Made by a program: the position numbers and the translations under genes. A DNA stretch of 64,000 nucleotides from Myxococcota bacterium (GTDB taxonomy: Bacteria > Myxococcota_A > UBA9160 > JAFDDA01), in NCBI GenBank assembly GCA_965228475.1, contig OZ245817.1, forward strand, positions 1,056,001 through 1,120,000, written 5' to 3'. This document shows, one piece after another, positions 1-64,000 of this stretch (position 1 is its first letter; each line of letters begins with the position of its first letter). Under the pieces are notes generated by a model that saw only the letters and a list, made by a program, of their open reading frames with translations, searched no databases and was not told where the DNA came from.

Positions 1-2
1 CG

Positions 3-320
3 CTCTACCTATCCGAACGTGGCGATCTCACGGCTGCGATCGAAGGCGAGTACAACCTTCGATTGACACAGCGCCTGGTGCTCCAGCCGCGCGTGGAGTT
101 CGGCTTCGCCGCGCAGGACGTGTCCGAACGCGAGCTCGGCGCCGGCATGACCGACGCCAACCTCGACCTCCGGCTGCGATACGAGGCCGAGCGCGAGATC
201 GCGCCCTATGTGGGCGTCCGCTACCGCATGCTCGTGGGAGAGACCGGGAACCTGGCAGAGGCGAGCGGAGGCGACGACGACGCGATCTTCGGCTTCGTCG
301 GGCTTCGCCTTGCGTTCTGA
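3..320 (+). CDS. copB: Copper resistance outer-membrane protein B, C-terminal part (5' end outside window)
   Basis: Frame is open from the window edge: LYLSERGDLTAAIEGEYNLRLTQRLVLQPRVE...LRLRYEAEREIAPYVGV...GLRLAF, typical CopB motifs with terminal Phe. Confidence 0.9.
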   Translation, partial: LYLSERGDLTAAIEGEYNLRLTQRLVLQPRVEFGFAAQDVSERELGAGMTDANLDLRLRYEAEREIAPYVGVRYRMLVGETGNLAEASGGDDDAIFGFVGLRLAF

Positions 321-377
321 TCGGGGCGGTCGGAGGGCTGGTGATGCGAGCCTCGGGCCGCGCCCGATCGCTGTCCC

Positions 378-989
378 ATGATCTCGGTCCAGGCCCGCAT
401 CGCGCTGTTCAATCTGATCCTGTGCACGGCGCCGTACCTCGGCCTGCGCGCATATCTATCGCTTGGCATGCACGACACCGCGGTCGCGGTAGCGCGGCCA
501 TCCTCCTGGCTGCTCGGATGTCTGTTCGTTCTCGGCGCTGCGATCCCCACAGCAGGCGTGCTATGGACGCTGCGCTCGGTGGTTCGCGACCGGTTGCACT
601 TCCGCCTGTCGGGCCTGCTCGAGTCGTATGCAGTCCTGATCGTACTGTTCGCAAGCGGCTACGCGATCGTCCAAGCCAGCCAGCTCGGGAGCAGCTTCAC
701 CGGGATGCCGGTCCTGTGGGCGGCCGACGATCCGCAGACCCTCGGGGTCCACGTCGGTCGGCTGCACGAGGTGTTCTTCGAGTCACTCTACCTGAGCGCC
801 ATGACGATCACGACGGTGGGCTACGGCGACGTCGCTCCGCTGACTCCGATGGGGAAGATCCTCACGGCCGTGGAGGGGCTCGCCGGGATCGGCTTCGTCG
901 GCGTCGCATTGGGCCACTACTTCTCCGTATGTCTCCGGCGGGATCGTCCGGAGCGCTCGCTCCGCCGGTCGCGTCGGCCAGGACGATGA
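378..989 (+). CDS. Potassium channel family protein (pore domain)
   Basis: FFESLYLSAMTITTVGYGDVAP selectivity filter flanked by TM helices. Confidence 0.85.
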   Translation: MISVQARIALFNLILCTAPYLGLRAYLSLGMHDTAVAVARPSSWLLGCLFVLGAAIPTAGVLWTLRSVVRDRLHFRLSGLLESYAVLIVLFASGYAIVQASQLGSSFTGMPVLWAADDPQTLGVHVGRLHEVFFESLYLSAMTITTVGYGDVAPLTPMGKILTAVEGLAGIGFVGVALGHYFSVCLRRDRPERSLRRSRRPGR

Positions 990-1038
990 CCCTCGATCCG
1001 CGCGGGTGGCATCGGTGGCGGTGCCGACGGGGAGCGGT

Positions 1039-2397
1039 ATGAGTCGGACCAGCAACCACGACACCGGTCGCGAAGGGGGCGGGGACTCCCAGTACCAAGG
1101 GGGGAGCCTCTCGCTTGTCGGCGCCGTGGCGATGGGCACGGGGGTGATGATCGGCGCTGGCGTCTTCGCGCTCACGGGCCAGATTGCGGAGCAGGCGGGC
1201 GGCCTCTTCCCCTACGCCTTCCTAGCAGCCGCCGGCGTGACCGGCTTCAGCGCCTACTCCTACGTCAAGCTGTCCAACGCCCATCCGTCCGCGGGCGGCA
1301 TCGCGATGTATCTCGAGAAGGCCTACGGCAAGTGCGTGGTGACCGCCGGCTGTGCGTTGTTGATGTACTTCTCGATGGTCATCAACGAGAGCCTCGTCGC
1401 TCGCACCTTCGGCACCTACGTGCTGCAGCTCTCCACGCTCGGCCAGGATCACTGGCTGGTGCCCGCACTCGGCGTGGGCCTTCTGGCATTCGCATTCCTC
1501 GTGAACATCGCAGGCAACCGCGTCATCGGTTCGTTCTCGCTGGCCATGGCGGCAGTCAAGATCGGCGGAATCGCGGTGTTCGCGATCGCCGGTCTGTGGG
1601 TAGCCGACTTCTCGGGTGCGGGTCTCGCCTCGACGAGGGAAGCCGGGCCCGGCGGATTCCTGGCCAGCATCGCCCTGGGCATCCTGGCCTACAAGGGGTT
1701 CACGACGATCACCAACAGCGGCGCCGAGCTCGAGGACCCGCATCGAAACGTCGGGCGCGCGATCGTCGTCTCGATCTCGATCTGCGTGGCGCTCTACTTT
1801 CTGATGGCGTGGGCCGTGGCGAGTGCCCTCGGCCTCGGGGAGATCATCGAGGCGAAGGACTACGCTCTCGCCGAGGCGGCGCGTCCTGCCGTCGGGCGGG
1901 CGGGCGTCTGGTTCACCGTGGGGCTCGCAATCGCGGCAACCGTTTCGGGGGTTATCGCCAGCGTGTTCGCCGTCTCCCGGATGCTGGCGATGCTCACCGA
2001 TATGGAGCTCGTTCCGCACCGTCACTTCGGCATGCCGGGCAGGATCCAGAGCCACACGCTCGTCTACACGATCGTGCTCGCCATGGTGCTCACGATTTTC
2101 TTTGACCTTAGCCGAATCGCGTCGCTCGGCGCGATCTTCTACATCGTGATGGACATCGCCGTGCACTGGGGCGTCCTGCGCCGTCTGCGCAGCGAGATCG
2201 AAGCGAACCCTGCGATCGTGGCCACGGCGATCGTCCTCGACGTGGTCGTGCTCTGTGCGTTCATGGCCCTCAAGGCCCAGAGCGACCCGCTCGTGGTCTA
2301 CGTCTCGCTGGCTGGAATGGCAGCGATCTTCGGCGGCGAGTGGATCTTCCTCCGGCGGGTCGGAGGCGATCCGGGGACGGGCTCCGGCGACAGTTGA
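1039..2397 (+). CDS. APC family amino-acid permease
   Basis: GTGVMIGAGVFAL TM1 motif, PSAGG loop, many TM helices; GGAG RBS before ATG 1039. Confidence 0.9.
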   Translation: MSRTSNHDTGREGGGDSQYQGGSLSLVGAVAMGTGVMIGAGVFALTGQIAEQAGGLFPYAFLAAAGVTGFSAYSYVKLSNAHPSAGGIAMYLEKAYGKCVVTAGCALLMYFSMVINESLVARTFGTYVLQLSTLGQDHWLVPALGVGLLAFAFLVNIAGNRVIGSFSLAMAAVKIGGIAVFAIAGLWVADFSGAGLASTREAGPGGFLASIALGILAYKGFTTITNSGAELEDPHRNVGRAIVVSISICVALYFLMAWAVASALGLGEIIEAKDYALAEAARPAVGRAGVWFTVGLAIAATVSGVIASVFAVSRMLAMLTDMELVPHRHFGMPGRIQSHTLVYTIVLAMVLTIFFDLSRIASLGAIFYIVMDIAVHWGVLRRLRSEIEANPAIVATAIVLDVVVLCAFMALKAQSDPLVVYVSLAGMAAIFGGEWIFLRRVGGDPGTGSGDS

Positions 2398-2499
2398 GAG
2401 TATCCTCACAGCGTCTCCGAGGCAGCAGAGAGGCCCACGAACGCCGTGCCAAGTCAGAAAGCCATACTCGGAGGTCCGGACGCTCTGCGCGCTGTGGTG

Positions 2500-2526
2500 G
2501 TCACCGCGACGCGTCCCCTCCGTAAT
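2500..2526 (+). promoter_or_regulatory. Putative ECF sigma promoter GTCACC-N14-CCGTAAT upstream of methyltransferase
   Basis: One of eight same-spacing intergenic copies. Confidence 0.65.
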
Positions 2527-2668
2527 TTACATGCAACACCGCGGCGCTACCGATGGAACGAAGGGGCTCCGCTCCTGTTGCTGACGGGGGAGGCTCCTGC
2601 GGCGATGCGGGACACCCCGGTTGGGGATGAAACATGCATCACGATCCGCGACGAAACGCGCCCCGCCC

Positions 2669-3313
2669 ATGAGCGGCCATCCCGACGTAGGCATCTCCGA
2701 CGAGGTCGAGCGGACGCGGCGGCTCTATCGTTGGGTCGCGCCCTTCTACGACACGTTCCGCCGGCTCTGGAGTCGCTGGACCCAGCCTGTGGAGGATGCT
2801 CTGGACGCCTGGTTTCGTGAACGCATCGGTCCGTCGAGCCGCATCCTCGAGCTGGCGCCCGGCACCGGCATCAATGTCGATCGGTTGCTTCGCCACGCGC
2901 CCGACTTCACCTCCTACCTGGGAATCGACTCGAGCCCGGAGATGCTCGATCGGGCCCGGGAGCGGAGCGGCGGGGACGCGCGGATGGAGCTTCGCCTCGG
3001 CGACGCGACGGATCTCGGCGGTGTCGCAGGAGCGTTCGACTTCATCGTCTGCACGTGGCTGCTCTCCCATCTCGACGCGCCCGCGGAGCTGGTGCGCGAC
3101 GCCGTCGGGCGGCTCGCTCCGGGCGGTTCGGCGGTATTCGTGTTCTTCTCGGCACCTCTGAACCCTGTCCGCCGCGGTGTCCTGTCGGCTCTCGGCCGCC
3201 CGTTTCGATACCGCTTCGTTGACGCCGAGACGCTGCGCGGCATCCCCAATCTCGAGAGCCTGGAGATCTGCGCCGGCGGGATGGCGACGGTCGCCTCGTT
3301 CCGCGCGCCGTGA
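2669..3313 (+). CDS. Class I SAM-dependent methyltransferase
   Basis: ILELAPGTG motif I, GIDSSPEML, GDATDL, FDFIVC; start could be 2621. Confidence 0.85.
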   Translation: MSGHPDVGISDEVERTRRLYRWVAPFYDTFRRLWSRWTQPVEDALDAWFRERIGPSSRILELAPGTGINVDRLLRHAPDFTSYLGIDSSPEMLDRARERSGGDARMELRLGDATDLGGVAGAFDFIVCTWLLSHLDAPAELVRDAVGRLAPGGSAVFVFFSAPLNPVRRGVLSALGRPFRYRFVDAETLRGIPNLESLEICAGGMATVASFRAP

Positions 3314-3327
3314 TTTCGTTGGTGACT

Positions 3328-4041
3328 CTAGTGGTGCTTGTAGAATCCAACTCCTCGAATGTCTGGCCACGATGTAGTCAGATGGCAGGCGTAGCACTCC
3401 CGCACCTCCGCATGCGGCTGCCGGGCGACCTTGGCCGAGAGCATCTTGAAGTGCTCCATGTAGTGGCTGGGCGGCGCTTGGTGGCACTGGGCGCAGTCTC
3501 GAGAGCGCGGCGTCGGATGTGCGAACGCGGGGACGTCCCAGGTGTTCGTCTCGTGGCAGTCGATGCATTCGCTGCCGAAGAGGTCGAAGTGCGTGTCCTG
3601 GTTCCCGTGGCAGGCGGCGCAGGCCAAGGAGTTCAAGGATCCGTCGCCACGCGACGTCGTCTCGCCGCGAGGCCAATCCGCGGCGATCCTCGCGAGGAGC
3701 TCGTGGTCGAGCGGTGCCCGCAGGCGGGAGGGGACGACGTGCTCGACGTGGCAGTCGGCACAGACCGCCGCCTCGGCGTGGAACGCGGTCGTCTGCCGCT
3801 GGACCAGCCGACCGTTCAACGCGTGGCAGGCGATACAGCCGTCGGCCTCGACGCCTCGGATCGGCTGGTGACAGTCACTGCATTCGAGGGCGAGGCGCTG
3901 GTGTGCTGGATCGAGCGGCCCGGGCTCACTCTGGGTTTCGACCCAGCCCCAGGCACCGCGCAGCGACGGGTCGTCGCAGCCCTGGAAGCCCGGTGCCAGG
4001 CATGCGACGAGGGCCAGAACTCGGGCGGCCGTCCAGCGCAC
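3328..4041 (-). CDS. Multiheme (7 CxxCH) cytochrome c, exported
   Basis: CSDCH, CIACH, CADCH, CAACH, CIDCH, CAQCH, CYACH; N-terminal signal-like segment. Confidence 0.9.
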   Translation of the reverse strand: MRWTAARVLALVACLAPGFQGCDDPSLRGAWGWVETQSEPGPLDPAHQRLALECSDCHQPIRGVEADGCIACHALNGRLVQRQTTAFHAEAAVCADCHVEHVVPSRLRAPLDHELLARIAADWPRGETTSRGDGSLNSLACAACHGNQDTHFDLFGSECIDCHETNTWDVPAFAHPTPRSRDCAQCHQAPPSHYMEHFKMLSAKVARQPHAEVRECYACHLTTSWPDIRGVGFYKHH

Positions 4042-4043
4042 GC

Positions 4044-4802
4044 CTAGAGCCAGCGCAGCCCGAGCCGAAGCTCGATCGCGACGTGCAGGGTCAGGAGCAG
4101 GTAGAGCGCGAACGTGAGGACGATGTGGATCCGAAGCCAGCGCGAGAACCAGGAGCGGAGGGTCTCTCCGGTTCGAAGGGCCGACTCGACCTCCGCCAGC
4201 GCGTCGGCGACTCGGAGGGCGCGCTGAACGGGAAGTTGGCCCAGCGTCGGGTCGCTCGGTCGATCGAAGAGCATCCCCCCGAGCCAGGTCCGGATTGGTC
4301 CCGCGAGCGGCACGAAGAGGGCGGACTGACCAGGGCTGGAGCGCACGACGGCGGCCAGCTCTGCATACTCCCGCTGGAGGCCGTCGCGCAGCTTCCGTTG
4401 GTCGCGGACGTCTTCACCGATCGCTCGCATCAAGTAGCGCCCGACGAACCCGCTCATCGCCACGATGAGCATGGAGGCGGTCAGCGCGATCCCGATCCGG
4501 CTCTCGAACCGATGCCCCGTGTGCAGGAGCGCGAGGATCGGGCCCAGGATCCCCGCGTAGATGTGCCAGGCCAGCAGCGTTCGCAGCGGGACCCTCTGGG
4601 TGATCGCTCTTCGGAGCGGCTTGATCCGCTTGACCGCGACGTAGGCCAGCGGGACGGTCATCAGCAGCGCTGCGGCGATCCCGAGCGCGGAGCCGGCCAG
4701 ACTTCCCGGGAAGCGCGGCGAGCGATGGAGCAGGAAGCCCAGCCAGAGCAGCAGCATCAGGGCAACGAGCCCTCCGATGACGAGACGCTCCCGCTCGCGC
4801 AC
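4044..4802 (-). CDS. Integral membrane protein, ferric-reductase-like transmembrane type
   Basis: TM helices with His (LAWHIYAG, ALLHTGH, WLRIHIVL, LTLHV); GTG start at 4802 inferred; packed between oxidoreductase and cytochrome. Confidence 0.7.
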   Translation of the reverse strand: MRERERLVIGGLVALMLLLWLGFLLHRSPRFPGSLAGSALGIAAALLMTVPLAYVAVKRIKPLRRAITQRVPLRTLLAWHIYAGILGPILALLHTGHRFESRIGIALTASMLIVAMSGFVGRYLMRAIGEDVRDQRKLRDGLQREYAELAAVVRSSPGQSALFVPLAGPIRTWLGGMLFDRPSDPTLGQLPVQRALRVADALAEVESALRTGETLRSWFSRWLRIHIVLTFALYLLLTLHVAIELRLGLRWL

Positions 4803-4804
4803 GG

Positions 4805-6721
4805 CTAGGCGTCCACCTCGAGGTCGGCTGTGGCCCGCGCCTGGCAGGCGAGGACGAGCCCTGCCGCCCGATCCTCGTCGTCGAGCCCGTCGTCGATCTC
4901 CATCGTGACCTCGCCAGAGAGGAGCTTCACGGTGCAGCTCCCGCAGGTGCCCGAGCGACACGACCATTCGATCTCTACGTCGACCGATTCCGCCGCGTCG
5001 AGGATCGTACGGCCGGCCGGGAGCGGCGCCGATTTCTTGGAGCGCGCAAAGGTCACGCTCGGCGCATTCGCTGGAGACACCTCCCGGAGCGCGATCGGCG
5101 GCGGCAGAGGAGCGACTGGGCCGAAGGACTCGAAACGGATCCGTTCGCGCGCCACGCCCAGCTCGAGCAGGAAGTCGCGCGTCGCGTCCATCATCGCCTT
5201 CGGTCCGCACAGGTGGACTCGTCGAGAGGCAATGTCCGGCAGCACCTCGCGGACGAGATCGGAGCCGATGCGGCCGGTGCGGCCGCGCCAGTCGGTTCCC
5301 TCCGGCTTCGACGCGGTCGCCACGACGCGGAGGTTCGGGTGTCGACGCGATAGACGCTCGAGCTCCTCGCGGAAGACGAAGTCTGCCGGAGTCCGGAAGC
5401 CGAAGAAGAGTGTGATCTTGCCGCCCCAGCCGCTGTCCGTCAGGTAGCGGATGACGCTCATCAGGGGCGTGATCCCAATCCCGCAGGCGATCAGGACGAT
5501 CGATGGATCCTCTTCGCCGGTGAAGGTGAATCGGCCGTAGGGAGCTGCGATTCGGAGTTCATCGCCTGCCGCCAGCGCGTCGTGCAGGTGGCGCGAGACC
5601 ACCCCTTCGGGCTCGCGCTTCACCGAGATCTCGCAGTAGGCACCCTGCGTAGGCGACGAAGCGATGGTGTACGAGCGCTTCACCAATGGGGCCGCCTCGC
5701 CGTGGGCCGGGACGAGGACGTTCATGAACTGGCCTGGGAGGTAGTCGAAGGGGAGCGGCCCCCCGTCGACAGCCGTCAAGCGGAAGGTCTTCACGTCCGG
5801 GGTCTCTCCGAAGATGCCGGCGACGCGCATCCGGGTCGAGCAGGGGTTCTTGCAGCCACCGCACGCCCCTGTCTTGCGCAGCTGCTCGAAGGCAGCGGCG
5901 CTATTCGCCGGCCCGGTCGCCCTCCGAACCGGCGCTGGTGAGCGAGCGGCACCCGAGTCGGCGTTTTCGGAGGGTGGTGCCGGATCCGGCGTCTCTGCGG
6001 GCTGATGTGCCAGCTCCCCCAGCAGCGCCGCCGCTCGACGCATCCTGTGGACGTGCATCGCGAGCATGCCGGCGGCCAACGTCGTGACGAATGCCATCGC
6101 GAAGAGGTGAAACCAAGTCAGACCCAACGGGCCACTCACCCGCTCGGCGCCGGCTCCCGTCAGGCCCATCTCGCCACGGAACCACCCGAGCGCGATCTCT
6201 CGAGGCTCTCTTCCCGCGGCGAGGGCCTGCGAGGTCGCAAGGCCGCTCTCGAGCTCGTCGAGTCCAGCCCGCGCTTCGGCCACAGCTTCCGACAGGTCGG
6301 CTCGGTCTCCCTCGCGCGTGGCCGTGTCGAGCGCCTCGATGCCACGCGCAAGGCGTTCGGCGCCATCGGCTCGCCGCCTGGCCGCGCGCTCCAACAGCTC
6401 GCGCTCGTGGTCCTCGGACAGATCCTCGAGCCGCATCATCTCGGGGTAGAGTTCCCGGGGCGGAGGGACGCCCATCCGCTCCATCATCGCGTCCATGTTG
6501 CCCATTCCACCGCCGGCCATCGGGGGCTCGCCCGGCTGAGGCCTTGATGACGCTCCCGGGGGGCCTCCAGGATGGTGCGATTCGTGCTCCGTCGAGTCGG
6601 TCTGCGCCCCGACGCCGCCCGCCAGGACTACCAATCCGGCCACCGCGGCAAGCGTTCCGGCCACGGAGGCCACCGGGTGGGTCGACCGAATCCGGCCGCA
6701 GGGGATCGCCTTCCGTCTCAC
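4805..6721 (-). CDS. Membrane-anchored FAD/NAD-binding oxidoreductase with C-terminal 2Fe-2S ferredoxin and His/Met-rich N-terminus
   Basis: RSYTIAS, GxVS, IACGIGITP, LCGP, CRSGTCGSC...LACQ; signal peptide, HESHH and Met-rich segment, one TM. Confidence 0.9.
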   Translation of the reverse strand: MRRKAIPCGRIRSTHPVASVAGTLAAVAGLVVLAGGVGAQTDSTEHESHHPGGPPGASSRPQPGEPPMAGGGMGNMDAMMERMGVPPPRELYPEMMRLEDLSEDHERELLERAARRRADGAERLARGIEALDTATREGDRADLSEAVAEARAGLDELESGLATSQALAAGREPREIALGWFRGEMGLTGAGAERVSGPLGLTWFHLFAMAFVTTLAAGMLAMHVHRMRRAAALLGELAHQPAETPDPAPPSENADSGAARSPAPVRRATGPANSAAAFEQLRKTGACGGCKNPCSTRMRVAGIFGETPDVKTFRLTAVDGGPLPFDYLPGQFMNVLVPAHGEAAPLVKRSYTIASSPTQGAYCEISVKREPEGVVSRHLHDALAAGDELRIAAPYGRFTFTGEEDPSIVLIACGIGITPLMSVIRYLTDSGWGGKITLFFGFRTPADFVFREELERLSRRHPNLRVVATASKPEGTDWRGRTGRIGSDLVREVLPDIASRRVHLCGPKAMMDATRDFLLELGVARERIRFESFGPVAPLPPPIALREVSPANAPSVTFARSKKSAPLPAGRTILDAAESVDVEIEWSCRSGTCGSCTVKLLSGEVTMEIDDGLDDEDRAAGLVLACQARATADLEVDA

Positions 6722-6775
6722 GCACGCTCCTGGGATGGACCTGCACCTCCACGGGAGAGGGCCTCGCTCGATGGG

Positions 6776-6802
6776 AATACGGGCAATGTCATCGGACGGG
6801 AC
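6776..6802 (-). promoter_or_regulatory. Putative ECF promoter (GTCCCG-N14-CCGTATT variant) for the oxidoreductase operon
   Basis: Same spacing, variant -35. Confidence 0.55.
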
Positions 6803-6832
6803 GGAGGAACGCCGTCTAACCGCCAGGTCCCC

Positions 6833-7903
6833 TCAGAACGCCGCGGTGAGGTCCCGGTCGTCGACCCTCAGCGCGGTGATCACACCGTCCAGATCGACTC
6901 CCTGGTGGCTGTGAACGATTCCGGCGGGAAGGTCGCCTCGTAGGACCTGGCGAACACACTCGCTGGCCACGACCGCGGTCATGCGAGCCTCCCGGCGCCC
7001 CGCGATGGAGAACTGGACACGTCTCGGCGCCCCGTTCGCATCGGTTCCGGTGGCCCGAGCCGCGACCCTGCAATGATCCGAGCCTCTGGCGGCACGCTGG
7101 AGGAGCGCGACGGTGGCGGCTCGCCATGGGTTGCGGCGAAGCACGGCACCGAGGGGCCGGCGAGAAGCCTGGGCGAGCAGCCACGTCCAGAAGCCGCTCC
7201 CAAAACGGATCCAAGACGAGACGGACCCGACGTCGAGAGTGCGCGCGAGAACGTGTTGGTCCGCGAAGTTGAAGCGATACATCGCGCTGGGACGAGATTC
7301 GCCCGGAAGGTCGAAACGTAGTATGTCGCCGAAGCTCCGTACGTTCTTCCTCTGCCCTTCTTCGAGCACCTCGTACGGGGCATCGAGATTGTCGAGGATC
7401 CATCCCAAGGCAGCCGCCCCGTGGTCGTCCCCGAAGCCGACATCGATCAGGAGGTCGATCCGTTCGGTCGCGGCCAAGGCGTCGTGGGCTCGCACGGCCA
7501 GGAGGTTCGTCAATCCCGGTGCCACGCCCACGCTCAACAGCGCTGTGGCGCCATGCCGACGCGCCGTGCCGTCGAGGCGCTCAACCTCCGTGAAGAAGTG
7601 ATCATTGGCGGTGATGTCCACGTAGTGGATCCGTCGAGCCAGGCACGATGAGGCAAACCGAGTGTTGACCTGATCGATGCATACCACGACCAGCACTATC
7701 CCCTCGAGCGCGTCGCTGGCGTTGGATGAGGAGAGATCGACGGCCCGGCCTATGGCACCGTTTCCGACGGTTCGCGCGGCCGACACCGCCCGGGCGCCGT
7801 CGCGCCCGCCAATACAGACGCGGCCGGGATAGCGGCCGGCCAGGCGCGCCGCGATCTTTGCGCCGACCTTTCCGTAGCCACCGACGACGAGAATGCGCCC
7901 CAT
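6833..7903 (-). CDS. Saccharopine dehydrogenase-like NAD(P)-binding protein
   Basis: ILVVGGYGKVG Rossmann motif, HYVDITA, SVGVAPGLTNLL. Confidence 0.85.
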   Translation of the reverse strand: MGRILVVGGYGKVGAKIAARLAGRYPGRVCIGGRDGARAVSAARTVGNGAIGRAVDLSSSNASDALEGIVLVVVCIDQVNTRFASSCLARRIHYVDITANDHFFTEVERLDGTARRHGATALLSVGVAPGLTNLLAVRAHDALAATERIDLLIDVGFGDDHGAAALGWILDNLDAPYEVLEEGQRKNVRSFGDILRFDLPGESRPSAMYRFNFADQHVLARTLDVGSVSSWIRFGSGFWTWLLAQASRRPLGAVLRRNPWRAATVALLQRAARGSDHCRVAARATGTDANGAPRRVQFSIAGRREARMTAVVASECVRQVLRGDLPAGIVHSHQGVDLDGVITALRVDDRDLTAAF

Positions 7904-7978
7904 TCCCACGCCTGCGCGTCGTCTCGATTCCATCGAAGAGCCTGAACCTCCTGCTGGCAACCGCAGGCATCCATCGAT

Positions 7979-8005
7979 CCTACGGCCCGTGGGAACCGCG
8001 GTGAC
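7979..8005 (-). promoter_or_regulatory. Putative ECF promoter GTCACC-N14-CCGTAGG (divergent pair, leftward)
   Basis: Motif copy upstream of saccharopine dehydrogenase-like gene. Confidence 0.65.
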
Positions 8006-8016
8006 CTGTGTCCGGC

Positions 8017-8043
8017 GTCACCGATCCGTCGCCGGCCCGTATT
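8017..8043 (+). promoter_or_regulatory. Putative ECF promoter GTCACC-N14-CCGTATT (divergent pair, rightward)
   Basis: Motif copy about 30 nt before the gdh ATG. Confidence 0.7.
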
Positions 8044-8072
8044 CCCGCCCAACTGGAGAGGGAGAGAGTGCC

Positions 8073-9380
8073 ATGGAAGCCGCGGATGTCTTCGAGGATG
8101 CAGTCAGCCGTCTGGTTCGGATCGGAGAAGATGCCGGCCTGAACTCGGAGACCCTCGCCGCATTGCAGCGTCCGCAGTCGCTCCACGAGGCGACTCTACC
8201 GGTCCGGATGGACGACGGGGGCACGCGCCACTTCCAGGCCTTCCGCTGCCGCTACAGCGACGTCCTGGGCCCGGCCAAGGGCGGGATCCGCTTCCATCCG
8301 AAGGTGAGCTCCGCCGAGGTCCGGGCGCTGGCGCTCTGGATGACGCTCAAGTGCGCCGTCGTCGGGATTCCGTTCGGAGGCGGCAAGGGCGGGGTCGTCG
8401 TCGATCCCAAGGGGCTGTCGCGTCTCGAGCTCGAGCGGCTCTCGCGCGCCTACATGCGGGCCATGGCCGACGTGGTGGGCCCCGATCGGGACGTCCCGGC
8501 GCCCGACGTCTACACGAACGAGCGGATCATGGGCTGGATGGCGGACGAGTACGAAGAGATCCGCCGGGCCAAGGCCCCGGCCGTCATCACGGGGAAGCCC
8601 ATCGAGCTCGGCGGGAGCCTGGGGCGCGACGAAGCGACGGGCCGCGGCGCCTTCCTCGTGCTTCAGGATCTGGCCAAGCGGCGCGGGCTTAGCCCCGGCG
8701 ATACGCGGATTGCCATCCAGGGGTTCGGAAACGCCGGCTCGCAGGTCGGACGTCTTCTCCAGGGCGCGGGCTATCGCGTGATCGCCGTCTCCGATTCCAA
8801 GGGCGGCGTGTTCGCGGGCGATGGCCTCGACGTCGAAGCGCTGCACCGGGAGAAGCAGGCGAGCTGCGGGCTGGGCGGCGTCTACTGCGAAGCCTCGGTC
8901 CGGAGCTGCTGTGGGCCCGCCAACGTGGAGCCGATCTCCAATGCCGATCTCCTGGAGCTTGACGTGGATGTCCTGATTCCGGCCGCGCTCGAGGGCGTGA
9001 TCGGCCAGGAGAACGTCGAGCGCGTGAGGGCACCGATCGTCCTCGAGGTTGCGAATGGGCCGGTCCGCAGCGAGGTCGACGCCCGCTTGGACGAGCGGGG
9101 AATCCTCGTCGTTCCCGACGTCCTCGCCAACGCCGGCGGCGTGGTCGTCAGCTACTTCGAGTGGGTCCAGAACCGACAGGGCCTGTCGTGGGGCCTCCCC
9201 GAGGTCCGGGACCGTCTGCGATCGGTGCTGGCCGAGGCCTTCGAGGTCGTGTGGGACTGTTGGCAGGCGGAGGGCGGCTCCATGCGACGAGCCGCCTACG
9301 TGACGTCACTGCGCCGTCTCGAAGCCGCACTCGCCGCGCACGGAGCGCGCGAGTACTTCGTCGAGCCGGTTCGCCGATGA
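8073..9380 (+). CDS. gdhA: Glu/Leu/Phe/Val dehydrogenase (glutamate dehydrogenase)
   Basis: GPAKGGIRFHP, PFGGGKGG, DVPAPDV, ITGKP, ATGRG, IQGFGNAG, EVANGP, NAGGVVVSYFEWVQN. Confidence 0.93.
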   Translation: MEAADVFEDAVSRLVRIGEDAGLNSETLAALQRPQSLHEATLPVRMDDGGTRHFQAFRCRYSDVLGPAKGGIRFHPKVSSAEVRALALWMTLKCAVVGIPFGGGKGGVVVDPKGLSRLELERLSRAYMRAMADVVGPDRDVPAPDVYTNERIMGWMADEYEEIRRAKAPAVITGKPIELGGSLGRDEATGRGAFLVLQDLAKRRGLSPGDTRIAIQGFGNAGSQVGRLLQGAGYRVIAVSDSKGGVFAGDGLDVEALHREKQASCGLGGVYCEASVRSCCGPANVEPISNADLLELDVDVLIPAALEGVIGQENVERVRAPIVLEVANGPVRSEVDARLDERGILVVPDVLANAGGVVVSYFEWVQNRQGLSWGLPEVRDRLRSVLAEAFEVVWDCWQAEGGSMRRAAYVTSLRRLEAALAAHGAREYFVEPVRR

Positions 9381-9399
9381 GCGCCGGTGACAGCGATCG

Positions 9400-10107
9400 A
9401 TGAACGTCGCGATGGACGACGAGCGCGTACCGTCGGTGGTCCGAGAGAGCGTCCGCACCGGCATCTTCCAGGCCATCCGCCGGGACGTGGAGCTGCGCGG
9501 CGGGCGGACGGCCCACCTGCTGCTCATGGCGGCCGCCCTCGGCGTCGCCGGTGCCGTCGGCGTAACGGCCCTGGTCTCGGGCCACCCCTTCGATCACCAT
9601 CCCCCTTGGCATGTGACGGTCGTCAGCTCGGTATGGGCTGGTCTCCTGTTCGTGAGCTTCGCGGTCGTCCTGCTCGAAATCCGTACGCCACGATTGCAGC
9701 TCGCGAAATCCGCTGCCGTAGGGATCCTCGGCCTCGGGGTCGCCGGCCTCTGCGGTGCCGCCTGCCCGGACCCTCACTTTCTGATCTGGTGGTCCACCAC
9801 GCCCGTAGGGGACGCGGCGGCCCGCGCCGGGGGGCCCGCGGCGAGTGCGTTCTGTCTCGGCCTGCTCAGCACGGCGGGTTTCGCCACGGTCGCCGCGTTC
9901 GTCGTGCTTGGCCCCGCCGGTTGGGACCGGTCGACGCGGCTGCTCTCGGCGGCCTTCCTACTCCTGCTCCTGCTGCCCGGCGTGGCACTCCAGTCCGTCG
10001 GGGCGTCGTGGCTCAGCTTCGCCGCGTGGGCAATCGGAGCGGGGGGCGGTGCAATCGTGGGAGTCGGGGTCGGCCACCGCACGCGAGTTCGGCTGGTCGC
10101 CCAATAG
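9400..10107 (+). CDS. Membrane protein, paralog of the putative anti-sigma factor at 27960-28670
   Basis: Shares [21 protein letters not shown], CGAxCPDxHFLxWW and PGVALQS with the 27960 ORF. Confidence 0.75.
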   Translation: MNVAMDDERVPSVVRESVRTGIFQAIRRDVELRGGRTAHLLLMAAALGVAGAVGVTALVSGHPFDHHPPWHVTVVSSVWAGLLFVSFAVVLLEIRTPRLQLAKSAAVGILGLGVAGLCGAACPDPHFLIWWSTTPVGDAAARAGGPAASAFCLGLLSTAGFATVAAFVVLGPAGWDRSTRLLSAAFLLLLLLPGVALQSVGASWLSFAAWAIGAGGGAIVGVGVGHRTRVRLVAQ

Positions 10108-10121
10108 GAGAGGGGCACGTC

Positions 10122-10838
10122 ATGTCACGGTCCATTCAATGGCTTCTCGTCGTCGTTGCGGGCATCTGGATCGGCTGTGCCGACCCGGTCGCCGAGCCAC
10201 GGGCCGATGGTGTCGTTGCCGAGCGGCATCGACGTGAAGCGGAAGCCCATTCGGAGGATGCCGAGGCCCATTCGAGGCGGTACGACCCCCGGGCAGGAGC
10301 TCCGAGCTACGGGGGGGCGGGCCCTTCTTCCGGCACCTGGACCCCCGACGGAGACTGGGAAGACGACCGGGACTGGAACGACGACTTGTACTGGGACATG
10401 CAGCAGTACAACCCCAGCATCCGGCATGCGCTCGAGGCCGAGGAGCACGAGCGGCGCGCGCGCGAGCATCTCGAGGTCGCACGCGAGCTGGAAGCCTTCG
10501 AGCGCCGCGAGTGCAGGGCCTTCCCTGTCGAGACGCGCGCGCTCTGCCCCTTGCTGGGACCGATCGAATCCGTCGAAGAGATCGCGGGCGGAGTTCGCCT
10601 CCACCTGGCGGCCGACGTCGACGTGAACGCCGTCGTCGCGCACATGCGCTGTCACGTGGCTTTCGCCCGGACTCGAGACCACATCGGAATGGATCAGTGC
10701 CCGCTCTATCTCGAGAGCGTCCGAGTCAAGCGGCTGGCCCGAACGCGGAGCGTCGATCTGCTCGCTTCCGGAAAAGCGGCCATCCGGGAGCTCCGACGCA
10801 GGGCACGCACCCATGTTCGACGCGGGAGCGCGCGGTGA
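10122..10838 (+). CDS. Putative lipoprotein, His/Cys-containing, unknown function
   Basis: GGAG RBS, hydrophobic signal ending IGC; HMRCH and CPL motifs. Confidence 0.65.
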   Translation: MSRSIQWLLVVVAGIWIGCADPVAEPRADGVVAERHRREAEAHSEDAEAHSRRYDPRAGAPSYGGAGPSSGTWTPDGDWEDDRDWNDDLYWDMQQYNPSIRHALEAEEHERRAREHLEVARELEAFERRECRAFPVETRALCPLLGPIESVEEIAGGVRLHLAADVDVNAVVAHMRCHVAFARTRDHIGMDQCPLYLESVRVKRLARTRSVDLLASGKAAIRELRRRARTHVRRGSAR

Positions 10839-11896
10839 TGTCTCGACGCCGAGCGAGCCTCGGGTTGTTGGGCGCCTGGGCTTTGACGGTCTCGGCCCCT
10901 GTCCTCGCCGCCGACGCCTCGGCTGATCCCGATCTGACGACCGCCTACCAGCAGGTGGCTCGCTCGGTGGCGATGGTCGTAGTGCGCGGCGTGCGTCCCA
11001 CGCTCGACCCGCCCGGGCCGATGCTGGCGCGGACCGAGTGGAGCGGAAGCGGCTTCGCGATCCAACCCGGCCTCGTGGTCACGAACTACCATGTGATCGA
11101 GCACGCGATGGCCATCGAGGTGCATCTCCGCAATGGGCGCTCGGCCCGGGCCCGCGTCGTCGGAACCGCTCCGGGCCTCGATCTCGCGCTGCTTGCCGTC
11201 GGGTTCGACGAAGAGGATCTGGCTCCCGTCTCGGTCCGGTCGGGGGCTCGCCTCGAGATCGGGCAGACCGTGGTCGCGGTCAGCCATCCACTCGGGCTCC
11301 AGCACTCGGTGAGCGCCGGTGTCGTCAGCGGCTTGAGGCGGGAGCTGCCCGGGACGGAGCTCGGCTCGAACCTCATTCAGTTCGACGCTGCGATCAACCC
11401 CGGCCAGAGCGGAGGGCCTCTCGTGGACAGCGACGGCCGGGTTGTGGGCGTGACCACGGCCAAGGTTCTCGAAGCGGAGGGCATAGGGCTGGCGATTCCG
11501 ATCGACGTCGTGGAGGCGGTGGTGCCGGACCTGGTGCGGATGGGCCACCCACTCCGGCACCAGGTCGGAATCAGCGGAGTCACCATCGACCCCGACCTGG
11601 CAGTCCTCTTCGACATCCCGGTCGATTGGGGTTTCCTGGTCGAGCGCGTGGAAGAGGGGAGTCTCGCCGAGGGGATCGGCCTGCGACATGGAGAACGGAT
11701 CGTTCACCTCGGGGGGCATTCGTTCGTCCTGGGCGGGGACATCATCGTTGCGATCGGCGAGGAGTTGATTCGTGGTCCCGGTGACCTGTTGCGAATCCTG
11801 AGTACGCTGAGAGAAGGCGAGACCCTTCAGCTCGAGGTGCTCGGCGCGACGGGGCACCGAACCGTGGCTCTCGAGCTTCCTCCCATGGAACACTAG
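10838..11896 (+). CDS. HtrA/DegP-like trypsin serine protease with PDZ domain
   Basis: GSGF, VTNYHV, DLALL, DAAINPGQSGGPL; C-terminal PDZ-like GDIIVAI. Confidence 0.9.
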   Translation: MSRRRASLGLLGAWALTVSAPVLAADASADPDLTTAYQQVARSVAMVVVRGVRPTLDPPGPMLARTEWSGSGFAIQPGLVVTNYHVIEHAMAIEVHLRNGRSARARVVGTAPGLDLALLAVGFDEEDLAPVSVRSGARLEIGQTVVAVSHPLGLQHSVSAGVVSGLRRELPGTELGSNLIQFDAAINPGQSGGPLVDSDGRVVGVTTAKVLEAEGIGLAIPIDVVEAVVPDLVRMGHPLRHQVGISGVTIDPDLAVLFDIPVDWGFLVERVEEGSLAEGIGLRHGERIVHLGGHSFVLGGDIIVAIGEELIRGPGDLLRILSTLREGETLQLEVLGATGHRTVALELPPMEH

Positions 11897-11900
11897 CGCT

Positions 11901-12335
11901 GTGTGGCTGCGTGGAGTTCGAAGGTACATGGGCGCATCCGTCGTGGGGAACCTCGTCTGGGAGACGGCTCACGTCCCTCTCTACACCCTGTGGACGGAGG
12001 GCTCTCCGAGCCAGATCGCCTTCGCCGTTCTGCACTGTACCGGCGGCGACATTCTCATCGCACTGTCCTGCCTGATGGGTGCTCTCGTGCTCGTGGGCAA
12101 CTCGCGGTGGCCAGCAGAGCGTTTCCTTCCGGTCGCCGGGTTCGCGATGGTGTCCGGCCTGCTTTACACGGTCTTCAGCGAGTGGCTGAACGTCGAACTC
12201 CGGCAGTCGTGGGCGTATGCGCCTTCGATGCCGACGCTCCCGCCCCTCGGGACGGGGCTCACGCCAGTCCTCCAATGGGTCGTCGTTCCGTCTGTCGCCT
12301 TGGCGTTCGTCCGGCGCGCGCAGCGGCCCGCGTGA
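11901..12335 (+). CDS. Small membrane protein of unknown function
   Basis: Several TM helices; WETAHVPLYTLW, HCTGGD, W-Y-P-MP motifs. Confidence 0.65.
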   Translation: MWLRGVRRYMGASVVGNLVWETAHVPLYTLWTEGSPSQIAFAVLHCTGGDILIALSCLMGALVLVGNSRWPAERFLPVAGFAMVSGLLYTVFSEWLNVELRQSWAYAPSMPTLPPLGTGLTPVLQWVVVPSVALAFVRRAQRPA

Positions 12336-12349
12336 GAGGCGACGCTCGG

Positions 12350-12850
12350 CTAGTGCCCGTGAGAGTTGGCGCCTGGAAGGCTGCCTCCCGGGTACTGAGC
12401 CGCGATCATGCGCAGAGCGCGGTCGATCCGCTTCAGGTCGGCGAGCAGAATGCGCTCGTCGCCGCTGTCGGCAACCTCGACGAGGTGCTCCGAGATCTTC
12501 GACAGCTGGATGGCGCCGCTTCTGGCGCGCGTTCGTTTCGCCCCCGATGGATCGGCCGTCACCCGCTGGAGTACCAGCGCGAGCGGCCCGATCTTCCGAG
12601 CGGCCGCTCGAATCCGGGCGGGCCTCTTCGTAGCGATCCCGTCTTCGATCTCACCCCGTGCGGTCAGGAGATCGCGCCAGGCCCCCAAGAACTCGGGCGG
12701 AGGCTCGGGAACGGGCGAAGGGGCGCTCCCCGCGGAGCCTCCCCCAGGGCTGCCGTGGGCCATCGCAGCCCCAGGCAGGAGGGCAAGAGCTGCCATCGCC
12801 GCGCAGACTGCGGAAAGAACCGGACGCTCGGCCACCCTTCTCTTCATCAC
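12350..12850 (-). CDS. Secreted helical protein, homolog of the N-terminal domain of 25443-26330
   Basis: Signal peptide AMA-H; GAW...AKR.R...QL...AD...LKR.D...AQYP.G.L shared with the 25443 ORF. Confidence 0.7.
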   Translation of the reverse strand: MMKRRVAERPVLSAVCAAMAALALLPGAAMAHGSPGGGSAGSAPSPVPEPPPEFLGAWRDLLTARGEIEDGIATKRPARIRAAARKIGPLALVLQRVTADPSGAKRTRARSGAIQLSKISEHLVEVADSGDERILLADLKRIDRALRMIAAQYPGGSLPGANSHGH

Positions 12851-12894
12851 GTGTTCGACGTCCTGTCGTCGGAGGATTCGTTCACCATGGACCC

Positions 12895-12921
12895 ACTACG
12901 ACTGGCGAAGGCAATGGTGAC
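12895..12921 (-). promoter_or_regulatory. Putative ECF promoter GTCACC-N14-TCGTAGT
   Basis: Motif copy upstream of the 12850 gene. Confidence 0.6.
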
Positions 12922-12954
12922 AGCCGCGACGAGTGGTCTCGAACGGAGCAACCG

Positions 12955-13491
12955 ATGAAGCGTCGAATCCAACGCCGTCAGGCCCAGCTGCGTCGTTCGC
13001 ACGCGGCGCGCCACACTGGAGCCGCACAGAACCGACTTCTCTGGCTTCTCGTCGGGGGATCTGTCGTGATCGCGGTGGTGACGATTGCGGTCTGGTACTC
13101 GACTCGCCAAGAACAGGGGGTCGTCGTCGATCCGACGCCCGTGACGCCAGAGCGCATCTCCCAGGGAGAGAAGGTGTACGCCGACCATTGTGCCTCCTGC
13201 CACGGCGCCGACCTCGAGGGACAGCCAGATTGGAAGAACCGGCTGCCGAGCGGGGCGTATCCTGCGCCACCTCACGATGAGACCGGTCACACCTGGCACC
13301 ACCCGGACGAGTTCCTGTTCGACGTCGTCAAGCGCGGAGGGCAGCCCACCGCGCCTAGGGGTTTCGTGAGCGCGATGCCTGCGTTCGGCGACGTCCTCTC
13401 GGATGACGAGATCTGGGCCGTGCTCGCGTTCATCAAGAGCCGCTGGTCCGACGATGCCAGGAAGTGGCAGCGACTTCAGTCGCGGCGCTGA
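12955..13491 (+). CDS. Membrane-anchored monoheme cytochrome c
   Basis: CASCHG, PAPPHDETGHTWHHPD, MPAF. Confidence 0.88.
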   Translation: MKRRIQRRQAQLRRSHAARHTGAAQNRLLWLLVGGSVVIAVVTIAVWYSTRQEQGVVVDPTPVTPERISQGEKVYADHCASCHGADLEGQPDWKNRLPSGAYPAPPHDETGHTWHHPDEFLFDVVKRGGQPTAPRGFVSAMPAFGDVLSDDEIWAVLAFIKSRWSDDARKWQRLQSRR

Positions 13492-13507
13492 AGGGTGCAG
13501 CCTCAGC

Positions 13508-14719
13508 CTAGGGAGTCGCCGAGAAGACCTCCCGTGGCTGGGAGATTCCCTTCAGTTCACGACGACCCAGAGTTTCGTAGTCGCCACCTTCTCGGCGAAC
13601 GAAATCCTCCGACGCCACGATCCCTGAAGGGGCGCGCTTGCTCAGTGATTCGATTCGTGTCACGAGGTTGACGGCCGGACCGATCACCGTGAAGTCCAGC
13701 CGATCCGATGCCCCCACGTTCCCGAACAGCACGTCACCCACGTGGAGAGCCACGCCGCAAGCAAGATCGAAGTCCGGCTCCTTCCGGCGTCGATCCGCCA
13801 TGGCGCGTTGGGCCTCGCGCGCGACCCGCAGCGCCCGACGGGCCGTCGGGCAGGCGCGGCGGTGACCGACCGGGCACGGGAAGACCGCGAGCAAGCCGTC
13901 GCCGATGAACTTCAGGATCTCGCCTCCAGCGGCCTGGACGGGGCGCGCGATCGTTTCGAAGTACCGGTCGAGGAGATCGGTCAAACGCGGAACCGCCGTC
14001 TCCTCGGAGAGCGGAGTGAAGTCCCGAAGGTCCGAGTAGAAGAGAACCGCGTGGATCATCTCGGATTCGCCGCGGCGGATGGAGCCGCGAAGTACGCTTT
14101 CGGCCGCGCTCTTCCCCAAGTAGGTGCGAAGGAGGGTTCGTACCAGAGCCCGTGTCTCGTGGAGGTCGGCGGCGGGCGCGAAGGCGTCCGTCGCGCGGCG
14201 CAAGCTCGCTAGGTTCGCCTTCGAGAAGCCCTCAGGTCGCTGCGTTCCGAGCACGAGGGCGGCCGGCCCCTGGACCCACCTCGGAACCGGCGCGATCAGG
14301 AAGTGGGTGATTCCGTGGGCCTTCAGGTCTCGCACCAGGGCATCGTCTCGCGGCTCCGGGGTTGCGATCAAGTGGCGGTCGATTGCCGAGAGACCGCTCC
14401 ACATCTGCGAGACGAGCACGTCGTCTTGTTTCGAGCTCGGCTCTCGCTTCTCGGCCCGCCGCACGGCCCGGCCGGCGGTCCGTGTCCATTTGTAGGTTCG
14501 CGTCTCCGGCGTGGGGCTGAGGTGCAGGGAGTGCATGGAGAGCCAGTCCACTTCGATCCCGGCGTCCTGCAAAGCCCCGGCGAAACCCTCGAGAAGCTCC
14601 CCGAGATCCTCTACCAACCCCGCGCGCGTGAGCATCCATTCGCGAACACTCGGGGTCCCCGGCCCCACTAGGGCGTCTCCGGATCCCGCTCCAGAGCCTT
14701 CGCCTCGGCCGCGTGCCAC
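13508..14719 (-). CDS. Class III adenylate/guanylate cyclase
   Basis: LFYSDLRDFT, LKFIGDGLLA, DFTVIGPAVNLVTRIE, LKG; exact start uncertain. Confidence 0.88.
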   Translation of the reverse strand: MARGRGEGSGAGSGDALVGPGTPSVREWMLTRAGLVEDLGELLEGFAGALQDAGIEVDWLSMHSLHLSPTPETRTYKWTRTAGRAVRRAEKREPSSKQDDVLVSQMWSGLSAIDRHLIATPEPRDDALVRDLKAHGITHFLIAPVPRWVQGPAALVLGTQRPEGFSKANLASLRRATDAFAPAADLHETRALVRTLLRTYLGKSAAESVLRGSIRRGESEMIHAVLFYSDLRDFTPLSEETAVPRLTDLLDRYFETIARPVQAAGGEILKFIGDGLLAVFPCPVGHRRACPTARRALRVAREAQRAMADRRRKEPDFDLACGVALHVGDVLFGNVGASDRLDFTVIGPAVNLVTRIESLSKRAPSGIVASEDFVRREGGDYETLGRRELKGISQPREVFSATP

Positions 14720-15348
14720 GCTGCCGCCTTCTCGGCGGCACGAGCGCGACGCCGCGCGTCGTTCGCGCCCTGTAGGTCGCCGTTCGCTTCCAGGAGATCG
14801 GCGAACTGCGAGCGGGCGCGGGAAATCTCCCTCTCCATTCCGGCGATCCTCCGGTGGTGGTCCACCAGACGCCTCAGATCCCCGCCCGTAGGTCCCGCGG
14901 TCTCCGAAACGACGATCTTGCCCCGCATCTCGCGACCTCCCGGGACAGGCCGCGGTGGGCGCGTGGCCGTGTCGAGCTGCTCGACCACGTAGCCGTAGGT
15001 GCCAGGCTCCAGGAGGCAGAGGCTCGCCGCTTCGAGCGGTTGCACGGGGCTGGCGACGAGATAACCCTCCAGCGCAAGCCGGAAATGCGAAGGCTCACGA
15101 CATCGCACCCGGGTCGAGGCGTCCGGCTCGAGCCGGATGCGAACGGGGGTCCGGGCGTAGTTGAGCCACACGATCGCGTCCCGGGTCGTGGCGAGGCGGA
15201 TGCCGGGATCCAGATCCGTTCGCGAGACCCGAACCGTGACGTGATCACGGCCTGCATGCTCGTGTCGATCTTCGGAGCTAGCCGCCGCGCTGGGTCCCGT
15301 GGCGACGGCCGCGAGCAGGAGCACGACGATCCAACGCTTCCGTTCCAT
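14668..15348 (-). CDS. Secreted protein, possible cupredoxin-like fold plus helical tail
   Basis: Signal peptide, HEHAGRDH, IVWLN...PGTYGY...GKIVV pattern. Confidence 0.55.
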   Translation of the reverse strand: MERKRWIVVLLLAAVATGPSAAASSEDRHEHAGRDHVTVRVSRTDLDPGIRLATTRDAIVWLNYARTPVRIRLEPDASTRVRCREPSHFRLALEGYLVASPVQPLEAASLCLLEPGTYGYVVEQLDTATRPPRPVPGGREMRGKIVVSETAGPTGGDLRRLVDHHRRIAGMEREISRARSQFADLLEANGDLQGANDARRRARAAEKAAAWHAAEAKALERDPETP

Positions 15349-15411
15349 CCCAGCCTCCACGTGCAATCACCACTGCCGGCCCGGCCTTGGGGCGCCGGGC
15401 CGGCCAGGGCG

Positions 15412-15759
15412 CTAGCGCTTCTTCGCCTCTGCCTCGTGGAGCTCCGCCAGGGCCTCGTACTCCTCGGCCATGCCGGCGTATCGATCCGAGATGCTCTGGC
15501 AGTGCTGCTTCATGCGAGCGCGCTGAACGTGCTTTCCACCCCCGTAGGTCATGCCCATCCGTTCGTGGCGCTCCCGCTCCTGGCGCGCTTCCTCGGCCTT
15601 CGCGCGGTAGTGCTTCGCGAGTGCCATGTGCTGGGCCGGCGTCTCGGCCATCTCGACCACGAGCTGTTCGAGGGAGTGGCCGTCTTCGCCCGCGCTAGCG
15701 ATCCCGCCGGGAGCGACCAGGGCCAACACGAACAGGGTTGCAACGATCTTCTTTGCCAT
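15412..15759 (-). CDS. Small secreted helical His/Met protein, possible metal binder
   Basis: Signal peptide ASA; HMALAKHY...HERM...MKQHC...LH. Confidence 0.7.
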   Translation of the reverse strand: MAKKIVATLFVLALVAPGGIASAGEDGHSLEQLVVEMAETPAQHMALAKHYRAKAEEARQERERHERMGMTYGGGKHVQRARMKQHCQSISDRYAGMAEEYEALAELHEAEAKKR

Positions 15760-15824
15760 CAGAATTCCTTTCGATCTTCCGCCCACCCAGGCGCGCACCG
15801 TACGGTAGGGGGGCGGCAGCGAGT

Positions 15825-15851
15825 AGTACGGGAGCCCGCGGCGCAGGTGAC
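15825..15851 (-). promoter_or_regulatory. Putative ECF promoter GTCACC-N14-CCGTACT
   Basis: Motif copy upstream of the 15759 gene. Confidence 0.65.
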
Positions 15852-15871
15852 GCACGTGCCGATTCGTCGCC

Positions 15872-17044
15872 CTACCTCGCGCCAGGGGGCCACGTCGCCC
15901 GCAAGAGGCCGGGGCCGAGAAGCGTCGTCGCGGTGATGACTAGAACCAGGGCGCTGAAGAGATCCGGTGCCAGGATGCGCTCGGCGAGGCCGACCTGAGC
16001 GAAGATCAGCCCGACTTCGCCACGGGGGACGAGGGCGCTTCCAACGGCGAGTCGAGGCGCCTCTAGCCCTCGGACGAGACAGGGTGCTGCCAGCTTGCCG
16101 GCCACGGCCGCGACGGTCAGGAGGCCTGCGAGCCCGAGCATCGCTCGCCCCTCGGCCGTGGCCCACGACAAGGCGTCGAACGAGATCGAAGCTCCGACGA
16201 GGACGAAGAAGACCGGTGTGAAGAGCTCGATCAAGGGCTCGAGCTCCGACGTGATCCACTCGCGCTCGGGGTGGCGAGCAAGCGCGACGCCCGCGGCGTA
16301 GGCGCCGATGATCATCTCGAGCCCCGAAGCTTCGGCCGCCGCAGCGGTCAGCAGCAGGGCGCTGAAGACCAGCACGAGGAGCGAAGTCCGCGCGCCGGTC
16401 CACCGAGTCAGCCAAAGACTCGCCCGGGCGATCGACCGCCCGGCCAGAAGGGCGAGGATCAAGAATGTCGCGGCCCGCGCCACCGCGGTGACCACTTCCA
16501 TGGGGATGTTGGTGGAGGACTGGCCCAGCCCGATCAGCGCGGCCAGGAGAACGAGTCCGACAACGTCGTCGATGACCGACGCCCCGAGGATCAGCGTGCT
16601 CGTCCGGCTCGCGCCTGCCCCGAGTTCCTCGAGGACGGAGGCGGTGACCCCGATGCTCGTTGCCGTGAGCGTCGCGCCGACGAAGATCGCCGGGATCGTT
16701 GGCAAGCCCAGCAACAGGGCTGCCAGGGTGCCGAGAAGGAGCGGCGCGAGCATCCCGAAGGCGGCGAGCAGGAATGCCGGACGCGCGACCCGGCGTGCAT
16801 CGTCGAGGCGAGTCTCGAGACCGATCCGGAAAAGCAGGACGCACAGCCCGATCTGCGCGAGATCGGGAAGCGCAGATCCGCTGTCGCCGTGAGCCCCATC
16901 CGTCACGAGCCCCAAAACGGCAGGGCCCAGACAGACGCCCGCAAGAAGATGCCCGACGACTGCGGGAAGCTTCGCGCGGCGGGCCAGCGCCCCGAACAGC
17001 ATTGCTGTCAGGAGGATCACGGGTAGCAACCAGTGGAGTCCCAC
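15872..17044 (-). CDS. Cation:proton antiporter (CPA2, Na+/H+ exchanger family)
   Basis: LFRIGLET, TATSIG, ASVIDDVVG, PVFFV, PRGEVG; GGAGG before GTG 17044 (alternative ATG 17098). Confidence 0.88.
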   Translation of the reverse strand: MGLHWLLPVILLTAMLFGALARRAKLPAVVGHLLAGVCLGPAVLGLVTDGAHGDSGSALPDLAQIGLCVLLFRIGLETRLDDARRVARPAFLLAAFGMLAPLLLGTLAALLLGLPTIPAIFVGATLTATSIGVTASVLEELGAGASRTSTLILGASVIDDVVGLVLLAALIGLGQSSTNIPMEVVTAVARAATFLILALLAGRSIARASLWLTRWTGARTSLLVLVFSALLLTAAAAEASGLEMIIGAYAAGVALARHPEREWITSELEPLIELFTPVFFVLVGASISFDALSWATAEGRAMLGLAGLLTVAAVAGKLAAPCLVRGLEAPRLAVGSALVPRGEVGLIFAQVGLAERILAPDLFSALVLVITATTLLGPGLLRATWPPGAR

Positions 17045-17186
17045 GAGTCCCTCCGACGCCGAGAGCGCAAGGATCCGCCCATTGGCGGTCGACCCCATGC
17101 GCCGAGGCCAGGATACACATCGAGCTGAAGTCGAAGCGTTCGACCCTGCGGCCGATCGACATACTCCGGATTTTTCTTGCGCCCCG

Positions 17187-17213
17187 GTCACCCCGTCACG
17201 GCTGGTCCGTATT
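17187..17213 (+). promoter_or_regulatory. Putative ECF promoter GTCACC-N14-CCGTATT for porin-cytochrome pair
   Basis: Motif copy upstream of GTG 17248. Confidence 0.7.
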
Positions 17214-17247
17214 TTGTTTACGGGGGCCCGAACTGGGGAGGGGCAAG

Positions 17248-18585
17248 GTGTCACACCGCGTTTGGCGATGGACTCGAGGATTGCTGGTCCTGGGCGCCCT
17301 CGGACTCGCTGCGCCGCAAGAGAGCCGAGGTGACGCGTTCGAAGAGCTCAAGGAGCTCGTTCGGGAGCAGAGCAAGCAGATCCAGGCGCTCCAAGACCAG
17401 GTCCGGCGGCTCGAGGACGACGCTGCGGCGCCGGTCTCGCGGCAGGTCGTCGACACGATCGACGAGAGGATCATCGACTTCGAGAACCACCCGAGTTCGA
17501 AGCTGTTCATCAGCGGCTACGGGGCGATGGGGTACAACGACTCGGACGACGAAGACGGCTCCTTCGGGGCATTGTTCGTCCCGATATTCCACTACCAGCT
17601 CAGCGACCGGCTTCACCTGACGGGCGAGGTCGAGTTCGACCTGCGCGGGGACGACCTCGACATCGAAGTCGAGTACGCCCAGATCGACTTCCTGCTGAAC
17701 GACTATCTCACCGTCACCGCAGGGAAGTTCCTGCTTCCCTTCAACGCATTTAGCGAGCGGATCCACCCCGCGTGGATCAACAAGCTCCCCTCGCTGCCGC
17801 CGATCTACGGGTCTCACGGGAGTGGCGGCGGCATCATCCCCGTTCTGAGTGATACCGGGCTCCAGCTGCGAGGAGGCGCGCGGCTCCCCTTCTCGCTCGG
17901 CGAGAACGAGCCCCGGTTGAACTACAACTTCTACGTCGTCAACGGGCCCCGAATCGAGCCCGAGTCGGAGGAAGACGAGCGCTTCGAACATCTCGCAGAG
18001 TTCCTCGAGGCCGAAGGGGCGATCGTGAGCGCGGACGATCTGCTCGAGGAGCTCGAGATCGGCCACGGCGAAGGCACGGAGATCGAGTTCGGGGAGACCT
18101 TCCGCGACAACAACAGCAACAAGGCGATCGGCGGGCGCATGGGGTTCCTGCCGGTGCCCTGGCTCGAGGCCGGCGGCTCGTTCATGCGGGGCGAGTTCGA
18201 CGACGGCGATGACCTCGACTTCCACATGTACGGATTCGATCTCGGTGCGAGGGTGGGCCCCTTCGACCTTCGCGGCGAGTACATCCGGCTCTCCTATGAG
18301 CTCGAAGAGGGCGGGACGGAGCGAACCGACGGCTTCTATACCCAGGTGGCCATGAAGCTCCGGGACGCGATCGAGCACTTCGGCGCCGCCAGTCCGCCGG
18401 TCATCGACCGCACGGAGCTCGTCTTGCGATACGGCCAGGTCGACAACGGCGCCGACTACGACGAGATCAGCCCGGGGATCGTCTACTGGATTCGGCCGTC
18501 GGTGCCGCTGAAGCTGGCCTACTCGTTCCGAAACGGAGACCGAGACGACGACGAGCTGCAAGTTCAGCTCGCGTTCGGCTTCTGA
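17248..18585 (+). CDS. Outer-membrane beta-barrel (porin-like) with N-terminal coiled coil
   Basis: Signal peptide, coiled coil, amphipathic strands (VEYAQIDF, AGKFLLPF), terminal QLAFGF. Confidence 0.8.
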   Translation: MSHRVWRWTRGLLVLGALGLAAPQESRGDAFEELKELVREQSKQIQALQDQVRRLEDDAAAPVSRQVVDTIDERIIDFENHPSSKLFISGYGAMGYNDSDDEDGSFGALFVPIFHYQLSDRLHLTGEVEFDLRGDDLDIEVEYAQIDFLLNDYLTVTAGKFLLPFNAFSERIHPAWINKLPSLPPIYGSHGSGGGIIPVLSDTGLQLRGGARLPFSLGENEPRLNYNFYVVNGPRIEPESEEDERFEHLAEFLEAEGAIVSADDLLEELEIGHGEGTEIEFGETFRDNNSNKAIGGRMGFLPVPWLEAGGSFMRGEFDDGDDLDFHMYGFDLGARVGPFDLRGEYIRLSYELEEGGTERTDGFYTQVAMKLRDAIEHFGAASPPVIDRTELVLRYGQVDNGADYDEISPGIVYWIRPSVPLKLAYSFRNGDRDDDELQVQLAFGF

Positions 18586-18592
18586 GGAGGGG

Positions 18593-19150
18593 GTGATGCT
18601 TCGCTACCTGATCTTCGTTCCCGTCCTGCTCGCGGTTGCCTGTTCCGGCTCGGGCACTCCGCGCCAGGCGCCGATCGACGGCGCGACGGTCTACGCGAAC
18701 AACTGCAACCGCTGCCACGAGTTTCGCTCGCCGACGGAGTTCAATGGGCCGCAGTGGTCGATCATCTCGACGCACATGCGTCTGGTCGGCGGGATGCCCG
18801 CGGACGAGTCACGGGCGGTCTACGAGTATCTGAAGTCACAGCACCACCCTCCCTACGTGCCCGATGGGGCGGAAGGGGCTTCGCTTTCGGTCGATCCCGA
18901 CTCAGGCCGAGCGCTCGTCCACGAGCGCGGGTGCATCGGCTGCCACGTGGTGGAAGGGCGGGGCGGCAAGATGGGGCCCTCGCTCGACCGCATCTCCGAG
19001 CGACGGTCCGAGGAGTTCGTGGTGCAGCAGATCCTCGACCCCAAGGCGAACAACACCACGAGCCTCATGCCCAATCTCGGGCTCTCTCGGGCCGACGCCC
19101 AGGCGATCTGGGCCTACCTGAGTAGCCTGGATGGAGGAGGCGGAGTCTGA
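18593..19150 (+). CDS. Diheme cytochrome c lipoprotein
   Basis: Lipobox LAVAC; CNRCH and CIGCH; GPSL...MP. Confidence 0.88.
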   Translation: MMLRYLIFVPVLLAVACSGSGTPRQAPIDGATVYANNCNRCHEFRSPTEFNGPQWSIISTHMRLVGGMPADESRAVYEYLKSQHHPPYVPDGAEGASLSVDPDSGRALVHERGCIGCHVVEGRGGKMGPSLDRISERRSEEFVVQQILDPKANNTTSLMPNLGLSRADAQAIWAYLSSLDGGGGV

Positions 19151-19307
19151 TTCCTCATGGCTCGGGGAGGCGGAAGAGGCCGTCCATTCACGTTCGCGGC
19201 CGCGAACCCGCGGCGCAGCTGCGGCATCTCAAGTCGTCGTGCCGGGTGGCCGATCGTGGGCGTACGGCGTCAGGGTGGCGTACCTTCGGTCGGCAGGAGC
19301 CAGCCAG

Positions 19308-19739
19308 ATGAGACTCAGGGCAGCGATCGCATTTGCCTTCATCTTGAGTGGGACAGCCCCCTTCGACGCCGAAGCGTGCGGAACGGACGCGGCTGAGATC
19401 CTCCCTCCTGCGGCCGGCGCCTCGCACGAAGATCACGAGCATTCGCACGCCGCCGGTGCTTCCCACGGGAGCCCGGTTCACGCCGAGGTGCCTGGTCCGA
19501 ACTCGCATGAGCACCCGGACGACCACGGCTCTTCCTGCTGTCGTGCCGACGCGGGGAGCCAGCCGATCCTTCTGGGTGCACAGACGCCTGCGCCGCGCGT
19601 CCATTGGGTCTCGATCGCTGTCGATCCTGCCCCTGGCGTCGGTTGGCAGAGCCCCAGCATCGAGCGGAGCCGGGCGCGGTGGCTCGAGCCACCGCCACCG
19701 GACCCCTACGCGAAGACGCGCCGACCCCTTCTCATCTGA
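19308..19739 (+). CDS. His-rich exported protein preceding the RND operon (CzcI/DUF2946-like architecture)
   Basis: AGGAG RBS, hydrophobic N-terminus, HEDHEHSH, HEHPDDH..CC, C-terminal PPPPDPY..PLLI. Confidence 0.6.
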   Translation: MRLRAAIAFAFILSGTAPFDAEACGTDAAEILPPAAGASHEDHEHSHAAGASHGSPVHAEVPGPNSHEHPDDHGSSCCRADAGSQPILLGAQTPAPRVHWVSIAVDPAPGVGWQSPSIERSRARWLEPPPPDPYAKTRRPLLI

Positions 19740-19809
19740 TCCCCTTCAGGTTCGAACGCCGTAGCGGCGCTTCCCGGCACGTCCCGGGTTTCTCGAATCT
19801 GGAGGAGAC

Positions 19810-21091
19810 ATGCGATCCGCTTTCTACGCCGTCCTCGTGGCGGCGTGGGCCCTCGGGACCCCAGGCCCCGCAAGGGCCGAGTCAGCCCAGTATGCACTGA
19901 CGGCCGAAGAGGCCGTTCGTGAGGCCCTGGTCGCCAACCGCGACCTCCAGGCTGCACGGCGCGATCGAGGCCGCACGTGGGCGGCGGCTCCAGGCTGGCC
20001 GGCTCGAGAACCCCGAGCTCGAGCTGGCCTACGCCGACGACTTCGCCTTCGAGTCCAACGGCGAGCGCACCGCGTCGGTGGCCTTCTCGCAGAGCTTCCC
20101 CGTGACCGCGCGCCTCTCCCGCGAGAGGAAGGTCGCGGCGAAGGACGTCGAGATCGCGGCGGCGGAGGTCCACAACTTCGCTCGCGAGCTCGTGGCCGAG
20201 GTCGAGAGCGCCTTCTACCGCGCCAGAACCTGGGACGAGCGGCTCGCAGTCAACCAGGAGCTCATCGGCTCGGTGCGAGCTGTCGAGCAGGCCACTGGCC
20301 GCAGATTGCAAGCCGCCGAGGTTTCTCCGGCCGAGGTGAGCCTCCTGCGGATCGAACGGCTGCGCCTGGAGCAGGAGTCGGTGCGGCTTGGGCAGCAGGC
20401 CGAGGTCTCCCGCGCGACCCTCGCGCGACTGCTCGGTCGAGACGCACCCGGGTCGCTCGAGCTCGTCGGGGAGCTCGACCCGGGCAACTCGCCGGCGGGT
20501 TCTCCGGGTCGGATCCGTCCGGACCTGGAGGCGGCGAGCCGCGGCGTCGAGCGGGCCGAGGCCGACCGCGCCCTGGCGCGCAGCGAGGCCTGGGAGGATT
20601 GGACGGTGGCCTTCGGCTACGACCGCGAGCGCGCCGTCTTCGATCGCCCGATCGGCGTCAAGGAGGACGAGTTCCTCGGCTTTGGACTCCGCATTCCGCT
20701 CCCCCTGTGGAACCGGCAGCAAGGCCGGATCGCCGAGGCCGAGGCCGAGTTCCGGCGGGCTCGCCACGCGCACGGCGCCCTGGCGCTCCGCGTCGACGAG
20801 GAGGTTCGGGTCGCCCAAGCCGAATTCGAAGCCCTCCGGGCGAATGTCGATGCCTATGCGGACTCGATCCTTCCCGAGGTTTCGCGCACGCGTGAGCTCA
20901 TTGAGCGCGGATATCGTGAGGGCCTGGTCGGGATCGCCGACCTCCTTCAGGCGCAGCGCCAATTCAACGAGACGCGCTCTCTCTACCTGACGCTGCTTGG
21001 CGATCTCCGCGCGGCGGCGATCTCGCTCGAGGCGGCCGTCGGCTCGAGCCCACATCTTCGCGCCGCACCTGGCGCCCGAGGCACACCATGA
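19810..21091 (+). pseudogene. TolC/CzcC-family outer-membrane efflux protein, frameshifted near 19960
   Basis: Frame from 19810 gives signal + AVREALVANRDLQAAR; homology continues in another frame as AIEAARGRRLQAGRLENPEL...PLPLWNRQQG. Confidence 0.85.
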
Positions 21092-22236
21092 AGCGGCGAA
21101 TCCTGCTCCACGCGCTGGCCGCGCTGCTGCTCGCAACTCCGGCCCACGCCCACGAAGGCGAGGATCACGCGGCCGCGCCGGGGACAGAGGGGGCCGCAGT
21201 CGCCGGCGGGGGGCCGATCGAGGTCTCCGAGGTCGCCCAGCGCAACCTCGGCCTCGTCGTGGTCGAAGCCGACCTCCAGCCGATCGATACGACGCTGCGG
21301 GTGATCGGCGAGATCCAGGCCGACCCGGCGCGCTCGGGCACCGTCACGAGCCGCATATCGGGCCGCGTCTCCGGGGTCTTCGCCCAGGAAGGTGAGAGCG
21401 TCGAGAAAGGGGAGCCGATCGTCGAGGTCGAGAGCCTCCAGCTCGGGGATCCGCCGCCCCGCGCCCGCTACCGCTCGCCCGTGGCCGGCGTCGTGACGGA
21501 TCGACACGTCGTCCTCGGAGCCGACGTGAGTCCGAGCCAGCATCTCTTCGAGATCGCGGACCTGACGGAGGTTCTGGCGGTCGGGCGCATCTTCGAGGGG
21601 CAGGTCGGTCGAGTCGCCGTGGACCAGAAGGTGCGCGTTCGCGTCCCGAGCTACCCGGGTGAGGTCTTCGAAGGGGTCGTCGACCGGCTCGGCGGGAAGC
21701 TCGATCCGAATACGCGTTCGCTGGCGCTCTACGCTCGCGTCGCAAACCCCACGGGCCGCCTTCGGCCGCACATGCGCGCCACCCTGACCGTGGTCACGGG
21801 AGGCGCCGACCTCGCCCTCGCCGTGCCGTGAAGCGCGGTGCTCGGCGAGGCAGGGCACCTGTTCGTGTTCGTGCAGGACGAGGAGCAGGCGACGCGCTTC
21901 GAGCGTCGGCCGGTCGTACTCGGCGTCGAGAACGACCGCGCCGTCGAGGTGGTCGACGGGCTCCTCCCGGGCGAACGGGTCGTCTCGCAGGGCAACTACT
22001 CGCTCCAATATCTGGCGCCCGTGGCCGACGAGACGGCGGATCACGAGCACGAATCCTCAGCGAACGAGTCTCACGAGGGCTCGGTCGCTCCCGAAAGCGT
22101 TCCTCTCGAGTCAGGCGCGCGGCGAGGCGTGGTCGTCTGGGGGCTCGGTGCGGTGGGGCTGCTCCTGCTGGGCGGCGCGGCTCTCCACGCCGTCCGCACC
22201 CGCTCAGGCAGGCCGCGCGAGGTTTCGCGGCCATGA
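21088..22236 (+). pseudogene. RND periplasmic adaptor (CzcB/CusB-like) with in-frame TGA at 21829-21831
   Basis: ORFs 21088-21831 and 21838-22236 share a frame: LAVP*SAVLGEAGHLFVFV...GLLPGERVVSQG. Confidence 0.85.
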
Positions 22237-25200
22237 TGAGCCGGCTGATCGAGTTCTCGCTGCGGAACCGGCTCTTCGTCGTGGCGGCTGCCACGCTCGT
22301 CTTCGTCTACGGGGCCTTCGTGCTCCGGGATCTGCCGGTAGACGTGTTCCCCGACCTGAATCGCCCGCTCGTCACGGTGCTCACCGAGGCCCCGGGCCTC
22401 GCACCGGAGGAGGTGGAGACGTTGGTGACGTGGCCGCTAGAGACGGCGGTCAACGGGGCGCCAGGTGTCATGCGCGTGCGGTCGAACTCGGGGATCGGGC
22501 TCTCGATCCTGTTCGTGGAGTTCGACTGGGGCATGGACATCTACCGGGCGCGCCAGCTCGTCCAGGAGCGCATCCAGCTAGCCGCCGAGCGCCTGCCCGA
22601 AGAGATCACGCCGGTCATGGGGCCAATCTCTTCGATCATGGGCGAGATCCTGCTGATCGGCGTCTCGAGCCCCGAGGGCCGGACACCGCCGATGGAACTC
22701 CGCACGATCGCCGACTGGGAGATCCGACAGAGGCTCCTGACCATTCCCGGCGTGGCGCAGGTGATTCCCATCGGCGGCGGCGTCAAGCAGTACCAGGTCC
22801 TGGCGGACCCCGAGCGCATGGCGGCCTACGGCGTCACCCTCGAAGAGGTCCTCGACGCGGCAGAGCGGTCTCAGGTGAACACGCCGGGCGGGTTCCTCAA
22901 CGCGGGGCACCGCGAGGCGCTCGTCCGCAACATCGCCCGCACGCGCGACATCGACGAGATCGCCGCCACCGTGGTCGCTACCCACGGCGAGGTCCCCGTT
23001 CGGCTGGGGGATGTAGCCCGCGTCGCCTTCGACCGACAGATCATGCGGGGCGACGCGGGCGTCGACGGGCGGCCCGCGGTCATCGTCTCCGTGCAGAAGC
23101 AGCCCGGTGTCGACACGGTGGCGTTGACCGAACGCGTCGAAGCCGCCCTCGCGGAGATCGGCCGGGGTCTGCCCAAGGACGTCGAGCTGAGCGTCCTCTT
23201 CAAACAGGCTCGCTTCATCGACGCTGCGATTGCCAACGTCGAAGAAGCGATTCGGGACGGGGCGGTCATGGTCGTGATCGTCCTGTTTCTCTTCCTCCTC
23301 AACGTGCGCACGACGCTGATTACCCTCACGGCGATCCCCTTGTCCTTCGTCGCGACTGCGATCTTCTTCCAGTTCGCGGGAATCTCGATCAACACGATGA
23401 CCCTGGGTGGCCTCGCCGTCGCCATCGGCATGGTCGTGGACGATGCGATCGTCGATGTCGAGAACGTCTTCCGGCGGCTGCGCGAGAACCGGCACGCCGA
23501 GCGGCCCCGGCCCGTGCTCCGGGTGATCGCCGACGCGTCGGCCGAGGTCCGCAACTCGATCCTGTTCGCGACCCTGCTGATCGTGCTGGTCTTCATCCCC
23601 CTGTTCGGCCTCGCCGGGATCGAGGGCCGGCTCTTCGCTCCGATCGGCATTGCCACCATCGTCGCCATGATCGCCTCGTTCGTGGTCTCCCTGACCGTGA
23701 TCCCGGCTCTCTGCTCGTACCTGCTTCCACGGATGAAGCGAATGGAGACGGAGGAGGACGGCTGGCTCGTGCGTCACCTGAAGGACCTCGATCGTCGCTT
23801 CCTGCTCGGCCCGGCGCTCGACCACCCGCTGTGGGCGGCTGGCATCGCGGCCGTGCTGGTCGCGGGCTCGCTGGCCCTCTACCCCGTGATGGGCAAGGAG
23901 TTCCTGCCCGAGTTCAACGAAGGGACCGCGACCATCAACGTGCTCGTGGCCCCGGGCACTTCGCTGGAGGAGTCGAACCGGACCGGCGCGATCGCCGAGC
24001 GTCTCTTGCTTGCGGTCCCGGAGATCGAGAAGACCGGGCGCCGCACGGGCCGGGCGGAGCTCGACGAACACGCCGAGGGCGTCCACTACACCGAGATCGA
24101 CGTCGACTTGAAGCCCTCCGAGCGCTCCCGTGAGGCGATCCTGGAAGACGTCCGTGAGAAGCTCGGCGGCATTCCCGGAATCGCTCTGAATGTCGGCCAG
24201 CCGATCTCCCATCGGCTCGATCACATGCTCTCCGGCGTCCGGGCCCAGGTCGCCGTCAAGCTTTTCGGAGATGACCTAGGCCTGCTCCGGGCCAAGGCCG
24301 CCGAGCTGGAAGCGGCGCTGGGCGAGGTTCCGGGCGTCGTGGACCTCCAGACGGAGAAGCAGGTGCTCGTACCGCAGGTGCGGATCGCGCTCGACCGGAA
24401 GCGGGCGCAGCTCTACGGCGTGCAGGTCGGCGACCTCGCCGAGCTCCTCGAGACGGCTCTCAACGGGCGCATCGTGGGGCAGGTCCTCGATGGCCAGCGC
24501 ACCTACGACGTCTACGTCTGGTACGACGAACCCCACCGTCGCGACGTCGAGGCGATTGGCCAGATGTTGGTTGACACGCCCTCGGGCGAGAAGGTCCCGC
24601 TGGCCCTGCTGGCGGACGTCCTCGAGGCCAAGGGCCCGAACATCATCAACCGCGAGAACGTGCGGCGGCGGATCGTCGTCTCCGCGAACGTATCGGGGCG
24701 CGACCTCGGGTCGACCGTCGCGGAGATGCAGTCGGCCGCGGCGGACGTCGACCTCCCCCAGGGCTACTCGGTGAGCTTCGAGGGGCAGTTTCAGAGCCAG
24801 CAGGAAGCGACCCGTCTGATCGCGCTGCTGAGCGGCTTCACGCTCGCGACCATGTTCCTCCTGCTCTACACCCACTTCCGCAGTGCGGTGATCGTGGCGC
24901 AGGTGCTGCTGAACGTTCCGCTCGCCTTCATCGGGGGGCTGGCGCTCACCTGGTGGTGGGTCGGGACCGTGTCGGTCGCGACGCTCGTGGGCCTCATCAC
25001 CCTGGCCGGGATAGCCTCGCGGAACACCATCATGATGATCTCCCACTATCTCCATCTGATGGAGCACGAGGGGGAGCGCTTCGACCGGGAGATGATCGTC
25101 CGCGGCTCCCTGGAGCGGCTCGTTCCCGTCACGATGACCGCACTCGTTTCGGGGATTGCGCTGATCCCCCTCGTGCTGGCCGCCGGCGAGCCGGGCAAGG

Positions 25201-25403
25201 AGATCCTCTATCCCGTTGCTGTCGTGATCATCGGGGGCCTGCTGAGCTCGACGCTGCTGGACATGGCAGTCACTCCCGCCGTGTTCCTGCGCTTCGGCCA
25301 CCGCGCGGCCGCTCGCTATCTCGCGCGCGAGAGTGGGGACCCGCTCGATGCGGTCCCCGCACCGGCGCCACGCAGCGTGGCGCCGATGAAGGATTCCACG
25401 TAG
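22233..25403 (+). CDS. Heavy-metal efflux RND permease (CusA/CzcA family)
   Basis: LPVDVFPDL, GLAPEEVE, AIGMVVDDAIVDVEN, ERLVPVTMTAL; ATGA overlap with adaptor stop. Confidence 0.93.
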   Translation: MMSRLIEFSLRNRLFVVAAATLVFVYGAFVLRDLPVDVFPDLNRPLVTVLTEAPGLAPEEVETLVTWPLETAVNGAPGVMRVRSNSGIGLSILFVEFDWGMDIYRARQLVQERIQLAAERLPEEITPVMGPISSIMGEILLIGVSSPEGRTPPMELRTIADWEIRQRLLTIPGVAQVIPIGGGVKQYQVLADPERMAAYGVTLEEVLDAAERSQVNTPGGFLNAGHREALVRNIARTRDIDEIAATVVATHGEVPVRLGDVARVAFDRQIMRGDAGVDGRPAVIVSVQKQPGVDTVALTERVEAALAEIGRGLPKDVELSVLFKQARFIDAAIANVEEAIRDGAVMVVIVLFLFLLNVRTTLITLTAIPLSFVATAIFFQFAGISINTMTLGGLAVAIGMVVDDAIVDVENVFRRLRENRHAERPRPVLRVIADASAEVRNSILFATLLIVLVFIPLFGLAGIEGRLFAPIGIATIVAMIASFVVSLTVIPALCSYLLPRMKRMETEEDGWLVRHLKDLDRRFLLGPALDHPLWAAGIAAVLVAGSLALYPVMGKEFLPEFNEGTATINVLVAPGTSLEESNRTGAIAERLLLAVPEIEKTGRRTGRAELDEHAEGVHYTEIDVDLKPSERSREAILEDVREKLGGIPGIALNVGQPISHRLDHMLSGVRAQVAVKLFGDDLGLLRAKAAELEAALGEVPGVVDLQTEKQVLVPQVRIALDRKRAQLYGVQVGDLAELLETALNGRIVGQVLDGQRTYDVYVWYDEPHRRDVEAIGQMLVDTPSGEKVPLALLADVLEAKGPNIINRENVRRRIVVSANVSGRDLGSTVAEMQSAAADVDLPQGYSVSFEGQFQSQQEATRLIALLSGFTLATMFLLLYTHFRSAVIVAQVLLNVPLAFIGGLALTWWWVGTVSVATLVGLITLAGIASRNTIMMISHYLHLMEHEGERFDREMIVRGSLERLVPVTMTALVSGIALIPLVLAAGEPGKEILYPVAVVIIGGLLSSTLLDMAVTPAVFLRFGHRAAARYLARESGDPLDAVPAPAPRSVAPMKDST

Positions 25404-25442
25404 CGCCGGTCGAGGCGCTCGAACAAGGATGGAGGTAGGAAG

Positions 25443-26330
25443 ATGTCGAGGACGAAGTACCTGGGTCGCCTCGTTGCGATCGCCGCTCTGGCGCTGCCGG
25501 TCGCGGTGGGTGCGGACGGCGGCCAAGAGGCGCCGGGATCGGAGCACGGGGGCCACGGCGGGCATCACTCCGGGCACGCCGCTACGAGCTCCCTGTCCGG
25601 TGCCTGGGCTGCTCTGACCGGGGCGCGAGACGCCATCGCGAAGGACGTCGAGTCAGGCGCTCTGGGCGAGATCCACGCCAAGGCCGAGCCTCTACCGGGC
25701 TACGTGGCCGCTCTCCTCGAGCACTCCGGACGCCTCGACGCCGCGAAGCGCGCCCGGGTCGAGGGTGCGGCCAGGCAGCTGGAACGGGTTGCGGACGCCC
25801 TCCACGTGGCGGCCGACGGAAACGACGCCCCGCGGACGCGGAAGGAGCTGAAGCGCCTCGACAGCCTCCTCGACCTGATCCGCGCGCAGTATCCGGCCGG
25901 CGCGCTTGTGGAGAAGGAGCATGGCCACGAGGGGCACTCTTGGGCGCCGGCCGCCGATGGCGACGGCCATGGCCACGGGCGACCGCCGGTAGGAGTCGTC
26001 GAGGCCGAGCCCGCAGCGACGCTGCGCGTTCGCGCGCTCGATCCCTTCCGCTTCGAGCCGGCTCGCCTCGAGCTGAAAGCCGGAGTGGCGACCCGCATCG
26101 AGCTGGAGAATGCGGGAGCCACCCAGCACGCCCTGGTCGTGAGAACTCCCGACGGGGGCCGGGATTGGATCCATCTCCACGTTGGCCCGGGCGAGACGCA
26201 GGGAGCGACCTATCGGCTCGACGAGGTCGGCACCTATCCGGTGGTGTGCACCGTTCCGGGCCACGCCGAGGGTGGCATGATCGGGGAGATCATCGTCTCC
26301 GATTCTCGCGCGGAGCCCCATGTTCACTGA
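25443..26330 (+). CDS. Secreted His-rich protein: helical domain plus C-terminal cupredoxin (type-1 Cu site)
   Basis: Signal peptide, His clusters, QHAL...CTVPGHAEGGM. Confidence 0.85.
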   Translation: MSRTKYLGRLVAIAALALPVAVGADGGQEAPGSEHGGHGGHHSGHAATSSLSGAWAALTGARDAIAKDVESGALGEIHAKAEPLPGYVAALLEHSGRLDAAKRARVEGAARQLERVADALHVAADGNDAPRTRKELKRLDSLLDLIRAQYPAGALVEKEHGHEGHSWAPAADGDGHGHGRPPVGVVEAEPAATLRVRALDPFRFEPARLELKAGVATRIELENAGATQHALVVRTPDGGRDWIHLHVGPGETQGATYRLDEVGTYPVVCTVPGHAEGGMIGEIIVSDSRAEPHVH

Positions 26331-26347
26331 CGTGATCCGAGCCGGCC

Positions 26348-27106
26348 TTGGCTAGCCAGAGCCGTGGTCAGCGCGCTCGGCGCAGGCGGGGAACCCGAAA
26401 GCGGCACGGCTCGGGCGCGCTTGCGGCCCCCGAGGTCGAAGCCCCTCGAGTCTTCGACCACGGGGTGAAGCTCGTCGCCATTGTGACGATGGTCGCGGAC
26501 CACGTCGGGATGATCTTCTTCCCGGAGGTCGACGCGCTGCGGGTCGTAGGGCGTCTCTCGATGCCGCTCTTCGCGTATCTCGTGGCGGTGGGTATCAAGC
26601 GGACGAGCGATCGGTCTGCCTATCTGTGTCGTCTGTTCGCCCTCTTTGTGTTCTCACAGATCCCCTACGGCCTCTTCGTGGGAGACAAGCTCAACATCTT
26701 CCTTTCGCTCGCCGTTGGTGGCATGACAGCGAGCTTTCTTGCGGATCGGAAACCGGCCTGGGCACTCGTCCTCCTCGCGGCTTTTCTTGGATTCACTTTC
26801 CAGCAACCCGTCTCGTACGGCCAGGTAGGCCCCGCACTCGTCCTTGCCTTCGCTGCTCTACCCGGGCGCCCGATCGCCTCGACGCTGCTGGTGGCCCTCG
26901 TGTTCGCGACGCACGGGCTCCTGACCGGCTCCCATTTCAGCTGGATGGCGATCCCGGTCCTTCCTCTCGTGCCTCTCGTCCTCCGGTACGTCCACTGGAG
27001 GTCGCCCTCCCGTTGGCGATGGGCGTACTGGGCCTATCCGTTCCATCTGGCAGCCTTCTACGGCATTGCCTGGCATCTGGGGATCACACAGCACATCCAG
27101 CGGTGA
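26348..27106 (+). CDS. traX: TraX family membrane acyltransferase-like protein
   Basis: KLVAIVTMVADHVG, GRLSMPLFAYLVAVG, Y..RL...SQIPY, YWAYPFHL; start uncertain. Confidence 0.75.
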   Translation: MASQSRGQRARRRRGTRKRHGSGALAAPEVEAPRVFDHGVKLVAIVTMVADHVGMIFFPEVDALRVVGRLSMPLFAYLVAVGIKRTSDRSAYLCRLFALFVFSQIPYGLFVGDKLNIFLSLAVGGMTASFLADRKPAWALVLLAAFLGFTFQQPVSYGQVGPALVLAFAALPGRPIASTLLVALVFATHGLLTGSHFSWMAIPVLPLVPLVLRYVHWRSPSRWRWAYWAYPFHLAAFYGIAWHLGITQHIQR

Positions 27107-27287
27107 GCACGCGCCAGACGAAGATCGTCGCAGGTGGCCAACTAAGGGTTCACGGGCTCCTCGAGTGCGCGCCGAGGGGCGAGAGTCTACCCTCCGGCCC
27201 GATGAGGCAAATCAGCGCAGTCAGGAGCTGCCCCGGGGCATATTGCCCCGACGCTCCCAGCGACGGCCAGCCCCTTTGGAGGGCGTT

Positions 27288-27304
27288 TCGGCACGCCAGG
27301 TGCA
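27288..27304 (+). promoter_or_regulatory. Possible sigma-54 promoter upstream of ECF sigma gene
   Basis: TCGGCACGCCAGGTGCA, GG-N10-GC with two deviations from consensus. Confidence 0.4.
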
Positions 27305-27350
27305 GAAGGAATGCTAGTAAGTTCGGTTCGATCGACGAGGAGTGGGTGAC

Positions 27351-27905
27351 ATGTCCGACTGTGCGCTGGACGGGGCGGCTGACGAAGTCCTCATGGCGCG
27401 TTACGTCGCCGGCGATGCGAACGCGTTCGAGGCGCTGTTCCATCGCTACGAGCGCCGCGCCTACGTCTACTTCCTCAAGCGGACCGGGTCGCCCGAGCGT
27501 TCTCAGGATCTCTACCAGGAGCTCTTCCTTCGGATTCATCGCGCTCGCGACCGGTATGACCCGGCGCGGCCCTTCACTCCGTGGTTCTTCCAGATCGCGA
27601 ACCGGCTGCTCGTGGACGACCATCGCCGAGCCTTTCGAAGTCGCGAGGTGGCCATCGAGGGTCGGGAGCTCAGAGCGAGCGTTTCAGAAGGTGGCGATCG
27701 CCTTGCCGCGCGCGAGCAGCTCGACCGGATCTTCGACGAGCTGTCGCCGGACGAACGCTACGTGCTGCTCTCTGCGAGAGTCGAGGGCATCGGCTACACG
27801 GAGCTCGCCGAGCACCTCGGGAAGTCGGTCGACGCCGTCAAGAAGATGGCGTCGAGGGCCGTCCAGCGGCTGCGGCGCCTCGAGGCGTTGGAGGCCTCCG
27901 GGTAG
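27351..27905 (+). CDS. ECF RNA polymerase sigma factor
   Basis: AFEALFHRY, DLYQELFLRIH, FTPWFFQIANRLLVD, region 4 YTELAEHLGKSVDAVKKMASRA; GAGGAG RBS. Confidence 0.92.
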   Translation: MSDCALDGAADEVLMARYVAGDANAFEALFHRYERRAYVYFLKRTGSPERSQDLYQELFLRIHRARDRYDPARPFTPWFFQIANRLLVDDHRRAFRSREVAIEGRELRASVSEGGDRLAAREQLDRIFDELSPDERYVLLSARVEGIGYTELAEHLGKSVDAVKKMASRAVQRLRRLEALEASG

Positions 27906-27959
27906 GGGGTCTCGGTCGCGGCCCCAACCTGCTGCAACGGAACAGAGACGAGAGGGAAG

Positions 27960-28670
27960 ATGGTAGGGGACGACGAGCGAACGCCCGTCGATCTGCGCGA
28001 CGGCGTTCGATCTGGGATTCTCGCGACGATCACGCGCGACGTCGAGCTACGGGGCGGCCGGACGGCACGTCTTCTGGCCGCGGCCGGGGTCGCTGGCGTG
28101 GCGGCCGCCGTCGGCGTCACGTTGTTGGTTTCGACCCACCCATTTGACCACCACCCCCCCTGGCACGTGGCGATGTTCAGCGCCGTCTGGGCAGGGCTGC
28201 TCGTGGTGAGCTTCGCCATCGCCTTTCTCGAAGTTCGGACGCCCTCGCTGCCGCTGGCGCGCGCTACTTCCGTAGGCTTGTTGGGTCTCGGACTGGCCGG
28301 GGTGTGCGGGGCCGTTTGCCCGGACCACCATTTCCTCCACTGGTGGTCGGCTTCGTCAGCTGGGGCTCCGCTGACCCAAGCAGGAGGTCTCGCACTCAGT
28401 GCGCTCTGCTTCGGCTTCTGCACGACTCTGCTCGTGGGTCTGATCTCGGCATTTCTGCTTCTGGGTGACCGGGCGCACGCCCACGTTCCCCCGAGCCTCG
28501 CCGCTGCGGTGCTCTTCGTTCTGTTGATTCCTGGCGTGGCGCTGCAATCTTTCGGGACCTCCATCGCGGTGTTCTGCGCCTGGCTGCTGGGGACAGGGAT
28601 CGGAGCCTACGTTGGCGTTGCCGGCGGCGCGCGTCTCGGTGCTCAGATCAAGGCCGCCCGACCGGGCTGA
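27960..28670 (+). CDS. Putative multi-TM anti-sigma factor with His/Cys motifs (NrsF/DUF1109-like architecture)
   Basis: Directly downstream of ECF sigma; about 6 [21 protein letters not shown]. Confidence 0.7.
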
Positions 28671-28699
28671 GCGGCTCTCGCCATCGCCTTGTCGAGTCT

Positions 28700-28726
28700 G
28701 TCACCGTCGTCCACCACGGCCGTAAT
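28700..28726 (+). promoter_or_regulatory. Putative ECF promoter GTCACC-N14-CCGTAAT, likely leaderless transcript
   Basis: Motif ends 6 nt before ATG 28733. Confidence 0.7.
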
Positions 28727-28732
28727 CCGGGC

Positions 28733-29185
28733 ATGCGTGGTATCCGGCTGGGTCTGGCGGCGGTGGTTGGGGCACTTCTGATCCAGCTGGTGCCTCACGG
28801 CCGCGATCATTCGAATCCGCCCGTGACGGTCGAGCCCGATTGGGACGCGCCGGAGACTCGGGAGCTTTTCTTCCGCGCCTGCAGGGATTGCCACAGCAAC
28901 GAGACGATCTGGCCCTGGTACAGCTCGATCGCTCCGATGTCCTGGCTCGTTGCCAGGGACGTGACGGAGGGCCGGTCCCACTTCAACGTCTCGGAGTGGG
29001 GTAGGGAGGGAAACCACGGCGAGGACGCCGCCGACCTGGTGCGGGAAGGGGAGATGCCGCCCTGGTTCTACCTCCCGGCGCACCCCGAGGCGCAGCTCGC
29101 CGAGCAGGACCGGGAGGCGCTCGTGGCCGGCCTGAGGGCCACCTTCGGCGAGGGGGGGCACGAACACCATGACCACGTTCGCTGA
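28733..29185 (+). CDS. Heme-binding domain protein (cytochrome c type)
   Basis: [39 protein letters not shown]. Confidence 0.85.
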
Positions 29186-29193
29186 GGGGGGGC

Positions 29194-29222
29194 TGGACAG
29201 ATACCCCTTGGGGGTATAGGTT
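29194..29222 (+). promoter_or_regulatory. CsoR operator ATACCCC-TTG-GGGGTAT (29201-29217) within a sigma70-like promoter TGGACA-N17-TAGGTT
   Basis: Perfect 7-bp inverted repeat with C/G tracts just upstream of csoR. Confidence 0.85.
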
Positions 29223-29228
29223 CATGGC

Positions 29229-29516
29229 ATGCGTGAAGAAACTCGACAACAAGCCCAGCGGAGGATTCGAAAGATCGCGGGTCAGGTCGCTGGCCTCGAA
29301 CGCATGGTCGATGAGGACCGCTACTGCGTAGACATCCTCCTTCAAGTGGCAGCAGCACGCGCGGCCCTCGACGGCGCGGGCAAACTCCTTCTGAACGCGC
29401 ACCTCGAGACGTGCGTGGCGGAGGCGCTCGCATCCGACAAACCGAAGGCGCGCAAAGAGAAGCTCTCCGAGCTGATGGACGTCTTCTCGAAGTTCGTGCA
29501 CATTGGGGGGCGGTAG
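29229..29516 (+). CDS. csoR: CsoR-family Cu(I)-sensing repressor
   Basis: [25 protein letters not shown]...HLETCV (C-H-C ligands). Confidence 0.92.
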
Positions 29517-29517
29517 G

Positions 29518-31827
29518 GTGACTTCCCTGGCTGCGAGCACGGTCGATCCGGTCTGCGGAATGCCAGTCGATCCGTCGGGCCCGCACCGGCACGACTTCGA
29601 AGGCACGACGTACGGATTCTGCTCTGCCGGCTGCCTCTCCCGCTTCCGAGACGACCCCCTTCGCTACATCGCGCGCGCACCGGGTGAGCGGGAGCCGGAG
29701 GCCGCCGCGCCAGGGACGCTCTGGACGTGCCCGATGCATCCGGAAATTGTTTGGGAGGGACCGGGATCCTGTCCGATCTGTGGCATGGCTCTCGAGGCGA
29801 TGACCCCAACCGAGACCGACGACAACCCCGAGCTCGCGGAGATGTCGCGGCGCTTCTGGTTCAGTCTGGTCTTTACGCTGCCGGTCTTCGCCATCGCGAT
29901 GGGCGAGATGTTCCACGGCAGCCCCATCCGGGCTCGGTTCTCTGCCCAGACGCTCACGTGGCTCCAGCTCCTCCTGGGCACGCCCGTCGTGCTTTGGGGC
30001 GGCTGGCCGTTCTTCGTCCGAGGGTGGATGTCCCTACGGACGATGCACCTGAACATGTTCACGCTCATAGCTGTTGGGACGGGTGCGGCATGGCTGTACA
30101 GCACGGTGGCGACGGTGCTGCCCGGCATCTTCCCCGCCTCGTTCCGCGGTGCCGATGGCCAGGTGGCCGTCTACTTCGAAGCGGCTGCGGTGATCGTGAC
30201 GCTCGTGCTTCTCGGCCAGGTGCTCGAGCTTCGAGCGCGGAGCCAAACGGGTGCTGCGATCCGCGCCCTGCTAGGCCTTGCACCGAAAACGGCTCGACGC
30301 CTGAACGACGACGGATCCGAAGAGGACGTGGCGCTCGACCTCGTCCGGGTAGGGGACCGGCTCCGGGTCCGGCCCGGCGAGAAGGTTCCTGTCGATGGCG
30401 TGGTGCTCGAGGGCGACAGTGCGGTCGACGAATCGATGATCACCGGCGAGCCGATCCCGGTGTCGAAGCGCGACGGGGACGAGGTGACGGGCGCCACCGT
30501 CAACGGCACGGGCTCCCTCGTGATTCGGGCCGAGCGGGTTGGGGCAGAGACACTGCTGGCCCAGATCGTCCAGATGGTGGCCGAAGCTCAGCGCAGTCGC
30601 GCGCCGATCCAACGCCTGGCGGATGTCGTCGCCGCCTATTTCGTGCCTGCTGTGATCGGGGTCGCGATGCTTACTGCCATCGTGTGGGGTAGCTGGGGCC
30701 CTGAGCCGCGCATGGCGTACGCACTCATCAGCGCGGTCGCCGTGCTGATCATCGCGTGTCCGTGCGCCTTGGGCCTCGCGACACCGATGTCAATCATGGT
30801 TGCGACGGGCAAGGCGGCGACCGCTGGGGTCCTGTTCAAGAACGCCCAAGCCATCGAGCTCCTGCGGGACGTCGATACCATCGTCGTGGACAAGACGGGC
30901 ACGCTCACGGAGGGCAAGCCCAAGCTGATCGAGGTCGTCGCCACCGAGCCCTTCGACGAAGAGGAGATCTTGAGTCTCGTCGGATCGCTCGAGCGCGCGA
31001 GCGAGCACCCGCTCGCCCAGGCCATCGTCCAGGGCGCGCTCGACCGGGGCATCGCCCTGGCCGCCGCGGAGGGCTTCGAGTCGCGAACGGGCCGCGGCGT
31101 GGTGGGCCGTGTGGCCGGCCGAAAGGTTGGGATCGGGAACCGGCGGCTGATGGGAGAACTGGGCGCTCGCCCCGATGCGCTGGCCGACGCTGCCGACTCC
31201 ATGCGCTCCGATGCGCAGACCGTGATGTACGTGGCCGTGGACGAGGCACTCGGCGGGCTCGTCGGAGTCGCAGATCCAATCAAGGACACGACTGCGGCGG
31301 CGGTGGACGGACTCCATGCCGAGGGGCTTCGGGTCGTGGTGTTGACGGGAGACAACGAGACGACCGCAAGGGCGGTGGCCGCCCGGCTCGGCCTCGACGA
31401 GGTCGTCGCGGACGTGCTGCCCGAGCAGAAGGCCGAGGCTGTCCGCCGACTCCAGGCGGCGGGGCGCATCGTGGCGATGGCCGGCGACGGCGTGAACGAC
31501 GCACCGGCACTGGCGCAAGCCCACGTCGGGATCGCCATGGGGACGGGGACCGACGTCGCCATGGAGAGCGCGGGCGTGACGCTCGTACGAGGCGACCTCC
31601 GGGGGATCCTCCGCGCTCGCCGACTCAGTCGGCAAACCATGCGGAACATCCGTCAGAACCTCTTCTTTGCATTCGTCTACAACGCGCTGGGGGTCCCGGT
31701 CGCGGCTGGCGCTCTTTATCCGACCTTCGGGCTGCTCTTGAGCCCGATGATCGCTGCAGCCGCCATGAGCCTCAGCTCCGTGTCAGTGATCGCGAACTCG
31801 CTCCGACTTCGGACCGTCGATGTCTAG
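29518..31827 (+). CDS. copA: Cu(I)-translocating P1B-type ATPase with YHS domain
   Basis: DPVCGM..FCS..C, TCPMHP..CPICGM, TGE, CPCALG, DKTGT, SEHP, GDGVND, YN, MSLSS. Confidence 0.95.
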
Positions 31828-31997
31828 CCCTCTACGCTATGGGGGGTCTCCAGATGGGTGAATCCGCCGAGCCCCGGGCGCGGCGCTTCTGCCTCCATCG
31901 AATCGAGATGGCTCGAGCCGCGGCGCGCACCGGCTCCCGACTCGGTGGAGATCGAACATCCAAGGAGGTCCGCGCGGCCTCGTGAGGAATCCGACCC

Positions 31998-32462
31998 ATG
32001 TCCAACGCCCTGACTCGTCTCACGGCACTCTTGGCCGCTCTGCTCGTTGGTTGCGGTGAAGTCGCGGAGGCACCTCCGCCCGGGTCTTCCGCGGTCGTCG
32101 TTCAGGTGTTCAAGTCCCCGAACTGCGGCTGCTGCGTCGGCTGGGCAGACCACTTGGAGAGGAATGGCTTCCGCGTCGAGACGACGGATGTCAGCGACCT
32201 TAGCGCCATCAAGCGCCGCCACGGCGTTCCGGCGGACGGCGAGTCCTGTCACACCGCACTCGTCGAGGACTACGTCGTCGAGGGTCATGTCCCTGCCTCG
32301 GACATCGAGCGTCTCCTGGCCGAGCGGCCTGCCGTCCGCGGCCTGATGGTCCCGGGGATGCCCCGCGGTTCGCCGGGGATGGAGTCCCCGTTTCCCGAGC
32401 CGTACACCGTGTACGCCTTCCACGCAGACGGCCAACGGGCGGTGTTCTCGGAGCACGAGTAG
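31998..32462 (+). CDS. DUF411 (CopG-type) metal-binding lipoprotein
   Basis: Lipobox LVGC; CGCC, SCHTA, EGHVP, PGMPRGSPGM. Confidence 0.88.
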   Translation: MSNALTRLTALLAALLVGCGEVAEAPPPGSSAVVVQVFKSPNCGCCVGWADHLERNGFRVETTDVSDLSAIKRRHGVPADGESCHTALVEDYVVEGHVPASDIERLLAERPAVRGLMVPGMPRGSPGMESPFPEPYTVYAFHADGQRAVFSEHE

Positions 32463-32544
32463 CCTGAGCTTGCCTTCGTTCGAGACTCGCCGCGGCACGT
32501 GTTTCGAGCAGGCTTGCTCACCGGTCGCCAGCGTCGCGCACGGT

Positions 32545-32811
32545 CTAGGATCGGGGCTGTCCGATTCCGGCAGCGCGGAGATCTTCTTCCGAGGGTCCGC
32601 CCCGGCAGCAGCCCGCGACCTCGCCATCCACGACGATGGAGGGCACCGTACGGATCCCGAGCTCCTTGGCACGACGTGCCACGGTCGGCTTCCGCATGTC
32701 GTGAACCTCGACTTCGCAGGACACGCACGCGATCCGCTCGACGAGCGCGACGGCGTCGTCGCATGCCGGGCAGCCAGCACTGAACACTTCGACCTTTCTC
32801 GTGTTGGCCAT
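32545..32811 (-). CDS. Small thioredoxin/glutaredoxin-fold protein
   Basis: VEVFSAGCPAC, CVSC, TVP, GCC; GAGG RBS. Confidence 0.8.
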   Translation of the reverse strand: MANTRKVEVFSAGCPACDDAVALVERIACVSCEVEVHDMRKPTVARRAKELGIRTVPSIVVDGEVAGCCRGGPSEEDLRAAGIGQPRS

Positions 32812-32834
32812 GGTCGTTGCCTCCTCGATCACCT

Positions 32835-33239
32835 TCACCGTGCGCCCGACGGCGCCGCATTCGAAGGTGTAGACATTTGCTCCGCCGCACTTCGGGAGTT
32901 CCAGACGCTCGCGGTCAGCAGCGCCGCGAGCCCGACGTAGCCGATCCAGGGCGCGTCCGGAAAGAACTTGGCCGCTACGAGCAGCCCGGCCGCACACACG
33001 CCCAGCCCGAGGGGGCCAAACACCCGCCTGCGGCGTGCGCCGAAGCCGATCGCGACGAGCGCCACGCCGAGCAGCAACGCCGTGAGCGGGGTCAACACCG
33101 CCCGGGTTGCCATGAAGCCGAGCCCGAGGGTACTCATCGTCGCGGCGAACGCGGAGAGGCAGACCGGGCAGCCCCACGCGGGTAGCAACCAGGCGCCCAT
33201 CCCGGTGAGCGCAGGCAGCAGCTCCCGCCTCCGGCGCAT
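32835..33239 (-). CDS. MerC/MerT-like metal transport membrane protein
   Basis: CPVC in first TM then LGLGF; about 4 TM. Confidence 0.7.
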   Translation of the reverse strand: MRRRRELLPALTGMGAWLLPAWGCPVCLSAFAATMSTLGLGFMATRAVLTPLTALLLGVALVAIGFGARRRRVFGPLGLGVCAAGLLVAAKFFPDAPWIGYVGLAALLTASVWNSRSAAEQMSTPSNAAPSGAR

Positions 33240-33637
33240 CACGAGCCCTCTCCGGTGAGAGACCGAAGGATCGAACACGCCGCCGTCGGGCCTTGGCCCG
33301 GGCAGTCCTGGACCGCCTTTCGGAGCGCCCTTCTCACCTTCTGGAGCGACCGAATCCTCTCCTCGATGTCGGCAAGCTTGCTCCGGGCGGCATCCCGGAC
33401 TTCCGCGGCCGACGCGCTCGGGCTGCGATCCAGCGAACGGAGCTCGCGGATTTCGTCAAGCGTGAAGCCCAGATCCTTGGCTCTCCGGATGAAGCGCAGA
33501 TCCAGCACCACCTCCGGGGGATAGTCGCGGTATCCGGACGGTCGACGCGAAGGGGCCGGGATCAGCCCGCGGCGCTCGTAGAAGCGAACCGCGTCAATCC
33601 CGATACCCGCGCGCTTCGCCACCTCGCCAATCTTCAT
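33239..33637 (-). CDS. MerR-family metal-responsive regulator (CueR-like ligand set)
   Basis: MKIGEVAKRAG..RFYERRGLI..GYRDY, FIRRAKDLGFTLDEI; CPGQGPTAAC loop; Ser/Ala where MerR has its third Cys. Confidence 0.9.
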   Translation of the reverse strand: MKIGEVAKRAGIGIDAVRFYERRGLIPAPSRRPSGYRDYPPEVVLDLRFIRRAKDLGFTLDEIRELRSLDRSPSASAAEVRDAARSKLADIEERIRSLQKVRRALRKAVQDCPGQGPTAACSILRSLTGEGS

Positions 33638-33652
33638 GCAGCCTCCCTCTGA

Positions 33653-33685
33653 AGACTATCGGTCTAGACTCGGGTCCAGAGTCAA
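33653..33685 (-). promoter_or_regulatory. MerR-type promoter/operator TTGACT-CTGGACCCGAGTCTAGACC-GATAGT
   Basis: Long (19-21 nt) spacer containing dyad TCTGGAC-N4-GTCTAGA. Confidence 0.75.
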
Positions 33686-33838
33686 GGCTTCTTCCTGCCT
33701 GAGTTGGAGCGACAACTCGACGAAGCGCCCGGGATCCATCCCCTCGATTCGATGGGCGAATCTCGTTCTATCGTCGCGCGTTTTCGGCGCCAGTTGCGTG
33801 TCTTGGCGGCCGTTGGCTGTCGAAAAGCGTCATAAATA

Positions 33839-33870
33839 CAACCTGTTACAGAGGTTGATGCCGGTACAAT
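33839..33870 (+). promoter_or_regulatory. Inverted repeat CAACCT-N7-AGGTTG followed by TACAAT (-10-like) upstream of MMPL operon
   Basis: Seen in an AT-richer intergenic patch. Confidence 0.4.
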
Positions 33871-33912
33871 GGCCGCCGAGGCGGGGCCGGGGCCCGCGCC
33901 GAGGGTCCGGCC

Positions 33913-36249
33913 ATGCTCAACCGCATATCGAGCCTCGCTCGGCTCCTGACCGAGATCAGCGTCCGACGGCCGCTGGCGACCGCTGCGGTTGGCCTGGCCC
34001 TGACCCTGGGGCTCGCGTTCCAGGCCGCCCAGCTCACTAGCGAGGTCGGGTACGCCGCCTACTTCGGGCCGGACGACCCCGCAGTCGATCGCCTCTCCAG
34101 CTTCTTCGAGGAGTTTGACAGCGGGCTGCACGTCCTCGTCGTGTTCGGCTGCCCGGGGAGCAAGGTCTGCTCGTCCATTCAGGATCGGTCCGCGCTCGAG
34201 TTCATCGCCGAGCTCCAGCAGGAGCTGGATCGCCTGCCGAACGTCCGGCGGACGCAGAGCGTGCTCAACGCTCCGATCGTGGTGGGGCCCCTGGAGACGC
34301 GCACGATCGCCGAGCGCAACGGGCAGGGTGACTATTCCCTAGCCGACGATTGGGAGAGCCTTGCGACTCGCTCCCTTGGCGAGCCGTTTCTTGCCAACGT
34401 GGTTGTCTCGCAGGATGGGAAGACCGCGGGAATCATCGTCGAGTTTCAGTCACTCGACAGCGAGCCCGTGCGCGACCTGGTGCACGCGATCCTCGACCTG
34501 ACGCCCAGGTACGAAGAGGAGCTCGGGAGCGAGATCTTCGTCGCGGGCGACCCCGTCTGGACGGTCGTTGCCGACGACGACCTGGACGCGGACTCGCTGA
34601 ACCTGACCGTCCTCATGTTCGTTCTGATCACGGCCATTCTCTGGGGCTTCTTCCGCGACGTCTGGCTGACCGCGCTCCCAGTGCTTTCGGTTGGAGGGCT
34701 CACCGTCGGCATCCATGGAGTCATCGCGTTGCTCGGGATCCCGATGACGACCATCCTGGCTGCGCTCCCGCCGCTCCTAGTCGTCATCGCCATCACCGCC
34801 GCGATCCATCTTCTGACGTCCTTCTTGCGTCACCCCGACCTGGAGCCGGGGCCGGCACTCGTCCGCGCCGCCGATGAGGTCGGCCCCGGGTGCCTCTGGG
34901 CGGCCGTCACGACGGCGGCGGGCTTCGGTTCGTTCCTGCTGAGCGACCTCGCGAGCTTCCAACAGTTCGGTCTGGCTGCGGCCATTGGCTTGGTGCTCGC
35001 CTTTCTCGGCACCTTCACGATCCTGCCGGCTCTCCTGTGCCTTCGCCCTCCGCGCACCCGGGGCCCCGATCGAGCCCGGCTCGGCGTCGTCCGAGAGATG
35101 CTGGGTGCGGCGATCGCAGCCGTCACCAGCAGGCCCGCATTCGTTCTCGCCACGGGATGCGCCGTTCTCATCGGCCTCGCGGCCGGGATCCCCCGGCTCT
35201 ACTACGAGGTCGATTTCGGCGATCAGTCGCTCGTCCTCCGCTCCGTCCGATTCATGGAGGCGAACTTCCGCAAGCCGATGACGACGGAGCTCGTCGTCAC
35301 GGTCCCGGAAGGCAGGCGGATCTACGACGAGGAGAGCCTGCGTCTGCTCCGTCGCCTGGAGGAGTACTTCAAGGGCGAGCCCAGCAGCGGTGTCGCTTGG
35401 AGCTTCCTGGACTTCCTCGAAGAGGCATATCGCATCGACCACGGCAGGCGAGCGAACTCATTCGACGATCTGGTGAACGCCGCGCGTGGCGAGATGCCCA
35501 TCGTCGCCTCGTACGACGGGCTGTCAGCTTTCTGGAGCGAGTCGGCTTCTGAGGGAGAGGAGGGCGCAAGGATCTACCAGGATCGCGCTCGCGTCTCGGT
35601 CCACCGAAGCTGGCTCAACGGTGAAGAGCAGATCCCGTACGTCAATCGGCTTCGCGAGTTCATTGCTGAGGTCAACCGGGATGTCGAAGGCGAGGGGTAC
35701 CGAGTCGAGCTGAACGGTGGGCTCGAGCTCGCCGCCCTCGCGGAGGAGCGTATCCGCGACACCCAGTGGCGGAGCTTCGGGACGGCCTTCGCCGTGGTGA
35801 CCGCGACCCTGTGGGCTCTGCTCTGGTCCATTCCCTCACTCGCCGCGCTGGGAATGATCGTGAACGTACTCCCGGTGATCGGATTGCTGGGTCTGATGGG
35901 GTGGACCGGGATCGCGGTCGATCCCGCAAACACGATGGTGGCTGCCGTGCTGCTGGCCATCGCGGTGGACGACACGATCCACGTATCACTGCGTTACCAG
36001 CGCAGGCGACGCGAAGGTGCATCGAGGCGAGATGCCGTCACGACGACGCTTCTGACGGTCGGCGAGGCCGTCGCGATCACGAGCATCTGTCTGGCGCTCG
36101 GGTTCGCGGTCCTGATGTTCTCGCGGTGGGGCGGGCTCGTCTCGTTCGGCCTGCTCGCAAGCCTCGGGATTGTGTTCGCCCTGGTCGGAGACCTCTTGCT
36201 TCTTCCAGCGGCGCTGCTCAGTCGGGACCGAGGGGAGCCTCAGCAATGA
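33913..36249 (+). CDS. MMPL/RND-family lipid transporter
   Basis: Two repeats of TM + large loop + TM bundle; AIHLL, TTAAGFGS, AIAVDDTIH, GDLLLLPA. Confidence 0.88.
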   Translation: MLNRISSLARLLTEISVRRPLATAAVGLALTLGLAFQAAQLTSEVGYAAYFGPDDPAVDRLSSFFEEFDSGLHVLVVFGCPGSKVCSSIQDRSALEFIAELQQELDRLPNVRRTQSVLNAPIVVGPLETRTIAERNGQGDYSLADDWESLATRSLGEPFLANVVVSQDGKTAGIIVEFQSLDSEPVRDLVHAILDLTPRYEEELGSEIFVAGDPVWTVVADDDLDADSLNLTVLMFVLITAILWGFFRDVWLTALPVLSVGGLTVGIHGVIALLGIPMTTILAALPPLLVVIAITAAIHLLTSFLRHPDLEPGPALVRAADEVGPGCLWAAVTTAAGFGSFLLSDLASFQQFGLAAAIGLVLAFLGTFTILPALLCLRPPRTRGPDRARLGVVREMLGAAIAAVTSRPAFVLATGCAVLIGLAAGIPRLYYEVDFGDQSLVLRSVRFMEANFRKPMTTELVVTVPEGRRIYDEESLRLLRRLEEYFKGEPSSGVAWSFLDFLEEAYRIDHGRRANSFDDLVNAARGEMPIVASYDGLSAFWSESASEGEEGARIYQDRARVSVHRSWLNGEEQIPYVNRLREFIAEVNRDVEGEGYRVELNGGLELAALAEERIRDTQWRSFGTAFAVVTATLWALLWSIPSLAALGMIVNVLPVIGLLGLMGWTGIAVDPANTMVAAVLLAIAVDDTIHVSLRYQRRRREGASRRDAVTTTLLTVGEAVAITSICLALGFAVLMFSRWGGLVSFGLLASLGIVFALVGDLLLLPAALLSRDRGEPQQ

Positions 36250-38993
36250 GTGCGACCAAGCCGCTCAAGAGATGGCTGGTTGTAGCTGCAGTCGTGGTTC
36301 CGTGGGCAGTCGTCTGGCCTTCTCCGGATGGGCTTCGCGCGCCGACTCAGGCCCTGGATGCACCGCTCGACGAAGGTCTCCGCGTGCCCTTCGCCGCGAC
36401 GTTTCTTCGCACGGCCAACCCCGCCTTCGAGCCGCATGACCGGGTTCTCGATCTCACGTTCGAAGGGGAGGATCAGCTGATCCCGCCGAGAAACCGCGCA
36501 GAGCTGCTGCTCCTGGCGCGGGAGAGGCATGGCGACCGGATGTCGATACGCCTCGTGCGAGGCCGCGATCCAGTGACCGTGCGAGCCAACACTACGACGC
36601 AGTCGGGATGGCGGTCTTTGGGCGCGAACTGGCCGACGCTCTTCCTAGGAGCTGCATTCCTCCTCTTCGGCCTGGCCGTCGGCCTCGGCAGCCAGCATCC
36701 CGTCGCTTCTCCGCTCTTCGCGGTGTCGTGGTGCGCCGGAGCCTGGGCGCTCTCGCAGGTGGACTTGATGCTGCCAGAGGACCCGGGGCTCCACGGGATA
36801 CCCTCGTTGCGCTCGCGGCTCGGGCTGGTGAGCGTCACTCTCCTGCCCGCCTCCTTCATCCATCTGGCGATGCGGTTCCCGGTCGTGTCGCCTCGCTTCC
36901 GCTCCGCCGGAGCGGCCTTGGCTCCCTATGGCTTCTGGCTCTTCCCGGCCGCCTTCGCCCAGTTTCACGTCCAGAATGCGGCGTTCCTGAACTCCCTGGA
37001 GCGCATCGCCATCGGAGCTGCCTTCCTGGCAGCAGGAATCCTCATCGCCGGGAGCATCACCTCGGCGAGCACGATGACCCCGATCGAACGCGCGCGGAGC
37101 CGCGCTCTGCTGCTCGGCCTGGGAGTCGGCAGCGCCGTACCGCTCGTCTATTTCCTCTGGGGCGGGACACCTCCAACGCCGCTCCGCACGCCATTCATCC
37201 TGTCCTTGCTCGCCTTCCCCGCATCCATCTCGTGGGCGATCGTCCGCTACCGCCTTCTCGATCCGCCCATGTGGGTGCAGAGCGCGGTGCTGACCGGGCT
37301 GACTGCCTCGGTTGCTCTGCTCCTGGCGAGTGGCGGTGTCTCCTTCGCGTTCTCGTTCCTCGATGAAGCTGAGCCCCTCGGATCGGCCGAGGTCATCCCG
37401 GTCGCGTTGACCACGACCGTCCTGTACCAGCTCCTTCATTTCGGCCTGCGACGGGGAGCCGCCGGTCGGGTCCTGCGAGAGCGAGCCTTCGAGTCGCTTC
37501 TAGAGGAGGCGAGCCAGCAGCTCGCGTCCGCGAGGCACCCGAAGCGAGTCCTCGAAGGCATCGAGCCGCTGATCCGTACACATCTCGGCGCCAGCGAGGT
37601 CAAGTGCCTTCTCGAAGAGGAGGCGGCGGCCTGTTCCGAGCCCCTCGTCAACCGCGGACTGGATCTTTGGCAAGGCGAGCGCAAGGCACCCGAGGCAATT
37701 GTGCGGGCGCGGTCCCGGGCCGAGGACCCGGGACCGGATGTGCCCGAGATCGTCCTTCCGCTCCTTCCCAGGAGCACGGCGAAGGCGTTCGTGTTCGTGG
37801 GATCGCGTTCCGATGGCCTCCCGTACGGGGAGGACCACGTTCGTATGCTCGTCAGTCTTCGCCACGTCGCTACCACCGCGTTGGAGGCCGCGGCGACGAC
37901 TGCAGACCTCGAGGAGCGGGTGGCCGAGAAGACCACATCGCTCGAACGGGCTCTCTCGGATCGCCAGGCCGTGCTCGGTGCCGCCCGAGCGATCTGTGAG
38001 GCGGACGGGGCTGACGAGGTGCTCGCGACGCTCCGCGGGTTCGCCGCAGCGCATCAAGCTTCCCTCCGCTGGGAAGGCGGCACTGAGGGGGCGCACATGC
38101 TCAAGCTGGCGATCCCAGGGGAGCCCGTGCGTTTGTTGGAGCTCGAAGGGATCGCGCCTCAGCGCGCCGAGGAGCTTGCCCCACAGCTCGGCACTCTCTG
38201 CGCGTTCGCAGGGCTCGCCATCGGTCGGCTCAACCTGCTCGCAGAGCTCAAGCTAGAGGTCGAGCGACAGGCGGAAGAGATCGCCGAGATCAGCTCCCGC
38301 CGACTTCACGCGGAGTTCGTCCGGGGCGTCGCCCACGAGCTGCGAAAGCCTACCGAGGAGGTCCGGCGCCGCGTCGAGGACCTCGGTGCCTCCTTCGCAC
38401 CGAAGCACGCCGACGCTCTCCGGCGGATCCGGGCAGCGAGCCGCGAGATGTCGCGCCGGCTCGACCTGCTGCTCTTCCACTCGGGGGTACGTCTCGATCT
38501 CCAGCGGATCGACCTGGTGCGGGTAGTCGAGGACGCCGTCGCGACCACAAGGCTTGGCTGCCCCGATCGGGACTACCGGCTGAGCCACGACCTGGCGCGC
38601 CTACCCATGATCGGGGACCCAAGCCGTCTGCTCTCGGTGGTCGAGAATCTCCTCGACAACGCCGCCAAGGCGACAAGCGCTGGACAGGCGATCGAGGTCG
38701 GCACCTCGCTGGAGGCTGGCAGCAGCTCCGGCGGCGCCCAGGTCCGCCTGGAAGTCGTGGACGAAGGGCGAGGCATCCCGCCCGATCGCCTCGAAGTGAT
38801 CTTCCAGCCCGGCGTGGGCCTCGAGCCCGGTGGGTTCGGGCTGGGCTTGTCCCTGTGCCGTGAAATCGTCCGCATGCACGCTGGGACGATCGAGGTGGCC
38901 TCCACGCCAAGCAGAACCAGCTTCTGCATTCGCTTGCCGCAGTTCCGTTCGGGGGAAGACGATGACCGCGACAGCATCGATTCTGTTGGTTGA
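36246..38993 (+). CDS. Multi-TM sensor histidine kinase
   Basis: Periplasmic domain, many TM, AIVRYRLLD, H-box AHELRKP, N-box ENLLDNA, DEGRGI, GFGLGL. Confidence 0.9.
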   Translation: MSATKPLKRWLVVAAVVVPWAVVWPSPDGLRAPTQALDAPLDEGLRVPFAATFLRTANPAFEPHDRVLDLTFEGEDQLIPPRNRAELLLLARERHGDRMSIRLVRGRDPVTVRANTTTQSGWRSLGANWPTLFLGAAFLLFGLAVGLGSQHPVASPLFAVSWCAGAWALSQVDLMLPEDPGLHGIPSLRSRLGLVSVTLLPASFIHLAMRFPVVSPRFRSAGAALAPYGFWLFPAAFAQFHVQNAAFLNSLERIAIGAAFLAAGILIAGSITSASTMTPIERARSRALLLGLGVGSAVPLVYFLWGGTPPTPLRTPFILSLLAFPASISWAIVRYRLLDPPMWVQSAVLTGLTASVALLLASGGVSFAFSFLDEAEPLGSAEVIPVALTTTVLYQLLHFGLRRGAAGRVLRERAFESLLEEASQQLASARHPKRVLEGIEPLIRTHLGASEVKCLLEEEAAACSEPLVNRGLDLWQGERKAPEAIVRARSRAEDPGPDVPEIVLPLLPRSTAKAFVFVGSRSDGLPYGEDHVRMLVSLRHVATTALEAAATTADLEERVAEKTTSLERALSDRQAVLGAARAICEADGADEVLATLRGFAAAHQASLRWEGGTEGAHMLKLAIPGEPVRLLELEGIAPQRAEELAPQLGTLCAFAGLAIGRLNLLAELKLEVERQAEEIAEISSRRLHAEFVRGVAHELRKPTEEVRRRVEDLGASFAPKHADALRRIRAASREMSRRLDLLLFHSGVRLDLQRIDLVRVVEDAVATTRLGCPDRDYRLSHDLARLPMIGDPSRLLSVVENLLDNAAKATSAGQAIEVGTSLEAGSSSGGAQVRLEVVDEGRGIPPDRLEVIFQPGVGLEPGGFGLGLSLCREIVRMHAGTIEVASTPSRTSFCIRLPQFRSGEDDDRDSIDSVG

Positions 38994-40290
38994 AGACCAC
39001 GAAGGCACGCGTTCTCAGCTGAGCGACGAGCTCCAGTCGTCAGGCTACCGGGTGATTTCAGCGGCCGACGGCCGAGAGGCGCTGGAGGCCTTAAGGAGTC
39101 GTCCTGTGGACCTGATCCTGAGCGACTATCGCATGCGGCCGATGGACGGCTTGTCACTGCTCCGCGCTGTTCGCAAGACGCTCGAGGTGCCCTTCGTTCT
39201 CTACAGCGCAGGAGCCGACGCTCAGGCGGTCTTCGAGGCAGGGCGAGAGGGTGCCGTCCGCTTCCTGGAGTATCCGTTCCGTCTCGCGGACCAGCTCCTT
39301 CCCACGATCGCTGAATCCCTGGGTCGCCCACGTGGCGGCACGCCAAGCGTTCCGCGGGCCGGTGCCGACCGGCTCATCGGCGCCTCCGCAGGCATGCGCC
39401 GCGTGCGGGCCACCATTCGCCGCCTTGCTCCGACTGCGACGACGGTCCTGATCCATGGCGAGACCGGCACCGGCAAGGAGCTCGTGGCCCGGGCCATCCA
39501 TGAGGAGAGCGACCGCGACACCTTCGTGTCGGTCTCCGTGCCGGAGCTGTCGGAGGGCGTGCTCGAGAGCGAGCTCTTCGGTCATACCCGAGGAGCTTTC
39601 ACCGGAGCGGTCTCTTCTCGGCCGGGCCTCTTCGAGGCGGCGAGCGGCGGGACGCTCTTCCTGGACGAGATCGGCGACACCCCGCTGCCGATCCAGGTGA
39701 AGCTCCTCCGGGCGCTCGAAACGCGGGAGATCCGGCCCGTCGGTGGCTCGGCGCCGCGCACGGTGGACGTTCGGATTGTGGCAGCGACCAACCGCGACCT
39801 GGCGGAGATGGTTCGCCGCGGAGAGTTCCGCGAGGATCTCTTCTACCGGCTGCGCGGCGCCACCATCCACCTTCCTCCGCTCCGCGCCAGGACGGCCGAC
39901 ATCGAAGGGATCGCGCAGGTGCTCGTAGCCGAGATCGCAGAGGCAGCGCGAGTGCCGCTTCCGAAGCTGGACCCCGGTTTCCTCGCGGCCCTGGCCGGCT
40001 GTCCATGGAAGGGCAACGTACGAGAGCTGCGGGCCGTCCTGGAGAACGTCATCCTCTGGCGGGACGGGGATGGGCCCCTCGAGCGGGTTCACCTGATCGA
40101 GGCTCTGGTGGCCATGAACCCGAATCTCAGCCCGGAGGACCAGCTTCTGGCACAGAAGATCCTGGACGCCTACCGCCGCCACGGCTGGAACCAGGAGGCC
40201 GCGCGCCGGGAGCTCGGCCTGACTCGCGGCGAGTGGCGCAGCCGGTTCACGCGGCTCGGTCTCGACGCAGTGAGGCGTCGAAGGCGGTGA
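38962..40290 (+). CDS. Sigma-54-dependent response regulator (NtrC family)
   Basis: Receiver (ILLVED, SDYRM), GETGTGKE, ESELFGH, GAFTGA, LFLDEIG, FREDLFYRL, WKGNVREL, HTH. Confidence 0.93.
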   Translation: MTATASILLVEDHEGTRSQLSDELQSSGYRVISAADGREALEALRSRPVDLILSDYRMRPMDGLSLLRAVRKTLEVPFVLYSAGADAQAVFEAGREGAVRFLEYPFRLADQLLPTIAESLGRPRGGTPSVPRAGADRLIGASAGMRRVRATIRRLAPTATTVLIHGETGTGKELVARAIHEESDRDTFVSVSVPELSEGVLESELFGHTRGAFTGAVSSRPGLFEAASGGTLFLDEIGDTPLPIQVKLLRALETREIRPVGGSAPRTVDVRIVAATNRDLAEMVRRGEFREDLFYRLRGATIHLPPLRARTADIEGIAQVLVAEIAEAARVPLPKLDPGFLAALAGCPWKGNVRELRAVLENVILWRDGDGPLERVHLIEALVAMNPNLSPEDQLLAQKILDAYRRHGWNQEAARRELGLTRGEWRSRFTRLGLDAVRRRRR

Positions 40291-41132
40291 AGGCTAGAGC
40301 TGCGCTCCTCCTCGCGCTCCTGGCTGCGAGTGCCACGGCGTCCGGAGCCCCGGACGCGCTCGAGGATGCAGTCGAGCCGTCCGCTCTTCAGATCGTGGAG
40401 ACCGCCTTCGACCGCATGTTCAACTACCCCTCGGTGCGGACGGTGACCCTCCGGATCCACCGCCAGGGCGACCGGATCACCTACCGCTCCTTCGACGTCG
40501 TCTACAAGAAGGTCGATGGCCGCGGCCGAACGCTGCTGCGCTTCACCGAGCCCGAGTATCTGCGCGGCAACACCCTGCTGATCATCGAGGAAGAGGACGG
40601 TCGGAACGACACTTGGATCTACCAGCGGGAGCTGCGGCGGCCGCGACGGGTCCTCGCAGGCCACAAGGGCGACCCGTTCTACGGCAGCGATCTCTCGTTT
40701 GAGGACCTGGAGCACCACGATTGGCGACGCTTCGACCTCCAGCGCCACCCCGACACGACCTTGCAGGGTAGACGGGCCTTCGTCGTGGAGGCGGAGACGC
40801 CATCCGACTCGCAGTACTCGAAGGTCGTGGCGACGGTCGAACGCGATCGCTTCGCACTGCTTCGGCTGGACCTCTTCAAAGCGGGGTCGGGAGAGGCGAT
40901 CAAGTCCTTGGAGTTGGCGGCGGATGAGATCACCGAGGACGGCGGCATCCTCAAGCCCGACCGCATGTGGGTTCGGCAGCCGGGGCGCGATGCCGCGACA
41001 GAGGTGATCTTCGACCAGATCGAGGACGACCCCGAGATCGCAGACTCGGTCTTCGCCGCGATGAGGCTCGAACGTTCGGGCGAAGATCTCTACCGCCTAG
41101 TCGAGCGGCTGCGCGAGGAGTCCGCGCCATGA
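40287..41132 (+). CDS. Outer-membrane lipoprotein-sorting (LolA-like) periplasmic protein
   Basis: Signal peptide; LLRFTEP...DTWIY...RRV...FYGSDLSFEDL, YSKV motifs typical of MMPL-associated LolA-like proteins. Confidence 0.82.
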   Translation: MKARAALLLALLAASATASGAPDALEDAVEPSALQIVETAFDRMFNYPSVRTVTLRIHRQGDRITYRSFDVVYKKVDGRGRTLLRFTEPEYLRGNTLLIIEEEDGRNDTWIYQRELRRPRRVLAGHKGDPFYGSDLSFEDLEHHDWRRFDLQRHPDTTLQGRRAFVVEAETPSDSQYSKVVATVERDRFALLRLDLFKAGSGEAIKSLELAADEITEDGGILKPDRMWVRQPGRDAATEVIFDQIEDDPEIADSVFAAMRLERSGEDLYRLVERLREESAP

Positions 41133-42223
41133 TGGACGGCTACCGCCGACGGCCGCTCTACAGCGCGGACAACGAAGACACGCGCTCCGAACTCAAGGCA
41201 CTCGAGATCGGAGGCGACGACACGGTCGTCGCCATCGCGGCAGGAGGGGGTAGGGCTCTCAGCCTCCTGACGGCCGGTCCAAAGCGTCTCATCGCGATCG
41301 ACCGTCGCCCTGAGCAGGTCTTCAATCTGGAGCTCAAGGCCGCGGCGATGGACGCGTTCGATCTGGCCCACTTTCAGGGCTTCCTGGGCATCGCGCATGG
41401 CTTCGATCGCCTGGACCAATACCGGACTGTTCGCCCGTCTCTTTCGCGAAGCGCCCGAAGGTACTGGGACAATCGCCGTCGGCTCATCGAGGCCGGCGTC
41501 TTTTTCGCCGGCCGCACCGAAACGGCGCTCATCCGGTTCATGCAGGGCTTGAAGGCCCTCGGTCTGATGGCTTGGGCAGAGCCCTTCTTCCAGGCGACCT
41601 CGCTGGAGGCGCAGCAAGCCCTCTTGGAGGCTCGGCGCCAGCACGTAGATCAGGGCATGGTCTGGTGGAAGCTCTTCTGCCACCCCTTGGTGATCTATTC
41701 GCTCGCCCAGGACCCAAGCTTCCTCCGCTCGACGGACGAGAGCGTCGGCGCCTACCTCGTTCGGCGCGTAGTCGACTACGCATCGTCTCACCTGGTCCGA
41801 GAGTCCTACGTCCTGCGGCTCGCTTATGACTGCGGTTTGAGCCCGAACAGTCCGTTGCCACCATACCTCGAAGGCACGGGTTTCGACCAGGCGAAGAAGC
41901 ATCTCGACCGTCTCGAGGTCCAATGCGGCGACCTTCGTGACTTCGTCCCTCGCTCCCGCATCAGTAGTCGGGTCAAGTGGTCGCTCTCGGACGTGAGTTG
42001 CTGGATGACGGAAGCGCAGTTTCATGATCTTCTACGCTCCATCACAGTTGCGCTCCCGCCGGCGTCACGCTTCTGCGCCAGGAACTTCGCAGCTCGCCGC
42101 GAGATTCCGCGCGATCTTCGCCACCGCGTTCGCAGGATGGACGAGCTTTGCTCCGCTCTCAACTCGGAAGACTCCTCGGTCATCTACCGCTTCGAGTGCG
42201 CGGAGATATTTCCAGGCGCCTAG
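41129..42223 (+). CDS. DUF3419 / BtaA-like SAM-dependent 3-amino-3-carboxypropyl transferase
   Basis: LYSADNED...DTVVAIAAGGGRALSLL...PKRLIAID..PEQ..LELKAAA, ARRYWD, SLSDVSCWM. Confidence 0.75.
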   Translation: MMDGYRRRPLYSADNEDTRSELKALEIGGDDTVVAIAAGGGRALSLLTAGPKRLIAIDRRPEQVFNLELKAAAMDAFDLAHFQGFLGIAHGFDRLDQYRTVRPSLSRSARRYWDNRRRLIEAGVFFAGRTETALIRFMQGLKALGLMAWAEPFFQATSLEAQQALLEARRQHVDQGMVWWKLFCHPLVIYSLAQDPSFLRSTDESVGAYLVRRVVDYASSHLVRESYVLRLAYDCGLSPNSPLPPYLEGTGFDQAKKHLDRLEVQCGDLRDFVPRSRISSRVKWSLSDVSCWMTEAQFHDLLRSITVALPPASRFCARNFAARREIPRDLRHRVRRMDELCSALNSEDSSVIYRFECAEIFPGA

Positions 42224-42295
42224 CCAGCGCCGGATTCCTTCCGTTGCCTAGGTCCAATCGAAAGGGTAAGGACCGTATCGACGGTGTAGAGGTAG

Positions 42296-43444
42296 ATGGG
42301 CTTCGCGAAGCGCCACGCCGAGGAACTCGAGTCTCGTGGTTTCGACGAGATCGAAGGTGACGTCTGCCCCGAGTGCGTCGAGGACGAATACCTCAAGGAT
42401 CTGATCAGGCATGCCGCGGACGAAGGTGTCTGCGCGTTCTGTGAGCAGCGCGGAAGCGTCACAGCTGCCGACGCGGTGGCTGGCGAGATCCTATCCGCCC
42501 TCTACTCCGAATACTGCGATCCTGTGCACGAGATGCCGGTTGATGGCGGCGAGTACGTAGAGCTTTCTCCGTTCAGATGGACGGAAGATGTTTTCGATGA
42601 AGTCTGTTCCTCTGCCTTCTCGCCCTCCGGCGATGCGTTCTACCAGGCCGTTCTCGACTCCCTTCCGAGCTAACAGTGGGTGGAGGTCTCGTGGCGGGGC
42701 GACAGCCGAATCGAGATCATGAGGGACGCGTGGTCCACCCTGTCGCTAGTCAGTCGGTTTGAGCGAAGGTATTTCTTCCATTCGGCCGAGTCTGATGAGC
42801 CCTTTGGCTGGTCGCCGATCCGGCTCCTTGAAGCGGTGGCTGCGCTTGCCGAGAGGTATGACCTGATCCGTTCATTGGGCTCGGAGACGCGGGTCTATCG
42901 AGCTAGGGAGCATGGCGCGCGCGAGGCCCCAGGCTCGGCGCCCCTGTTGGGTTCGCCGCCCACGGAGAACTCGCGTGCCAATCGCATGAGCCCCCAGGGT
43001 ATTTCCATGTTCTACGGAGCGATGGACCGACCTACGGCGCTTGCCGAAACGAGCGGCATCCGTACGACGGCGGCCTGGGTTGCTTCACAACCCCTCGAGG
43101 TGTTGGACTTGTGCCGGCTCCCGGCAGCGCCGAGCCCGTTCAACTCTTCGATCGGCCGCAACGATCGAGAAGGCATGATCTTCTTGCACGAGTTCAAGAA
43201 CGAGCTTCGGAAGCCTATCGCCAGAAACGGGCAAGAGGGAACTGAGTACGTTCCCACACAAGTCGTCACGGAGTACTTCCGACTCGCTACGCCTGCTCAG
43301 GGGATCCTCTTCCCGTCCAGCCGTTGCGACGGAGATTGTTGCGTACTCTTTCTCGGAAACCGCTCCTGCGTCAATTCCCCACGGGAAGCAGGCGATGAAA
43401 CCGACCTAGTCCTACTCCACGACTCGATCCAACGGCACGGCTAG
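42296..43444 (+). pseudogene. RES-domain protein with Cys-rich (HEPN/RES-associated) N-terminal domain; in-frame TAA at 42671-42673
   Basis: ORFs 42296 and 42680 share a frame; CPEC..CAFC; VYRAR, NRMSPQGISMFYGA, TALAE, EYVPTQVVTEY, GILFPSS. Confidence 0.8.
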
Positions 43445-43489
43445 GTCCCAGGGGCTCTCACAGCCTCTTTCGCCGGCGTCTCGGGGCAA

Positions 43490-44305
43490 TCACTTCTCTG
43501 GACCGGGCAGTTCTGGTTGAAAGCGGCTCAGCGCACGTAGTCGACCGACGGCTGCCGAAGCGAGGTACTGGGCAAGCTCGCGAGACTCTGATGTCTCATC
43601 TGGGTATAGGTTCGACAGACGCTTCTCCGGCGGTTGAATGAATGTGATGAGCAGGCAGTGGAGATCGAGGACCGAGATCAAGCGCGAAAAGTTGTAGCGC
43701 GTTCCGTAGTCCTGGGCGTCTGCGATTCCATGAAGGATCGAGTGCCGATTCAGGCTCTCGCCTTCGGGTAGCCGATCCGAGTCTCTCCAGAACCTCTCCT
43801 CAAAGAACCGACGATAGCTGGCAATGACGAGCTCCACTTCCTCCCTGGCCGCTGGGTGCGTTGCCTCTGCGGATCGAGAACCCACGTCGTCGAGCACGTT
43901 CCGCAGTAGTGTCGCGGCTCTTCGTGGCACCGGGATCTGCTGGTCTCTTGCGATCGCGCGAGCGACACCTTCGACCACGGGAGCCAAGCCGGTCGTGGCA
44001 ACGCCCAAGAACCCATAGCTCGCCGCCTCGATGCACTCCCAGATCGTCGGAGCGAACTCCCGAACGAACGGCCACTCGCGGTACCGGTACAGGTACATGA
44101 CGGCTAGAGCACGCGGAGGATACAGGCCACAGACGCCGTCCCGTACGATCTCGGACCTCTCGTAGCGAGGTGCGGCCTCGATCTTTTCAGCGAGCTCGAA
44201 GACAGCTCGGCCTATGACGTAGGCCGGCAGGAACCAGCCGTGCTCGTTGAAAAGGGTGGCAGCGCGGCGCCATTTGTCGATAGCGGGCTCTCGGTGCTTC
44301 TTCAC
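43490..44305 (-). CDS. Hypothetical protein with HEPN-like RxxxxH motif
   Basis: LNRHSILHG near C-terminus; helical; convergent with RES gene. Confidence 0.6.
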   Translation of the reverse strand: MKKHREPAIDKWRRAATLFNEHGWFLPAYVIGRAVFELAEKIEAAPRYERSEIVRDGVCGLYPPRALAVMYLYRYREWPFVREFAPTIWECIEAASYGFLGVATTGLAPVVEGVARAIARDQQIPVPRRAATLLRNVLDDVGSRSAEATHPAAREEVELVIASYRRFFEERFWRDSDRLPEGESLNRHSILHGIADAQDYGTRYNFSRLISVLDLHCLLITFIQPPEKRLSNLYPDETSESRELAQYLASAAVGRLRALSRFQPELPGPEK

Positions 44306-44549
44306 CCGAGAGGCGCTCCGAGCCTGATCGTGACCGTCATCCGACCACGATCACACACAGCTCGGGTCGTCCGCTACAGCGGCTGGCGTGGTTCCCGCTG
44401 GTTCTCTCGCGCCTACCAGAACCTTTCGGATCTCTCTTCGCAGCGGCGCTCCCAGACTTCATCGTGGCTACTCAATCACCCGGTACTTTCGGGCAGTTAG
44501 CCCACGTCGACGGTCGCCAAGGCCCAGCATCTCTTTGGCCCGACCCCGA

Positions 44550-44565
44550 TGGCACGGTCATTGCT
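44550..44565 (+). promoter_or_regulatory. Sigma-54 (-24/-12) promoter of the trb operon
   Basis: TGGCACGGTCATTGCT matches TGGCACG-N4-TTGCW, 17 nt before trbB ATG. Confidence 0.85.
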
Positions 44566-44582
44566 CTAGCCCGGGGCTGCCC

Positions 44583-45563
44583 ATGAGCCCCTCCTCCACC
44601 GACCTCCACGGGCAACGCGATAGGCGTCTGCGCGACAAGCTGCGGCGAGAGCTCGGCGGCGACGTGCTCGCTGCGCTTGCTGACTCGGCCGTGGTCGAGA
44701 TCATGCTGAACGCGGACGGCGACCTGTGGGTGGAGCGGCTGGTCTCTGGTGTCGCCCGGCTCGAGCGGAGCATGAGCCACTCTCAGGCCGAGAACCTCCT
44801 CGGCACCGTCGCCGCCATCGCTGACACCGAGATCAACGAGTCGAGTCCGCTGCTCGAGGTCGAGCTGCCGTTCGATGGCAGTCGCTTCCACGGGGTCGTG
44901 CCTCCGATCTCTGCCGGCCCCGTCTTCGCGATCCGGAAGCGCGCGATCCGCGTCCACACGCTCGACGAATATGTGGGGCAGGGGGTCATGCTGGCTTGGG
45001 AGCGTGACGCGCTCTGCGATGCGCTGGAGCGTCGAGAGAACATCGTCATCTGTGGGGGCACTGGATCTGGGAAGACGACGCTCGCGAACGCGCTGCTTCG
45101 CGAGGCGGTCGACCTGGCCGGGCCCAGCGAGCGGTTCGTGATTCTCGAGGACACGGTCGAGCTCCAGTGCTCGGCCGCCAACCATATCCAGCTCAGGACG
45201 ACGGACGACGTCGACCTGACGCGCCTGGTTCGGGCCACGATGCGGCTGCGGCCCGACCGCATCGTCATCGGGGAGATACGGGGGAGGGAGGCCCTCGCGC
45301 TGCTCAAGGCGTGGAATACCGGCCATCCGGGGGGGATGACCACGGTCCATGCAAACAGCGCGGGGGCAGCCCTCTCCCGAATCGATCAGCTCGTGCAGGA
45401 GGCCGGTGTCCCGACCCAGCCGGAGCTGATCGCCGACTCGGTGGACCTGATTGTTTCGATCACTCGCAAGAACGGTGGGCGCCGGGTGGACGAGCTCCTC
45501 CGCGTGGAGGGCTACGAACCCGGCCAAGGCTACTGCCTGTCGCGCGTTGACGCGGGAGGCTGA
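44583..45563 (+). CDS. trbB: P-type conjugative transfer ATPase TrbB (VirB11)
   Basis: VVEIMLNADG.LWVERL, GGTGSGKTT, ILEDTVELQC, MRLRPDRIVIGE, AWNTGHPGG.TTVHAN. Confidence 0.93.
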   Translation: MSPSSTDLHGQRDRRLRDKLRRELGGDVLAALADSAVVEIMLNADGDLWVERLVSGVARLERSMSHSQAENLLGTVAAIADTEINESSPLLEVELPFDGSRFHGVVPPISAGPVFAIRKRAIRVHTLDEYVGQGVMLAWERDALCDALERRENIVICGGTGSGKTTLANALLREAVDLAGPSERFVILEDTVELQCSAANHIQLRTTDDVDLTRLVRATMRLRPDRIVIGEIRGREALALLKAWNTGHPGGMTTVHANSAGAALSRIDQLVQEAGVPTQPELIADSVDLIVSITRKNGGRRVDELLRVEGYEPGQGYCLSRVDAGG

Positions 45564-45573
45564 GGAGGCAGAG

Positions 45574-45939
45574 ATGAACGCAGGCAAGGTGATGGCGGCT
45601 CGTTCCCGAGGGCGGGCCGGTCGGTGGGGCAGGGCGCTCGTGACGGCGGGGGCGCTGGGAGGCCTGGCGCTCCTGGTGGCACCGGAGGTCGCCCATGCGA
45701 CGCCCTCGGGGCCGTCGATGCCTTGGGACGCGCCGCTCCAGACGCTCCTCGACAACCTCCAAGGGACGGTGGCGCGGATCCTCGTCACCGTGGCGGTGGT
45801 CATCACGGGCCTCCTGTTCGCGTTCGGCGAGTCGGGCGGCGCCTTCCGGCGGGTCTTCGGGATCGCGTTCGGGGCGGCCATCGCTCTGGGCTCGCTGACC
45901 GTCCTCTCGAGCCTCGGGTTCGTGGGAGCGACCTTCTGA
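45574..45939 (+). CDS. trbC: Conjugative pilin TrbC (VirB2)
   Basis: AHA signal, MPWDAPLQ..L..LQG.VA, GLLFAFGE.GG.FRR. Confidence 0.9.
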   Translation: MNAGKVMAARSRGRAGRWGRALVTAGALGGLALLVAPEVAHATPSGPSMPWDAPLQTLLDNLQGTVARILVTVAVVITGLLFAFGESGGAFRRVFGIAFGAAIALGSLTVLSSLGFVGATF

Positions 45940-46292
45940 TGGAGCCGGGGACCACGCGAGGGGCCGATGTCGATCGTCCCAGGATCGTTCCGATTCACAG
46001 AGCACTGACACGCCCGGTCCTGCTTGCTGGAGCGGATCGGGAGCTCGTCCTCGCCAACGGCGTGGTGGTGATCGCTCTGCTCTTCGGGATCGGCTTCTCG
46101 TGGTACACGGCCTCGGTCTCGGCGGTCCTGCTGATCGTGGGGCACTGGGGCCTCGTGCTCCTCGCGAAGCGCGACGCGGAAATCCGGCGGGTGTACGTGC
46201 GCCACGTTCGCTTGGCGACGTACTACCCGGCCGCGGCGCGCTGCGTCCGAACCGCTCCGCTCGTCCACGCCTCCGTGACGGTCTCGGAGTAG
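45939..46292 (+). CDS. trbD: TrbD (VirB3)
   Basis: PIHRALTRPVLLAGADREL...AKRD. Confidence 0.88.
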   Translation: MEPGTTRGADVDRPRIVPIHRALTRPVLLAGADRELVLANGVVVIALLFGIGFSWYTASVSAVLLIVGHWGLVLLAKRDAEIRRVYVRHVRLATYYPAAARCVRTAPLVHASVTVSE

Positions 46293-46296
46293 CGGC

Positions 46297-48729
46297 GTGC
46301 TTCGCGAGCATCGTGCGCAGGCGCTCGGGCTGCCGGACCTCCTGAACTTCGCCGCCCTGGTCGAGGAGGGCATCGTCCTCAACAAGGACGGCGCCCTCCT
46401 CACGGGCTGGTGGTACGCGGGGCCGGACATGGAGGCGGCCAGCCACGAGGAGATGGCGGTCCTCTCCTCGCAGGTGAACGGCGCCCTGGCCCGGCTTGGC
46501 AACGGCTGGATGCTCCAGGCCGATGCCATCCGGAAGCCGGCAGGAGCCTATCCGCCGCAAGGTGCCTTTGCGGATCCGACGACAGCCCTGATCGATGAAG
46601 AGCGCCGCCGGCAGTACCTGGCCGGAAGGAGCACCTACGAGAGCGTCTATGCGCTCACCGCGACCTACCTGCCGCCGCGCGACGTCCAAGCGCGGCTCGG
46701 CGGCTGGTTCGTCGAAGGGGAGGCGGAGGACGCGGGTGGATACGAGACCATCCTGCGCTCCTACCAGCGTCAGGTGGTGGAGCTCGAGGACGCCCTCTCC
46801 GACCGGCTCTCGATCAGCCGGATGGACTCTGAAGATCTCCTGAGCTTCCTCCACCTCTGCGTCACGGGCCGGGCGCAGCCCGTGCGAATCCCGCCCACCC
46901 CGATGTACCTGGACGCCCTGCTTGGAAGCCAGGATCTCGTCGGCGGGTTCCGCCCGCGCGTGGGCGACCGACACGTGCGGCCGATCGCCGTCGTGGGATT
47001 CCCTGCGGACTCGTTCCCCGGAATCCTGGACTTCCTCAACCGCCTTCCCGTCGAGTACCGCTGGTCGAACCGCTTCATCCCCCTCGATCCCGACACGGCG
47101 GAGGCTCGCCTCCGGATCGTCCGCCGCAACTGGTTCCAGAAGCGCCAGGGTCTCTCCGGCCTGGTGAAGCAGGCACTGAACATGGGGGAGTCGACCTTCG
47201 GCAATCGCGATGCCGTTGCGATGGCGGAGGACGCGGACGACGCCGTGGAGGAGGCGTCTTCCGGAACCGTCCGGTTTGGCTACTACACGAGCGTCATCGT
47301 CCTTCTCGACGACGAACTCGAAGCCCTGGACGCCGCGTCGCGCCAGGTCTGCCGCAGCCTCCAACACCACGGCTTCGCAGCGCGCGTGGAAGAAGTGAAC
47401 GCGCTCGAGGCGTACCTGGGCTCCATCCCCGGGCACGGCCATCGGAACGTCCGGCGTCCGCTGATCCACACGCTGAATTTCGCCGACCTCATCCCGACGA
47501 CGAGCGTCTGGCCGGGCCTCGACGAGAACCCGAGCCCCTACTATCCAGCGGGCAGCCCGGCGCTCCTCTACGCGAACACCTCCGGCTCGACGCCGTTCCG
47601 TCTGAACCTCCACGTCTCGGACGTGGGGCACACGCTCGTCCTCGGCCCCACCGGCTCCGGCAAGTCGACCCTGCTCGGTCTCCTGATGGCCCAGTTCTTC
47701 CGGTATCCGGGCGCCCAGGTCTTCGCCTTCGACAAGGGCTACAGCAGCCTCGTCCTCGCGAAGGCTGCCGGCGGCGATCACTACGACGTGGCCAGCGGTG
47801 AGAGCGAGGATCTGGCCTTCTGTCCGCTCTCCGGTGTCGATCGCGCGGAAGAGAGGCTCTGGGCAGCCGGCTGGGTGGAGATCCTGCTCGGGCTCCAGGA
47901 CGTGGCGGTGACGCCCGCTCACCGCCAGGCGATCCAGGCAGCGCTCGAGCGTCTCGGCACCAGTGAGAGCCGCACACTCACCGACTTCGTCAACACGGTG
48001 CAGGACCGGCTGATCCGGGAGGGCCTCCGCCACTACACGCTCCAGGGCGCGATGGGTCGCCTTCTCGACGCCGAGGAAGACGGGCTCCGGAACGGCAGCT
48101 TCCAGGTCTTCGAGATGGAGCACCTGATGAACACGGGCGACGTCAACGCGGTGCCCGTGCTCGCCTACCTGTTCCACCGCATCGAGCAGCGCCTGACGGG
48201 CCGGCCCACGCTGATCGTGATCGACGAGGCCTGGCTGATGCTCACGCACGGTGTCTTCGCCGAGAAGCTGGAGGAGTGGCTCCGGGTCCTCCGCAAGGCG
48301 AACGCCGCCGTCGTCTTCGTGACGCAGAGCCTGGCCGAGGTCTTCCGCTCTACTCGCCGGGACCTCCTGCTCGAGTCGTGCCCAACGAGGCTCTTCCTGC
48401 CGAACCCGGGCGCCCACAGCGAGCAAACCAGCGAGCTCTACCGGCGGATCGGCCTGAGCCAGCAAGAGATCGAGATCGTCGCAGGGGCCGTCCCCAAGCG
48501 GCACTACTACTACGCCTCTCCCCTCGGCCGCCGGCTCCTCGACCTCGGCCTCGGCCCGCTCGCGTTGAGCTTCGTCGGCGCGTCCGGCCGCGAGGACCTC
48601 GAACTCTGCCGCGGCCTCATCGAAGACAACCCGGGCGACTGGCCGGCGGAGTGGCTCCGCTGCCGTGGCCTGGGGGACTGGGCCGATGGATGGCGCGCCC
48701 TGAAGGAGAACCAGCATGCTTCGACCTAG
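46297..48729 (+). CDS. trbE: Conjugative ATPase TrbE (VirB4)
   Basis: LNKDG, YRWSNRFI, TPFRLNLHVSDVGHT, GPTGSGKS, FDKGYS, IDEAW, LRKAN. Confidence 0.95.
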   Translation: MLREHRAQALGLPDLLNFAALVEEGIVLNKDGALLTGWWYAGPDMEAASHEEMAVLSSQVNGALARLGNGWMLQADAIRKPAGAYPPQGAFADPTTALIDEERRRQYLAGRSTYESVYALTATYLPPRDVQARLGGWFVEGEAEDAGGYETILRSYQRQVVELEDALSDRLSISRMDSEDLLSFLHLCVTGRAQPVRIPPTPMYLDALLGSQDLVGGFRPRVGDRHVRPIAVVGFPADSFPGILDFLNRLPVEYRWSNRFIPLDPDTAEARLRIVRRNWFQKRQGLSGLVKQALNMGESTFGNRDAVAMAEDADDAVEEASSGTVRFGYYTSVIVLLDDELEALDAASRQVCRSLQHHGFAARVEEVNALEAYLGSIPGHGHRNVRRPLIHTLNFADLIPTTSVWPGLDENPSPYYPAGSPALLYANTSGSTPFRLNLHVSDVGHTLVLGPTGSGKSTLLGLLMAQFFRYPGAQVFAFDKGYSSLVLAKAAGGDHYDVASGESEDLAFCPLSGVDRAEERLWAAGWVEILLGLQDVAVTPAHRQAIQAALERLGTSESRTLTDFVNTVQDRLIREGLRHYTLQGAMGRLLDAEEDGLRNGSFQVFEMEHLMNTGDVNAVPVLAYLFHRIEQRLTGRPTLIVIDEAWLMLTHGVFAEKLEEWLRVLRKANAAVVFVTQSLAEVFRSTRRDLLLESCPTRLFLPNPGAHSEQTSELYRRIGLSQQEIEIVAGAVPKRHYYYASPLGRRLLDLGLGPLALSFVGASGREDLELCRGLIEDNPGDWPAEWLRCRGLGDWADGWRALKENQHAST

Positions 48730-49519
48730 CCGAACGACCTGGAGCGCGGGCCTCGCTCTCGTCGCCTTGGGCGGCGTCCTTCTTCTCGGCCCTCGCACTT
48801 CCCATGGTCAGCTGGTCGTGCTCGACCCGACCAATCTCGTCCACAACATCACGACTGCCATCCAGCAGACCCTGAGCGTCGCCCAGGAAGTGCAGATGGT
48901 GGCGAACCAGGGCACCCAGATCGTTCAGCAGGTCCGCCAGCTCGAGAACGAGCTGCAGATGCTCCAGAACATGCTGGTGAACACGACGCCTGCAGGCACC
49001 GTTGCCTGGGCCGACGTGCAGACGGCCCTCGGCAGCCTCGGCCAGGCGATGCAGATCGGCCTCTCCATTCCCTACACGCTCGGGAATGTTGCCACCGTCT
49101 TCGAGAGCCGCTTCCCGGGCTACGTGCCCCCGGCCGATTGGACGGCGGCGTACGACTCCTGGGCGACCAGCGTCCTCGACACGCTGCGCGGAACCCTCGC
49201 CGCGGCAGGCGAGAACGTTGCCGACGCGCCGAGCGTTCAGGCGGCACTCGACCGCCTTCGCCTGGCAAACGACGGCGCCCAGGGCCGACTCGAAGCCCTC
49301 CAGGTCGGCAACCAGATCGCGAGTCTCCAGGTCGAGGAGATCGGAAAGCTCCGCCAGCTCTTCGCGGCGCAGATCAGCGCGCAGAATGCCTACCTCGGTG
49401 CCCAGGAAGCCAAGGCTGCGGGATCGGCGGCGGCGTTCGACGCCTGGTTGGGCAACGCGCCCTCCATGATCCCGGTCTCCCGACCCAGCGAAGGTCTCGC
49501 GACCGTACCGCGCCCGTAG
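48716..49519 (+). CDS. trbJ: TrbJ (VirB5-like)
   Basis: V.DPTN..N, Q-rich coil, AQGRLEALQVGNQ; position after trbE. Confidence 0.85.
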   Translation: MLRPSRTTWSAGLALVALGGVLLLGPRTSHGQLVVLDPTNLVHNITTAIQQTLSVAQEVQMVANQGTQIVQQVRQLENELQMLQNMLVNTTPAGTVAWADVQTALGSLGQAMQIGLSIPYTLGNVATVFESRFPGYVPPADWTAAYDSWATSVLDTLRGTLAAAGENVADAPSVQAALDRLRLANDGAQGRLEALQVGNQIASLQVEEIGKLRQLFAAQISAQNAYLGAQEAKAAGSAAAFDAWLGNAPSMIPVSRPSEGLATVPRP

Positions 49520-49539
49520 GGCAGGGTGAGCGCCCTTCG

Positions 49540-50763
49540 ATGACCACGATCCTCACGGACCTCGTCAACGCCTTCCAAGCCGCCACCGCCGGCTGGTTCG
49601 GGGTCCTGTTTCCGATCGCGCGGAACCTGTTCTTCACGCTCGCCACGATCGAAATCGTGTGGGCGGCCTCCTGGTGGGTGATCGAGCGCGACGACCCGAC
49701 GCAGATCTTCGTCCAGTTCCTGAAGCGGATCATGGCGATCGGCTTCTTCCTGGCCGTCCTGACGTTCGCCGACGTCTGGATCCCGGCGATCATCGACGGC
49801 TTCGCCACGGCCGGGCGGACCGCTGGCGGGCTCCCGGAGCTGAACCCCAGCACCGTGATCGACCAGGGCATTGCGGTGGCGTCCACGCTGATTTCGAGCA
49901 TCAGCGTAGCCGGCTGGTTCACCTCGCCGGGCGGGAACTTCGTTGCCGCCATCGCGGCGCTCCTGACGTTCCTGGCATTCGTGGTCATCGCAGGCCAGCT
50001 GGCCCTGGCCCTGATCGAGATGTACGTGGTGATCGGCGGAGGCGTGCTGCTTCTCGGCTTCGCAGGCTCGCGCTGGACGATCCCCTTCGCCGAGCGCTAC
50101 CTGAGCTACGCCGTCGCCATCGGGATCAAGCTCTTCGTCCTCTACCTGATCATCGGGGTCGGGACTGCGCTCGCGGCGTCCTGGCAGCCGACCCTGGCCG
50201 GCGCGGGCAGCTCGCCCTCGGATCTCTTCGCGATCCTGGGCGCTGCGCTCGTCTACATGATCGTGGCGTGGCAGATCCCGTCCTTCGCGTCGGCGCTGAT
50301 TGCCGGTTCGGTCAACCTGACGCTCGGGACCGCGATCTACACCGGTGGATCCATGGCCGCCGTGGCGCTCGGCGTGAAGGGCCTTGCCGCGCGCGCCGCT
50401 GCATCCGGAGCGCGCGGGTCGACGGCGATGCTCGAGGCGGGCCGCTACGCCCGCGCCGCCCATGCGGCGGGCGCCTCTGGAGCAGTCGGCTCCCTTGCGG
50501 GGGGCTTCTCAGCCCTGGCGACCGAGGCCGTGGCAGCCCGAGCCCGCCGCGTCGCCGGCCTCCCGGCCGGACGCACGGCCGATGCCCTGCGCGAGCGCCG
50601 GATCGCCCGTTTCGGGGATCCCCGCGACGCCGCTTCGCCGGCCCGCCTTCCCGCTCCGCGCCCGGGCGCCGGCTCGCGCGGCGCCGGCGCTTCGCGTTCC
50701 ACCCAAACGCCGCCTTCGCCCCGTTCCGGCCCGACCGGAAGCGGGGATCGCCGGCAGAGCTGA
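49540..50763 (+). CDS. trbL: TrbL (VirB6)
   Basis: LFFTLATIE, LNPS, LIEMY..GG..LLGFAGSRWT..AERY, low-complexity tail. Confidence 0.88.
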   Translation: MTTILTDLVNAFQAATAGWFGVLFPIARNLFFTLATIEIVWAASWWVIERDDPTQIFVQFLKRIMAIGFFLAVLTFADVWIPAIIDGFATAGRTAGGLPELNPSTVIDQGIAVASTLISSISVAGWFTSPGGNFVAAIAALLTFLAFVVIAGQLALALIEMYVVIGGGVLLLGFAGSRWTIPFAERYLSYAVAIGIKLFVLYLIIGVGTALAASWQPTLAGAGSSPSDLFAILGAALVYMIVAWQIPSFASALIAGSVNLTLGTAIYTGGSMAAVALGVKGLAARAAASGARGSTAMLEAGRYARAAHAAGASGAVGSLAGGFSALATEAVAARARRVAGLPAGRTADALRERRIARFGDPRDAASPARLPAPRPGAGSRGAGASRSTQTPPSPRSGPTGSGDRRQS

Positions 50764-50778
50764 GGAGGTCCTCGACCG

Positions 50779-51429
50779 ATGCGCACCCCCGAGAATCCGT
50801 ACCTGGCCGGCCGGCTCGAGTGGAACGAGCGGTACCACGGCTTCCTTCGAGCCAAGCGCAACTGGCAGATCATCGCCGTGGTCGCCCTGGTCGTGAATGC
50901 GGTCCTCGGCCTCGGGATCCTCTGGCAGTCGTCCCAGAGTCGCGTCACGCCATACGTTGTCGAGATCGATGAGCTCGGTCAGACGCTCGTGGTCGGCCCC
51001 GCCGACAAGGCGCGTGCCGCCGATCCCCGTCTCGTCCGCTACCAGGTGGCGGACTTCATCCGCAAGACCCGCTCGATCGTGGCCGACGGCGCCGCGGAGA
51101 AGCAGTTCCTCGACACCGCCTACGCCCACGCCACGGGCGCGGCCACCCGCTTCCTGAACGACCACTTCAAGGTGCACAACCCGTTCCTGCGCATGCGGGA
51201 ACGGACCGTCAGCGTCGAGATCACGAGCGTGCTCTCGCTCCCGGCGAGCGACTCGTGGCAGATCCAGTGGACCGAGATCCACCGAGGTCTCGACGGGGCC
51301 GTCCTCACGCGCGAGCGCTGGCAGGCGGTCCTGAACGTGGAGATCCGGCCGGCAGCCACGCCAGAGGTTATCGAGCAGAACCCGCTCGGCCTCTACGTCA
51401 CGGACATCCAATGGACCAAACAGCTTTGA
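50779..51429 (+). CDS. trbF: TrbF (VirB8)
   Basis: ENPYLAGRLEWNER, PYVVEID, SWQIQWTE, NPLGLYV. Confidence 0.92.
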   Translation: MRTPENPYLAGRLEWNERYHGFLRAKRNWQIIAVVALVVNAVLGLGILWQSSQSRVTPYVVEIDELGQTLVVGPADKARAADPRLVRYQVADFIRKTRSIVADGAAEKQFLDTAYAHATGAATRFLNDHFKVHNPFLRMRERTVSVEITSVLSLPASDSWQIQWTEIHRGLDGAVLTRERWQAVLNVEIRPAATPEVIEQNPLGLYVTDIQWTKQL

Positions 51430-51440
51430 GGAGGAGAGCG

Positions 51441-52397
51441 ATGCAGAGATTGCGTTCGAGAGCGTACTTGGCGGCGGCGGCGGCGGTGGCGTGCGGAGCG
51501 TGCTCCTCCGTGCCGGAGCTCGGGCCGGAGGACTTCGTTCAGGCCAACCAGGTGACGGAGGAGATCGTGTTCACGGACCCGATGGGACATCCGACCGACG
51601 CGGACTTCCTCAGCCAGGACGACCCGGAGCTCGTGGAGGCCGTCCGCCAGTTCCAGTCGACCGGGAAGGCTCCGATCGTCCGCAAGCCGGGCTTCGTCCG
51701 CTTCCCGTACGGCGACCGGCAGCCCATCCTCTACTGCAAGCCCCTGCGCGTGTGCGACATCCAGCTCCAACCGGGCGAGAGCGTCCTCCACATCGCGCTC
51801 GGCGACTCGGAGCGCTGGATCGCCTCCAAGATGGAGAGCGGCCCGGCGGACGGCCGCGCACCGCACGTCGTGGTGAAGCCGACCGAGTTCGACGTCAGTA
51901 CCAATCTGGTCATCACGACCGATCGGCGCGTCTACCACCTCGGGCTCATCAGCAACCAGGAGGACAGGTCCGGCTACTTCCGGAGCGTCCGCTTCTACTA
52001 CCCGCAAGAGACGGTCCAGCGGTGGGCGAGCGCAGAGGCGAAGCTGCGCGATGAGGTGCACAGGAAGCGCGACGTCGCTCGCCTCCCTCTCGTGAGGCCC
52101 GAGGGCCTCAACTTCGGCTACCGGATCGAGGGGGATCGAGTTCCCTGGCGGCCCGTCCAGGCCTTCGATGACGGCACCCGCGTCTTCCTGCAGATGCCGG
52201 GCGCGATGGCTGCCACGGAGGCACCCGCTCTCTTCGTCCGGTCGGACAGCGAAGAGCAGGCGCTCGTCAACTATCGGCTGCGGGGCCGGTACTTCGTGGT
52301 GGACAAGCTCTTCGCCCAGGCCGTGCTGGTTCTCGGAGTCGGCGGCGACCAGAAGCGAATCACCGTGACCCGCCTTCCGCGCGAAGCGCGGCGCTAG
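51441..52397 (+). CDS. trbG: TrbG (VirB9)
   Basis: DIQLQPGE, GDSERW, HVVVKP, TNLVITTDRRVYHL, PVQAFDDG, LVNYR. Confidence 0.92.
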   Translation: MQRLRSRAYLAAAAAVACGACSSVPELGPEDFVQANQVTEEIVFTDPMGHPTDADFLSQDDPELVEAVRQFQSTGKAPIVRKPGFVRFPYGDRQPILYCKPLRVCDIQLQPGESVLHIALGDSERWIASKMESGPADGRAPHVVVKPTEFDVSTNLVITTDRRVYHLGLISNQEDRSGYFRSVRFYYPQETVQRWASAEAKLRDEVHRKRDVARLPLVRPEGLNFGYRIEGDRVPWRPVQAFDDGTRVFLQMPGAMAATEAPALFVRSDSEEQALVNYRLRGRYFVVDKLFAQAVLVLGVGGDQKRITVTRLPREARR

Positions 52398-52414
52398 GCG
52401 GCGGAGGGCTTGCC

Positions 52415-53659
52415 GTGACGGACGAGCATGATCCGATCCAGACCGAGGAAGACGCGACACCCATCGAGCTCGAGCCGCGGCCGCGTGTCGTCCGCCTGAA
52501 CCGACGAGCGATCTTCGTTGCCGGCGGGCTCGCGACGGCTGTGATCCTTGCCGCCGTCTTCACCCTCTCGGATCGTAGCCAGCGCGTTGCTCAGCGCCCG
52601 GATCCAGCTGCCGGAGTGAGCACTGCGCCGGATCGGTTCTGGGAGGGTGAGTCGGATGGCGTCCCGCGTCTGGCCGCACCGGTTCCTGCGGCGGATGCAC
52701 CGGTCGCGGCCGCGGGTGCGCCCCCGGAGCTCGACAAAGACGCACCGCCTCAGCTTATCGAGACCAGCGATGGGGTTGCGGACCAGACCCTGCGGCGCGC
52801 CTTCACCTCGCGCCCGATCGTTTTCGAGGGAAACGATGAGGTCGCTCGAACCCCTAGCGCGGTTGTGGCGCCGCCGCACCGACCTGCGGCTTCTCCAGAC
52901 GCGGCGGGTGTTCTCCAGGCCGCGAGGGATCTCTACTCCAGCCAGCAGACGCAGGACGACCCGATGGTCAGCCAGAACCTCCAGCGCGAGAAGCTTGAGT
53001 TCATGCGCAACGCGGAGCTCGGCGTCGGGGAGGAGATCCTCGAGCACCGGGTTCGCCCGTCGCTCTCGCCCTACGAGGTGAAGGCCGGCTCGCTGCTGCC
53101 CGCCGTCCTCGTGACCGAGGCCAACTCGGACCTGCCCGGCCAGCTGATCTCACAGATCCGAGAGAACGTCTTCGACTCGGCCACGGGCGCACACCTGCTG
53201 ATCCCGCAGGGCACGCGCGCCATCGGCGTCTACGACAGCCTCGTTGCCCACGGCCAGGAGCGCGTGCTCGTGGCGTGGCAGCGCCTCATCTTCCCCGACG
53301 GCTCGGGCCTCAACCTGGGCTCCATGCCCGGGACGGACGCCGCTGGCGCCGCCGGCTTCCACGACCGCGTGGACCACGACTACCTGCGCGTCTTCGGAGG
53401 CGCCATCCTGCTGAGCGCCATCAGCGCCGGCCTCCAGGTCTCCCAGGGCACCTTCGGCAGCGGGAACCAGGCCACGGACGCGCGCGATCTCCGCGAGATC
53501 CTCGCCGCCGCCCTCGGCCAGAACCTCGGCGAGCTGGGTACCGAGATCGCCCGGCGCAACATGAACGTCCAGCCCACGCTGGAGATCCGGCCCGGCTATC
53601 GCTTCAACATCGCCGTCATGAAGGACCTGGTCCTGTCGGGGCCGTACCAGGCCTTCTGA
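52415..53659 (+). CDS. trbI: TrbI (VirB10)
   Basis: SPYEVKAGSLLPAVLVT..NSDLPG, LLIPQG, QERVLVAWQRLIFPDG, QPTLEIRPG. Confidence 0.93.
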   Translation: MTDEHDPIQTEEDATPIELEPRPRVVRLNRRAIFVAGGLATAVILAAVFTLSDRSQRVAQRPDPAAGVSTAPDRFWEGESDGVPRLAAPVPAADAPVAAAGAPPELDKDAPPQLIETSDGVADQTLRRAFTSRPIVFEGNDEVARTPSAVVAPPHRPAASPDAAGVLQAARDLYSSQQTQDDPMVSQNLQREKLEFMRNAELGVGEEILEHRVRPSLSPYEVKAGSLLPAVLVTEANSDLPGQLISQIRENVFDSATGAHLLIPQGTRAIGVYDSLVAHGQERVLVAWQRLIFPDGSGLNLGSMPGTDAAGAAGFHDRVDHDYLRVFGGAILLSAISAGLQVSQGTFGSGNQATDARDLREILAAALGQNLGELGTEIARRNMNVQPTLEIRPGYRFNIAVMKDLVLSGPYQAF

Positions 53660-53683
53660 CGCGAGCCACAGGAGGAGAGCCAC

Positions 53684-53917
53684 GTGAAGCTGCAGCGGCG
53701 CAAGAGCGACGAGCCGCCCATCGAGATCCGCGTCACCGTGCCCGCCGAGATCGTCTCCGATCTCAAGGGCTACTGCCGCTACTACGAGGCCACCTACGGC
53801 GAGCCGATCGAGCTTCCGGCGGTCACCGTGGAGATCCTGCGCCACTTCCTGCGCGTGGAGCGCGACTTCCGCCGCTGGCGGCGCGAGCAGGAGCCGGGAG
53901 CGCCGCGGGGCTCATGA
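53684..53917 (+). CDS. DUF2274-like small protein following trbI
   Basis: P.EIRVTVP.E...DL..Y..YY..TYG...L..FL...RDF pattern and position as in Tn4371-type ICEs. Confidence 0.75.
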   Translation: MKLQRRKSDEPPIEIRVTVPAEIVSDLKGYCRYYEATYGEPIELPAVTVEILRHFLRVERDFRRWRREQEPGAPRGS

Positions 53918-54342
53918 CCCGTAGCCATTGGCACTCTCCTCGCCGTCGCCGGCTGCATACGATCGCTGGTCGCCCAGGCGTCGTCTGGTCGGCGGAGGTG
54001 CGCAGCCGACCTTTCTCGGGCGGCCCCGCCACGGCCAGCGCATCCATCACCCCCTCGGCCCACGTCCAGATGTCCGGGTGCCGATCTGCCAAGGCTCCTT
54101 CGCTCGTACTCGCCGTCGGGCTGGCTCCGCTCGGGCCCTTCGGACAAGGATGCGCGCCCTCGGCTCCGCGGACTCCGCTCGTTCACGCCCCTTGCCTCGA
54201 GCCCCGGCGCGGCTCACCCCCCACCCGCCGCGCCTCTCGCTCCGCGGGCGCCCTCCGGCTTCCAGCCCCGTCCGGCCAGGTCTCCGCGTCGGGTGAGAGA
54301 CCTGGCCCAGAGGGGCCTCAACCAGAACGAAGGAGACATACA

Positions 54343-54570
54343 ATGGCAGTCAACACCCAGGCGATCTTCGGCGTCGTGCAGCGCGAGGGGATGGAGAAGG
54401 GCTTCTGGACCCGCATCGGCACCGCCTTCCAGAACCAGGACGGCAGCTGGAACCTCCGCTTCGACTACCTCCCGACCGACCGGACCGCGACGGTCCAGAT
54501 GCGGCCGGTGAAGTCCGGCGAGGAGGGCGCCGAGGGCGGAGCCAAGCCCGCGGCCGGCTCCGACCGCTGA
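54343..54570 (+). CDS. Small protein, DUF736-like, possible ssDNA-binding
   Basis: AAGGAG RBS; FWTRIGTAFQNQDGSWNLRFDYLP. Confidence 0.65.
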   Translation: MAVNTQAIFGVVQREGMEKGFWTRIGTAFQNQDGSWNLRFDYLPTDRTATVQMRPVKSGEEGAEGGAKPAAGSDR

Positions 54571-54577
54571 TCGGGCC

Positions 54578-54607
54578 GCCGTGGGGCGACGCAAGTCGCC
54601 CCACGGC
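54578..54607. terminator. Perfect 13-bp hairpin with GCAA tetraloop between convergent genes
   Basis: GCCGTGGGGCGAC-GCAA-GTCGCCCCACGGC; no clear U-tract. Confidence 0.65.
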
Positions 54608-54646
54608 TGGCGGTCGACCTCGCCGCGAAGCCAGCCGGCCCCGATC

Positions 54647-55096
54647 CTAGGAGGAGGTCTTCGGTTCCCGGATCAGGACGGTGCCCTGGGCCAGGCAGAC
54701 CACGCGGCCTTCGTTGGAGATGCGGATCTGGACGACGGCCGTCGTCCGCGTCATCGAGGCGATCTCGGCTTCGGCGATCACGGTTCCCTCGCTCACCGGG
54801 GCGAGCAGGTTCAGCTTGAACTCGGTCGTGGCGGCCCACCAGCCCGGCTTCATGTGCGGGTAGCAGACGCAGCCCAGCACGTGGTCGCATGCAGCGGAGA
54901 GAACGCCTCCGTGCATGTTGCCGAACGGCGTCAACAGCTCGGGGCGGACCTCGAACTGCGCGCAGAGTCGGCCCGGGCCGAACTCGGTGAAGCGGATCCC
55001 GAGGAAGGCCGGCAGGCCCGTGAGCTTCTCGTTCATCTCCAGGAAGCGATTGGCGACTGCGGCGTCGTAGGTTGCGTCCAGGCTCCGGTCGGACAT
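54647..55096 (-). CDS. PaaI family thioesterase
   Basis: FLGI, PFGNMHGGVLSAACDHVLG, TTEFKLNLLAP. Confidence 0.88.
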   Translation of the reverse strand: MSDRSLDATYDAAVANRFLEMNEKLTGLPAFLGIRFTEFGPGRLCAQFEVRPELLTPFGNMHGGVLSAACDHVLGCVCYPHMKPGWWAATTEFKLNLLAPVSEGTVIAEAEIASMTRTTAVVQIRISNEGRVVCLAQGTVLIREPKTSS

Positions 55097-55100
55097 GCGG

Positions 55101-58100
55101 TTAGGCCTCACTGCGATCCGATTCATCGGATGCGGCCCTCGCTTTGCCTGCCAGGCCCGCAGCGGTTCTTCTGATCCAGCCCGGGACGCGGTTGAGATCG
55201 GCCACCAGTGTGTAGGCGACGGGGACCACGACCAGCGTGAGCAGGGTCGATGAGGCAAGACCTCCGATGACCAGGAGACCCATGGGCTGGCGGAACTCGG
55301 CGCCATCGCTCTGGGCGATCGCCACGGGCACCATCCCGGCGATCGTGGAGCACGCCGTCATCAAGACGGGGCGCAGTCGGACGGGGCCGGCGGCGAGGAT
55401 CGCATCGTGCGCCGTCGCGCCCATGGCGCGCCGCTGATTCGCGTAGTCCACCAGGAGGATCCCGTTCTTCATCACCAGGCCCATCAGGGCGACCAGCCCG
55501 ATCTGGGCCCAGATGCTGAGTGCCGTTCCACTCATGGCGAGGGCGGCAAAGGCCCCCACGAAGGAGAGCGGCGCCGAGAGCATGATCACGGTGGGCTGCG
55601 AGAAGCTGTCGAACTGGCTCGCGAGGATCATGTAGAGCGCCGCGAGTGCGAGGAAGAAGGCGAATACCACGGCCTCGGCCGAATCCTGCATGCGCTCCGC
55701 CGCGCCCGCATGCGTGCCCTGGTAACCCGCCGGGAGCCCGACCTCGTCGACGATCTCGTCGAGCCGGGCTGCGGCGGTGCCGAGCGCAACGTCCCCGCGC
55801 GTGTTCGCGAAGAGCGTGATCTTGCGCCCACGATTCTCGCGTTCGATCTGGGCTGGCCCGCTCGAGATCCGGAGCGTGGCGAGGCTTGCCAGCTCCACGG
55901 GGCGGCCCGCCACGGGCCGGACCTGGACCCTGCCGACCTCGTCGAGATCGTCGCGCTGCTCCCTTTCGAGCCGGACGCGCACGTCGTAGCGACGCCCGCC
56001 GTCCTCGAAGGTCGCCACGTCGACACCCCCGATCAGCGCGCGGACGGTCGTCGCCAGAGAGCGGATCGGCACGCGGAGGTCGGCGGCCCTGCGCCGATCC
56101 ACGACGATCTCGAGCTCCGGCTTGCCCTCCTCGAACCCGGACTTGGCATCCACGAAGAGCGGGTCCGTCCGCATCCGCCCCACGATCTCGTCCGTGGCCT
56201 CCCGGAGACGGTCGAGCGACGGTCCGGTCACCCCGTATTCGACGTTGTATGCGCTGAAGCCGCCACCCGAGATCCAGGCGATCTCGTTCACGCCCACGAG
56301 CTTCGCCTCGGGCGCCGCGCGCCCCATCGCAGACCGGGCCGCATCCATGAGGGCGAGCTGCCCCGTCGTCCGCTCCTGCTTGGGGGTCAGCTCCACGTAG
56401 ACGCTCATCTCGTTCACGCGGCCCTGGCTCCCGGCGCCGATCGTGAGGAACGTGTGCTCGACGTGCTCCACCGTGGTGACGGCCTGCGCGACCCGCCGAG
56501 CGACCCGCTTCGTCTCGGCAATTCCCGCACCGGCCGGAAGCTCTACGATCCCCTCGAACTCGCTCCGGTCCGCCTTCGAGGAGAACTCCAGGGGAATGCC
56601 CCGTGCGACCGCGATGCCGCCGTAGACCGAGACGAGGGCCAGCCCCAGGACCAGGGCGCGACGGCGCAGCGCGGCTCCCAGCAGTACGCCGTAGGCCGCT
56701 TCGAGGCGTCGGTAGAGATCTTCGAGGAGACGGAACACCGCGCCTTCGCCCTGGGACGGCCGAAGGACCTGTGCACACAGGGTCGGCGTCAGGGTGACGG
56801 CCACCAACAAGGAGATGGCCACCGCAAAGGAGATCGCGAGTCCGTACTCGTAGAAAAAGCGCCCGATCACGCCCTGCATGAACGCGATCGGGAGGAAGAC
56901 GGCGAGGACCGATGCGGTCCCAGCGATCACCGCGGAGCCCACCTCGGCGGTGCCTTGGGAGGCCGCGGCCACAGGTGGCACGCCCGCCTCGATCTTTCGA
57001 TGGATGCTCTCGAGCACCACGATGGCGTCGTCGATCAGGAGCCCGATCGAGACCGAGAGCGCCATCAGCGTCAGCATGTTGAGCGTGAAGCCCATCACGT
57101 AGAACAGGAAGAAGGTCGAGACGATCGAGGTCGGGATGGCGACGGCCACGATCACGGTGGTGCGGAGGCTCCGCAGGAACGCCAGGGTGACGAGGACGGC
57201 GAGGAGGCCGCCGAGCACGATGTCGATCCCGACGTCTCTCGCGGAGGCCTCGATGAACCGGGAGATGTCCCGCGCCACCACGAGCTTCACGCCGGGTGGT
57301 GCGTCGCTGCGCAACTCTTCCACCGCCTCCTTGATCGCGCGCGCGACCTCCACGGTGTTCCGACCCGACTGGCGGCGGATGTCCAGCGAGACGCCGCGGA
57401 CGCCGTCGAGCTCGGCGTAGGTGCGCTCGTCCTCGCTGCCGTCCTCGACGCGTGCCACGTCGCCGACGGTGGTCGGCGCCCCCTCGCGGTAGGCGACCAC
57501 GATGTCGGCGAACTCGTCCGCGGTATCGACCTCGCCCCGGGTCTTGACGGAGAACTCTCTCGTCTCCTGGTCCGCTTCGAGGAGCCCTCCCGGTATGTCC
57601 GCATGCTCGGCACGGATCGCCTGGACCACGTCCGGGGCCGTGAGCCCGTAGCTTCGCAGCCGGGTGCCGTCGAGCCAGATGCGGATCTCCCGCTCGCGGC
57701 CGCCCACGGGCCGCGCCGATCCGACACCCGGCACACGCTGGATGCGTTCCTTCACGACGTGATCGGCGTAGTCCGTCAGGGTGCGGATCGGCAGGTCGCC
57801 CGAGACCATCACGGAGAGGATCGGGGCCGCGTCCGGGTCCACCTTTTCGACCACGGGAGCCTGGGCGTCCGGAGGGAGATCCCCGACGGCCCGGGCGACC
57901 TTCTCGCGGACGTCTTCGGCCTTCTCGTCCGCGTCCTCTTCCAGCTCGAACTGGATGAAGACCTGCGAGAGCCCCTCGGAGCTGACCGAGCGGATCTCCT
58001 TGACGCCCGAGATCGTGTTCAGGTGGTCTTCGAGGACGTCCGTCACCTCGCTCTCGACCGTCTCCGGGTTGGCTCCCTCGAGGACGGTCGTGACCGCCAT

Positions 58101-58232
58101 GTAGGGAAACTCCACCCGAGGGAAGAGGTCGACCCCGAGGCGACCGACCGAGATCGCGCCGAGGCCGACGAAGGCTCCGATCAGCATCACGGCGAAGACC
58201 GGTCTGCGGATGGAGAAGTCAGCGATCTGCAT
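55101..58232 (-). CDS. AcrB/AcrD/AcrF-family RND efflux permease
   Basis: SIRRPVFA, GLLIDDAIVVLE, KNGILLVD, RLRPVLMT. Confidence 0.93.
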   Translation of the reverse strand: MQIADFSIRRPVFAVMLIGAFVGLGAISVGRLGVDLFPRVEFPYMAVTTVLEGANPETVESEVTDVLEDHLNTISGVKEIRSVSSEGLSQVFIQFELEEDADEKAEDVREKVARAVGDLPPDAQAPVVEKVDPDAAPILSVMVSGDLPIRTLTDYADHVVKERIQRVPGVGSARPVGGREREIRIWLDGTRLRSYGLTAPDVVQAIRAEHADIPGGLLEADQETREFSVKTRGEVDTADEFADIVVAYREGAPTTVGDVARVEDGSEDERTYAELDGVRGVSLDIRRQSGRNTVEVARAIKEAVEELRSDAPPGVKLVVARDISRFIEASARDVGIDIVLGGLLAVLVTLAFLRSLRTTVIVAVAIPTSIVSTFFLFYVMGFTLNMLTLMALSVSIGLLIDDAIVVLESIHRKIEAGVPPVAAASQGTAEVGSAVIAGTASVLAVFLPIAFMQGVIGRFFYEYGLAISFAVAISLLVAVTLTPTLCAQVLRPSQGEGAVFRLLEDLYRRLEAAYGVLLGAALRRRALVLGLALVSVYGGIAVARGIPLEFSSKADRSEFEGIVELPAGAGIAETKRVARRVAQAVTTVEHVEHTFLTIGAGSQGRVNEMSVYVELTPKQERTTGQLALMDAARSAMGRAAPEAKLVGVNEIAWISGGGFSAYNVEYGVTGPSLDRLREATDEIVGRMRTDPLFVDAKSGFEEGKPELEIVVDRRRAADLRVPIRSLATTVRALIGGVDVATFEDGGRRYDVRVRLEREQRDDLDEVGRVQVRPVAGRPVELASLATLRISSGPAQIERENRGRKITLFANTRGDVALGTAAARLDEIVDEVGLPAGYQGTHAGAAERMQDSAEAVVFAFFLALAALYMILASQFDSFSQPTVIMLSAPLSFVGAFAALAMSGTALSIWAQIGLVALMGLVMKNGILLVDYANQRRAMGATAHDAILAAGPVRLRPVLMTACSTIAGMVPVAIAQSDGAEFRQPMGLLVIGGLASSTLLTLVVVPVAYTLVADLNRVPGWIRRTAAGLAGKARAASDESDRSEA

Positions 58233-59310
58233 GGGCGAGTTCGGTGGCGATCTTCGTACCGTCGGAGACCCGGGGAAGGTTCGGCCCGGTGAGCACGGCG
58301 TCTCCGGGGGCGAGCCCGTCGACGACCTCCATGCGGCGGGTGTCGAGCTCTCGCACGCTTACCTCGCGACGCCGGGCCACACCGCCGTCGTCAACGAAGA
58401 CGTAGCGGGACCCGGCGGGCCCCAGGACGGCGTCCTGAGGGACCACCACGGCCTCGCGCGGCTCCGGGATCAGCTCGGCGCGTGCGAACAGACCGGGCTT
58501 CACGCGGTAGTCCGGGTTGCGGATGGGCAGCCGGATCTCCACCGCCCGGGACTCGTGGTCGACGCGGTCGTTGAGGATGTAGACCTCGCTCTCGAAGGCC
58601 CCCTCCACCCCGTCGACGGTGACGCGCGCCGGCGTCCCGAGGCGGATGCGGGGCAGGTGGACGCCCGGGACCTGCACGATCGCCGCGACGATGTCGATCT
58701 TCATGATCTGGACCACCTGGGAGCCGGCGCTCATGAGGGTGCTCATCATGGCGCCCTCATCCACGTAGCGGCGCGTGATGACCCCGGGATAGGGTGCCCG
58801 TACGATCGTGTCCTCGAGGTTCTGCCGAGCCTCGGCCAGCCCCGCCTGCGCCGACTCGTTCCGCGCCAGGGCCGTCTCGTGCGCCGTGCGGACGTCGTCG
58901 AGACGCTCCACCGATGCAACGCCTTGCGCTTGGAGCCGCTCGATGCGTTCCACGTCACGCTCCAGCTTCTGCAGCGCGGCGCGGGCGATCCTCGCCTGCG
59001 CCGCAGCCTGGCGCGCCCGGATCTCGTAGTCGTCGGAGCGCGTGCGGAAGAGCACGGCGCCCTCCTCCACCCGGTCGCCGACCTTCACGGGGATCTCGTT
59101 GATGATCCCGCTCACGCGAGGTCCGATGTCGGTGGTCTTGTGGGCGGCGATGGTCCCGGTGCCAACGATCTTCTCGACGATCTGCTCCCGGGCCACGGCC
59201 GCCACCTCGACGCGAACGGTCTCTGTCGCGCCGGTCGGAGGCGCAAGCGGGTCGGTCTCGCCGCCGCACGCAACCACGCAGGACGCCAGGAGCACGGCCA
59301 CCCGCTTCAC
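58219..59310 (-). CDS. RND periplasmic adaptor lipoprotein
   Basis: VVAC lipobox, VSGII..V..GD.V, IVRAPYPGVI, KPGLFA, GLAPGD. Confidence 0.9.
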   Translation of the reverse strand: MKRVAVLLASCVVACGGETDPLAPPTGATETVRVEVAAVAREQIVEKIVGTGTIAAHKTTDIGPRVSGIINEIPVKVGDRVEEGAVLFRTRSDDYEIRARQAAAQARIARAALQKLERDVERIERLQAQGVASVERLDDVRTAHETALARNESAQAGLAEARQNLEDTIVRAPYPGVITRRYVDEGAMMSTLMSAGSQVVQIMKIDIVAAIVQVPGVHLPRIRLGTPARVTVDGVEGAFESEVYILNDRVDHESRAVEIRLPIRNPDYRVKPGLFARAELIPEPREAVVVPQDAVLGPAGSRYVFVDDGGVARRREVSVRELDTRRMEVVDGLAPGDAVLTGPNLPRVSDGTKIATELAHADR

Positions 59311-59942
59311 CGCTCGACTCCGAAGAGACGCTCGAAGATCCGGCGCACGTCCCCGGCCAGGGCATCCAGCCCCCGTTGTGAGGTGCCTTCGGCCGCTGCG
59401 GCGGCGGCCGTCGTCACCGAGCCGATGAGTGTGAGCGCCAGAGCCTCCGGGTCGATGCCCTGGAGCGGCCCGCTGGCGGCGGCCTCCTGCGTGAGGCCGC
59501 GCACCCAGCCGCTGAAGCTCGCGAAGATCGCCTGGGTCCGGTCGCCCATCGATTGGCGGATCCGCCAGGGAAGCCCGTGCGTGGCTCGAGCGTAGATGCG
59601 AAGCAGGTCCTGGTTCTCCGAGAAGCAGGCGAACAGGGAGTCGATCAGGGCCAGAAGACGCTCCTGCGGATCGGGGATCCCCTCCACCTTGGCGCGAACC
59701 GTCTCGCGGATGGACTCCGCGGCGTTCTCGATCACGGCCTGGAAGAGTCCCTCCTTGGCCTCGAACATGGCGTAGACCGTGCCCAGGGAGACCTCGGCGC
59801 GAGAGGCGATCTCGGCGACCTGGGCGCCGTCGAACCCCTTCTCGGCGAACTCCGCCGCCGCCGCATCGAGGACGTGGGACCGCCGCAGCGCCGCTTCCAG
59901 ATTCCGGCGCTCGGACCGTTTCGACTTCCCCTTTGTAGCCAT
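59307..59942 (-). CDS. TetR/AcrR family regulator
   Basis: VLDAAAAEFAEKGF...IASRAEVSLGTVY.MF.AKEGLF. Confidence 0.92.
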   Translation of the reverse strand: MATKGKSKRSERRNLEAALRRSHVLDAAAAEFAEKGFDGAQVAEIASRAEVSLGTVYAMFEAKEGLFQAVIENAAESIRETVRAKVEGIPDPQERLLALIDSLFACFSENQDLLRIYARATHGLPWRIRQSMGDRTQAIFASFSGWVRGLTQEAAASGPLQGIDPEALALTLIGSVTTAAAAAAEGTSQRGLDALAGDVRRIFERLFGVER

Positions 59943-59964
59943 GGATTCCTCAGTCAGAATAACG

Positions 59965-59976
59965 ATTACTCGTAAT
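59965..59976. promoter_or_regulatory. Palindrome ATTAC-TC-GTAAT upstream of tetR, candidate operator
   Basis: Inverted repeat in an AT-rich patch 22 nt upstream of the tetR start. Confidence 0.45.
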
Positions 59977-60228
59977 AGAATAGCACCTCAGGGGGAGGGC
60001 ACGCGGGCGGAGACGTGGAGGAAGGCCGGTCGGAGCCGGCTAGTGCGGAGGGCCTCCCCGGTCCGGGCCGGAGTCCTCGACCAGGGACGCCCGGCCCGGC
60101 GGCCTCCTTCAACCACCCGGGCCAACGCAGCAGGGACGGCTGCGGAGGTGGCTCTCCGCTATCGCCGCCGTCGTCTGGTCGTGGCGCACTCGCCGTTGGT
60201 CAACACCGACCCGTCGGTTCCGCCGGCC

Positions 60229-61554
60229 TCAGGCCGCGACCCGCGGGCGGTCGAAGGCCAGGGGCAGCGTCTTCGGTCCGCGGAGGATGCCGCTCTCGAG
60301 GAAGCTCACCTCGCCCGGGGCGCGTCGCAGGTTGCGGAAGCGCGCAAACAACTCCTCGAAGGCAACGCGGCCCTCGAGTCGTGCGAGCGACGCGCCGAGG
60401 CAGTAGTGGATGCCGAAGCCGAAGGCCACGTGCTCCTTCGGATTGCGGCGCAGCTCGAAAGCATCTCCGTTCGGGTACTTGCGCGAGTCGCGGTTCGCGG
60501 ACGCGAACAGCACCATCAGGTTCTCGCCCTCGTAGATCTTGGTTCCCGCGATCTCCGTATCGCGCGTCGCCACGCGCGGCAGCATCTGGATCGGCGATAC
60601 GTAACGGAGCGATTCCTCGACGAGGCCCGGGACGAGGGCCGCGTCGCTCTCGACGGCCGCGAGGTCCTCCGGGTGGTCGAGCAGCAGGTGGACTGCGTTC
60701 CCGATCAGGTTCGTGGTCGTCTCGTTTCCCGCTACGAGCATCAAGATCAGGAACAGGATCAGCTCGTGGAAGTCGAGCTTGCCGTCCTTCTCGTCCTCGA
60801 CCAGAACGCTCAGAAGGTCGTCGGCGGGCTGCGCGCGTCGCTCCTCGATGAGTTCCTCCAGGTAGCGCATGAACTCGAGCATCGTTCCGATGAGCGCGCT
60901 TGGCGGAGCCGCCGCCCCGCCCAGGCTGACACCCTCCACCACCGCGTCCGACCAGCGCTTGAAGTCGGCGAAGCGTTCCTCGGGCACGCCCAGTAGCTCG
61001 GCAATCACGGTCACCGGAAGCGGCACCGCGAAGTCACGCATCAGGTCGATCTCTTCCCGGCCTTCGACGGCATCGAGGCAGTCGCGGGCGATCTCCCGGA
61101 TGCGCGGCTCGAGCGCGGCAATCCGCCTCGGCGTGAAGCCTCGATTCACGAGATGGCGCAGCCGCGTGTGGTCCGGCGGATCGGCACTGATCAGAGCCCG
61201 GCTGGAGAGGAACGCCTGCACCAGCTCGAACATTGGCGCGCGACGACCCAGCGCGCGATGGACCGCGCCCACGGCGCGCGCGACGGCCGTCATGCTGGGA
61301 TGCGACAGCACCCGCAGCGGTCCCCGGTTTACCTTGTCGAGGATTCCGCCGCCCAGGAAGGTCTGCAGTGCGTGCGACGAGAAGAGCTCGGGGCTCGTGA
61401 GCACGTGGTGCACGTCGTCGTAGCGCGAGATGGCCCACGCCTGGGAAGACTCGACGCGAAAGACGGGCGCACGTTCGCGGAGTGCGGCGTAGTAGGGATA
61501 GGGGTCGCGTTGCACGTCGCGACGGAAGGGGTCGTAGTCGAGGAAGTCGGTCAC
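60229..61554 (-). CDS. Cytochrome P450
   Basis: DPPDHTRLR, AGNETT, EESLRY, FGFGIHYCLG. Confidence 0.95.
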   Translation of the reverse strand: MTDFLDYDPFRRDVQRDPYPYYAALRERAPVFRVESSQAWAISRYDDVHHVLTSPELFSSHALQTFLGGGILDKVNRGPLRVLSHPSMTAVARAVGAVHRALGRRAPMFELVQAFLSSRALISADPPDHTRLRHLVNRGFTPRRIAALEPRIREIARDCLDAVEGREEIDLMRDFAVPLPVTVIAELLGVPEERFADFKRWSDAVVEGVSLGGAAAPPSALIGTMLEFMRYLEELIEERRAQPADDLLSVLVEDEKDGKLDFHELILFLILMLVAGNETTTNLIGNAVHLLLDHPEDLAAVESDAALVPGLVEESLRYVSPIQMLPRVATRDTEIAGTKIYEGENLMVLFASANRDSRKYPNGDAFELRRNPKEHVAFGFGIHYCLGASLARLEGRVAFEELFARFRNLRRAPGEVSFLESGILRGPKTLPLAFDRPRVAA

Positions 61555-61751
61555 AGGATCCTCCGTTGGCAGGGCGCGCCGGGTTCGGACGCGAGGCTCC
61601 TCATGCGCGCGTGTCGCTCGGGCTCGACGGTGAAGAGGCTGTCGTCGTGAACGGGATCCTCGTCGCGCATCCTGTCGATCACGGCGACCGGAACGGAGGT
61701 GAACTCCTCGCTGAAGTAAGGGTCGGTCGGCGCTTGCTGTGTCGCAGTCAT
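61551..61751 (-). pseudogene. 66-aa ORF resembling an internally deleted P450 N-terminus
   Basis: DRMRDEDPVH resembles (Y..)LR..APV; SLFTVEPERHARMRSLAS resembles DPPEHARLRSIVN of neighbours; AGGAG RBS. Confidence 0.55.
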
Positions 61752-61768
61752 CGTTCTCTCCTGGGCGT

Positions 61769-63043
61769 TCAGGCGGCTTCGTATCGGAGAGGGAGGCTTC
61801 GCGGGCCCCTCAGAAGAAAGGAATCGATGTACTGGGTATCGGTCTCGAGGCGCTCGAGGCGCGTCGCTCGCCCGAGCAGCTCTTCGAACGCGACCTTGGC
61901 TTCGAGCCGGGCGAGTGAGGCACCCAGGCAGAAGTGGATTCCGAAGCCGAACGCGACGTGCCCCTGCGGGTTGCGCCCGACGTCGAATCTCGCTGCTTCG
62001 GGGAACTGCGCGTCGTCACGGTTGGCCGAGGCGAAGAGCGGCAGCACGATCGAGCCCTTCGGGATCTTCGTGCCGGCGACCTCCGTGTCTTCCTTCGCCT
62101 GGCGGAAGAGGGCCTGTACGGGGGAGTCGTAGCGGAGGGCTTCTTCGACGAAGCCCGGGATCAGGGCCGTGTTCGCACGAACCTCGTCCAGCTGATCGGG
62201 ATGCGCCAGCAGCGCCTGGAGGCCATTGCCGATCAAGTTCGTCGTCGTCTCGTTGCCCGCTACCAGGAGAAGCACCGCGAACATGATCACCTCGACGGGG
62301 CTCAGCGTGTCCCCCGCCTCTGCCTGTACGAGCGTGCTGATCAGGTCGTTGGTCGGCTCCTTGCGACGCCGCTCGACGATCTCGTTGAAGTACGCGGTGA
62401 ACTCCGTGAACGTCGCGATCATCTCCTGCGGAGTGGCGGCGCTGCCCGAAGCGCCGGAGACGATCGTGTCGGACCAGCGCTTGAAGTCTGCACGCTTTTC
62501 AGGCTCAACGCCCAGGAGCTCCGCGATGACCTGAACCGGGAGCGGAACGGAGTAGTCGCGAACGAGGTCGAAGGTGCCGGACTCGTCCGCGAGCGTCGCA
62601 TCGAGCAGCTCGCGGGCGATCTCGCGCACGCGTGGCTCCAGAGCCGAGATCCGACGGGGCGTGAATCCGCGGTTCACGATGCTTCGGAGCCGGGCGTGCT
62701 CGGGGGGGTCCGAGGAGATCACCGTCTGCGCCGAGAGGAACATCCCGGGGTCGAAGTCGAGCTGCTCGGCCACCTTCTCGCGCTCGGCTCGGATGTCTTC
62801 GATGTCGAGCGCCATGTTCTGGATGCCACCGGTCATGGCGCTCATCATCATGAGGCGCATGCCGTTGGACGAGAAGGCCTCCGGCTCCTTGAGCACCCGC
62901 ATCACGTCGGCGTACCGGGAGACTGCGTAGAATCCGCTGCTGGGGATCCGATACACGGGCGCCTCTCGACGCATGGCCTCGTAGAGGGGGTAGGGATCCC
63001 GGGTCACATCGGGTGACGTCGGCTCGTAGTGAATGCTCGTCAT
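61769..63043 (-). CDS. Cytochrome P450
   Basis: DPPEHARLR, AGNETT, EEALRY, FGFGIHFCLG. Confidence 0.95.
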   Translation of the reverse strand: MTSIHYEPTSPDVTRDPYPLYEAMRREAPVYRIPSSGFYAVSRYADVMRVLKEPEAFSSNGMRLMMMSAMTGGIQNMALDIEDIRAEREKVAEQLDFDPGMFLSAQTVISSDPPEHARLRSIVNRGFTPRRISALEPRVREIARELLDATLADESGTFDLVRDYSVPLPVQVIAELLGVEPEKRADFKRWSDTIVSGASGSAATPQEMIATFTEFTAYFNEIVERRRKEPTNDLISTLVQAEAGDTLSPVEVIMFAVLLLVAGNETTTNLIGNGLQALLAHPDQLDEVRANTALIPGFVEEALRYDSPVQALFRQAKEDTEVAGTKIPKGSIVLPLFASANRDDAQFPEAARFDVGRNPQGHVAFGFGIHFCLGASLARLEAKVAFEELLGRATRLERLETDTQYIDSFLLRGPRSLPLRYEAA

Positions 63044-63105
63044 CTCGGCCTCCTCAGGCGTCTCGTCGGGAGATGTTCCCCACCCGATGTCGCCATCGAT
63101 GAAAC

Positions 63106-63999
63106 TCAGCGGGGATCGAAGGTCAGCGGCACCGACTTCGGCCCCCGCAGCAGGGTCGACTCCACCATCGGGATCTCGTCGGCCTCGACGCGCAGATTCC
63201 GCGCTCGGCGGAAGAGCTCTTCGAAGGCGACTCGAGCCTCCAGCCGCGCCAGCGCGGCGCCCAGGCAGAAGTGGATGCCGTGGCCGAAGGCCAGGTGGCC
63301 CTGCGGGTTGCGATGGATGTCGAAACGGTCCGGCTGCGGGAACTGGCGCTCGTCCCGGTTGGCAGAGCCGAACAGGACCATCGTGAAGGCGTCCTTCGGG
63401 ATCGTGGCGCCGTCGATCTCGACGTCCTGCGTGACCTTCCTCGGGATGCCCTGGATGGGGGACTCGTAGCGAAGCGTCTCCTCCACCATGCCCGGGATCC
63501 GCGAGGGGTTGGCCTCCACCTCCGCCAGCTGATCAGGGTTGGCAAGGAGCGCCCGCATGGCGTTGCCGATCAGGTTGGTGGTGGTCTCGTTTCCCGCGAT
63601 CAACAGGAGGACGACGAACGACATCACCTCGCCCGTCGTGAGGGCATCCCCCTCCTCGGCCTGAACGAGGATGCTGATGAGGTCGTCGCGCGGGCTCGCG
63701 CGGCGTTCGGCGGCGATGCGCTCGATGTACTCAGCCATCTCCTCCGCCGCCTTCCGCACGTCGTCGGCCGTGAACTCCTGGGAGAGTCCCGAGAGTCCGA
63801 TCACGATGGCGTCCGACCAGTGCTTGAACTGGTCGCGGCGGCCGGCCTCGATGCCGAGGAGCTCCGAGATCACGGTCACCGGGAACGGGATCGAGAGGTC
63901 CGGCACCAGGTCCATCCGCCCGGACGGGACCACCCCGTCGAGGAAGCCGCCGGCGAGCTCTCGGAGCCGCGGCTCCAGCGCAGCGATCCGGCGCGGCGT
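63106..63999 (-). CDS. Cytochrome P450 (5' part outside window)
   Basis: Frame open to the edge (TPRRIAALEPRLRE...), AGNETT, EETLRY, FGHGIHFCLG. Confidence 0.93.
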   Translation of the reverse strand, partial: TPRRIAALEPRLRELAGGFLDGVVPSGRMDLVPDLSIPFPVTVISELLGIEAGRRDQFKHWSDAIVIGLSGLSQEFTADDVRKAAEEMAEYIERIAAERRASPRDDLISILVQAEEGDALTTGEVMSFVVLLLIAGNETTTNLIGNAMRALLANPDQLAEVEANPSRIPGMVEETLRYESPIQGIPRKVTQDVEIDGATIPKDAFTMVLFGSANRDERQFPQPDRFDIHRNPQGHLAFGHGIHFCLGAALARLEARVAFEELFRRARNLRVEADEIPMVESTLLRGPKSVPLTFDPR

Positions 64000-64000
64000 G

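Follow-up and report, generated by a model that had tools for sequence, protein, structure and literature searches.

The five overlapping genes that precede the trb mating-pair operon in this DNA likely form the master switch for transfer of an integrative conjugative element (ICE), the sensor kinase probably reading a SAM-derived lipid made by the same operon. This is our best overall explanation, to which we give a probability of about one half. The window analyzed, a stretch of 64,000 nucleotides, lies wholly inside a 112-kb ICE in a 5-Mb, 96%-complete genome (G000). An integrase, flanking direct repeats (56 bp, 96% identical, at tRNA-Thr), a relaxase, a coupling protein and mating-pair genes are all present in this element; the tyrosine integrase is encoded outside the window, in the same ICE (G000:C1:1040528-1041787). 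The host genome encodes rpoN and about 21 further sigma-54 activators, all outside the ICE, so that the adjacency of the operon to trb alone proves little.

As described in the initial annotation, the five genes overlap at their ends. All lie on the plus strand, and the last ends 2.36 kb before trbB. The first (33913..36249) encodes a 778-residue MMPL/HAE3-type RND inner-membrane transporter (Pfam MMPL, E = 4.5e-37) with 11 hydrophobic segments. Pfam matches to Patched and sterol-sensing domains are also observed, and its top NCBIfam model is HAE3 (TIGR00921), at 181.6 bits, under that model's cut-off. Joined to it by an ATGA overlap is the gene for a 915-residue sensor histidine kinase (36246..38993; HATPase_c match). 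The architecture of this protein comprises an N-terminal helix, a PDZ-like outer domain (known only as an Atlas lead), a multi-helix membrane domain, a GAF-like region, a DHp domain and an ATPase domain; no Pfam family matched residues 1-685. H697, N805 and the G-boxes are invariant across 37 homologues, as are H151, H206, R210, Y228, W231, E252, W330 and R334 in the membrane region. The AlphaFold2 model of the kinase has a pLDDT of 82.9. Matches in whole-kinase fold searches were taken up by the catalytic domain, and the sensor part was thus barely probed. A complex predicted between kinase residues 1-410 and the LolA-like protein scored 0.00, which is evidence neither way.

The third gene (38962..40290) overlaps the kinase gene by 32 bases and encodes a receiver-AAA+-HTH sigma-54 activator of 442 residues (Pfam Response_reg and Sigma54_activat), the only one within the ICE. 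Its phospho-acceptor Asp, Walker A and B motifs and GAFTGA region are conserved, with GAFTGA intact. The HTH is distinctive and common to the ICE and chromosomal copies of the operon; its HTH_8 match falls under the cut-off, yet the segment is conserved. A GTGA overlap leads to the gene for a 281-residue LolA-like periplasmic carrier (40287..41132; Pfam LolA_like, E = 8.7e-28), whose N-terminus is signal-peptide-like, without Cys. After another ATGA overlap comes a 364-residue DUF3419 SAM-dependent transferase, the candidate signal synthase (41129..42223; Pfam DUF3419, E = 6.3e-46). Ahead of the operon, upstream of its sigma-70-like -10 box, we found a tandem half-site, TTGG-N6-TTGG (33803..33816, plus strand), which may be an autoregulatory site of the activator. 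It occurs 99-113 bases ahead of the MMPL start in all five operons checked; the genome holds 13 copies, and 2e-4 are expected per 150 bases.

The P-type mating-pair operon consists of trbB-C-D-E-J-L-F-G-I and a DUF2274 gene (44583..53917, plus strand; TrbB_P match above the cut-off). The sigma-54 promoter motif initially annotated at trb is there, a perfect TGGCAC-N5-TTGCT in the -24/-12 arrangement (44550..44565, plus strand). Genome-wide, 22 strict motifs of this type have spacer 5, whereas any other spacer between 2 and 9 yields 0-2 (expectation, 0.5); the former are thus not a product of chance. A second ICE motif, outside the window on the minus strand (contig position 1143499), lies before genes for an xis-like HTH protein, a traF-like protein, the relaxase and VirD4; the relaxase/VirD4 operon has such a motif in three of three ICEs. 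The relaxase matches DUF3363 and reaches 224.7 bits with NF041267 (RlxS-type), whose cut-off is 850. A short match immediately upstream of the -24 box, common to both G000 promoters, was discarded as it is not conserved in other ICEs.

Three unrelated low-GC ORFs separate the five-gene operon from trb. They occupy a variable cargo slot (42296..44305) with HEPN_RES_NTD1, RES and an unidentified minus-strand ORF. The content of this slot differs in every ICE, and across six ICEs the gap ranges from 2.4 to 27.6 kb. Among 193 genomes, all five whose TrbB reaches at least 67% identity carry the operon upstream of trbB, in the same orientation and on one contig with it, at distances of 2.4, 2.4, 7.5, 13.0 and 27.6 kb. 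A metagenome locus, L092 (TrbB 64%, kinase 44%), is the sixth linked case, and the operon is thus found upstream in all six TrbB clade relatives with enough sequence. A sigma-54 motif lies 31-32 bases before the trbB start in seven of seven clade members and at the same position in 0/87 outgroup loci (0/14 in genomes, 0/73 evaluable in metagenomes). The seven motif-bearing TrbBs form one clade (SH-aLRT 95) in a quick tree that excluded metagenome loci L135-L169 and four genome loci; a clade being one evolutionary event, the six ICEs are not independent. Gene order is maintained in every homologous operon locus examined, down to 40-50% identity, and identities among ICE copies are 44-80% for the kinase, 48-81% for the enzyme and 64-92% for the activator. 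Four metagenomes from four studies hold relatives of the operon and of trb with little intervening cargo, no bridging contig being listed. Among the sequencing runs, no RNA run was listed as a holder. From these sequence comparisons, the five-gene operon is best placed in the ICE backbone and not in its cargo.

At loci L097 and L098, kinase and regulator matches are seen upstream of trbB, with no LolA-like or DUF3419 match there. No trbK-like ORF was found between trbJ and trbL in five of five clade ICEs; its loss was dropped as a clade marker because the ORF is also absent from 5 of 28 outgroup loci, the nearest included.

The refuting outcome named in the initial annotation, homologous operons mostly unlinked to T4SS, was partly observed: of 20 genomes that carry the operon's DUF3419 gene, 15 gave no TrbB match. 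Ten of these 15 carry a non-ICE, chromosomal version of the operon, in which the enhancer described below serves another sigma-54 target. The 15 also include G307, a 98%-complete genome whose ICE-type operon copy lies at the end of a contig, and G439, in which the 13 kb downstream of the operon are devoid of trb.

The candidate enhancer, TGG-N7-TGG-N14-CCA (44389..44418, plus strand), lies 161 bases upstream of the trb sigma-54 motif, and a second copy (contig position 1143557) lies near that of the relaxase operon. These two, at the two conjugation promoters, are the only exact intergenic copies in the 5-Mb genome; six others are intragenic. The element is defined by nine bases and is exact before 8 of 10 ICE promoters, at spacing 7/14 only, a count that is not a blind test since the element was derived from this promoter set itself; it is missing at the G173 relaxase promoter and at L090. 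Exact copies are found at 2 of 70 sigma-54-like sites of the genome, both within the ICE (0/68 host sites); among 20,000 random windows, 5 contain one. When up to one mismatch is allowed, the element occurs at -88 to -101 in seven of nine chromosomal operon copies, and in controls at 2/68 host sites and 2/67 outgroup trbB regions.

A scan of 225 related genomes gave 36 sites that combine enhancer and sigma-54 motif, versus 5 for a backwards control. Of 29 sites not met before, 17 are ahead of an integrase sequence and 2 ahead of xis-like genes; clearly non-mobile genes follow only 2 of the 36. In nine host genomes with integrase sites, no activator was detected at E<=1e-105. For G083 and the single-contig G128, which have island sites, searches gave no match to the activator or to its C-terminal 83 residues. 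This presence of enhancer and promoter before island int and xis-like genes, in many hosts without a detected activator, suggests that the islands are satellites riding on the ICE switch. The relaxase/VirD4 sigma-54 motif, the candidate enhancer and its recurrence before island integrase or xis-like genes are new here.

The regulatory half of the initial annotation, a sigma-54 activator gating trb, is well supported: operon, trbB motif and enhancer co-travel in one TrbB clade, and the relaxase operon shares the promoter type. We infer with strong confidence that transfer is driven by the activator through binding to the element, and that islands without an activator are induced in trans. In the switch that we propose, the phosphorylation state of the activator would be controlled by the kinase. 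Bound to TGG-N7-TGG-N14-CCA, the activator would open the promoters of the trb and xis-traF-relaxase-VirD4 operons, both of the sigma-54 type. The kinase would probably read a SAM-derived lipid from the DUF3419 enzyme, and the MMPL and LolA-like proteins would carry this lipid outward. It had been claimed that the signal turns transfer on; this is no better supported than the opposite sign, which we slightly favor. In the latter version, the lipid would mark neighbors as ICE carriers and switch the kinase off, similar to the effect of CAI-1 on CqsS.

The model of the DUF3419 enzyme (pLDDT 93) adopts the fold of class I SAM-dependent methyltransferases (best Z 14.8, rmsd 2.5, 156 aligned), a fold that by itself cannot separate methyl from aminocarboxypropyl transfer. 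Sequence searches linked DUF3419 to no solved structure, and Foldseek returned none at E<=0.001. BtaA is described as moving the aminocarboxypropyl group of SAM in betaine lipid synthesis (PMC10491745). A Glu-Asp pair near the N-terminus and a Gly-rich SAM motif align between the ICE enzyme and a BtaA-type protein; identity is only 23%, which makes 'homoserine lipid' a family-level guess. The five-gene operon contains no BtaB methyltransferase gene; a Sinorhizobium DUF3419 homologue has one adjacent. The family is diverse and occurs in lipid-like gene clusters and in fusions; the apparent N-terminal fusion in P0172 proved not to be LolA-like. With moderate confidence, we take the DUF3419 product to be the kinase ligand. 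That it is an aminocarboxypropyl (homoserine-ether) lipid passing between cells is only weakly indicated. Tentatively, and at somewhat less than even odds, such lipids may represent a new class of cell-to-cell signal, made by DUF3419, exported by the MMPL-LolA-like pair and read by the multi-helix kinase to gate a sigma-54 conjugation regulon, which would tell the ICE whether neighbors carry the ICE. The tRNA-integrated satellites would then eavesdrop on the ICE activator, and in one host family the chromosomal copy would be wired to a second activator.

Several other readings of the operon may be considered. Kinase and activator may still be the master switch, with the DUF3419, MMPL and LolA-like proteins making and displaying a surface lipid that aids mating or blocks redundant uptake, and with the kinase sensing, for example, contact or a periplasmic protein. 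PDZ domains are peptide binders as a rule, and the PDZ-like lead on the outer part of the kinase would suit this view. So would the half-sites at the operon promoter, through which the trio could itself be regulated, and the lack of a trbK-like entry-exclusion ORF in the clade ICEs, a lack that is shared, however, with some outgroup loci. We nevertheless regard this reading as rather unlikely: the genes of the trio alternate with those of kinase and activator and share translational coupling with them, and the trio is kept in the chromosomal copies of the ten genomes without a TrbB match, where a mating lipid is of no obvious use. The lipid may also act entirely within the cell that makes and exports it, where it would be sensed as a report on membrane or SAM status, with MMPL export lowering the input to the kinase and no message passing between cells. 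The operon has no outer-membrane channel gene, and a diacylglycerol-based product, as described for BtaA (betaine lipid, PMC10491745), would be poorly diffusible. However, a periplasmic carrier implies traffic away from the inner membrane. Kinase and enzyme are also less conserved than the activator in ICE copies, as in diverging signal-receptor pairs, a weak argument because sensors drift faster in general. Overall, we hold a single-cell gauge to be quite improbable.

It is only slightly less improbable that one of the roughly 21 host sigma-54 activators recognizes the element and coordinates transfer with host physiology, the backbone operon regulating something else. A host protein would also explain the island sites of G083 and G128. 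Against this, none of the 68 host sigma-54-like sites in G000 bears the exact element, clearly non-mobile genes are nearly absent downstream of the sites in the 225 genomes, and the element recurs at the promoter neighboring the operon in chromosomal copies, with half-sites at the operon's own promoter. Finally, the operon could be ordinary cargo that lies near trb by coincidence, as may be suspected from the DUF3419-gene genomes without TrbB and from the abundance of cargo in the ICE. This explanation is strongly disfavored: position and orientation are fixed in six ICEs whose flanking cargo has wholly changed, the enhancer statistics speak against it, and so do the four metagenomes with little cargo between the relatives of operon and trb.

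To our knowledge, the known master switches of conjugation act at sigma-70-type promoters and rely on LuxR, Rap-Phr, LysR or FlhCD-like proteins, and no kinase-controlled sigma-54 conjugation switch was found in the literature searched. If our proposal is correct, it would provide the first signaling role for a DUF3419 enzyme and for an MMPL-LolA-like pair, as well as an example of a helper-satellite network from a bacterial order that has received little study. The parts of the proposed switch, a single activator, a 30-base element and two promoters, lend themselves to assay in a laboratory strain.

The Tn4371-family backbone comprises a tyrosine integrase, a DUF3363-type relaxase, a traF-like gene, VirD4, trbBCDEJLFGI and DUF2274, all of which are present in our ICE. 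In that family, LysR-type traR and traG lie immediately ahead of trbB; here, RES cargo occupies the DNA upstream of trbB, VirD4 follows about 28 kb beyond trb in the opposite orientation, and each of the two modules has a sigma-54 motif. In the Tn4371 family, LysR-type TraR is described as activating transfer at xis and traG (PMC11448139). The subset of ICE ORFs that was scanned contained no LysR match. Self-made signals turn conjugation on in the TraI/TraR system of Ti plasmids and off in the Rap-Phr system of ICEBs1. Rap-Phr of pLS20 is likewise described as turning it off (PMC11448139). Control in our ICE would instead involve a kinase and sigma-54; the operon encodes no peptide/Rap pair, and the 96%-complete genome showed no LuxR-type binding domain (PF03472, 0 matches, E. 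coli control positive). The LuxI synthase family (PF00765) had 0 matches in this genome, and control genomes gave none either.

BtaA and the ICE enzyme share the DUF3419 family, and the latter has a class I SAM fold; it differs from the BtaA/BtaB arrangement in lacking a methyltransferase partner in the operon and in its mobile-element setting among genes for transport and sensing. The Ralstonia phcBSR operon, in which the SAM-dependent methyltransferase PhcB is reported to make a fatty-acid-derived signal read by the histidine kinase PhcS (PMC11960443), similarly places a SAM-dependent enzyme and a histidine kinase together. That circuit feeds into the LysR regulator PhcA and virulence genes and has neither a sigma-54 activator nor a transporter. 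In Vibrio, CqsA/CqsS-LuxU-LuxO is described as a system in which a small lipid-like signal turns a membrane kinase off (PMC3310172). The likeness to our proposal lies in the lipid-like signal, the membrane kinase and the sigma-54 activator output (LuxO being named sigma-54 dependent). CqsS, however, is a hybrid kinase that acts via LuxU, with no dedicated RND/LolA-like pair and with small RNAs, not conjugation, as output. CqsA is a PLP enzyme; the five-gene operon encodes no PLP enzyme or HPt, and its kinase has no receiver domain.

SetCD of SXT/R391 ICEs and AcaCD of IncA/C plasmids are described as element-encoded master activators, each acting on several transfer promoters through a DNA motif of its own; in the associated islands, the motif lies at int and at the directionality-factor gene, and induction occurs in trans (PMC4542580). 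The candidate activator here is likewise element-encoded, with a candidate motif of its own before both conjugation operons and before island genes. SetCD and AcaCD, however, are FlhCD-like class II activators at sigma-70 promoters, whereas the activator proposed here is a receiver-AAA+ protein with a cognate kinase, which would act on sigma-54 promoters from a distant enhancer.

The five genes of the operon (MMPL transporter, sensor kinase, sigma-54 activator, LolA-like protein and DUF3419 enzyme; 33913..42223, forward strand), their overlaps and the trb operon of mating-pair genes (44583..53917, forward strand) all lie where the initial annotation had placed them, and the sigma-54 promoter it had proposed for trb corresponds to a perfect consensus motif at 44550. 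Sigma-54 motifs in this genome are not chance matches: spacer 5 yields 22 of them, versus 0-2 at other spacers, and rpoN is present. The host also encodes about 21 further sigma-54 activators and several LolA-like genes, so the adjacency of operon and trb alone shows little. The operon holds the only DUF3419 gene.

The window, 1056001-1120000 of host contig C1, lies inside a 112-kb integrative conjugative element (ICE) whose ends are marked by a 56-bp repeat at tRNA-Thr. A tyrosine integrase occupies the left end. Besides the operon and trb, the element carries metal-resistance and further cargo, a pair of radC genes and ardC. On the opposite strand near the right end stand genes for an xis-like HTH protein, a traF-like product (so named by eye), a DUF3363 relaxase and VirD4. 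The operon's own sigma-54 activator is the only one in the ICE, and contig C21 of genome G313 has the same layout. Copper/heavy-metal cargo (RND efflux set, cupredoxin, P-type ATPase, metal repressor, MerC, MerR) spans 16699-33637, with a TraX-family gene in its midst (26348-27106). Downstream of trb, the ICE carries genes for TetR, an RND pump, a thioesterase and several cytochromes P450 (54647-63933 and L002:1-5300), and GmrSD-type and REase-ARP nuclease genes are located just beyond its left end (L001:575-3246). A 75-aa ORF following DUF2274 (54343-54570), with no Pfam family, is conserved in G416 (96%), G313 (86%) and G118 (54%); the non-coding stretch before it, which lies with the ORF inside 54110-54570, is repeated at 77-81% identity ahead of both radC genes (host positions 1125663 and 1133763).

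We searched 193 genomes of the host's order for homologues. DUF3419 matches occur in 20, TrbB in 14 and both in five; in all five, operon and trbB share contig and strand, the operon lying upstream by 2.4, 2.4, 7.5, 13.0 and 27.6 kb. The intervening genes differ in each genome and, where examined, are often defence-like. A metagenome TrbB scan retained 80 loci: in L092 (TrbB 64%) the operon lies 4.0 kb upstream of trbB, L090 (TrbB 77%) is too short upstream to be scored, and the remaining 78, of which 26 have at least 9 kb upstream, show no DUF3419 or LolA-like match. A sigma-54 motif is present 31-32 bases ahead of the trbB start in these five genomes, L092 and L090, and at this position in 0/14 other genome loci and 0/73 other evaluable metagenome loci, five of the latter having a loosely matching motif between -61 and -118. 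The seven motif-bearing TrbBs form one clade (SH-aLRT 95 in a quick tree of 61 rows). Operon and promoter motif reflect a single gain, kept since then, rather than repeated independent association; kinase identity within the retained linkage falls to 44%. The predicted transcription start would leave a leader of just about 7 bases ahead of the start codon of trbB (44550-44585), with no clear ribosome-binding site, and this spacing is kept in 7/7 clade members.

The slot between DUF3419 and the candidate enhancer (42224-44388; also L018, L025 and L086) is a defence hotspot, containing in different loci a UvrD/GajB-like helicase, a type II REase, PD-Lambda-3_B and PDC-S28, or a restriction enzyme, methylase and IteAS-like genes. 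At 42296-43444, HEPN_RES_NTD1 and RES share a frame with one stop between them (42671-42673), and represent a disrupted gene or else two separate ORFs; this stretch has a GC content below that of the backbone and no PADLOC match.

The initial annotation would have been contradicted by five-gene operons mostly unlinked to T4SS. This counts against it in part: 15 of the 20 DUF3419 genomes gave no TrbB match. In the five that gave one, operon and trb are linked. A chromosomal, non-ICE version, 43-50% identical, occurs in 11 of the 17 genomes of family f4 (loci L019-L021, L066, L068, L070, L071, L073, L076 and L079-L081); ten of these are among the fifteen without a TrbB match, and G313 carries both versions. 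Where examined, the chromosomal version has ordinary genes downstream and, divergently opposite, a sigma-54 activator lacking a receiver, whose promoter bears a sigma-54 motif in 9/9 loci; in L019 it is flanked by genes for an ArsA-family ATPase and an acyl-CoA ligase. The 349-aa receiver-less activator would be its target. ICE-like copies in G307, G314, G355 and G405, genomes in which no TrbB was found, lie on short contigs or contig ends, and no trb was seen in the 13 kb downstream of the G439 copy. Because of the copies without TrbB, the f4 version and the G439 locus, the range of the operon extends beyond T4SS loci. The operon is real and conserved.

A sigma-54 motif also opens the relaxase operon in 3/3 ICEs. 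In eight of ten ICE promoters a dyad search picked out TGG-N14-CCA, to which a third half-site was added by eye. The resulting candidate element, TGG-N7-TGG-N14-CCA, is exact at 8/10 promoters, between -87 and -172 and in reverse orientation at relaxase promoters, versus 0-2 matches for alternative spacings; it is absent from the G173 relaxase promoter and from L090. Among 70 sigma-54-like sites of the host it is exact at two, the two conjugation promoters, and the remaining six exact copies in the genome are all intragenic; random windows gave 5/20,000. With at most one mismatch, it is found at 7/9 chromosomal-version loci versus 2/68 host sites and 2/67 outgroup trbB regions. A pair of half-sites with this 10-base repeat lies ahead of the operon in 5/5 cases. 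The candidate element thus accompanies the activator of the operon in two distinct contexts, and it is mainly for this reason that we assign it to that activator. The activator's helix-turn-helix is alike in the ICE and chromosomal settings and unlike that of the receiver-less activator. One-mismatch copies flank the ICE integrase gene (host contig C1, 1040481 and 1041781) with no sigma-54 consensus nearby, and may be due to chance, the ICE holding 32 such sites. Sigma-54 control of both transfer operons is predicted with high confidence, and the operon's activator is probably the transfer switch (probability about 0.85).

We then searched 225 genomes for the element together with a sigma-54 motif, using a backwards element as control. 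Short spacing gave 27 sites versus 4 in the control and long spacing 9 versus 1. Of these 36, five trbB promoters and two chromosomal copies had been identified before, which leaves 29 new sites. Integrase sequence lies downstream of 17 new sites (13 by Pfam, one of them weak, and 4 by tblastn) and homologues of the ICE xis-like gene downstream of two; one site is cut by a contig end, seven have no gene assignment and two precede non-mobile genes. Many adjoin tRNA or tmRNA genes. Sites with no identified downstream gene are L192, L193, L194, L197, L247 and L251, with tRNA genes near L192 and L194. Some of these candidate satellite islands retain homologues of two small ORFs from the ICE backbone, or a VirD4 with 73% identity. 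Among the genomes compared, the activator itself was found only in the host's order (22/225 of the class; 0/32 in the family outside that order). It has no match at E<=1e-105 in nine genomes with integrase sites, and its last 83 residues have none in G083 or the single-contig G128 and weak partial matches in G408 and G411. Islands induced in trans by SetCD or AcaCD (PMC4542580) show the same pattern as element-bearing islands without the activator. The island sites can also be read as bound by a host activator, a reading that sites in genomes without an activator match fit too.

In the kinase the catalytic residues are retained, and the membrane region has an invariant set of polar and aromatic residues, which plausibly form a ligand pocket. 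Its structural model has an outer domain that is small and rich in beta structure, some nine long helices, and GAF-like and kinase domains; the sensor part has no Pfam family. The DUF3419 enzyme has the fold of class I SAM-dependent enzymes plus a large helical insert. Its identity is 23% to the DUF3419 protein that is paired with a methyltransferase in Sinorhizobium, a pair we take to be btaAB, and 29% to a DUF3419 member of a ketosynthase-III cluster. Distant relatives carry fused GNAT, PEMT or aminotransferase domains, and their genes also cluster with ketosynthase III or with HMG-CoA reductase-like, UbiA and PPDK-like genes (fusions or clusters: P0206, P0214, P0274, P0305, P0315, L170 and L172). 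Given this cluster and these fusions, the family does not serve betaine lipid only. As the operon has no BtaB methyltransferase, a finished betaine lipid is an unlikely product. A DUF3419 gene also adjoins the cly cluster (PMC7923214).

That a self-made lipid is the putative kinase ligand is somewhat favored, and for the full circuit with a putative cell-to-cell signal the odds are even. Among the entries listed by full-text literature searches, in a collection with few subscription papers, there was no report of the operon or of sigma-54-driven ICE transfer. Signal-gated conjugation, a master activator and satellites follow a known logic; for the parts and wiring of the circuit, no description was found in the literature searched. 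In Ti plasmids, the signal activates conjugation. In CqsS, the ligand shuts off the kinase and hence the sigma-54 activator (PMC3310172), and in pLS20 the signal inhibits conjugation (PMC11448139). We lean slightly towards a putative signal that turns transfer off. By way of analogy, the lone SAM enzyme that shares one operon with exporter, carrier and kinase genes resembles Ralstonia phcBSR (PMC11960443) and CqsA/CqsS/LuxO (PMC3310172).
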